Of a stretch of DNA of 50,485 bases, positions 1-50,485 are shown piece by piece (the first letter of the stretch is position 1; every line of letters begins with the position of its first letter). The position numbers and the translations under genes are program-made. The DNA comes from Macrostomum lignano (Eukaryota): the NCBI GenBank assembly GCA_002269645.1, contig NIVC01004325.1, positions 1-50,485 of the forward strand, given 5' to 3'. Below the pieces are notes generated by a model. That model saw only the letters and a list, made by a program, of their open reading frames with translations. It did no database searches and was not told the origin of the DNA.

Positions 1-312
1 TTCTGAGTATGGATCACAGGTCCCAATTCTGAGGTTGGGATCACAAGTCCCATTCTGAGTATGGGATCACAGGTCCCATTCTGAGTATGGGAATCACAGG
101 TCCCATTCTGAGGTTGGGATCACAAGTCCCATTCTGAGTATGGGATCACAGGTCCCATTCTGAGTATGGAATCACAAGTCCCATTCTGAGGTGGGATCAC
201 AGGTCCCATTCTGAGTATGGATCACAGTCCCATTTTCTGAGTATGGAATCACAGGTCCCAATTCTGAGGTTGGGATCACAAGTCCCATTCTGAGTATGGA
301 TCACAGGTCCCA
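1..312. repeat. ~26-bp minisatellite (GGGATCACAGGTCCCATTCTGAGTAT) in a TR intron
   Basis: Direct tandem periodicity with frequent 1-bp indels. Confidence 0.95.
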
Positions 313-339
313 ATTCCGAAATCCAACAGTCAGACTTAC

Positions 340-482
340 AGTCGGCAGCCATGCCCAATTGCCAGGCACTTTTTAAACCGGCACTGCTGGCACTGGTTGC
401 GAGTGTTCTTGTCAATCTGACAGCTCTCGTTCCATTTGCAGTGGTATTGCAATTTCTTCTGAATTGTTCGTCGAAAGAAGCC
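340..482 (-). CDS. THR: Thyroid hormone receptor (NR1A), exon 4 in window: second zinc finger of the DNA-binding domain; gene continues beyond the window start
   Basis: Acceptor ttatttgcag|, translation [43 protein letters not shown](M)AAD, donor t|gtaagt (phase 1). The exon is 143 nt rather than 142; an extra base in the CCC run at 354-356 shifts the GMAAD motif out of frame. Confidence 0.93.
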
Positions 483-623
483 CTGCAAATAAATAATGAT
501 CACGCGGGGCTTGATGGTTGTTTTAAAATCATTTCTGAACTACTTTATTAATAAAAAGATTGATTTTAAGCGTCTGACTACTAAGAGTACTCTACTAGAG
601 TAAAAACAGTAGAACTAGAACTG

Positions 624-1763
624 ACTACTATAACATCTGAATGACCTGAGTTAACTAACATGACACCTGAATGACCTGAGATAACTACTATGACACCTGA
701 ATGACCTGAGGTAACTACTATGACACCTGAATGACCTGAGGTAACTACTATGACACTTGAATGACCTAAGGTAACTACTATGACACCTGAATGACCTGAG
801 GTAACTACTATGACACCTGAATGACCTGAGGTAACTACTATGACCCCTGAATGACCTGAGGTAACTACTATGACACTTGAATGACCTGACGAGGTAACTA
901 CTATGACACCTGAATGACCTGACGAGGTAACTACTATGACACCTGAATGACCTGAGGTAACTACTATGACACCTGAATGACCTGAGGTAACTACTATGAC
1001 ACTTGAATGACCTAAGGTAACTACTATGACACCTGAATGACCTGAGGTAACTACTATGACACCTGAATGACCTGAGGTAACTACTATGACCCTGAATGAC
1101 CTGAGGTAACTACTATGACACCTGAATGACCTGACGAGGTAACTACTATGACACCTGAATGACCTGACGAGGTAACTACTATGACACCTGAATGACCTGA
1201 GGTAACTACTATGACACCTGAATGACCTGAGGTAACTACTATGACCCCTGAATGACCTGAGGTAACTACTATGACACCTGAATGACCTGAGGTAACTACT
1301 ATGACCCCTGAATGACCTGAGGTAACTACTATGACACTTGAATGACCTGAGGTAACTACTATGACACTTGAATGACCTGAGGTAACTACTCTGACACCTA
1401 ATGACGGGAGTTAACTACTCTGACACCTGAATGACCTGAGGTAACTACTCTGACACCTGAATGACCTGAGGTAACTACTCTGACACCTGAATGACTTGAG
1501 ATAACTACTATGACCCCTGAATGACCTGAGGTAACTACTATGACCCTGAATGACCTGAGATAACTACTATGACACCTGAATGACCTGAGGTAACTACTAT
1601 GACACCTGAATGACCTGAGGTAACTACTATGACCCTGAATGACCTGAGATAACTACTATGACACCTGAATGACCTGAGGTAACTACTATGACCCCTGAAT
1701 GACCTGAGGTAACTACTATGACCCTGAATGACCTGAGGTAACTACTATGACCCCTGAATGACC
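624..1763. repeat. 30-bp minisatellite (TGACACCTGAATGACCTGAGGTAACTACTA), ~37 copies, TR intron
   Basis: Direct tandem periodicity. Confidence 0.97.
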
Positions 1764-2446
1764 GGATTTAACCACGACCTTTGTCATAGTATCTTGATGA
1801 AATATACTATAAATTACAGAATATCCTATTAAGAGTACAAACATTTGTTAAGAATTGTATTAACTATAAATTTCCTGTCATTCGGAACCTGATTGTGTAA
1901 CAGCTACAAACTAGCTAAGGAGGCCACTGCGAAAAACACAGGAAAAGACACGTTGAGATCGAGCGTTGCTGCACCTCACGCACCCCAACAACCCTAAAAG
2001 CCGAATTGAAACGCAATAGAAAAATAAAGTCTTTAGTTGGGGCTGAGTGGTGGACACAGTTCGGAATAACAACAGGCAGGTTTTAAACTGGCCGAGGTCA
2101 TGAACCTGCCAATAAAAACCTTTTCTCTTTTCTCTCTCTATCTCTCTTTCCTTTCGTTCCGAATTTCGAATTTTGCCCTTTCTCTAGTTGTCAACGCAAT
2201 CTGGGGTCGGCACGCATTCTATATGCACACTATATGAAATTCGGTTACGTAATATGCGCGGCAGTAAATAGATTGAGGGAGAGAGAGAGAGAGAAAAGGT
2301 TAACGAGCAAGAGCTGTTTAAAATCAGATTTTTTAATAGGTAAACCTATGGGGTTGGCACTTATGAATGTAAATCGCACGATAATCCACCGACAATCGCG
2401 CGACAATACATATCAAGGTTGTCGCAGTACATGATTAGTAGCTCAC

Positions 2447-2562
2447 CTTGCAGCCTTCGCAGGTCATGCAACGATAATGATAACCTGTGGCGGCATCGTT
2501 GCACACAATGCACGGCTCGGGTCCATTTGACAGGTCCATGTAGCTTGGGATGTAGGGCGTGC
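2447..2562 (-). CDS. THR: Thyroid hormone receptor, exon 3: first zinc finger and P-box
   Basis: Acceptor cacacgcgcag|, translation (S)[38 protein letters not shown], donor aag|gtgagc. [22 protein letters not shown] is the TR signature. Phases match the neighbouring exons (1 in, 0 out). Confidence 0.95.
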
Positions 2563-2590
2563 CTGCGCGTGTGAACAGGAAAAACGCGTG

Positions 2591-2605
2591 TAGTAGTAGT
2601 AGTAA

Positions 2606-2673
<68 letters not shown>

Positions 2674-2677
2674 ATAA

Positions 2678-2721
<44 letters not shown>

Positions 2722-2808
2722 ATAGTAGTAGTAGTAGTAGTAGTAGTTATTGTAGTAGTAGTAGTAGTAGTAGTAGTAGTTATTGTAGTAGTAGTAGTAA
2801 TAGTAATT
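2591..2808. repeat. (TAG)n microsatellite
   Basis: Visible trinucleotide run; it explains the poly-Ser ORF. Confidence 0.98.
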
Positions 2809-3276
2809 CTCTATTTGAGTAGAGGCAGATCAACATGTCATTTATTATCACCCCATAAATAATGTCGCACAGCTCCCGGAAAGCCCCGAGAACAGATGTT
2901 GAATTTCTCAGATCTATAAAAAGCAGCAAGTTCGACTATGGATACGAAAAAACTGTCGTAGTAAACAAGGCCTTGACGCAACGGCTTGCAATCAGTTAAA
3001 CAAACCTCGGCGTTACGTAATCAGTTTGGGAGCACAACGAATACTGTGACAGCAATAGTCCATAGCAGCTGACAGCTGCTGCACCGAATACATGTAGGGA
3101 CGAACATTCGTCAAAGAAAAATTGATGAGCAAATGCTACCCCTAGAAGCAATGACGGATGATGCTTGTTAAACTCGATTTACAAGCAAGCTGGGAAACTG
3201 GCTGAAACAGCCCTTTGTATAAAAGTATGTAGTAACAACGATATAAAATTACTTCGTTGAAGGCTCACAATAGGAC

Positions 3277-3755
3277 CCAATGACCCCATGACGAAGCAAT
3301 GACCGACCACTGTATGGGTATTGACAAACCACTGTATGACCCCATGACGGAGAGCGCAATGACGAACCACTGTATGACCCCATGACGGAGAGCGCAATGA
3401 CGAACCACTGTATGACCCCATGACGGAGAGCGCAATGACAAACCACTGTATGACCCCATGACGGAGAGCGCAATGACAAACCACTGTATGACCCCATGAC
3501 GGAGAGCGCAATGACGAACCACTGTATGACCCCATGACGGAGAGCGCAATGACGAACCACTGTATGACCCCATGACGGAGAGCGCAATGACAAACCACTG
3601 TATGACCCCATGACGGAGAGCGCAATGACAAACCACTGTATGACCCCATGACGGAGAGCGCAATGACAAGCCACCGTATGACCCATGACGGAGAGCGCAA
3701 TGACAAGCCACTGAATGACCCCATGACGTAGTAATGACAAACCACAGCATGACCC
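3277..3755. repeat. 38-bp minisatellite (CACTGTATGACCCCATGACGGAGAGCGCAATGACAAAC), TR intron
   Basis: Period of 38 nt; explains the three overlapping repetitive ORFs. Confidence 0.96.
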
Positions 3756-3873
3756 TACAAAGTGTACAAACGAAAACGCAGAACAGTTTAACTCATTCAT
3801 TCCACAAAGCCACAAAAAACTAAAAAACAGACTCCTTTGTGAATTATAAACAGCTCATAACGGGTGCACTCAC

Positions 3874-4043
3874 TTCCGTTTCTTGTTTTTCCACGTCGAC
3901 CATTTTTGGCAGCGGAGCTTTCGTCTTCAGTAGTTGTACTCGGCTGTAGCTGCTTCTGACTGGGACTTCGTTTGCCTCCTCCGACGCCACCACTGCTGCT
4001 GCCTCCGCCGCTGCCTCCGCTGACCGTCTGGCTTCGCTGACGG

Positions 4044-4079
<36 letters not shown>

Positions 4080-4579
4080 CTCGAAGCTGCTGTCATGGAC
4101 GACGAAGGCGTCAGATAGACTGTGTTTCTTCTAGGTGGCAGCATTGACGCAAGCTGCTGCTGCTGCTGCTGGGTATGCAGGTAGATTGACTGAGCTTGAA
4201 GACGCTGCTGCTGCTGCTGCATCAGGCCAGGTGGAGTCACCGTCGGTGAAGTTGACGACGACACCGATGAGTTCGGTGGCGAGGCCGGCAGGAAGCAGCC
4301 GGTGGCGGCGTTAGGAACAGCCGCCGCTGCCACCGCGGTCAGCGTCCCGTCGTGTGCGTACAGCGGCGGCGGCGGTGGCGGCTGAGGCATCGGGCCTTGA
4401 ATTCGCAGCTGACCCTGGTGATGATGCTGATGATGCTGATGATGATGAATGTGCTGATGCTGTTGCGAGGCGGGCAGTTGCAGGGTCGGCTGCATTGCGG
4501 TTGCGTAGAAAGAATCCGATTGTTGTGCATAGTGCTGCTGCTGCTGCTGCTGCTGCTGCTGGCTGCAGGATAGGCTTGT
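3874..4579 (-). CDS. THR: Thyroid hormone receptor, exon 2: low-complexity Q/H/A/S-rich A/B domain
   Basis: Acceptor ttttacag|aca in phase 0 reads TSLSCSQQQQ...ATAMQPTLQLP, in frame with ORF 3797..4495, and ends ...RRGKTRNG a|gtgagt (phase 1), matching exon 3. Confidence 0.85.
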
Positions 4580-4734
4580 CTGTAAAATTTGTTTTAGACT
4601 TCATGAATGTACGAGTATATTTGTATATGTATCAATTGTTTGATGCAGAATGACAGTGACTGCCCTCTGAAGGACTATTTGGGACAGAGGGGCTACAGCA
4701 ATACCCGCTGAAGGAAACATGTGTAGCAATACCC

Positions 4735-5003
4735 TCAACCCGCAGCATAGCAGCAATACCCAAAGCATAGCAGCAATACCCAAAGCATAGCAACAATACC
4801 CAAAGCATAGCAGCAATACTCACAGCTTAGCAGCAATACCCGCAGCTTAGCAGCAATACCCGCAGCTTAGCAGCAATACCCATGGGATAGCATGCAGCAA
4901 TACCCACAGCATAGCAGCAATACCCGCAGCTTAGCAGCAATACCCATGGGATAGCAGCAATACCCACAGCATAGCAGCAATACCCATTGGATAGCAGCAA
5001 TAC
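4735..5003. repeat. 20/29-bp minisatellite (GCAGCAATACCC core), TR intron 1
   Basis: Repeated GCAGCAATACCC with variable spacers. Confidence 0.93.
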
Positions 5004-5067
5004 CAGTGGGCTAGCAACTTTCAAACTTGCAGACACAGACAACTTGCACAGGTAAATCAGCACTCAC

Positions 5068-5427
5068 CTGACTGTAATCTGCCACCAGAGCCGACGAGAT
5101 CAACGGCAAGTCAGCGTCGATACCGTCATCGTGTTGATCTGTCACCATAGGCTGATCCTCATCGTCAGTGTAGTGAGCGGCCACCAGAGCCGAGGCTGGC
5201 ACCGTCCCGCCAACCTGGCCAACAATACACTCGCCCCTATTCGAACCGGTAACTAGGCAGCTCGGCTGCAAATAATAATCAACCGAATTGAACATTAGCA
5301 ACGAGGCGTCGGAGGCGGCGGAGGCAGCGGAGGCGGCGCTGTTCAAACCTCCGCCGATGCCAACCGGTTCAAGCTTGACAAGACTCGAACCCGAGCTGAG
5401 TCGACAAGCTGGCTGAGACGAGGACAT
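5068..5427 (-). CDS. THR: Thyroid hormone receptor, first coding exon (120 aa, MSSSQPACRL...DYSQ)
   Basis: ATG at 5427 with an in-frame TAA shortly upstream and an AG acceptor 13 nt upstream (5441-5442). Donor cag|gtgagt at 5067 is phase 0, compatible with exon 2. Confidence 0.8.
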
Positions 5428-5559
5428 TGTGTTTTAACAGCTAAGGTTAGCCCGCTTTGTCTATGACACCAGCTTCATTAGCGTTGACCATGGCTATTTT
5501 AATAATTAGAAACCAAAATATGTTTACAATCGAAGTATAAGTCCCCTATTTAATCCTGA

Positions 5560-5940
5560 TCTAAAAAATGAGAGGGGCGTGTATAAGAGAACGGAGGCAG
5601 ATATTCCGCGGATTGGTCCCTAGAATTTGCTTCGGTATAACTATAGCTGTGTTAAGCCTCTCTCTGCCCTCGCTTGCATGCGTGGGTGGGTGGGTGGGTT
5701 ATCCAGTTGGGTAAGAGGCAGCCAAGCCCAAGTGTACAGAGCCGGCGGAGCCTTGACCTCAGCTCCCAGGGCAGGGGCGGCGGTTTGTACGGACGGGGTC
5801 ATGCGACTCTGGCTGGGAGCGGGGAGGGCGGGTAGAGAGGGGAAGAGAGGCGAGAGGGAAAAGGAATGAAAAGGAACGCTCTCCATTCCAACTTCTAAAC
5901 GTACGCAACACGGGGAGGCCGCGATGAGTCATCGTCAACA
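5560..5940. promoter_or_regulatory. GC-rich putative promoter/regulatory region upstream of TR
   Basis: ATTGG at ~5612, GGGCGG boxes at 5820-5835 and TGAGTCA at ~5925, just upstream of the first TR coding exon. Confidence 0.35.
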
Positions 5941-6494
5941 CAACATGGCCACATGGGCTGGCTCTTTACAACACTACACTGACTATGCTCTATCTCTCTC
6001 TGTCTGTCTTGCTATTACGTTGGGGTTAGAAAATGTTCCAAGCTCTGTCTATCACCACGCTTGGGCTGGGCCTTGCCATTTCCAGTATTGCCTAGTAAGG
6101 GCTATTACGTAATCGCAGGGCCTCGCAGATTGGTATGGACTATGAACCCCCGCTAAAACGCATTGGTTCCCTCCCACTACTGAATATTAATACTCGTATA
6201 TAGCTCTTAGTGTACACTGTTGCGGCACTGGATGTACATCAACCCAAACCATGAACGAGGGAAATTCTGAGGTTAAATACTGTTACATTGAGGAAACAAT
6301 ATAATAATAAAATGCTTTGAGATAGCCACAACAGCAGTGCAAATTAAGTACGGATAGCTTTTTTTAGATTCTACTGCTGCTTCATTCTTGTAAAACTGAT
6401 TCTACTGGCAATTACAGATGCGGAACTATTTTATGCAATCAATTTGACAGTTAATTTATAACATTCAGTAAATTTTTGCTTGTTTACTTGCGAC

Positions 6495-6790
6495 TTGGCG
6501 AGGTTGTATAAAGGTCGGGGGTTCGATTCCCGATCTTACTGAAACTATTTGTGCCCTTGAGCAAGACACTTAACTCTGCACTGATTCAGTTCAACCAGCT
6601 GTAAAATGGGTGCCAGCATTAGCTGGGGTAATTGAGGGTGTGTGGCGACCCCCCCCCAGTCCTTGGACTGAACAGCAGTACGCAGCCTTCAGATGCGCCG
6701 CGCAATATCTGCGGCTGAGCTGTAGGTTGCATATCTGGCCCAATCGGGGCAGGAGTAGTTAATTATTACGAGCATATTATTATCATTACT
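6495..6790 (+). mobile_element. tRNA-derived SINE with CORE-like central domain
   Basis: B-box GGTTCGATTCC (6520-6530), then TGTGCCCTTGAGCAAGACACTTAAC...GCTGTAAAATGGG resembling the CORE domain, and an (ATT)n-like tail. A second copy lies at ~38065-38340. Confidence 0.8.
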
Positions 6791-6904
6791 AACCCTGATT
6801 AAAAATCTAGTTTCTTATCAGATTTTGGAGCTACATTTTGTGAGTTACGGTATGCTAGCCGACAAGAATTCTGCCCAAGAGATGTCATCAAACTTGCACA
6901 TGGG

Positions 6905-7360
6905 AGGTTGGACGAGCAACTGACACTCAGGGAGGCTGGCCCAGCAACTGACACTCAGGGAGGCTGGCCCAGCAACTGAGGATCTGGGAGGCTGGCCCAG
7001 CAACTGGGGATCTGGGAGGCTGGCTCAGCAACTGAGGATCTGGGAGGCTGGCCCAGCAACTGAGGATCTGGGAGGCTGGCCCAGCAACTGAGGATCTGGG
7101 AGGCTGGCCCAGCAACTGAGGATCTGGGAGGCTGGCCCAGCAACTGGGGATCTGGGAGGCTGGCTCAGCAACTGAGGATCTGGGAGGCTGGCCCAGCAAC
7201 TAAGGATCTGTGAGACTGGCCCAGCGACTGAGGATCTGGGAGGCTGGCCCAGCAACTGAGGATCTGGGAGGCTGGCCCAGCAACTGGGGATCTGGGAGGC
7301 TGGCCCAGCAACTGACACTCTGGGAGGCTGGCCCAGCAACTGAGGATCTGTGAGACTGGT
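6905..7360. repeat. 28-bp minisatellite (GAGGATCTGGGAGGCTGGCCCAGCAACT)
   Basis: Direct periodicity; same family as 8160-10660 and 35505-35940. Confidence 0.96.
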
Positions 7361-8159
7361 GCAGTACATCATAACCACATGCAACAGAACCCCAATTCAC
7401 AATAGCAAGCATAATTATTCAACAGTAAAAAACAAAAGGAGACTTAAGAAAACTTCCGTTTGGATTGAATATTTGTAAATAAAACTTGCATGCTTTGCAT
7501 TTTGTAAAACGTACATTTTAATGAATTTCACATATTTAGCATTAACAAATATATAATTAGACAGTGCAAAATTGTGTTTCTAAGATAAAACTTGTGGCCA
7601 AAACTGGTAGGTGGCCGCTGAAAAGTCTATGTACAATGCGGCAGTTGTACATTTTTAGCTACTTACTCGTATATGAAGTAAGTAGTAAGTATAGCAATTC
7701 TAAGCAAGAATTGATAAACAAAAAAGAGACATAAATTCATAGGCATACTTCTATCATAAGAGGGGACAACAGACGACAATAAATATTTTTCAACAACACA
7801 AGTAATAATAGCATATTGCGCAAGCAATGGCAAACAGCTGAACAAACGGTTTATTAAAAATATTTATGAGTTTGTTAACTATCATAATCGTACTCGTACA
7901 GCGGCAACAACATTGAGATAATAGGGCATTAGCAGAATGCGGAAGATGAGTGCTGCTACACGCCTCGAATCTTTGATGACAGTAAAGAAAAATTGAACAA
8001 TTAAGCACGGGCACCCAATGATTGCATGATTAAAAACAGTAAACAGTAATACGTTGTTAAAATTAGAATTGATCTTTTAATTAACAAGCTTTAAATACCT
8101 CTCTTGGTTTGGGTTAGTGCGTAGAATAGAGGGGGGAGGGTGACTCGCTTGTGGGTAAT

Positions 8160-10660
8160 AGGCCCAGTATCTGAGGATCTGGGAGGCTGGCCCAGTATCT
8201 GAGGACTCTGGGAGGCTGGCCCAGTATCTGAGGGCTCTGGGAGGCTGGCCCAGTATCTGAGGACTTTGGGAGGCTGGCCCAGTATCTGAGGACTCTGGGA
8301 GGCTGGCCCAGTATCTGAGGACTCTGGGAGGCTGGCCCAGTATCTGAGGACTCTGGGAGGCTGGCCCAGTATCTGAGGACTCTGGGAGGCTGGCCCAGTA
8401 TCTGAGGACTCTGGGAGGCTGGCCCAGTATCTGAGGACTCTGGGAGGCTGGCCCAGTATCTGAGGACTCAGGGAGGCTGGCCCAGTATCTGAGGACTCTG
8501 GGAGGCTGGCCCAGTATCTGAGGACTCTGGGAGGCTGGCCCAGTATCTGAGGACTCTGGGAGGCTGGCCCAGTATCTGACGACTCTGGGAGGCTGGCCCA
8601 GTATCTGAGGACTCTGGGAGGCTGGCCCAGTATCTGAGGACTCTGGGAGGCTGGCCCAGTATCTGAGGACTCTGGGAGGCTGGCCCAGTATCTGAGGACT
8701 CTGGGAGGCTGGCCCAGTATCTGAGGACTCTGGGAGGCTGGCCCAGTATCTGAGGACTCTGGGAGGCTGGCCCAGTATCTGAGGACTCTGGGAGGCTGGC
8801 CCAGTATCTGAGGATTTTGGGAGGCTGGCCCAGCAACTGAGAATCTAGGAGGCTGGTCCAGCAACTGAGGATCTGGAAGGCTGGCCTAGCAACTGACACT
8901 CTGGGAGGCTGGCCCAGCAACTGAGGATCTAGGAGGCTGGCCCAGCAACTGAGGATCTAGGAGGCTGGCCCAGTATCTGAGGACTCTGGGAGGCTGGCCC
9001 AGCAACTGAGGATTTTGGGAGGCTGGCCCAGCAACTGAGAATCTAGGAGGCTGGTCCAGCAACTGAGGATCTGGAAGGCTGGCCTAGCAACTGACACTCT
9101 GGGAGGCTGGCCCAGCAACTGAGGATCTAGGAGGCTGGTCCAGTATCTGAGGACTTTGGGAGGCTGGCCCAGTATCTGAGGACTCTGGGAGGCTGGCCCA
9201 GTATCTGAGGACTCTGGGAGGCTGGCCCAGTATCTGAGGACTCTGGGAGGCTGGCCCAGTATCTGAGGACTCTGGGAGGCTGGCCCAGTATCTGAGGACT
9301 CTGGGAGGCTGGCCCAGTATCTGAGGACTCTGGGAGGCTGGCCCAGTATCTGAGGACTCTGGGAGGCTGGCCCAGTATCTGAGGACTCTGGGAGGCTGGC
9401 CCAGTATCTGAGGACTCTGGGAGGCTGGCCCAGTATCTGAGGACTCTGGGAGGCTGGCCCAGTATCTGAGGACTCTGGGAGGCTGGCCCAGTATCTGAGG
9501 ACTCTGGGAGGCTGGCCCAGTATCTGAGGACTCTGGGAGGCTGGCCCAGTATCTGAGGACTTTGGGAGGCTGGCCCAGTATCTGAGGACTTTGGGAGGCT
9601 GGCCCAGTATCTGAGGACTCTGGGAGGCTGGCCCAGTATCTGAGGACTCTGGGAGGCTGGCCCAGTATCTGAGGACTCTGGGAGGCTGGCCCAGTATCTG
9701 AGGACTCTGGGAGGCTGGCCCAGTATCTGAGGATTTTGGGAGGCTGGCCCAGTATCTGAGGACTCTGGGAGGCTGGCCCAGTATCTGAGGACTCTGGGAG
9801 GCTGGCCCAGTATCTGAGGACTCTGGGAGGCTGGCCCAGTATCTGAGGACTCTGGGAGGCTGGCCCAGTATCTGAGGACTCTGGGAGGCTGGCCCAGTAT
9901 CTGAGGACTCTGGGAGGCTGGCCCAGTATCTGAGGACTCTGGGAGGCTGGCCCAGTATCTGAGGACTTAGGGAGGCTGGCCCAGTATCTGAGGACTCTGG
10001 GAGGCTGGCCCAGTATCTGAGGACTCTGGGAGGCTGGCCCAGTATCTGAGGACTCTGGGAGGCTGGCCCAGTATCTGAGGACTCTGGGAGGCTGGCCCAG
10101 TATCTGAGGATTTTGGGAGGCTGGCCCAGTATCTGAGGACTTTGGGAGGCTGGCCCAGTATCTGAGGACTTTGGGAGGCTGGCCCAGTATCTGAGGACTT
10201 TGGGAGGCTGGCCCAGTATCTGAGGACTTTGGGAGGCTGGCCCAGTATCTGGGGACTTTGGGAGGCTGGCCCAGTATCTGAGGACTTTGGGAGGCTGGCC
10301 CAGTATCTGAGGACTTTGGGAGGCTGGCCCAGTATCTGAGGACTTTGGGAGGCTGGCCCAGTATCTGAGGACTTAGGGAGGCTGGCCCAGTATCTGAGGA
10401 CTTTGGGAGGCTGGCCCAGTATCTGAGGACTTTGGGAGGCTGGCCCAGTATCTGAGGACTTAGGGAGGCTGGCCCAGTATCTGAGGACTTTGGGAGGCTG
10501 GCCCAGTATCTGAGGACTTTGGGAGGCTGGCCTAGAAACTGAGGACTTTGGGAGGCTGGCCTAGAAACTGAGGACTTTGGGAGGCTGGCCCAGCAACTGA
10601 GGATCAGGGAGGCTGGCCCAGCAGCTGAGGATCTGGGAGGCTGGCCCAGCAGGGAGGTCA
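8160..10660. repeat. 2.5-kb 29/28-bp minisatellite (GAGGACTCTGGGAGGCTGGCCCAGTATCT)
   Basis: Direct periodicity; explains the long repetitive ORFs at 8091-10682. Confidence 0.98.
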
Positions 10661-11496
10661 GGGAGGTTGGCGATAGGTCCATGAATTCATTAAAACGGAA
10701 AGATGATTACAAATCTAAGATAGGTAACTGGTTCGATCGCAAAGAAGTGAAACTGTGCAATTAAACACGCGAAGGCGGCAGCGAGCGAGGCAAAAAAAGA
10801 AACAGAGCGGCAAAAAGCAGAATAAATTCGAATATGCTAAATAATCATATTTTAACAGAAAATGGCTCTATTTTCTAACATTTAGCAGAGCAGAGCGGCC
10901 CGGTAGCGGGGGACTATGAAGCAATAAATCCGTCGCAAACAGGGCGGGCACAACAATAGACGCTATTACTAAAACACATTAAGCGATTAATAAACTGCAC
11001 AAAGTATACTACTTATACTACTAATGTACAACTGAAAAATGTATATAGCAACATGCAAATAGACAAATTATGTAAAAAAATAATAAACATATAGTTATAA
11101 AATACAAGTGCACACATAAAACTCTAAATAAGCTACTAATTATTAGTAGTAGTTACACGAGTAGTTAATATCGTTACTGATGGTTTTCTCATTCTATTTC
11201 AGCAGAAGTAAATTCTATTTTGTATGCACTAGCTGAAATTTGATTCAAGGCTGTGTCTGTCGGCAAGATGAAAGAGTAGATGAGTGAATAGCTTGTCGAA
11301 GGCAATCATACGATTGTGCCTTTGGCTATAATAATTATCCAATTATCCAATTTCAGCTAGTGCAAACGAAATAGAATGTGAGTTTGACTAAAATGAATTT
11401 TGTCTAAGGCAGGATTTTGTGTCCACGGGACGAAGAAAAGAATTCACTTAATTCACAATCGTAGTTAATTTGTTAATTTCACAACCCACCACCCCA

Positions 11497-11790
11497 CGTT
11501 CTCCCACTGACGAAATTGAATGCACTATTTGTGTACACACAAGCTTCCCCAACCCGCCACTGACAAAATTGAATGCACTATTCGTGTACACACAAGCTTC
11601 CCCAACCCGCCACTGACGAAATTGAATGCACTATTCGTGTACACACAAGCTGCCCCAACCCCCCACTGACGAAATTGAATGCACTATTCGTGTACACACA
11701 AGCAGCCCCAACCCCTCACTGACGAAATTGAATGCACTATTCGTGTACACACAAGCTGCCCCAACCCCCCACTGACGAAATTGAATGCAC
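11497..11790. repeat. 53-bp tandem repeat, ~5.5 copies, just downstream of the mam stop codon
   Basis: CCACTGACGAAATTGAATGCACTATTCGTGTACACACAAGC.. recurs every 53 nt. Confidence 0.95.
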
Positions 11791-11858
11791 TTTAGCTATA
11801 ATACTCGTAGAACAAGAAAACCAATAATAAACACGATCTGTTGTAGTAAAGCACGCAG

Positions 11859-11982
11859 TTACGCGGAACCGTAGTAGTTGGAGTTGTGATAGATAGCTTG
11901 CTGTCCAGGCGTGCTGCTGTTATAGTTAACAGACGCAGAGGGCTGCTTGGCAGAAGATGTAGAAGCATTAGTGTACGAATAT

Positions 11983-12014
<32 letters not shown>

Positions 12015-13385
12015 ACCACTGCTAACAGATATTGGCGGCGTTGATGAAACAGGCGGCCGGCCATTATTATTGCTATTATTGCCAGCTGACGAAGATGACT
12101 CCACAATGCCGTTAGCCGGCGATGCAACAACAGAAGCCGGTGTCATTGCGGCAGACACCGGCGTTGGCGGTACAGATGATGAAGATTGCTGCTGCTGAGC
12201 AGAGGCTGGAGCCGCTGCCTGCGGACTGTATTCAACAGAATCGTCTCTATACGAAGCAACTAACCGCCTAGCAGCCAATACTTCGTCGGACGCGCGCAGG
12301 CTAGCCATAAACGCCTGTAGATGAGTCTCTAAACAGCCATTGTTATTATTTTGGCCGCTACCAATCGTAGCTAATGGCTTGCCATTGTTGTTGTTGTTAT
12401 TATTATTGTTGTTGTTATTATTGTTAACAGCGGGAGAATTAGGTGCAATTGTGGCAGCCTGATGCTCGGCTATGCCATTGCTGTTGTTGCTAACTGTTGA
12501 AGCTTTCTTAGTTAAAGCAGATTTGCTTTTATTATTACTGTTATTATTGCTGTTAGCGGATGAGGAATTATTGCTACCAGGTCCGCCAGCTTTAACAGTG
12601 GCTGCTGTTGCAGACGATGATTGCGGAGGCTGAGCTGTGGAATCTAATTCGCCATCTAGAAGGTGAATCTCTGGCAGCTGAGAAGACTGCTGCTGCTGAC
12701 GTAAAGGAGCCGAATTATCGTTCACTGGCGGCATTGGTTCGAACAAGCTAGCTAAGTCTTCTGGGAGATCGTATGAGATCGATTGCTGCTGTTGTTGCTG
12801 CTGCTGCTGCTGCTGATACTGATGGGGCGGCATCTGCTGAGCTGCTGAGACTGCGGGTTGTTGAGATGGCATAATTTGTTGTGGCTGATGCTGCTGCTGT
12901 TGCTGCTGATACTGATGGGGCGGATACTGGGACGGATGAGACTGCTGCATCATGTGATGATTGGTGGGCACGCCCATGCCAGGATAGTGCGGCGGCGGAG
13001 GCGCTCTGGGATAGAGATGGCCGGGAGGCTGATTCGGATGCTGCATCATGCTCATGTAGGCCTGCTGCTGCTGCTGCGGCATCGGCGGCGGGTGACCCGG
13101 GTAGCCGCCGGGGTGATGATGTTGCTGCGGATGCGGCGGCCGCAGCCCAGCCGGCATCCCGGGACCGCTTGGATGCTGCGAATACATCATTTGCGAGTGC
13201 GGATACTGCTGCTGCTGCTGGTGATGATGATAGGGATGCTGCGGCTGGTGCTGCTGCGACGGCGGTGGCGGCGGCATACCGGGTGGCGGCTGGCCGGGAC
13301 CGACAATATTGGCGGCTTTGTTTGACGGCGGGCCATTGTTGCCGCTACCGGCTGCCGCTGCTGCGGCGGCTGCTGCCTTTTTCTT
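11859..13385 (-). CDS. mam: Mastermind-like co-activator, exon 2 (Q/P/N-rich, acidic patches), ends at TAA
   Basis: Acceptor tattttgctcccgcag|aag in phase 0 joins exon 1 (...TAAQ|KKKAAA...). Long open Q/P/H-rich frame with acidic segments SYDLPEDLASLFE and LPEIHLLDGELD. A further 3' exon cannot be excluded. Confidence 0.75.
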
Positions 13386-13424
13386 CTGCGGGAGCAAAAT
13401 ATTCAAGAGGGGCTTATAGGCGCT

Positions 13425-14530
13425 TCTGTTTCGTTTGGGGGATTAAAGGGCGATTCTGTTTTGCTTGGGGGATTAAAGGGCGATTCTGTTTTGCTTGGGG
13501 GATTAAAGGGCGATTCTGTTTTGCTTGGGGGATTAAAGGGCGATTCTGTTTTGCTTGGGGGATTAAAGGGCGATTCTGTTTTGCTTGGGGGATTAAAGGG
13601 CGATTCTGTTTTGCTTGGGGGATTAAAGGGCGATTCTGTTTTGCTTGGGGGATTAAAGGGCGATTCTGTTTTGCTTGGGGGATTAAAGGGCGATTCTTAT
13701 CCATTAGGGGGATTAAAAGACCATTATCATCCATTAGGGGGATTAAGGGCAATTCTCATCCATTAGGGGGATTAAGGGCGGTTCTTATCCATTAGGGGTA
13801 CTAAAAGGGAATTATCATCCATTAGGGGGATTAAGGGCAATTCTCATCTATTAGGGGTACTAAAAGGGAATTATCATCCATTAGGGGGATTAAGGGCAAT
13901 TCTCATCCATTAGGGGTACTAAAGGGGAATTATCATCCATTAGGGGGATTAAGGGCAATTCTCATCCATTAGGGGTATTAAAGTGGAATTATCATCCATT
14001 AGGGGGATTAAGGGGCAATTATCATCCATTAGAGGGATTAAGGGCGATTCTTATCTATTGGGAGGATTAAGGGACGATTTTCATCCATTAGGGGGATTAA
14101 GAGACCATTCTCATCCATTAGGGGGATTAAGAGACCATTCTCATCCATTAGGGGGATTAAGAGACCATTCTCATCCATTAGGGGGATTAAGAGACCATTC
14201 TCATCCATTAGGGGGATTAAGAGACCATTCTCATCCATTAGGGGGATTAAGAGACCATTCTCATCCATTAGGGGGATAAAGAGACCATTCTCATCCATTA
14301 GGGGGATTAAGAGACCATTCTCATCCATTAGGGGGATTAAGAGACCATTCTCATCCATTAGGGGGATTAAGAGACCATTCTCATCCATTAGGGGGATTAA
14401 GAGACCATTCTCATCCATTAGGGGGATTAAGAGACCATTCTCATCCATTAGGGGGATTAAGAGACCATTCTCATCCATTAGGGGGATTAAGAGACCATTC
14501 TCATCCATTAGGGGGATTAAGAGACCATTC
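13425..14530. repeat. 30-bp compound minisatellite filling the mam intron
   Basis: GGGATTAAAGGGCGATTCTGTTTTGCTTGG grades into GGGATTAAGAGACCATTCTCATCCATTAGG. Confidence 0.97.
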
Positions 14531-14601
14531 TAATCAACGGAGCTCAGTGAGTAAAGCACATACAACCTTCATGCATAAATAAAGCAGACAGTGAGACGCA
14601 C

Positions 14602-14967
14602 CTGAGCAGCAGTGGCCGTACGTTTCTTGCCCTTTTTTGTCTCCTCAACTCGGGCAGTCAGCGCCTGCATCTCTTCGTGACTCTTCTGCTCATCGACTGG
14701 CTGTCTGGCTAGAAATCGATTCTCGCTAACAGCCTGGTGATCCCGAAAGGTTGACACGCGATCGACAACTCGTCGAACACTGTCTAACGGAGCCTCCTGC
14801 GGCTGGGGCAGCATGTGCTGCTGCATCATGTGCTGCTGATGCTGCTGTTGTTGCATCATGTGCTGCGGCGGAGGCGGCGGCGCCGGTTGCATATGACTCT
14901 GATGCTGATAGTGCTGATAAGGTGGCGGGGCCTGATGAGGCGGCCGAGGCTGCTGCTGCTGCTGCAT
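14602..14967 (-). CDS. mam: Mastermind-like co-activator, exon 1 with N-terminal CSL/NICD-binding helix
   Basis: VVDRVSTFRDHQAVSENRFLARQPVDEQKSHEEMQALTARVEETKKGKKR aligns without gaps to the Mastermind basic domain as I recall it (R...Y/F R..Q.....R Y/F...........E...L..R..E.K). ATG at 14967, AG acceptor at 15007-15008, donor cag|gtgcgt. Confidence 0.75.
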
Positions 14968-15204
14968 GCTTAGCCAAGACTCAATTGCGGAAATAATCGA
15001 CAATAACTGAGAATAAACCAAGTAGCCAAATTATTTTTTCTCTTCACTTATCGATCGGTGTCAAGTCACCATAGCTGCCAAATTGACAGGCTGAAGTGTC
15101 TGCTCTGAGGCTGAAGTGAGTTATCATCAATAAATCAATGTACAATTCACAATAGTTGACAGTTGAATTAAATGAAAATTGACTGACTAGAGTTAAATAT
15201 GGAG

Positions 15205-15910
15205 ATTAATTAGATCCCAATCTAGAGACTGATTAGATCTTAATCTAAAGACTGATTAGATCTTAATCTAAAGACTGATTAGATCTTAATCTAGAGACTG
15301 ACTAGATCCCAATCTAGAGGCTGATTAGATCTCAATCTGGAGACTAATTAGATCTTAATCTAGATACAAAATAGATTTCAATCTAGAGGCTGATTAGATC
15401 TCAATCTAGAGACTGATTATATATAAATCTGGAGACTAATTAGATCTTAATCTAGATACAAAATAGATTTCAATCTAGAGGCTGATTAGATCTCAATCTA
15501 GAGACTGATTATATATAAATCTGGAGACTAATTAGATCTTAATCTAGATACAAAATAGATTTCAATCTAGAGGCTGATTAGATCTCAATCTAGAGACTGA
15601 TTATATATAAATCTGGAGACTAATTAGATCTTAATCTAGATACAAAATAGATTTCAATCTAGAGGCTGATTAGATCTCAATCTAGAGACTGATTATATAT
15701 AAATCTGGAGACTGATTAGATATAAATCTAGAGACTGACCAGTCAAATCTAGAGACTGATCAGTCAAATCTAGAGACTGATCAGTCAAATCTAGAGACTG
15801 ACCATTCAAATCTAGAGACTGACCATTCAAATCTAGAGACTGACCATTCAAATCTAGAGACTGACCATTCAAATCTAGAGACTGGACTGACCAGTCAAAT
15901 CTAGAGACTA
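15205..15910. repeat. 23-bp repeat with 92-bp higher-order unit, grading into a 21-bp unit
   Basis: TCTAGAGACTGA core; TAGATACAAAATAG recurs every 92 nt (15361, 15453...). Confidence 0.9.
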
Positions 15911-16344
15911 ATTAAAACCCAAATCAAGGCACTATTTTGGATCAAATATTAGGATTCTTAAAGACAATTGAGAGTATTTCAACAGTTAAACCAATTATAA
16001 TTAGGGAACTTCCAAAACTACGAGTAAATATAGACTATATATACGAGCGTAGAAGTCAGAACTACAGTCTATCTATGATCTAGGAACAGTTGAAGGTCAA
16101 GTTTGGGACTGTTATAAATCATTATATTAACCTGAATATATGCGCATCAAACGTCCAGCTAATCACTGAGATAAAAAACTTAGCTGGTGGATTATATGCG
16201 CACCTGGCATTACAGTTAATCTGTGAGAGAGTACTGTGTTGTCTAAAGGCAAGGCAAAATTAAAAGCATTGCTGACTAGAGACAAATAAGGTAACTCTCT
16301 CACAATAGCTTTTAACTAATTAAACTCATTAATTTAGGAATTGG

Positions 16345-16980
16345 TCAGAGTGAACTCTAGAGACTGCTCAGAGTGAACTCTAGAGACAGTTCAGAGTGAA
16401 CTCTAGAGACTGCTCAGAGTGAACTCTAGAGACAGTTCAGAGTGAACTCTAGAGACTGCTCAGAGTGAACTCTAGAGACAGTTCTGAGTGAACTCTAGAG
16501 ACTGTTCAGAGTGAACTCTAGAGACTGTTCAGAGTGAACTCTAGAGACTCTTGAGAGTGAACTCTAGAGACTGTTCAGAGTGAACTCTAGAGACTGTTCA
16601 GAGTGAACTCTAGAGACTTGTCAGGGTGAACTCTAGAGACTGCTTAGAGTGAACTCTAGAGACTGATCAGAGTGAACTCTAGAGACTGATCAGAGTGAAC
16701 TCTAGAGACTGATCAGAGTGAACTCTAGAGACTGATCAGAGTGAACTCTAGAGACTGATCAGAGTGAACTCTAGAGACTGATCAGAGTGAACTCTAGAGA
16801 CTGATCAGAGTGAACTCTAGAGACTGATCAGAGTGAACTCTAGAGACTGTTCAGAGTGAACTCTAGAGACTGCTCAGAGTGAACTCTAGAGACTGTTCAG
16901 AGTGAACTCTAGAGACTGTTCAGAGTGAACTTTAGGGAGGGATTGTTCATTGAAAACTCTAGGGATTGTTCAGAGTAAAC
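16345..16980. repeat. 23-bp minisatellite (TCAGAGTGAACTCTAGAGACTGA)
   Basis: Direct periodicity. Confidence 0.96.
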
Positions 16981-18287
16981 TATACTTTATAATAGGCAGA
17001 GTTAAAGCATTATTGGACAGTCACATGACACCTAAAGCATTTTTATAATGACAGCACGTATCTAACTTACCTACTTCAATTAAAATAAACAATATTTACT
17101 GATGCTGACAAATCGTTTTAAAAAAGTATTTAGAGTACATGTCGTTCTTTATATTTTGTAACAAAATAACAATAACAAGGCTTGCAATCTACTAGATTGT
17201 TACAACAACAGAAACTGGCTACTAGACTAAGATTTAGACTAGAAAAGTTTGGTGCCATTAGAGACAAAATATAATAAAAAATACGAGGAACTACAATAAC
17301 TGAAGACAACACTTAAAAAATTGACAGACAGTAGTTAATCAATAATGTGATTAATATAATAATTGAAATTTAATGCACAAAATTACACAGAAGCCTCTAG
17401 AAGCAGAGAGGCGTTACTCGATTCGGTTTCTGAAAAAACAAAAGCCTTCAGTCAAAAACCGACAAAATCTGTCGTTTCCCTCGTAAAAATAGAACTCGTT
17501 ATTAAACACATTATTTTGTGACTAGAATAAGAACAAGTATATTAAGAGTCGGGAATGACAACAAAACAGTAAAAAAATAGGCTCACGCTAAATTTTTAAA
17601 AAAGAACAACTCCAGACTACTTAGTCAGTAGTTGATAATAAAAGTTTACAAGTCTTGTTTACAATTGGAAAACTTCCAATAAAAATCCAACCTAAAAATC
17701 TTAGTAGTTTCCTTTTTTAACTTAAAGGCATACCACAGACACTTGAATAGCTGCAGTAGATGTCACTTTTCTTCAGTAGTTTGTCTGCGCAGTGTCATTT
17801 AAATTTAAAATGGCAGATAAAATTTCCTTCCTTTCTCGGGCTTTGCGTCCTCAAGAGCATATGGGGTTAAGAATGAACAACAAGAATTTAACTTCATGTA
17901 CTAAAGTGAACGCAAGAAGTCCAACGAAACTCAGTGTAGGGGACAGGCCCAAACTGGCTCAGCCAATGAGAGAGAAGGAAGGAGAGAGGTCAAAGTCAGA
18001 CAGACGAAACGCTGTCTTAGGGTGGCAGGCCAAAGCTGGCTTAGCCAATGATAGAGCAGTAAGGAGAGAGGCACTTTTTGCGAGCGAAATTTAGTTATTC
18101 TAGTTAGTATCTGTGGGGCATACCAACTCTATATAAGCCATATTGGAGAGTTCATTAGTTGATCTCAAATTTCTACCGTTAAATAGTCAGCTTGGCTTAA
18201 AGAATATTAGTGAAAACAGTACATAAGCGTACAGAATTTAGTAACAATATATAAAGTCATTAGAGTATGTGGCCATTAACACTTCAA

Positions 18288-18665
18288 TCAATTGCTCTTG
18301 CTATCGAAAACGCCAGCAGAGCCCAGTATAGCCATAATAATAATGATGACTATAACGGTCACGGCTACGCCAATAATGATGCGCATTTTAGTATTTTGCC
18401 ACCACATTTTACGCCGCAAAGCGGTTGTTGTACGCTGATAAGCGGCCGCCGAGTCTTGCAAATTCTCCGATCGTTCAACTAAATCAGACAGATGGCCCTC
18501 GCGTTCAATCACTTTGTTAACATTGTCGCGCATTATGTTGGACACCACGTGCACTTCTTCGCGCAGCTCATACAGTCGGGAACCGTCGCCAGAAGCGGCT
18601 GCGGCTGCCCGATCAGGATTAGGAGCCGGGGCAGCAGCCGGATCAGCAGCAGTGTTGGCATCCAT
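18288..18665 (-). CDS. Synaptobrevin/VAMP-family R-SNARE, single coding exon, 125 aa
   Basis: R-SNARE heptads (EVHVVSNIMRDNVNKVIEREGHLSDLVERSENLQDSA) with zero-layer R, the juxtamembrane KMWWQN motif, then a C-terminal transmembrane helix. Confidence 0.93.
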   Translation of the reverse strand: MDANTAADPAAAPAPNPDRAAAAASGDGSRLYELREEVHVVSNIMRDNVNKVIEREGHLSDLVERSENLQDSAAAYQRTTTALRRKMWWQNTKMRIIIGVAVTVIVIIIIMAILGSAGVFDSKSN

Positions 18666-20479
18666 GTTTTGAGCGTCTTAGACTGCAACGTGATATGCAT
18701 GATAATAATAGCAATCATAATTGCAGGAGGGCTGTGTTGCCGACAGAAAATAATGCTATTTCATTTGATACTGTATTGATGACTTTTTAATTTAAAATAT
18801 GTCCACATTGTAGTTTATGAAACAGATTCAAATATAAGTTTCACTAGTATTTTTGGTTTACTACTTTTAAAACCAAAAATACTCATCAGTTGAGGCTGTC
18901 AGTTGCACCTTAGTCTAGTCAATGATTCAAGGCATTGATGGCACATGAGAGACTTCAGTCAAAGACCTAAAGCAAAGCAAACAAAATTTTAAAAAATTGA
19001 GATCTATTGTGCTTTTTTTTACAAAAATAGTTTCTGTGCAAACAAATTTTATTATAAGATTTGTTCTAGAGCAGGATGTCAACACAAATAGGATAGTACA
19101 TAAATAATGTTGTCTCTTGTTTATTGGGCACCCCAAATGGGAGCACTAGATTTTTAGTAATTTTGTTGTTATTGGTAATAAGAATTCATTAGCTTATAGG
19201 CATGGCATAAATAATTAAGGCCTAATATACATTTGTAAGATGGTTTGTTTACCATCTTTCCTCTTACTCTTTCCTCTCCCTTTCTCTTCCCTCCTCTCGC
19301 TTCTTCCTCCCCTATTATCTGCTATCTTTTCTCTTATCCCCTTCTTGCCTCTCCTCTCTTCTAACAGTCTACTCCTTCTCCTTTCCACTTGCATCTGGCC
19401 TGTAGCCATGAGCTGGATTCTTTATCTGGCCTTTGAGGTTAAAGTGTTCCAATCCGTACTTTGAAAGCCAGTTTGTGGGATGTAGTACTATCATGGTTGT
19501 TATCATTTCTTCTATCTTCTCTTCTCTTATGCTTTAATCACATCATCTTTCTGGCCAATTAGTAGCCCTGAGAGGAATTTGTATATCTCCAGCTCTGCCA
19601 CCACAGTCTATAGCAGTCTAACAACCAAGGAAATATGCATTTCTTAGGAGCCTTTATTTTAAAGTACCTTATGCAAATTTTAATGTTAAAAGTTTTATGG
19701 TGTAACTAATTTAGTAGTATTGCATTATAATCAGTTATTCATTAATTTTCACTATTATTTTTACTAACCATCCCGCATTACCTTGATTTGCCATGCACTG
19801 TTATTCTGTTAAACTGCTACAGAATTTTCTATACAGAGGACAGTGGTTTGAATCTTTCACTAAACTGTCATAGCTAAATGTAGCCTTTTTATGCACGGGG
19901 GTATAGAGAAGGCTATAAAAAATTATTTTAAAACACTATACACTCACTATGTATACTAAGCCTTATTACCTGATCCTTTGTCTGGGTACTGAGTTGGATA
20001 AGCAGCACAAACAACAGAAAAAGCAGACAAACTTCACATGCTTACAGTTTCTATTCTGATTGAGTTACAGAGTTGACTTTATAATTAGATAGAGAATAAG
20101 TCAATGCAGAATTGTGTCAAGTTTAAAGTGAATTGCTTTATATGGAGCAAACAAAAGTTAGTCAATTTCCAAACCCTTTTTCACATCTTGCCAGATATAA
20201 AAGAGAGAAAGAGAGAGAGGCAGAGGTTGGGGTGGCTGTCTTGTTGACAAAAAGCAGACTAACTTTAAAAGTGTACAGCACTATTTAGGAATAACTTTGA
20301 GACTCAAAAATTTACACAATTGTGTCAAAAAACTTGTAGAATAATTAAGTTAAATTTGAAGAATATTGGTAAAACTGGAGCAGCACTATGGAGAATTTAG
20401 TGAAAAAATCACACATTTTGAGCAGTTTTTGCACTTTTAGGTAGGAAGACTTGAGTTTAGGAAATTTTAAAGTAGCCTA

Positions 20480-20626
20480 AGACATTTTCTGTAGTGAGTT
20501 TAGGGTAGGTGCAAAATTAGGTATCAGTTGGTTGAGCAGTTTGGGAGTCCATAGCAATCAAAATTGTACATACATAGACATACACACACAAATAAACAGA
20601 GTTTTCATTTTTATATGTAGAGATTA
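20480..20626 (+). mobile_element. Possible 3' end of a non-autonomous Helitron/Helentron-like element
   Basis: GGTTGAGCAGTTTGGGAGTCCATAG...CATACATAGACATACACACAC...TTCATTTTTATATGTAGAGATT resembles invertebrate Helitron-like 3' ends with a microsatellite; pattern recall only. Confidence 0.35.
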
Positions 20627-21418
20627 TAATAGAATGAAAAACAATCATTATTGAATATTGAGAGCTTATTAATAATTTGATATACATCAAATATAAATTT
20701 GAAAATATCGAGAAATCAATATTTGTTTTGCAATATATTTTAATTAGTTTGAATTAGTACTATAATACATTGCCTTTACCTCTGACCCTAAGCAGTTAAT
20801 AAAGCAGTAAATAGAGCAATAGCTAGAGTGGTAGATAAAGCTAGAGGCTAAAGAATTTTTAAATACTATTTCCTATACCCTTTAGCCACAAGCATAATTT
20901 TCTACTATAGTACTATATTAAAGCACTAATTCAAACTTGAAAATAATAGGCCTCTTACAAAACAAACTAAAAGACTTACATAATATCATACATAGTCATA
21001 AAAAGTCATATAATCATAATTTTTTAATTTTTTAAGATCTCAAAACTAAGATTGAGACTGAAAAAAGTGCCAAGATCCTATAGTTAAGAAGAAGGCATGT
21101 ATGCTAGAAATTTGACATATATATTGATTTATAAAAATGTGATTTAGAACTTTTGATATATAACATATATACAAAATAAAATATATATATTATAAATAAT
21201 AATAATAATAATAAACTTCGCATTATAATCATAAAATTTGATAACTATTCAATGCAAAATTGCTTTCCTTTTTTGCAAAAGTATTGATTTGAAATTTTAA
21301 CAAAAATGATAAATTCCATTTTTGTTCTTTTGAATAATACAAAATATTATATTATTAATAGCTTGTAATTATATTATTATTTTCTAACTTTATCTAATTA
21401 AAATTAAATATCCAAATT

Positions 21419-21590
21419 CATACATGCGCAACTTTGGGAATCACCCGGCCGTTTCTATTGGCAACATATACATGTAAGTCGCTATTGGCTGAGAGCAGTC
21501 ACGTGACTACTATTCCATCCAATAGCGACTTACGTGTGTGTGCTGCCAATAGAAACGGCCGAGTGAATCCCAAGGTTGCGCCCAAGCATG
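21419..21590. mobile_element. Palindromic MITE of the CATACATGCGCAAC TIR family (right end degraded)
   Basis: Left TIR is intact, and the whole body is a long imperfect hairpin centred on GTCACGTGAC. Confidence 0.7.
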
Positions 21591-22013
21591 TCCAAATTAC
21601 TAGCCTAATAGTAACATTTCAAAATTGACAATATGGAACTTTGCAGAAGGTAATATATTTGACATACATTGGTATATACTAAAAATTTTCTAGGGTACAA
21701 AGTGTTTTAAACTATAGCCAAGCCCTTAATCTTAATCATCAAGATATTATCCAACCCTTGGCTTGCCACCTAAGTAGCTTACCTATCCATATATACATGG
21801 CAAGTCATATACTAATAATTAGACCTTAAGCTTAAACAAAAATGCTTTTAGAATCAGAAAAAAACTTGAATCAACTAGGAAAAACTAAAGTAGGCCTAAA
21901 CTAGGAAAAAAATTACCATCTTAAAAATATCATTATATCTATAATCTTACAAGGCATATAGGGGCCTAATAATTATCTTGCATCACTTCATAAGCATATC
22001 ACATAGTATAGGA

Positions 22014-23164
22014 AATGTTCTGCCATAGCTACAGTGTGATAGGTGCCTATAGGCTATGGCAACTATGGATATACCTACAATAATAGATAACTGCTCTTAT
22101 GGCTACAACTATATAAATATAGTAATTGCAACCACTCCATAGTCAGGAAGGTGGCCTCTGAGGGGGAAAATTCTTCATGCACACAAAGGGTCCTTGGCGC
22201 ACTTGGCGCACACTGAGGTCCCTGGCGCATGTGGCGCACAATCATGGTGCACACTGAGGTCCCTAGCGCATGTGACGCATAATTGCGGCACATAAAGTCC
22301 ATGACATACATGAAAATTGTAATGCAAATTAATAATTTTACATAAAATAAAGGAGATTTGTATAGTCTAGAAAGTCAATGATAAACTTTTTGCTTCTTTA
22401 AAATTAACAATAAATAAAATTAGTATAAATTATCACTAAGAATGTCAATTTTGCATTACTCTTTTTGTAGGTATACTTTAAGTTTGTTTAAATGGAGATA
22501 TGCATAACATTTTAAAAAGACTTTTCGTACGAAGGTATTTCTTAGAAAACTCTACTTGTGAAGAGTGGCGCATAGACGGTGCATATACAGTGCACAAATA
22601 GCGCATAGACGGCGCACATACAGTGCACAAATGGTGCATAGATGGCGCATAGATAGCGCACAAATCATCCCAAAAAAATTATTCCAGCACATACTGTGCC
22701 ACCTTCCTGACTATGGCAACCACTTTGTATATTCCTATAGCCATAGTTATAAATTAAAAATATTAATAAATATTACAAAAAGATAAAAGAAAACAAAGAT
22801 ACTTAATATAAACTACATTAGGGGGGCCTAATCTTAGATTCTTATAGATTAAAAACTTAGAAATTATATCCAATCCAATATAGTACAATATTTAAAACAC
22901 TAGCAAATTCTTAATTTTATTAATGTTAAAAAGTTTAGTAGGCCTAGTGTGTGGTACTTTCAATACCAGTGAATAGGCAAGCCTTTGGTTTCCCACTCTA
23001 AATTATTTAAACCCCTTTTTGAACTTTTCAGCTACTTCCAGTAGTATGGGGATATTGGGGTCCCTAGGCCTATGCTATAGCTATGGAAAAAAAATTGAAA
23101 GAAGCCATAGTTTTGCTTACAGCTATGGCTACAGCACATGGACCACCCTTACAGCAGAACACTA
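22014..23164 (+). mobile_element. Degenerate hAT-type MITE (family of 38959-39601), interrupted by a 580-bp insertion
   Basis: Homologous at both ends to 38959-39601; degenerate TIRs ATGTTCTGCC / GCAGAACACTA; near-TSD GTATAGGA / GTATAGAA. Confidence 0.7.
22137..22716. mobile_element. 580-bp non-autonomous DNA transposon, 19-bp TIR, 8-bp TSD
   Basis: TIR CCATAGTCAGGAAGGTGGC / GCCACCTTCCTGACTATGG; perfect TSD CAACCACT (22129-22136 and 22717-22724); internal subterminal tandem repeats. Confidence 0.9.
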
Positions 23165-24876
23165 GTATAGAACCCAGCATTTTTTTCAGGCGTATGCCTT
23201 CAAAAACTAGCTTTCTAATAGTAATAATAGGGAGTCCAGTCAGCTCCGCGCAAGGCGGGAAAATTTTGAAACAAATGGAAAACAGTATTGACTTCAACGG
23301 TCTATAGAATGCAAACGAGAAGGTTTTAAAGAAAACCAAGATATACACAAAAGAGCTGATAAAACCTACTTTCTAATGAGTGTTTGTGTTTTTATATTGA
23401 TAAAGCATGTACAAAGTTACCGTTCGTCAAAATTTCCGATTTTTTTGCCGAAAGTGTAATTTGAAGCCGTTTTAACGGGAATATATATGGTTTCAGAAAG
23501 TTGAAAATGTAGACGAAAATCATTGAAATATAACAAAATATGACAACTCCAGTTGGAAGTACTGATATTTTGTTAGTTAAAAATAGGATTCCAAGCAAAA
23601 AAAATTTTTTTTATCTAGCCATATACGAGGCTTGAAAATTATTATTTTCTTTTTTACCCTTAGCGGCAACAGCGATGGCCATTTTGAATTCTTTTTTCTA
23701 GTTTACGTTCCACGCAGTTTCTAATGCAGAAGGGTCATTCTCAAAACTTTTTCCCTTTTTTGTGGTCATTTTTTTAAATGAGTAAAGAGTTTATTTTTTA
23801 AGAAATAATGGTTAAAGTGCTTACAAGTGTTAGGAAAATTATATTAAAAGCACAAGAAATTCTTGTTTTGCAAGTGAATCGGCATTTGTTTATTTATGTA
23901 ATAAAACACCGCAATTGTCTAAAAAATCGAGCTAGAATCAATTAGAAATAATATTAAATTTATAAAAAATATGTTGCAATTTAGTTAAAAATAACTTCAG
24001 TACAAATCTAACTGTGAACTTGTGTTATTTATATTAATGTTTGTTATACTGTTGAAATTGATTACACTATATGGTTTTTAATTTAGATCGACCAGCTCTA
24101 TTTTTTGGTGTGGCAACCACGTGTGTAACGCATATATCATTTCACTTGTTTCTAAAAGCAATCTTTAATTGTAAGGAGACTTTTCAAACTGCGTTGTAAC
24201 ATTAACTAAGTTTAGTCATTTGTGCAGTACTTTTCTTCAACCTTGTATAATAGTAATCAAACCATTACTGCATTTACTTTGCTAATGCTAATTCAATAAA
24301 TGTAAAACATGGGCCTTAATTACTTATTCATTGTTAGTAAGAAATTACATCGTTTAAATGAACAGAAGCCTCATGTAGTCTTTGTTACTCATATTACAAA
24401 AGGCTAAGAAAATGGGCCTGGTTTACATTCGTGTATATATGTTTTACAAGCAAAAACATGTAAATTTGCACTGTTTTTTATAATTTATAAATGCATTAAA
24501 AACCATTAAACCAAAATCTTAAAGTGACGAATGGTATCTGAAAAACAGCAAACAATAACAGTAACATGAAATGAAAAGTAGTACAAACAGAAGTACACAC
24601 ACAATAATTTCATAAAAATGACAACATAAGAAAAAAGATAGCAAAAATTGCATATGAAACTAAATGAATAGTTAATGATATGTAGATCTCAAAAGCTCTT
24701 TGACACACATAAGTAATATTTAAATAAAAAAATTAATATATATTTTTAAATAGCATAATTTTGCATCAGTAAGTTTTTTAATATCTCTCTTTTTATAAGC
24801 ATACAAATTATGCATAAAGTTTACTTTTTTCATCTTTTTAAAACTTTTAGTAATCAAACTATTTTACTATTGTAGT

Positions 24877-25065
24877 CAGTGGCGCAACCAGGGGGGGGGG
24901 CGGGGGGCGGTCGCCCCCCCCCCTTAGGCGGGGGACCGAAAAAAAATCAAAGGGGGGACCAAGCGAATTTTCGCCAAAAACAGAGCCACCCCTCCTCCGC
25001 CCCCCCTCCCGGGACTTTACCCTCAGAATCCGCCCCCCCTTGAAAAATTTCTGGTTGCGCTACTG
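24877..25065. mobile_element. 189-bp hAT-type MITE
   Basis: TIR CAGTGGCGCAACCA / TGGTTGCGCTACTG; perfect 8-bp TSD ATTGTAGT. Confidence 0.92.
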
Positions 25066-27250
25066 ATTGTAGTTGTTGCTTCTTTTCTCGCCTGGTTGGT
25101 TTTAAAGGCATGGCTGCAAGGAGTTTAAAATGACATGATTACTTGGAATGCAGCATAGTTATTTGTACTTATATTTGTATTTTTGTCTAGCTTTTACTAG
25201 GAATTTTGCTTCCTAAAAATAATAATGAGACAGATTGCTTTCTAATAAGGAGACAGATTACAGCTGGTACACCAATTTTTGCTAACAAATCGGTCAAATG
25301 TTATTTATTCTGTTTAGCCTAGCTACATATAAATAGAAACTCATCCCACATTTCGAATTTTAGACTAAAGCCAAGAACTTGAGATCTGAAATCTTGTATG
25401 TTTCGTTATTAAAGCATTATTTCAAGCGCTGCTAATATGAACAGCAAGTATCCTACCAATTTTTCCTTTTCTATTGTCCCTTATTTCACTTGTATGTATC
25501 TATAATAATTTGTCTCTTCGAATTCTTTGTGATAAATCAGACGTAATGAGGCACCAATTGGCACTTTGAGAAGTAGACAAACAGAAAGTGAGAATTCATC
25601 TAATTTTAGCCTTATTCTAACTCTATTAAATGTAAGATTTTCCTAATAATATAACAGATATTTGCTATTTAAGTCTTTATATAAACAACTTTTAGAGGAC
25701 AAGCGTACAGGTATATTCAAATGGTACACTAGACTAAAGAGTGAAAAAAGGCAAGCAGATGCATCTTAATTATTATAACTTCAAAATTCGAAAAAAATTG
25801 TAAACTATATCCACTATGCACTTTTTCTGATAGTCAAAACAGACATGATTAAAATACAGTATAGAAAATTTAATATTGATAGATCTGGTTGCTCTGTTTT
25901 GATTTTTATAAGTGTAACTAGCATATACCTTAAACAAATAATTAGTTTAATGACAGTGATAAGTAATTCTGCGACCTTCAGCTATCAAAATTTAATTTTT
26001 TATTGAAACAAAATAAATAGAAACAACTAGATGATAACCAACATTAAAATATATTGTAAATTTATAATATGCTTGACATATATAGCTATACAAGTGATGT
26101 ATCACATATTATATACAATTATTCCAAAAGTATTGACTTTTAACAGAAATGACTAAAAATGCTTCTAACCCCATATGTACTTTATTATTGTGTTAAGTTT
26201 CAGATCTGCAGTTTGCTCCAGGTCATTGTGCTGAATTTCGGATGACGAAAACAAGAGCATTTGTATACATTTTGTGCATTTTTTTCAATTTGTCACTCAT
26301 ACGAGTAAGCAATCAATAAAATATAAAAAATGCTTGATTTTGTGATTGTTACGAGTGGTTTTCATTAATTTCGTGCATTTTAATCCACTAATTTCGTCAG
26401 AGTGAATTTCGGATTGCAACAATTTTGTGGTAGGGAAAATTGTCCTGTAAAAAGAATTTTTGAATTTTCATAAAAATCTCTGCAGATTCTGTCCGGATAC
26501 AATCAATAATGTGAACACCTAAAGCTAAACTTGTCTTAAAAACCAAAACTTTACATTATTTCTCCCGATGAAGAAAGCAGGACATGCATAAGTGGTCCAT
26601 AAAAGCTTCTAATCTAAAGTTGTAAATTTCATTGATAATATTTCTTTGCCAAAAATGCAGCAGCCAACACAATATCTTCCCTTTTTGTACTCTGAAACGC
26701 ATAAATAAGGTAGTTATCTGCAAAAAAACATCCGACTAAGTTGAGGTAACAAATAAATATACTCTCAAAAGACTAAATAATGTGTAAAACTATAACAGTC
26801 AATCCATAGAAAGTAATTTCTCGATAAAGATAAACTACCGCCAGAAGCTTATTTTCGCAACTTTTTATAAAGTTTTATGTGAATATTAAGTCTTTCTTCC
26901 TTACGTACACATTAGATTAATTTTACTTCTGATTTTCCTTGACATTCTCGATAAACTTTGAAGTTTTCTAAAGCGTTTCTTAGTTTTAACGTGTTGACAA
27001 TTTTTTGAGAATGACCCAGAAAACTGCTTGTTAATATGTATTCCCGCATTTACACAATACTAATTCAAAGTTTGAGCCAAAATACAGGTAAACTGCCATT
27101 TAAAGTAGAAAATGTTGTGCAATTTTTTCAAATATGCATCGATGGTGTTTTTTTCTTTTGTTTTATTATCTAAACTGGCATACAAACAAGACGAAACAAT
27201 GATCTCATTGCCAGCTCTTCCCGCAACTCCAGTGATGGCACCGATGTTTT

Positions 27251-27310
27251 GGGTAAACAGCAAGAGTAACTATTACTACTGCTTCATAGGAAAGTGACTC
27301 GTCACCTTAT
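27251..27310 (+). other. Diverged 28S rRNA helix-69 fragment (transposon-borne remnant)
   Basis: GGGTAAACAGCAAGAGTAACTATTACT...GACTCGTCA resembles the copy at 27474. Confidence 0.6.
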
Positions 27311-27399
27311 TAGTCAAATGATTTTGAGTTTACTATTAAGTTTCATTGCATTGGACATTATATGTGCATATAAGCATGTATGTACATGAATACAATGGC

Positions 27400-27635
27400 T
27401 GTACAATTTACTTATTAATCGAAAAAAGCAACTTAACTATGAAAAAAGCATAGACAAAGTTAACGTTATGTTTGGGTAAACGGCGGGAGTAACTATGACT
27501 GTATAATGAGGGCTAAATGGCAAATGCCTCGTCAGCTAATGAGTACTACTTTTGAAATGTTTTGAATGTGCATTTTTGCAGCTTACCTTGGCTGGGCCCC
27601 TTGCCAGCCAGCTAGATCGGCTTGGTGTTACATCT
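27400..27635 (+). mobile_element. Diverged MITE copy carrying a 28S rRNA fragment (27474-27544)
   Basis: 27-nt exact match to 28S GGGTAAACGGCGGGAGTAACTATGACT, then a 20-nt replacement, then 22/24 match CAAATGCCTCGTCAGCTAATGAGT. Flanks are homologous to the reverse complement of 40207-40505. Confidence 0.8.
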
Positions 27636-28458
27636 GGATGATCTATATAAGGACAAAACAGGCTTAATTATGGTGTAAGAATTAAAATTCTCAATATAGC
27701 ATATTTTTTATTTTGAGAATAAAAAAAAACTATTAGTTATATTTTTCAAAGGACTAATGCAAAATAATCTACAAGAAAAATGCTAAAAATGACATATAAA
27801 GAATGAAAATCCATTGAATAGTTCAAAAGTTATGTAACTTATTAGTCAAAAAAATGCTTCTTTTTGCAAAAATGATCACAGTGGCTTATGGGAAAAATAC
27901 ATTACGGAGACAACAAAATATATGGCACTAAAAGTGCTATAACTTTTTTATTACTTGACCAAAATTCAAAAGTGAGGTGTCATTTTGCTCATATAACTAA
28001 GATCTAACAAATGGTATAGAAATAATTCTGAATTTAGAAGTTTTAAAATCTCACTGGACTCCCTAGTAATAATATAAAAATTGTTAAATTATAGCTAGGC
28101 CAAAAGTAGCAGCAGGTTACTCAACTCTTAAAGCAGAGAAAGTCATATTAATAGCACCTAACTGACTAATCAGTAACAGCAGAATTTGAATTTAGGAATT
28201 GAAATGAAATTTACTGTTGATTTGATTATGAATTGATGGATATAATGGATCATACAAAATATTGAATAGTAATCTAATACCATACAATTGACCGACACTG
28301 AATAAAGACAGATTCCTAAACAGTTAAAAAGATAATGATAGGATCCGAAGAGTAGTAGATATAATTTAATATATGATGAGGAACGACCACAGCATAAGTG
28401 TAGTGCAATAATGACCGGATTTTCAGTTCCACGTTCAGTTCCACGAAAATAAATAAAC

Positions 28459-29598
28459 AAAAAATCAAATGCATACTACAGTAAGGAAAATCTTTTTAAA
28501 ATTAAACTAATAGCATTTTTGCAATATAACATCTGAGTAGACCTTACACAAAAATATCTTTTCAATTGAACATCTGTGAGCTTCGTGGCACACCTCGAAT
28601 GCTGAAATGGAGTGAATTTTCTTTAGAATTTACGACGTAGATGGTGACTGTACAAAAAAATCAAATGCATACTACAGCAAGGAAAATCTTTTTAAAATTA
28701 AACTAAAAGCATTTTTGCAATATAACATCTGAGTAGACTTTACACCAAAAATATCTTTTCAATTGAACATCTGTGAGCTTCGTGGCACACCTCGAATGCT
28801 GAAATGGAGTGAATTTTCTTTAGAATTTACGACGTAGATGGTGACTGTACAAAAAAATCAAATGCATACTACAGCAAGGAAAATCTTTTTAAAATTAAAC
28901 TAAAAGCATTTTTGCAATATAACATCTGAGTAGACTTTACACCAAAAATATCTTTTCAATTGAACATCTGTGAGCTTCGTGGCACACCTCGAATGCTGAA
29001 ATGGAGTGAATTTTCTTTAGAATTTACGACGTAGATGGTGACTGTACAAAAAAATCAAATGCATACTACAGCAAGGAAAATCTTTTTAAAATTAAACTAA
29101 AAGCATTTTTGCAATATAACATCTGAGTAGACTTTACACCAAAAATATCTTTTCAATTGAACATCTGTGAGCTTCGTGGCACACCTCGAATGCTGAAATG
29201 GAGTGAATTTTCTTTAGAATTTACGACGTAGATGGTGACTGTACAAAAAAATCAAATGCATACTACGGCAAGGAAAATCTTTTTAAAATTAAACTAAAAG
29301 TATTTTTGCAATATAACATCTGAGTAGACTTTACACCAAAAATATCTTTTCAATTGAACATCTGTGAGCTTCGTGGCACACCTCGAATGCTGAAATGGAG
29401 TGAATTTTCTTTAGAATTTACGACGTAGATGGTGACTGTACAAAAAAATCAAATGCATACTACAGCAAGGAAAATCTTTTTAAAATTAAACTAAAAGCAT
29501 TTTTGCAATATAACATCTGAGTAGACCTTACACAAAAAATATCTTTTCAATTGAACATCTGTGAGCTTCGTGGCACACCTCGAATGCTGAAATGGAGA
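28459..29598. repeat. 197-bp tandem repeat, ~5.8 near-identical copies
   Basis: TCAAATGCATAC recurs at 28465, 28661, 28858, 29055, 29252 and 29449. Confidence 0.96.
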
Positions 29599-29599
29599 G

Positions 29600-29880
29600 A
29601 TTTCTTCCTGCTTTTTTATCTGTTGTGGAGACGCATCGTTCGCCACAGCGGCAAAAAACACCTGAGCTTGTTTGGCAACGCTGGCGACCTCAGCCTCTTT
29701 TTCTCGTCTGTTGAAAGCACAGAAAGAGGTGGGTTCAAGCGTTGACAGCATATTGAAGACCGAGATGCTGACTGTGTCTGCTGACGTATCAGCGGACCTG
29801 ACATGCCACGACGCAGACGCACGCTGCCAGCAGTGGTTCATCACATCAGCGGTCTGGTGCTCCGTGGAGAAAAAACCTTT
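29600..29880 (+). mobile_element. Older RTE-like LINE fragment related to 30560-30900
   Basis: Shares GACGCATCG..., GCTGACTGTG...GCGGACCTGACATG...GCGGTCTGGTGC blocks with the adjacent LINE copy. Confidence 0.6.
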
Positions 29881-30479
29881 CATATGAGGAGCCAGGCCCG
29901 AACCCATTGATCAATCCAAACTAGATGTACACGTATAGCTGTTCTACGTGTTCTCTATACACTACATGTACTTTTTGCAATCTGAACCGTATGTCATCAC
30001 AGCCTTAAAAGATCCCCTGATAAAAATCCGTCTGTATGATCCCGGAGTTCTCGATTTGTGCCCAAGCAGATTCCTATCAGCTATTCGGCTGCATGCTGCT
30101 CACCGCTAGCTCCAACCCTTTGATACCCATCCCAGGCGGGGGCTCCGGCCTCGCCAGGTCTGGTCATACCGTAGATCCAGGTTCGCCAGGTCACAGAGTG
30201 GTGGCAGCCAGTGGGTCATGCAATAACCCAATGATCAATATTTGCACCTTAGCTATCGATGGGGCACATTTGGGTCCTTACCGCGTCTCTAATATAGCAC
30301 TACCAAAAAGTTATCAATATGCATGGGCGGGACAACCTGAAGGGCGATCTGTCGGTCATAGTCTAGTCATAGACGGCTGGCAGCCATCCATAGTCATACG
30401 ATCTGATCCTTCCCCCATGAGAAGACGGTTCACTAGTAGGGCGATTACATACATGTAAATCATCATCAGTTCGACACTT

Positions 30480-31430
30480 CATCAGGAGTTCTGCATGGCG
30501 ACACTTTGGCGCCGTTTCTCTTCGTGCTGCTGCCACTGGGTGCTTCGGACCGCAGTCTCCTCGGCTAACGACGGCTTCCTGCGCTGCGCAGACGCATCGG
30601 TCGCCGCCACGGCGAAAAGCGCCTTATTATTATTTGCTTGGCTACGCCAACGAACTCGCCCTCCTGTCCTCGTCCGTTCAAGGTGGCATCCCGCCAGATC
30701 GACAGGTTGGTCAAGGTGGCATTGAGCGTCGGACTGGTTGTCAACACGCTAAAGACCTAGGTGCTGACTGTGCCGGCCGACATCCCAGCGCTAGCGGACC
30801 TGACATGTCGCCTCGCAGACGGGCAGATGACCACGCTCGCGCGCACGCTACCAGCGGGATCACCTACTCGGCGGTCTGGTGCCTCACGTGGACGGACCTC
30901 GATCCGGCGGCGCCGAGGACTTGCCTGGGCGGCCTTCCGTTCGATCCGAGCCGACGTCCAGTCCGAAGCGCTGCCCGACCGCCAGAGGGCTCGTCGGCTG
31001 TGGCAGGCGGTGTGCTCTACAACGCCGAGACGTGGACACTGACGGCTACGCTTAGAGCGGCAGCTGGACTCGGCGCATTCAGGGCTGCTCCGTGCGACCT
31101 TTCGAGCTGATGAGAGCGTCGGGACTGAGGCCCTGTACGATCGGGCCAAGCTGCAGCGCCCGTCCACCATCCTGCGCCGGCGGCGACTTCAACTGGCGGG
31201 CCACGTACGTGATCCGGGCCGAGGGCTACTGCCCCCAACCTGTTCAGGACGTCCTAGCCCTGTTGCTCACTCTGCAGGGCCCGCTCAGGCGGGGTCAGGC
31301 CCAAACCCGTCGATACGTGGACTGCCTCCTACGTACGCGACGCCAGGGCGCCCGACACTGCCAACGGGGCGGACTTCCTCCGCTCTCAGGCTCTGCGGCG
31401 CGCCATCTGAAGCACCCTGCTCTGTGACTT
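30480..31430 (+). mobile_element. 5'-truncated, frameshifted RTE-clade LINE (RT C-terminal region)
   Basis: Across frames: LGYANELALL (degenerate YADD), GLVVNTLKT, VLYNAETWTLT, RQLDSAH..LLR, ILRRRRLQLAGH, all typical RTE ORF2 motifs. Confidence 0.85.
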
Positions 31431-31897
31431 TGATTGCTAGCTGCATAATTTGTTGTTAAGTTGTTGCTGTTATGAGCTATTAACTTTTACTGTGTATATA
31501 TTTTTTATTCATTTAAGTAAAACAATTAGTTGAAACAAGTTATACTTCATGTAGTCCCAGGTAATTTTTTTATAGTCTTAAGAGTAACTAAAAACTAAAA
31601 CAAAGTTCATCTACGCGTAAATATTTAATACCATCATTATAGAGTGACAGTTTTGCTCAGCAAAAGACATTTAAGCATGACTTTTAATGCTTATATTTTA
31701 TTTTTATGAGGTTAAATTTTCAAAGAAAGTGCAGATAAATTAAATATCTTTTTTAATTATATAATTATATATACATGTAAGTAAAATTATAATTATAATT
31801 ATAATTATAATATGTAATTAATATTATAATTTTATATTAAAATATAATATAATTATAAATTTATATTGAAGAGAGGGTGTGTAAGGAAACTTTCGTT

Positions 31898-32085
31898 CAG
31901 TAGTGCAACCAGAAATTTTATGAGGGGCGGATTCTGGAGGGTAAAGTCCCGGGAGGTGGGGCGGACGGGGTGGCTCTGTTTTGGCGAAAATTCGCTTGGT
32001 CCCCCTTTGATTCTTTGATTTTTTGGGTCTCCGCGCCTATAAGAGGGGGGCGACCGCCCCCCGCCCCCACCTGGTTGCGCCACTG
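31898..32085. mobile_element. Second copy of the 189-bp CAGTGGCG MITE, inverted
   Basis: Reverse complement of 24877-25065 with TIRs CAGTAGTGCAACCAG / CTGGTTGCGCCACTG; no clear TSD. Confidence 0.88.
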
Positions 32086-33809
32086 CCTTTGCCTTAGTGT
32101 ATTCTCATTCAAAGCACTTCGAAAGCAATGTGCTTTTGAATTTCGTGTGGATAAGTTTCATATGCGCGCTAAAATGACTGACGAAAAAAGTACAATAAAA
32201 TGTAAAACTATCATAAAAAAATATAATTTAAATATTTATTGCAATGGCAATGCTTTTTTATTTGATGTTTAAGTGAAATTGGAGCAGAAATGTTTTTACT
32301 TTGTTTATACACTAACTATTTAGAGGCAATCCGGAGTGAATTAATTTAAATTTCGGAACTGAACCGAGAACCGAAAATCCGGTCATAGTGCAATAGAAAA
32401 ATGAAAATCAACTTCGACAAACATTTAAATTTTATCCTTATTTAAATATATATACATATCTTTATAACAAAATAATTTAAAAAAGTATTATCTCGTTTTC
32501 TAAATATGTTATATACCTAATATTTGCAAGTAAAAATCTTTTACAAAAACAAAGACTTCAACTTACTACACTATCTTAAGAAAAAACTTAAAAAAGGCGC
32601 CGGTGGAATTTATCGGCGAAAATTTGCCCGTCAAGAAGCTCTATTATGAATGCATACCTTTAATGTCCATGAATATAAATTTAATAAAAGATGTTTTACG
32701 TGCTTAGTCAGATTAAAACATGTTTACAACAAAAATTGTTCGAATTCAGTTTGTCGTTAAATTTTTGCATGTACGCGACTTCGACTTGCCAATTTAGTAC
32801 ACGTATCGTCAAATTTTCCTAGGTATGGTAACGGGAAATTCAAATCGAATGCAAATGTACTTAATACATTACTTAACACTTAACACAGTATAATCTACCG
32901 ACAAATAGAATCTACTGATTGGTCTGCCTAAGTTTCTTTCCCAGAAAGTCGGCTAAAATACATGAACATGTATGCAGAACCAGTAGCGGAAGGGTGGGGA
33001 ATAGGAGGGTAATGTAGAGTCCTCTCCGAACAGCCCGACAAAACATTTGGCAATATGCATTTGCTCTCAAGCGCACTTCATCTATATCTCCAGAGAAAAT
33101 TTATTGTTCAGAGCATGCTCTAACTTACATGTACTATACATGCACACTGCATACCAAATACGAGCTTTAGTGCATAACGATATCACATTGTAAAAAAGAT
33201 AAAAACTCAGGAGCTCTAATTTCGCATATTTTTGACAAAAAATCCAACATTAAATTTAAATTACTCATAGCAGTAGTAGTTTTAGACAATTAATTTGCAT
33301 ATATTACTATAGTTTTGACACAAACAAATAAAAAATATTGAACGCGAAAGAGAATAAAGATGACAATGGAATTCATATCAAATATCCTCCAAAAACGTAC
33401 TCATTTAGCACCAGTATAACTGTCATACTAAGGAGAAAACCGATAAAACCTATTTAGCACAATTTTTAACACAGAGAACCGAAATGAGTTACAAAGCATC
33501 TAGCTGATTGCATATTTTAGACTTTTCATAGCTTTTTTATAACGATAAATTTGTCTAGGACACAGGTCGGTGGCGTTAACAAGCCACGAATATTGATTGT
33601 TTGCCCGCAAAATTGGAGTACTCCCAAAGATCATATATATACACAAAGAGAATCAAAGAGAATACGCTCATATAAGATCTATGGAGTACACTAAATGAAG
33701 GATGTCGGACATCTCTAGATGTAGGATGCTAGGCGCTGAGCTATTCTTAATGAATGATGCTTAAATTGGCACACTAGTAGTTTAATAGTTATTATTAGCC
33801 AATTAAGCT

Positions 33810-34214
33810 TCAAAGCAACGAAGTGAGCCCAGAGAAGGGCAGTACAGTTGACAACAGATTAAGCACAACAGACCAGGCAATGGCGTGATAGAAACTAAAA
33901 AAACTGTGCCCCAACAGACTCGCGGAATAATACACGAATGCTAAGCACAGGCCGCTGATAGCGTGACTAGGCAAACTGTAAAGAAATCCCACAATAAATA
34001 GCAGAGGGAAAACTTTGCCAATCCGATGCAGACGCAGGTAAACAGCCGATACAACTAAAGCGCCAAGGTGTAGCACAAGCGATAATCCCATAGTCCACAG
34101 GAATATGGTAAGCCAGATATGCTGGTAGTCGTCGCCAACATCGACTGCTTCAGGCGAATCAGATGTCGGATCGACTGTTGCCGGGGAAATAGTCAGCTCA
34201 CTGGAGTTGTCCGT
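33810..34214 (-). CDS. TMEM170: TMEM170-family membrane protein, last (main) coding exon; start codon must lie in an upstream exon
   Basis: HIWLTIFLWTMGLSLVLHLGALVVSAVYLRLHRIGKVF matches the TMEM170 pattern (W..VFLW......H..A......LR.H..G). Three hydrophobic helices. Acceptor aacccgcag| at 34215, alternative AG at 34232. The ORF-track start at 34277 is TTG and probably intronic. Confidence 0.85.
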   Translation of the reverse strand, partial: TDNSSELTISPATVDPTSDSPEAVDVGDDYQHIWLTIFLWTMGLSLVLHLGALVVSAVYLRLHRIGKVFPLLFIVGFLYSLPSHAISGLCLAFVYYSASLLGHSFFSFYHAIAWSVVLNLLSTVLPFSGLTSLL

Positions 34215-34276
34215 CTGCGGGTTGGCGAGAGCTTTATTAATTATTAATAGAATACCAATGCCTAGAGGCCTAGACA

Positions 34277-34975
34277 ATGGAGAAGAAAGATAAAGAGCGA
34301 CTGAGAGCTTTTGACATAAATAATAACAGAAGAATGCTGGGCATTTCCTGGAAGGAGAAGAAGACTAACAGAAGGATTCAGGGCACTTCCTGGAAGGAGA
34401 AGAAGACTAACAGAAGGATTCTGGGAATTTCCTGGAAGGAGAAGAAGACTAACAGAAGGATTCAGGGCACTTCCTGGAAGGAGAAGAAGACTAACAGAAG
34501 GATTCTGGGAATTTCCTGGAAGGAGAAGAAGACTAACAGAAGGATTCTGGGAATTTCCTGGAAGGAGAAGAAGACTAACAGAAGGATTCTAGGCATTTCC
34601 TGGAAGGAGAAGAAGACTAACAGAAGGATGCTGGGCATTTCCTGGAAGGAGAAGAAGACTAACAGAAGGATGCTGGGCATTTCCTGGAAGGAGAAGAAGA
34701 CTAACAGAAGGATGCTGGGCATTTCCTGGAAGGAGAAGAAGACTAACAGAAGGATGCTGGGCATTTCCTGGAAGGAGAAGAAGACTAACAGAAGGATGCT
34801 GGGCATTTCCTGGAAGGAGAAGACAAACAGAAGATACTGGGCATTTCCTGGAAGGAGAAGACTAACAGAAGATACTGGGCATTTCCTGGAAGGAGAAGAA
34901 GACTAACAGAAGGATGCTGGGCATTTCCTGGAAGGAGAAGAAGACTAACAGAAGGATGCTGGGCATCTCCTGGAA
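34277..34975 (+). repeat. 42-bp minisatellite derived from an RTE LINE coding motif (RRMLGISWKEKKTN), ~15 copies, TMEM170 intron
   Basis: A unique lead-in KERLRAFD.. precedes the tandem in-frame unit RRMLGISWKEKKTN. Confidence 0.9.
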
Positions 34976-35504
34976 GGAGGAGAAAATGTTTGAAATGTGA
35001 TGCAGTGCTGAGGCACAAGGCCACAAGCCACAGATGTGGGATGTTCGTACTTTCCTAGAAAGCCCGCATACTTTTCTTCCTATATAACAAGACAGGTTCA
35101 ATTATGAGTAACAAATGACAAACACAGAGTTCTCGATTTTGCAGTTTTAGAATGCGATTCAACCAAAAAATCGACAATTATAAGGGATTTATTAGACTCA
35201 GACTGTCTTCCGCGCTTTGAAACGGAGAAAAAATAATATATATTGGCTAAATCCCCCAAAACCAAAGCATCACGGCAACAAAAAACCAGACGGAGTGGTT
35301 TATTTAAAAAACAAAGTGGGCAGAAAAATACACACGGAGCATTCCACAACGCCCAAGGGAAGCGGTAATACAAGAAGAGGAGGAAAACGGTTCAGGCCAG
35401 TACGTGGGTTACAGCAGCAAAACAAATTTAAATTATTTTTATTTGGACACCGAGACAAAATCTGACGGGCGAGACAAAATCTGAAGCTTGCCGTTATGAA
35501 AAAC

Positions 35505-35940
35505 TGAGGATTTGAGAGGCTTGCTCGGCTACTAAGAATCTGGGAGGCTGGCCCAGCAACTGAGGATCTGGCAGGCTGGACGAGCAACTGAGGATCTGGG
35601 AGGCTGGACGAGCAACTGAGGATCTGGGAGGCTGGACGAGCAACTGAGGATCTGGGAGGCTGGACGAGCAACTGAGGATCTGGGAGGCTGGCCCAGCAAC
35701 TGAGGATCTGGGAGGCTGGCCCAGCAACTGAGGATCTGGGAGGCTGGCCTAGCAACTGAGAAACTGGGAGGCTGGATCAGGAACTGAGGATCTGGGAGGC
35801 TGGCCTAGCAACTGAGGATCTGGGAGGCTGGATCAGGAACTGAGGATCTGGGAGGCTGGCCTAGCAACTGAGGATATGGGAGGCTGGATCAGCAACTGAG
35901 GATCTGGGAGGCTGGCCTAGCAACTGAGGATCTGGGAGGG
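35505..35940. repeat. 28-bp GAGGATCTGGGAGGCTGG minisatellite (third array of this family)
   Basis: Same unit and orientation as 6905-7360. Confidence 0.95.
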
Positions 35941-37029
35941 TGGTGACCTAGCGACTGTGAATCTGACAATGATAAGTCCAATATTGTCCGTCAAATTTAA
36001 TTGGACCCAGACACCAAGGCATTCACAAAAAACAAGGCAATATTCGGACCAGAATAAAGTCAAACTGAAAACTAGCGAACGAATTTGAAACAAGAAAGGC
36101 AGGCTGGGAGACAGACAAACAGACAGCTAAAAAGCGAAAAAAACGACAAATCGTTTTGAATTACTGACAGACAGATGACACAGCGCTAATGACAATCAGC
36201 TTATTTAAAAGGGTATTCGTTTGTCAAAAGAAAAAAGTGTATTAATTTTTTTCAGAATAAAAAACTTCTTAGAGATTGGTTGGTTGGCACAGTCGTGGGG
36301 AGTTCGATGGATGTTGTTGCGCGCCATCTAAAAAGGGAGGTCAGCTCTGTAGAGACGAGATCACAAATAAGTAGAAAAATAATTAAGGCTCAGCAGAAAC
36401 CATCTGTTAGCGCAGTTATAGTTATTGAAATGATAACACAAAAAAGGTTGTTGTTACTGCGAAAAAGCAACAAAAAATTAAGCAATTACAACATTGAAAT
36501 TATTTCACACAGCAATTGAACTGTACAGTTTTGATTAAATATTCTCGCACAGATTTTTAATAAGGCAGATACAGAGAGAATATCTAAATGTGCTATAACC
36601 CGGGGCATATAGAATTATTTGTTGCATTGTATTATAGACACTAGAGTACAGTCTGCAGTTTTTTTAAAGCAAATAATATCATCCACCCACTGCAAAATGG
36701 CTAAGCTAAATTATATTCCAATAACTCTTGTTGACAGAAACTATAAACCATTTCCTATTCAATAAGTTATTATCTATAAACAAAAATAAGCAATGCAAAA
36801 ACAGCCAAAGAAGCGCAAAGCAACTACGAGGCAAGAGCCAAACTAAAAAATAAGGAGAAAATGACAACACTTATAGTTTTATAATTATTTTTAGAGGCAA
36901 AAGAACTATTAACATTAGTTGGCAAATATAGCGACACATTCGTAACATTTTTGTTTTCAGATTTGAATAGTTTAAAAATATATTGCTTTTTAAATATGGC
37001 TGGTCAATAAGAATCAAGATTGGGGCAGG

Positions 37030-37265
37030 GAGTAACTATAACTGACCAATAAGAATCGAGATCTGGGCTAGGGGAGCAGCGTGGTTGGCTGGCCAATAGG
37101 AATCGATATCTGGGCTAGGGGAGCAGCGTGGTTGGCTGGCCAATAGGAATCTAGATCTGGGTTAGGGGAGAGGGGTGACTGGCTGGCCAATAGGAATCGA
37201 GATCTGGGGTAGGGGAGAGGGGTGACTGGCTGGCCAATAGGAATCGAGATCTGGGGTAGGGGGCA
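37030..37265. repeat. 47-bp tandem repeat, ~5 copies, each with GGCCAATAG
   Basis: Direct periodicity (37081, 37128...). Confidence 0.92.
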
Positions 37266-37543
37266 CGGGAACCAGATCCAGAAAAGGAACAGAGGCGGCT
37301 AACCAAATAACAGACAGACCAGCAAAAACCATTTAAAAGTAGACTTTACTGGAAGACCAGTTAGTACAATTCAAATTGCTTCAGCCGCTTAACAATGCCA
37401 AAAAATGATGACAGACTAATCGTCGACATACATACACCGCCGATGCACATAGACAAACAAAAATTGAAACTTTTAGTGTTAAAAACGTTAAAACTTCGAC
37501 CAATTTAGTCCACGCGTCTTCGCTATCCTATAACGTTGTTAAT

Positions 37544-37900
37544 CTAAGAGGCCACAGGTGGGTCCCTATCGCTGCCGCCACTACCGCCGCTGCCTCCGCT
37601 ATCACTGCCGCCGCCGCCACGACCAGGCTTTTGAGCGTCAAAACGCAGACTCCTAGGCCGCATTACAAAAAGCGCCGTAGCAACAACAATCCAGCCTAGC
37701 AGAGCCAGCCACAGACTGGGATTGCCGAACGGTGAATTACTAGCCGGATCGCCAGGCAACAGTTGCTGGCCAGGATTAGTGATGCAATCGGTATCTGTGC
37801 ACTGGGCCTGGGCGTGACGCAGCAGATTCAATAGGCGCTGCATGGCGCTCTCGTGACCATAGAGGCACTCGCATGGATCAAAACCGCCGCCTTCAGCCAT
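37544..37900 (-). CDS. SMIM14: Small integral membrane protein 14, single exon, 118 aa
   Basis: MAEGGGFDPCECLYGHESAMQRLLNLLRHAQAQCTDTDC followed by a TM helix ending LFVMRPRSLR closely follows the SMIM14/C4orf34 signature. Confidence 0.95.
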   Translation of the reverse strand: MAEGGGFDPCECLYGHESAMQRLLNLLRHAQAQCTDTDCITNPGQQLLPGDPASNSPFGNPSLWLALLGWIVVATALFVMRPRSLRFDAQKPGRGGGGSDSGGSGGSGGSDRDPPVAS

Positions 37901-38064
37901 TTTTGTGATAAAATTTGATTAAAGTTGATTTGACTGTTTAGAGGAAGATTTTAAATTTAGTTTCAGTTGTGATCAATACAGCCGGGAAGCCCTTATTGCT
38001 GAAATGGGGGGTGTATTGGATAACAAAACAGTACACATCCTTCTGTCATGAGCAGAATCTAATA

Positions 38065-38340
38065 GAATAATAAAAAATAAAAAATACTTAATTACACCTG
38101 CCCCAATTGCAAATGTGCAACAGACAGCTCAGCAGGAGCTATTGCACATCAGAATTTGAAGGCTGCATATGGCTGTTCAGTCCAAGGCCTGGGGGTCGCC
38201 ACCACAAACCCTTAATTACGAGTATCCCAGCTAATGCTGGCACCCATTTTATAGCTGGGTGAACTGAAGCAATGCAGAGTTAAGTGTCTTGCTCAAAGAC
38301 ACAAACTACTATAAGTAGGTCAAGAGTTGAATCCCTAAAC
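38065..38340 (-). mobile_element. Second copy of the CORE-like tRNA SINE
   Basis: The reverse complement matches 6520-6790 (TTGAGCAAGACACTTAACTCTGCA...ATGGGTGCCAGCATTAGCTGGG...TTGGACTGAACAGC). Confidence 0.85.
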
Positions 38341-38958
38341 TTTTGAAGCTAGGCTACAACCCATTTTAGACTACAACCCAAATGCTAAAAGTATAAACAT
38401 GAGTCTAAAATCAGGATGTGAAATTGAAAAACAATTGCCAGCTGGCATCAGTCATAAAGTTAAAAAAAAACAATCATCTTTATTTTACCCTCTATGGCTT
38501 GCCAGTATCTATCTATATGTGATTGACTTAATAAAAATGGCTCAACCAATTTTCATGAAACTTATACCATTTGATCAGAAATTTTCCTATAATAGTACAT
38601 TTTTTATAGCCACAATACAAAAAGGACAAATCCCAGGTCTGACAATAACCCAAGGATTTTGAAACCACTGAATTCCAATTCCAGGAACTATTTTTGCATA
38701 GATTCTTAAATTTGAAATTGTGCTCAAACAAAAAATTGTTAATAGTTAGCAAAAAGGCAAACAAAAAATTGGAGTAAATGCATGTTAAATTAAGATTTGA
38801 GGCCTTTGAAACTTATTTCCTCTCCTCAATCTTCTTGTCCATTTCCTCTTTTTCTTTTTTCTCATCTCTTATCCTTCCTCTCTCTTCTTCTTTTTTCTTT
38901 CCTCTCTCTACTCTATACTATTATCTCTCCTATCATCTTTCTCCATTCTACTCTTAAA

Positions 38959-39601
38959 TAGTGTTCCGCCGTAGCCATAGCTACGGCTACAGGATCCTAC
39001 GGCAAATATGGTAAAATAGGTGCCTATGGCAGTTATGGATACACCTACGGTAGCTAGCTGCTCTTATGGCTACAACTATGGAAATATGGTAGTTGCTGTC
39101 ACATTCTGTAGATTGCCGTAGCCGTAGTTATTAATGTTAAAAAAAAAAAAAAAAATTAGAAACAGGTAGAGTAAAACAAAGATACTTTCAGTAAACTGTA
39201 TTATCAACCTAGAAACTTAAAAAATATACCTAAAAAGTACAATAAAACACTAGCAAACTCTGATTTTTATTAATGTGAAAAAGTTTAGCATTAGTACTTT
39301 CAGTAACGATTAAGTACTGTTGCTCTGAAAAAAAGATGAAATATAATCTTACAAAGGCAATTGAGTGTTTCTTTTATTTTCTAATTTAATTTGCAGTTGT
39401 TTTAGCACTAGGTTATCATATTGATTCAAAATATTCTATGTTTTAGACTTTTGTTAAAAGTAGGGCTACAGCTATGGGAACTATGGGAATATGGTAATTT
39501 TGGGGTCCCCACGGCTACGGAATATGGAGAATTGGAATAAGCCATAGTTTTGCTTTTGGCTATGGCTACGGTACATGGACCCTCCTTATGGTGGAACACT
39601 A
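38959..39601 (+). mobile_element. 643-bp hAT-type MITE inserted in a CT-rich tract
   Basis: TIR TAGTGTTCCGCC / GGTGGAACACTA; TSD CTCTTAAA / CTCTTCAA (7/8). Confidence 0.85.
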
Positions 39602-40206
39602 CTCTTCAATCTTATTTCTCTTCTCTAATCTATCATCTTTCCTCTTTTCTCTTATATCCTCTTTATTCTCTCTTCTCTTATCTACTCTCTCTTTTCCTTT
39701 CTCCTCTTCTTTATGCTCTTTTGTGTCTCCTCTCTTTTCTTTTCTGATCTAGTCTATCACCTCCTCTCTCTTCTTATCTCTTCTTTTCTCTCATCTCTCT
39801 CCTTGTTTAGTTTTTTTCTACTCTTCTATCTTTTCTTTCAATGCATTTCTTGCCTTTCCTCTGTTGGTTCATATCTAATTTAAAATTAATCAACTATTCT
39901 CCTTTAAAATGAGAAAATTACTTCAAAATTACTGCTAAACTGAATCAAGTTATTGAATTGCTAATCTAGAAATGCCAGAAAAAAATGCTAGAAAAATAAT
40001 AACATTAGAAAAATATAGAAAAAATAAAGCAGGAAACGAAAAAGCCAAACCAAATGATTGACCAATTCCAATTTAATATATCTTTAAGGCTTAAAAACTT
40101 TTATAATAGACAAAATAATAAAACTGACAGATAACCAGATTTTTCATAAATATGAATAGACAAAAAGGTGGCTTCAAAATGTAACAAATGAAATCAGTAA
40201 TAAATA

Positions 40207-40505
40207 CATACATGCGCAACAGTCGGCCGAGTCGGCCGATCCAGCCAACCGATTTGGCGGCCAACCAAGAAAGTCGCAAAAATGCCCACCCGAAAAAATA
40301 ATCAAGTAGTAGTACTAAGTAGCTGACGAGGCATTTTGGCTTAATAGGACAGTCATAGTTACTTCTGCCGTTTACCCAAAGTTGCGTTAATTTTGCTTTA
40401 GGGTTTTTTTTACATGTAAGTCGCATTTTTGGCCAAAAACTACGTCGCATTTTTGTTAAAACTAAGTCGCATGGCCGACCGAATTTCAGAGGTTGCGCAT
40501 GTATG
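40207..40505 (-). mobile_element. 299-bp MITE (TIR CATACATGCGCAAC, 8-bp TSD) carrying a 28S rRNA fragment at 40314-40377
   Basis: Perfect 14-bp TIRs; perfect TSD AATAAATA; 51/64 ungapped identity to the recalled 28S segment. Confidence 0.92.
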
Positions 40506-40929
40506 AATAAATATAAGTAATAGCTTTAAAAATTTAGTTATTTCAATATAGATTAAAGATATAGGCTATTTACCTAAAGTATCTCAGGTAAGTAAGGAAA
40601 AAAAGGCCTAACACAATTGATTTAAATAGTTATATGAGAATATTTCAAAATTTATATTTCTGGTGCTGTTTTCTATTCTATAGAATTTGTTTCTAGCAAA
40701 AAATGAGAAATTTATAATTTAGGAAATAGCATTTAAAAACAAAAATTCTCTGAAGAAATGTAGAAGGGCCTATGTTTATTCCTAGAAAATTAGTATGTTT
40801 CCGCGAAATTAAATTCCCGCCAAAATAACAAGTACTGTATGATTTGTTTTAATTCGTAAATTTGTTTTACTGAATAATATTTTGTTTTAATGATGCGAAT
40901 AATTTGTTTTAGCTATTCATTTGTTTTAA

Positions 40930-41042
40930 TGTTAGATACATAAGCCAATGAAACAAGACTCTAACTAGTATAAATACAAGGCCAAAATAAAACGAAACCT
41001 CGAACTCGACCTCGACCTTTCGGGTTCCTAACTCAGTTAACA
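40930..41042 (+). mobile_element. Possible short LTR (113 bp)
   Basis: TGTTA...TAACA termini enclosing CCAAT, TATAAATA and AATAAA in order; no second LTR, PBS or TSD seen. Confidence 0.3.
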
Positions 41043-43799
41043 GGAAATTAAGATTTCTTGGTTCTTCTGAATTAGTCATTTGAAGCAGTATTGCAGACTA
41101 AGTTACCGTGTTGGATAGCAAGAGTGTTTTGCTAGTACAGTGATAGGCAGGGATTGCCAGTAAAGAGGATGGAATACCCAGTGTAAAGGGTGGAATACCC
41201 AGTAAGAAGGGTGGAATACCCAGTAAAAAGGGTGGAAATACCCAGTGAAGAAAGTAAATAGTCCAGGCTGTTGCAGCTAAGCGTGATGCAGCTCTAAGTC
41301 GTGAGAGACAGTAATAAAGGAAGCCGGAAACCCCTCGATCTGAGGTAAATGCCGTGTTTGGACTATAGAATACGAGTTTAGCAGTAGTTAGCAGTGTCTT
41401 GCCACTCGGGCACTGAAGCTACCAGGGGTAATTCGTAGCAACGATAGCCCATAAAGTATAAAAGTACATGTAAGTGTAAGAATTAAATTCTAGGAAAATA
41501 GTAAAAATCCAGTGTAGTTTAGTGCAACTAGGTAAGAAATTATAAGGCCTATAGCAACTTGGTAATATCTAGTAGAATTAGGGAAGATAGAGGTAACAGG
41601 CCTGCTACAACTTGGTGACAAAACGGTGGGATTTTGAATAGGCAGAAGGATCCCCTGCAACAACTTGGTGTCAACAGTGGGATATTTTAAATAAGTAAAA
41701 GGGCGCTGCAACAGAAATATGAGGCTACATGATATTTTAGCAAAGTAATATTTTGGCAAATCACAAAAAAATGTTTAGGCAAAGTATTGTAATATTCCAA
41801 TTAATTAAAAAAATAATATAGGCTAGACTATACAAAAGAATGATCTCTTGATTACAATATTTTTAATAACCTTTCCCATAAAATTAAGGACCTACAAAAG
41901 ACAGAATAATTTAGTCAATCTGTCTTCAAATGCAGAAACAATGCAGAATTCAAATAAATACACTGCACTATTTTTTTGGCTTGAAGCATGCAAATTTGAA
42001 CTTAGGCCTTAGTAGCTGCAGTATTGGCATATAGCTATCTATTTTGAAAATAGCCCCCATTTCAAAAGTAGCAAAAAGGAAACAAAAAGAGTTAAAATAA
42101 AAAAGGAAACAGCTCACTCTTAGGGCCTAGAAATAAAAAAGTAGGCCTAATGATAAAGACAAAGTAACAAAGCAGCAAAATTAACAAATACTATAGAAAC
42201 AAAATTGAAGAATACAATTGAAATTAAAAAAGATCTCAAAAACAGAATGTGCCAAAACATTACTAGTGGAAACGAAACTTCGCCAAAACGTCTCATAGCT
42301 AAATGTGAGACTATTTATTTACTAGGCCCTATCAGTCTATCACTTCTTGACTTTACATTACAATAAATTATATCAGGCTAGGGGCCTGACAAAGCCGGCT
42401 AAAATTACAATCTAATGAAGCAATAAAATATATAACATATAACATCTACTGCCAAAGTACAAAAGGTTCCTGGCTTGATGAAACATCACACACATTAAAT
42501 AACTTACTTCTAATGGACGATCGCAGTTTTAAGCGAAAATATAACTCAATACAGCTATTTACAAGAAACTTAACTGTTCAAATTTGTGTTTCAAACGTCA
42601 ACAAGAAAATATTCTTTATTCATAATAACTTTTAATATTTGATTAATTTATACTTAAAAAAGTAAACAATAAAGCAAATTTTAGCCTACTATCAATCATA
42701 AACTTAAAGTTGTTAGACACATATTGTTTAAGCTGTTATCAGCAACCTCAAAAAGCTGACTAAACTTGCCTATTTTCAATTTACCCGAAACAAGCTTAAA
42801 CTATAGATTGAATCGATGACGATAGCTGACATTTGTGCTCTTTCTAAAAGTTCTTGTCAAGTAAAGCAAGCTAGTGAGCTCTCAAGTTTATATTTACATT
42901 GCGCATATTGTTGCGCATTATTTACAAATGTTTAAATCAATTTCAACTTAACGCGTGCTCGCATGTAATTAACTTAACTTTATCAGCATCAGCAATAATT
43001 AATAAACTTCGCATTGGTTTAAGGAAAATATCATTTATATTAATCCTAAGTTAGTACATGTTGTTTGTACTGAAAACTTAAGAAATTAGCTAAGTTTTTT
43101 ATAGTTAAATTGAATTGTAATCACTTGGTCTAATATATTCATCTGGGACATCTGGCAATTTCTAAAATTGTGTAGATTCTTCAAGATGTAAGTTTTTATT
43201 ACATTTTGCTTGGTATTTTTGTCTTTTGAAGTTTTAAAATTTGTGATATTTATTCTTATTAGAAAGATTTTGTGTTTATATAGTAGAGTATGCACTTTGA
43301 AATTGCACATCAAAATTGAAAATTTTGAGTATAGTTTAGGTAGGGTCTCATAACTACTGATTTTCCTTTTATAAGGCTTAAGCATTATTTAATAGGCCTA
43401 AGAGAAATTACATTTTGAAACCTAAATTGTAGCTTAAAATTAGGCATAAGATACAATTTCCAAAATTTTATACCTTGTCTCTTGTAAAAATAAACCTAAT
43501 TGACAAAGGAATGTCTAGAGGAGTGTCTAGAAGATCAATCAAAGGAATGTCCATAATAGGGAGCAATAACAACTAAAGGGCAATATCTTAAACTTAAATT
43601 TTCATTGAAAAATATTTTAAAAATGATTTTTAACTCTTTGTTAAGTTGTTTTTTTGTAATTTAAAGGTTTTTAAATAGAAAGCTAAATAAACTTTAACAT
43701 GAATACATTTAATTGCTTATTTATTTTATTTAGCAGATCTCTATCAAAAAACTTTTGGTTATTTAGATTCAAAATATTTGATATATTTATTTTTGTATT

Positions 43800-44560
43800 A
43801 TTATAAGAAAAGAGAAAAAGTAAAGAAAAGAAAAGAGAGAAAAAATAATAGAAGAAAGGAAAGAGGAAAAATAAAAGAAAAGAAAAGTGAAATTGGAAAT
43901 ATGAAAGGAAAACAGATGAGAGAATAAAGAAGAGAGATGTTAGAGTAGAAAGAATAGAAAAAAGAAGAAAGACAGGCAAAAAGAGAGAAGAGAGGGGAAA
44001 GATTATAGAGATGAGAGGAAAGAGAAAAATTGTGAGAGTAGAAAAGATAGACAATGGGAGAAAGCAGTAGAGTAAGGAGAAGAAATAAAAGGGAGAATTG
44101 AGAGGACAAGAAAAAGTAAAAAGAAAGAGAAAAGAAGAAAAGAGAGAAAGTTGAGTAAAGTTGGAAAAATTGAGAGGAGAATACAGCTTAGAGATAAGAG
44201 AGAAAAGATGAGACAGGAAAAAATAGATAGAAAAAGATTGAGATAAAAAAGAGAAAGTATAGAGATAATAGGAAAAATAAGAAATGAGAGCATAGAAATA
44301 GAAAAGAGAGAAGAGAGAAGTGTTGTGAGAGGAGAATGAAGAGTGAAAAGTGGGGAGAGAAGAAAGTAAAAAGCAAAGGAAAATAAAAAGAGAAGAGAAA
44401 GTGGAGAAAAAAGAAAGTAGAGAACAAAAATTAGAAAGGTGAAAGAAGAGACAAAAGAAGAGGAGAGAGAAAACAAGAAATAGGATTAGGAAAAAAGAGA
44501 AGAGAGAGAGAGAGAAAGAGGGAGAAACAGAAAAGAAGATAAGTTTCTAAGGATCTATCA
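43800..44560. repeat. ~760-bp degenerate purine (GA-rich) tract
   Basis: Almost exclusively A/G on the plus strand; the source of spurious F/L/S-rich ORFs. Confidence 0.9.
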
Positions 44561-45097
44561 TAGAAAGAAGCAGAGACAAGAGGTCAGAGTTTGCTAATAT
44601 ATGTTTTCAAAAAACATTGCCTGATATTCTGTGCAATATCCCAGCTAATGAGATCAGTGCTTACTTAAAATATTATTTTTGGACAATTTTTTTCATTTTA
44701 TTTTTATGTCTATCTTAACTATTAACAAGTCTTTTGTTTGAATATGATTTCAGATTTTGAATACATACAGAAATTGTTCCTGGGGACCTGGGATTAGAAT
44801 TCCACAGGTTCAAAATCTGTGGGTTTCAATGGCTTGTGCTTGTACAGAAACTAGTTTGTTTCTAGAATTAAAACTCTAAAAAAGGAAAATAATGTTTCAA
44901 AATATTTCTTTGGAAACTCCAAAGTAAAAATACTAAAAGTAGGAGGCCATATAGGAACCTGTGGCCTAACAGGGAACAGGGGGGGGGGGCTTAGCCTTTC
45001 TCCCTCCCTAGGGCCCATTAGACACCATTCCCAATTGGTTCTAACTAATTTGGTAACAGAGATTGACATGCCATAGTCAAGAAGGTGTCTAGTATAC

Positions 45098-45379
45098 ACC
45101 CTGATTGCAGCGCATGGGCATTTTGGCGGACGGCGTCCGGCGCGGATCTAATACAGCGCGGCGCGGCGCGTACGACGAGCAGCGATTAGTACGGCGCGGC
45201 GCGGTACTAATTAGATGCCGAGGCATTTACGCTTGATAAGACAGTCATAGTTACTCCTGCCGTTTACCCAAAACTGCGTTAATTTTGCTTTAGGGTTTCT
45301 TTCACAGGTAAGTCATTTCACAGCGTGGCGCAGGTTGTGTAGGCGTCTGGCGTACTTAAGCCATGCGCTGCAATAGGGG
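45098..45379 (-). mobile_element. ~280-bp MITE with a different TIR (CCCTGATTGCAGCGCATGG / CCATGCGCTGCAATAGGGG) carrying a 28S rRNA fragment at 45199-45269
   Basis: Imperfect ~18-bp TIRs at a GTATAC/TATAC site; 58/71 ungapped identity to the recalled 28S segment. Confidence 0.85.
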
Positions 45380-46443
45380 TATACACTAGAGTTTTCTATC
45401 CCAAGTATGTCAAAAAATTGGAAATGTACATAAAAAATTCTATACAAAATGTGCAACCTCGGTTCTTATAATAATGGACCTTTTTTGTTGCAACAATAAA
45501 AATTCTTTTTTGCATTGCAACATTTGGTAGTTTGCATATGCAATATAACAAAATGAATATTATGTCTATTTCGCATTTATGACAACTTGCCATTGCAGAA
45601 AATTTTGATACCTTATTTCTTTAGAATAATATTATTGCATTTAATTAAGATTTTTGTATTTTGTTGGCACTCCCTTTATCTCTTAACCACAACCTTTTTT
45701 CCAAAATATACTATTTTTTACCAAAATACCAAATAAAGCTAAGTAAATTTTAGGCAAATATTTCTAATAAAGCTAGCATTTTTCTTTGCTATGGGCATTT
45801 GACATTTGATATATTAATATGCTAGGTAGTTATTCAAATACAAAACATTGTTTTTTATAATAAATGTCAATTCAATTATTAATTTAATATTCTTATAGTT
45901 ATGAAGCCCAATTTTGATAATCTGAGTTCCTCCAACTAGCTTTAGCTTTAGGTTAGTTAGAACCCTATAAGGCTTCAATTTATATGTATTAAGGATCTTC
46001 TTAGTTCAATATTCCTGTCTTAAAACTACTTGTAATTTAAACTACAGATACTAGAATACCCCTAGAGATTGACCACTATAGTTTATACTCAGCAAAACAG
46101 CTTTCTACTTTCAGTTCAATAGCAATGAAAAATACATAAGCTATTTTATATGAATAAAGGCAGCTGACTTTGATAAGTTTAGAATCATAAGCTTGCAAGT
46201 GTAAACAACTTGCCATAATGTACATAAGCCACTGACATGAACATGGTAGATTTAGGCTGGAATGACTGATAAATTAATCAAAAACTATAGATACAGATGT
46301 CTATAACACTAGAGAAATTAGAAGAGGCATTTAGAAAAAAAATTAATTGGCTGTCCCACTTACAAGTTACATATTCAACTAGTTCTATAAATCTTTATAT
46401 GCAAATCTGTTAGATTTCTGAGTTTTGCTGTTGAACCTATATC

Positions 46444-46654
46444 CATACATGCGCAACCCCCTGATCTACACTGGCCATGCAACTTACTTTTTTTACCAAA
46501 AATGCAACTTACCTGTGAAAGAAACCCTAGAGCAACATTAATACAATTTGGGAAAACGGCAGGAGTAACTATGACTCTCTTATAATTTTTGCGACTTACC
46601 CCTGGTCCACCACAATTTACGGTGGCCAGATTGGCCAGCAGTTGCGCATGTATG
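46444..46654 (+). mobile_element. 211-bp MITE (TIR CATACATGCGCAAC, 8-bp TSD) with a truncated 28S fragment at 46550-46582
   Basis: Perfect TIRs; perfect TSD CCTATATC; 31/33 match to 28S ending at CTCTCTTA. Confidence 0.92.
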
Positions 46655-46877
46655 CCTATATCTATCTCACAACTTATTTACTTTTTAAAAACAAGGTATA
46701 TATTTGTTAGCTTAGTCACTAAGGCAAAAAATAGATATTTGCCATTTAAAGAATATATTACATAAAATTGTAATTTATGAGTTTATGATTTGTCAGTTCC
46801 AATAAATATTGTAATGATCTAAGTTTAGTTTCATAGTGAAAAGTTTCAATAAGTAAGTATTAATAAGGTTGATTTTT

Positions 46878-48811
<1,934 letters not shown>

Positions 48812-50485: not shown

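What the first reader, a model, noticed from the sequence alone, without database searches (positions are those of the whole stretch)
27251..46654. DNA-transposon MITEs carrying the 28S rRNA helix-69 / R2-target segment (five copies in 20 kb)
Seen: the module GGGTAAACGGC(G/A)GGAGTAACTATGACT...AAATGCCTCGTCA(T/G)CTAATTAGT occurs at 27251, 27474 (27/27 plus 22/24 match), 40314-40377 (51/64), 45199-45269 (58/71) and 46550-46582 (31/33). Two copies sit inside elements with perfect TIRs and perfect 8-bp TSDs, so the module moves as transposon cargo rather than as rDNA pseudogene debris. Established: this stretch is LSU helices 68-71 and holds the R2 retrotransposon, I-PpoI and Pokey target site. Inference: a high-copy cut-and-paste family that carries the most-targeted rDNA site. 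It could be passive capture, a decoy for rDNA endonucleases, a homology guide for rDNA targeting, or a source of anti-28S small RNAs. I know of no description of this combination.
Basis: partly seen in the sequence, partly recalled or inferred. Interest (0 to 1): 0.9.

Follow-up and report, generated by a model that had tools for sequence, protein, structure and literature searches.

The report
Flatworm MITEs carrying a 28S fragment
A family of small cut-and-paste transposons in the flatworm Macrostomum lignano carries a roughly 65-base copy of the large-subunit rRNA gene; it has demonstrably moved, but the rRNA piece is most likely captured cargo whose nuclease target site is already ruined.

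Summary
The window is Macrostomum lignano contig NIVC01004325.1. It holds five copies of a 64-72 nt segment that is 77-94% identical to the 28S rRNA gene around the R2/I-PpoI/Pokey site. All five start at the same base, GGGTAAAC, and the full-length ones share a 3' end.

Three copies lie in 211-299 bp elements with terminal inverted repeats (TIRs) and perfect 8-bp target-site duplications (TSDs). A collinear paralogous locus shows transposition directly. The E40 site is empty there, and that locus has its own full-length copy where the window is empty. A relative with the same TIR lacks the module, so the module is cargo.

The interpretation needs correction in three ways.
- The nuclease site in the middle (CTCTTAAGGTAGCC) is degenerate in every copy; only the two flanking blocks are 28S-like.
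- The H69 stem is broken without compensation.
- Individual insertions decay at the same rate inside and outside the blocks, so nothing suggests host-level selection.

The blocks are, however, the best-kept part between subfamilies. The 28S bases abutting the captured piece match the TIR at 11/14, which suggests capture through a surrogate transposon end.

Closest known cases are Pokey/mPok and SINE28. A 2024 review lists no TIR transposon with a 28S coding fragment. Verdict: a new variant of a known kind, of moderate interest. The autonomous partner, genome-wide copy number and function are untested.

The parts
40207..40505 (-). E40. Full-length MITE of 299 bp. The 28S-like module is sense on the minus strand at 40314-40377. 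TIRs are at 40207-40220 and 40492-40505. TSD AATAAATA is at 40199-40206 and 40506-40513. Three to four subterminal TGCGACTTAC-type repeats are present.
   Evidence: The site is empty at the collinear position of paralogous locus L005, which has a single ATTGAATA there.
46444..46654 (+). E46. MITE of 211 bp with the same TIR as E40 (14/14). TSD CCTATATC is at 46436-46443 and 46655-46662. It keeps only the 5' half of the module (46550-46582, 31/33 to 28S, including CTCTTA). A deletion starts at the TTAA/R2 site.
45100..45378 (-). E45. Related element of 279 bp with different TIRs: CCTGATTGCAGCGCATGG versus CCCTATTGCAGCGCATGG, 16/18. TSD GTATACAC is at 45092-45099 and 45379-45386. It shares only the 111-bp core (the 45-nt 5' core plus the module at 45198-45269) with E40 and E46. 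Its 28S identity runs on to ..TTAGTACCGCGC. The right half is GC-rich.
   Evidence: (88% to E40 over 111 bp)
27375..27643 (+). E27b. Older, CpG-decayed copy with approximate boundaries and a possible TSD CATATAAG/TATATAAG. The module is at 27474-27544. Block 1 is 27/27 identical to 28S, including both CpGs, while the rest is only about 68% identical to the family consensus.
   Evidence: Fisher p=2e-5
27251..27316 (+). E27a. The module alone (51/66 to 28S) with the same end points and the TTTT junction seen in the MITE copies. Its flanks have no significant similarity to the family.
21419..21590 (+). E21. Palindromic MITE of 172 bp with the same left TIR CATACATGCGCAAC and the GTAAGTCGC motif. 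TSD TCCAAATT is at 21411-21418 and 21591-21598. It has no 28S module, which shows the module is cargo of a sub-lineage.
   Evidence: fold z = -15; absent from L005
23230..28063 (.). A 4.83-kb non-coding TIR element (GGGAGTCCAGT...ACTGGACTCCC) with an 11-bp TSD TAGTAATAATA. It contains E27a and E27b and is absent from the paralogous locus L005.

Best explanation
These are miniature non-autonomous cut-and-paste DNA transposons (MITEs) of Macrostomum lignano.

Structure:
- They are 170-305 bp long, with a 14-bp TIR CATACATGCGCAAC.
- They carry subterminal TGCGACTTAC-type repeats, presumably transposase binding sites.
- They make 8-bp target-site duplications.
- The transposase must come from an autonomous element that I did not find.

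Origin of the module: one lineage acquired, once, a 64-72 bp piece of the 28S rRNA gene running from 36 nt upstream to about 31-38 nt downstream of the R2 cleavage site. It covers the H69 hairpin and part of the next hairpin. The piece has since spread as internal cargo and has been reshuffled among related subfamilies (the E40/E46/M5a type, the E45 type, and module-only contexts).

Likely capture route (inferred): the 28S bases that directly follow the captured piece, GACGCGCATGAATG, resemble the element's right end, GTTGCGCATGTATG, in the correct orientation. A transposase acting on an element sitting in or next to rDNA could have used this surrogate end and carried off the intervening 28S sequence.

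After insertion the copies decay neutrally. The rDNA endonuclease site in the middle of the module is already destroyed, so the copies are not functional targets.

Shown: the 28S origin, TIR/TSD structure, mobility, cargo status, degenerate centre and neutral decay within a subfamily. Inferred: a single capture, the surrogate-end mechanism, and absence of function.
For: 28S origin:
- Copies are 77-94% identical over 33-72 nt to the printed 28S target, with identical 5' end points and a shared TTT junction.
- The Rfam LSU consensus confirms the segment.

Transposon structure:
- Perfect 14-bp TIRs and perfect 8-bp TSDs in E40, E46 and E21; 8-bp TSDs also in E45 and M5a.

Mobility:
- The collinear paralogous locus L005 (82-93% identity) lacks E40 at a single-copy 8-mer.
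- L005 carries its own full-length copy, M5a (88% to E40, TSD GGTAGTAG), where the window is empty.

Cargo status:
- E21 has the same TIR but no module.

Neutral decay:
- In E40, M5a, M5b and E46, mismatch rates inside the 28S blocks equal those outside.
- M5b has lost 8/27 of block 1.

Degenerate centre:
- Pairwise identity at the centre is 0.65, against 0.85 and 0.87 for the two blocks.

Surrogate end:
- 11/14 identity, directly abutting the module, in the right orientation. Only 82 of 20000 shuffled TIRs reach 11/14 anywhere in the 100-nt segment.
- E45 keeps 28S identity into ..ACCGCGC.

Density:
- 3 copies in 49.5 kb of non-window DNA.
Against: - Between subfamilies the two 28S-like blocks are the best conserved part of the elements: 0.85-0.87 against 0.56-0.74 elsewhere, TIR regions included. 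In E27b and E45 the blocks are far better kept than the rest (p=2e-5 and 4e-10).
- In E27a and the TIMELESS-intron copy only the module is recognisable. Purely passive cargo does not predict this. Modular reshuffling does, but so does a cis function.
- Present-day elements have about 100 nt between the module and the right TIR, so the surrogate-end model needs later rearrangement.
- The host's own 28S sequence, the autonomous element and genome-wide copies could not be examined.
- The sample is only 8 independent copies.
Confidence: 0.72

Rival explanations
1. The two 28S-like blocks are a functional cis module of the transposon lineage. They might be an extra binding site for its transposase, a binding site for an rDNA-specific protein such as an R2-type protein (block 1 covers the R2 upstream recognition region), or a homology arm that biases insertion or repair towards rDNA. 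On this reading source elements retain them while everything else turns over.
For: - The blocks are the most conserved part between subfamilies.
- The module occurs with fixed end points in at least 3 flank contexts.
- Block 2 starts with CCAAA(A)TGCC, which resembles the subterminal repeat CCAAAAATGCGAC (read).
- R2 elements exist in flatworms, and a fish R2 lineage has acquired a 28S-derived 3' UTR (PMC5035012).
Against: - E21 has the same TIR, lacks the module and still has a perfect 8-bp TSD, so the module is probably not needed for transposition.
- E46 transposed, or at least has perfect TIRs and TSD, with block 2 deleted.
- Within a subfamily there is no excess conservation.
- The sample is 8 copies.
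- Reshuffling of a shared module explains the same pattern without any function.
Confidence: 0.15
2. Host-level role. The dispersed copies would act as decoys that titrate rDNA-specific endonucleases or retrotransposon proteins. Alternatively they would be templates for antisense or small RNAs against 28S rRNA.
For: - Estimated density of about one copy per 16 kb.
- Copies lie in both orientations inside transcribed regions. E45 (minus) and E46 (plus) lie within the annotated Ena/VASP gene range.
- Block 1 can be 27/27 identical to 28S.
Against: - Individual insertions decay neutrally (M5b block 1 is 19/27).
- The cleavage site is degenerate.
- The module is not part of a long hairpin: the fold z-score of module-bearing elements is only -3 to -6 and comes from the termini.
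- No expression or small-RNA data were available.
Confidence: 0.04
3. The copies are rDNA pseudogene debris or dispersed rDNA fragments (orphons, or filler DNA at repaired breaks) that only happen to lie near inverted repeats.
For: Two copies, E27a and the TIMELESS-intron copy, show no recognisable transposon flanks.
Against: - All copies have identical fragment end points.
- The TTT junction and the 45-nt non-rDNA core are shared.
- Whole elements with TSDs are present or absent between paralogous loci.
- No longer stretch of rDNA is present: Rfam finds no LSU hit in the window.
Confidence: 0.02
4. The elements act as intron or splice-site donors in an introner-like way. The strand antisense to 28S carries splice signals and can create or remodel introns.
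For: - In three near-identical TIMELESS paralogues the only intron (1898 bp) begins GTGAGTGATTAGATGACGAGG. That is the antisense 28S sequence GTCACTAATTAGATGACGAGG with two changes.
- My spliced model equals the annotated protein PAA84069.1 exactly.
- The antisense strand of E45 and E46 reads TTTCTTTCACAG|GTAAGT.
Against: - This is one independent case in 8 copies, and the chance of an intronic copy abutting a donor site is not negligible.
- GTAAGT is part of the repeated GTAAGTCGCA subterminal motif.
- The other copies are deep in introns or intergenic.
- No literature link between introners and flatworms was found.
Confidence: 0.04

Closest known systems
Pokey and mPok (piggyBac superfamily DNA transposon and its MITEs in Daphnia)
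   Same: Both are a DNA transposon/MITE family linked to exactly this stretch of 28S. Pokey inserts at the TTAA of CTCTTAAGGTAGCCAAATG. Both carry rDNA-derived sequence internally and occur both dispersed in the genome and as short MITEs (PMC3849761; PMC10946416).
   Different: Pokey makes TTAA duplications, whereas this family makes 8-bp TSDs. Pokey's cargo is IGS and ITS2 repeats, not the 28S target region. Pokey is known to reside in rDNA, which could not be tested here. No transposase is known for the M. lignano family.
SINE28 (mammalian SINE derived from 28S rRNA)
   Same: A mobile element whose body is a piece of the 28S rRNA gene (PMC4994717).
   Different: SINE28 derives from the 3' end of 28S. 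It is a Pol III-transcribed retroposon that is repeatedly re-derived, and it is low-copy (27 loci in human). Here the piece comes from domain IV (the H69 region) and sits inside a TIR/TSD cut-and-paste element. It appears to come from a single capture and is dense.
Gene-fragment capture by non-autonomous DNA transposons (transduplication and modular reshuffling, e.g. Pack-MULEs); 5S-carrying SINE3, Cassandra and Ajax
   Same: A short host-gene fragment is embedded in a non-autonomous element and amplified with it. The 2024 review treats rDNA modules in TEs as products of reshuffling that mostly do not benefit the element.
   Different: In the 5S cases the captured part is a Pol III promoter with a clear benefit. 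No promoter or other function is evident for this 28S piece. The Pack-MULE comparison rests on my own knowledge and was not tested here.
Actinopterygian R2 lineage with a 28S-derived sequence in its 3' UTR
   Same: A mobile element that carries a copy of 28S sequence from near its own rDNA target (PMC5035012).
   Different: That element is an autonomous non-LTR retrotransposon that still inserts in 28S. Here the carrier is a TIR element inserted throughout the genome.

Membership tests
MITE / non-autonomous TIR (class II) transposon | Terminal inverted repeats | tested here: met
   CATACATGCGCAAC is 14/14 at both ends of E40 and E46. The left end of E21 and the left end of M5a are also perfect. 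E45 is 16/18.
MITE / non-autonomous TIR (class II) transposon | Target-site duplication of constant length | tested here: met
   Perfect 8-bp TSDs: AATAAATA, CCTATATC, GTATACAC, TCCAAATT, GGTAGTAG.
MITE / non-autonomous TIR (class II) transposon | Short, non-coding, multiple dispersed copies | tested here: met
   Elements are 172-304 bp. A protein search with the translated element found nothing. There are 8 independent module copies on 3 unrelated contigs.
MITE / non-autonomous TIR (class II) transposon | Evidence of transposition (filled versus empty sites) | tested here: met
   Reciprocal presence and absence of E40 and M5a between the window and collinear paralogous locus L005, with a single 8-mer at each empty site.
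MITE / non-autonomous TIR (class II) transposon | Autonomous partner with the same TIRs that encodes a transposase | not testable with these tools
   No such element lies in the roughly 100 kb of M. lignano DNA I could reach. The genome cannot be searched by DNA with these tools.
hAT superfamily | 8-bp TSD | tested here: met
   See the TSD row above.
hAT superfamily | TIR starting (C/T)A(G/A)NG and target consensus nTnnnnAn (from my own knowledge) | tested here: not met
   The TIR starts CATAC. Only GTATACAC of the 5 TSDs fits nTnnnnAn. I do not assign the family to hAT; P, Merlin and other 8-bp-TSD superfamilies remain possible.
Pokey-type rDNA-specific DNA transposon (piggyBac) | TTAA target duplication | tested here: not met
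   TSDs are 8 bp and none is TTAA.
Pokey-type rDNA-specific DNA transposon (piggyBac) | Copies inserted at a specific 28S site | not testable with these tools
   No M. lignano rDNA unit was accessible.
rRNA-derived SINE (SINE28-like) | Retroposon hallmarks: no TIR, A-rich or simple-repeat tail, variable TSD | tested here: not met
   The elements have TIRs, fixed 8-bp TSDs and no tail.
Intact R2 / I-PpoI / Pokey target site | Central sequence CTCTCTTAAGGTAGCC preserved | tested here: not met
   The centre reads GTCCTATTAAGCCA in E40, GTCTTATCAAGCGT in E45 and GTATAATGAGGGCTAAATGGC in E27b. It is deleted after CTCTTA in E46 and reads CTCTATTAAGATTGTC in the TIMELESS copy.
rRNA structural mimic (H69 hairpin) | Stem GGGAG(U)/(A)CUCUC kept or compensated | tested here: not met
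   The Rfam consensus structure is shown. Most copies read ACTGTC, a C>G change in the 3' strand with no compensating change in the 5' strand.
Introner-like element | The element supplies splice sites and recurs at many intron ends | tested here: inconclusive
   One independent case, TIMELESS intron 1. The other 7 copies are not at intron ends.

The most novel reading that the evidence does not exclude
The family descends from an rDNA-resident DNA transposon whose transposase recognises a TIR-like motif inside 28S (GACGCGCATGAATG, right next to the R2 site). That would be a second rDNA-targeting DNA transposon after Pokey. In addition, the two 28S-like blocks would be retained in source elements because they bind a protein (the transposase or an R2-type protein) or guide the element back to rDNA.
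Probability: 0.12. Interest if true: 0.7.

Novelty: new variant of a known kind. Interest (0 to 1): 0.36.

Why it matters
Transposons that carry rDNA-derived pieces are known: 5S-promoter SINEs, Cassandra, SINE28 and Pokey's IGS repeats. A dense TIR-transposon family carrying the 28S domain-IV segment around the most heavily targeted rDNA site does not appear in the 2024 review of the field. M. lignano's published repeat annotation discarded short and unclassified repeats.

In practical terms, about 10^4-10^5 dispersed 28S-like 27-mers could confound rRNA depletion, rDNA read mapping, R2 or 28S PCR and FISH, and small-RNA annotation in this model flatworm. That count is a rough extrapolation from 3 copies in 49.5 kb.

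In conceptual terms, the TIR-like motif next to the captured piece gives a concrete, testable route by which a cut-and-paste element can pick up flanking host DNA. The between-subfamily conservation of the two blocks leaves open a cis function that could link DNA transposons to rDNA biology.

Tried and rejected
- **Rfam on the window.** No LSU or other credible hit at gathering thresholds, or on 27-47 kb at permissive E-values. The fragments are too short for the LSU model.
- **Protein search with the open frame spanning E40.** No candidate found, so ORF calls over other copies could not be used to harvest more copies.
- **MITE-specific DNA pattern.** 0 hits in viral contigs. The single hit in JGI metagenomes is a genuine protist LSU rRNA, not a MITE.
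- **Does the 45-nt non-rDNA core 5' of the module also come from 28S?** No: local alignment to the Rfam consensus upstream is no better than shuffles.
- **rRNA structural mimicry.** Rejected because the H69 stem is broken.
- **Gene conversion from rDNA as the cause of block conservation.** Judged unlikely, because a conversion tract spanning both blocks would also restore the 14-nt centre, which stays diverged.
- **Flank homology of E27a and the TIMELESS copy to the family.** Not significant.
- **Contigs NIVC01002879.1 and NIVC01001581.1.** They gave no empty-site information because they are 99.995-100% identical assembly overlaps of the window.
- **A more distant TIMELESS paralogue lacking the intron.** None in the cluster.
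- **My spliced model of the 630-aa gene at 11859-14967.** It is not the annotated protein, so I could not extend the paralogous locus.
- **Search for an autonomous partner.** Neither the TIR scan of all held loci nor the Pfam scan of ORFs in 28-32 kb found one.

Full report
**Source of the window.** An exact look-up of the synaptobrevin gene at 18288-18665(-) places the window as the whole of contig NIVC01004325.1 of assembly GCA_002269645.1. NIVC00000000 is the Mlig_3_7 assembly of the flatworm Macrostomum lignano (PMC5730564).

Other genes in the window:
- TMEM170 at 33810-34211(-)
- a DUF2615/SMIM14 gene at 37544-37900(-)
- an Ena/VASP gene annotated from about 43186 to beyond 47900(+)

The window is rich in minisatellites.

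**Check of the observation.** The two halves of the module are found exactly where stated, with none expected by chance in dinucleotide shuffles. I took the reference 28S sequence from printed R2 target oligonucleotides (PMC13000458; PMC4370867; an 84-mer in bioRxiv 10.1101/2024.11.11.623112). I also took it from the Rfam LSU_rRNA_eukarya consensus aligned to a genuine LSU contig.

| Copy | Coordinates | Identity to 28S |
|---|---|---|
| E27a | 27251-27316 | 51/66 |
| E27b | 27474-27544 | 58/71 |
| E40 | 40314-40377 | 54/65 |
| E45 | 45198-45269 | 61/72 |
| E46 | 46550-46582 | 31/33 |

Every copy starts at the same base (GGGTAAAC). In the window copies this start is preceded by TTT rather than the GCGC of 28S. 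Every full-length copy ends at TTAGT(AC). The Rfam structure line shows that block 1 contains the H69 hairpin (GGGAGU/ACUCUC). It also shows that block 2 runs into the 5' strand and loop of the next hairpin.

**Anatomy of the elements.**
- E40 (40207-40505) and E46 (46444-46654) have perfect 14-bp TIRs, CATACATGCGCAAC. Their perfect 8-bp TSDs are AATAAATA and CCTATATC. They carry 3-4 direct subterminal repeats of the type (AAAAA)TGCGACTTAC.
- E45 (45100-45378) has different TIRs (16/18) and TSD GTATACAC. It shares with E40 and E46 only a 111-bp core: 45 nt of non-rDNA sequence plus the module (88% identity).
- E27b is a CpG-decayed copy.
- E27a retains only the module.
- E21 (21419-21590, TSD TCCAAATT) has the same TIR and the GTAAGTCGC motif. 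It is a near-perfect 172-nt hairpin with no 28S module. The module is therefore cargo of a sub-lineage and is not part of the minimal element.

**Proof of mobility.** Cluster look-ups of the window's small proteins gave paralogues, and their loci could be fetched. L005 (contig NIVC01000073.1:498551-518952) is collinear with window 15.2-43.1 kb at 82-93% identity.

- At the E40 position L005 reads ...gaaatcact ATTGAATA taagtaatagc. That is one 8-mer and no element.
- L005 in turn has a full-length element, M5a (13633-13936, 88% to E40, TSD GGTAGTAG). The window there reads cttagGTGGCAAGccaagg, with no element.
- L005 also has a decayed copy, M5b (about 3860-4053).

So module-bearing elements transposed after the two paralogous loci diverged.

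Two other contigs, NIVC01002879.1 and NIVC01001581.1, are 99.995-100% identical assembly overlaps of the window and add nothing.

A third unrelated region holds one more module. It is L004/L010 on contig NIVC01000390.1, with near-identical paralogues L007 and L008.

In total there are 3 copies in 49.5 kb of non-window unique DNA. Extrapolated to the 764-Mb assembly, this is of the order of 10^4-10^5 copies. That figure rests on three events and is only indicative.

**What the module is not.** The centre, CTCTTAAGGTAGCC, holds the R2 cleavage site, the Pokey TTAA and, from my own knowledge, the I-PpoI site. It is degenerate in all copies:
- small indels and substitutions in the E40/E45/M5 type
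- a 7-nt longer scrambled version in E27b
- a deletion starting right after CTCTTA in E46
- 4/16 substitutions in the TIMELESS copy

The elements therefore do not carry a usable target site. The H69 stem is broken by ACTCTC>ACTGTC without compensation, so the module is not an rRNA structural mimic. The 45-nt core upstream of the module is not detectably 28S-derived.

**Conservation pattern.** Pairwise identity over six alignable copies:

| Region | Pairwise identity |
|---|---|
| Block 1 | 0.85 |
| Block 2 | 0.87 |
| Centre | 0.65 |
| 45-nt core | 0.74 |
| Left flanking part (includes TIR) | 0.59 |
| Right flanking part (includes TIR) | 0.56 |

Split by copy, E40, M5a, M5b and E46 show the same mismatch rate inside and outside the blocks. 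The excess conservation comes entirely from E27b (2/50 against 47/149, p=2e-5) and E45 (2/50 against 98/202, p=4e-10). It also appears qualitatively in E27a and the TIMELESS copy, where only the module is recognisable.

I read this as follows. Individual insertions decay neutrally, so there is no host-level selection on each copy. Between source lineages the module is retained while the surrounding sequence is replaced. Modular reshuffling among non-autonomous elements explains this, and the 2024 review considers that the usual origin of rDNA modules in TEs. A cis function for the transposon would explain it too. I cannot separate the two with 8 copies.

**A clue to the capture mechanism.** The 28S bases directly after the captured piece, GACGCGCATGAATG, match the element's right end, GTTGCGCATGTATG, at 11/14 in the same orientation. 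Only 82 of 20000 composition-matched shuffled TIRs reach 11/14 anywhere on either strand of the 100-nt segment. E45 keeps 28S identity into ..TTAGTACCGCGC.

This suggests that a transposase once used this 28S motif as a surrogate right end of an element lying just upstream, mobilising the intervening 28S bases. Present elements have about 100 nt between the module and the TIR, so this step is an inference.

**Comparison with known systems.** The review of rDNA-TE associations (PMC10946416) lists:
- 5S-promoter SINEs
- Cassandra and Ajax
- SINE28
- Pokey/mPok, with IGS-derived repeats

It lists no TIR transposon with a 28S coding fragment.

- SINE28 derives from the 3' end of 28S and is a Pol III retroposon.
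- Pokey inserts at the very TTAA inside this segment, makes TTAA duplications and carries IGS/ITS2 repeats.
- A fish R2 lineage carries a 28S-derived 3' UTR, and R2 occurs in flatworms, sometimes without target specificity.

The superfamily of the M. lignano family is unresolved. The 8-bp TSD fits hAT, P, Merlin and others, but the TIR (CATAC...) and the TSD sequences do not fit the hAT consensus.

M. lignano's published repeat library dropped short (<200 bp) and unclassified models. This may explain why the family is undescribed. I could not query Repbase or Dfam.

**Verdict.** It overstates the case in two ways: the target site is not intact, and nothing points to a decoy, guide or small-RNA role.

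This is a new variant of a known kind, a rDNA-derived module in a non-autonomous TE. Two features are worth following up on a whole genome: the between-subfamily conservation of the two blocks, and the TIR-like motif in 28S next to the captured piece.

Noticed in passing
L004 13947-14010 (also L007 13596-13658, L008 13951-14013, L010 10910-10971): A 28S-like module, antisense, sits exactly at the 5' end of the only intron (L004 13945-15842, 1898 bp) of a TIMELESS homologue. The intron starts GTGAGTGATTAGATGACGAGG, which is the antisense 28S sequence GTCACTAATTAGATGACGAGG with two changes that make a consensus donor site. My spliced model equals the annotated protein PAA84069.1. The flanks show no similarity to the MITEs. 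The centre of this copy is in register with 28S (TTAAG is kept).
   Followed up: partly
window 45282-45310 and 46500-46525 (strand antisense to 28S): The strand antisense to 28S of the conserved core reads TTTCTTTCACAG|GTAAGT. This is an acceptor-like tract followed directly by a consensus donor, the pattern of a recursive splice site. It overlaps the repeated subterminal motif GTAAGTCGCA, so it may be incidental.
   Followed up: no
window 22137-22716, and a solo end at 45071-45089: A different MITE family (E22) has TIR CCATAGTCAGGAAGGTGGC, an 8-bp TSD CAACCACT and internal GGCGCA(C/T) repeats. It is absent at the collinear site of L005. A solo copy of its TIR (17/19) lies immediately left of E45.
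   Followed up: partly
window 23230-28063: A 4.83-kb non-coding element has 11-bp TIRs (GGGAGTCCAGT) and an 11-bp TSD TAGTAATAATA. It is absent from L005 and contains E27a and E27b. The long TSD suggests a Mutator-like element.
   Followed up: partly
window 28387-32403: This segment is absent from paralogous locus L005. It holds a 197-bp tandem repeat (28459-29597, 5.8 copies, 98% identical) and a GC-rich block (about 30.0-31.4 kb, GC 0.51) whose long ORFs have no Pfam match.
   Followed up: partly
window 6901-7359, 8161-10649, 35502-35943: The same 28-29-bp minisatellite unit (GGCCCAGTATCTGAGGACTCTGGGAGGCT type) forms three arrays, one of 86 copies. It gives long spurious ORFs of up to 532 aa. 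Many other minisatellites fill the window.
   Followed up: no
window 29227-47900 versus contigs NIVC01002879.1 and NIVC01001581.1 (L003, L006): There is assembly redundancy. Two other contigs of Mlig_3_7 overlap this window at 99.995-100% identity, differing for example by a 3-bp indel in TMEM170 (133 versus 134 aa).
   Followed up: yes
window 40091-40450 (-): One reading frame is open across the whole of E40, giving a 119-aa ORF that reads through the 28S-like module in sense. A protein search found no related sequence, so this is probably chance.
   Followed up: yes
L007 98-165 and about 245-330: A truncated left end of the MITE family (perfect TIR, then 52 nt at 83% to E40) is followed by a tRNA-derived SINE-like sequence with A and B boxes (TAGCTTAGTGG ... 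GGTTCGATTCC).
   Followed up: no
window 46550-46590: The internal deletion in E46 begins right after CTCTTA, at the TTAA/R2 position of the module. In the other copies the same few bases are the most scrambled part. Repeated cutting and error-prone repair at this site would produce that pattern, but it is equally compatible with chance.
   Followed up: no
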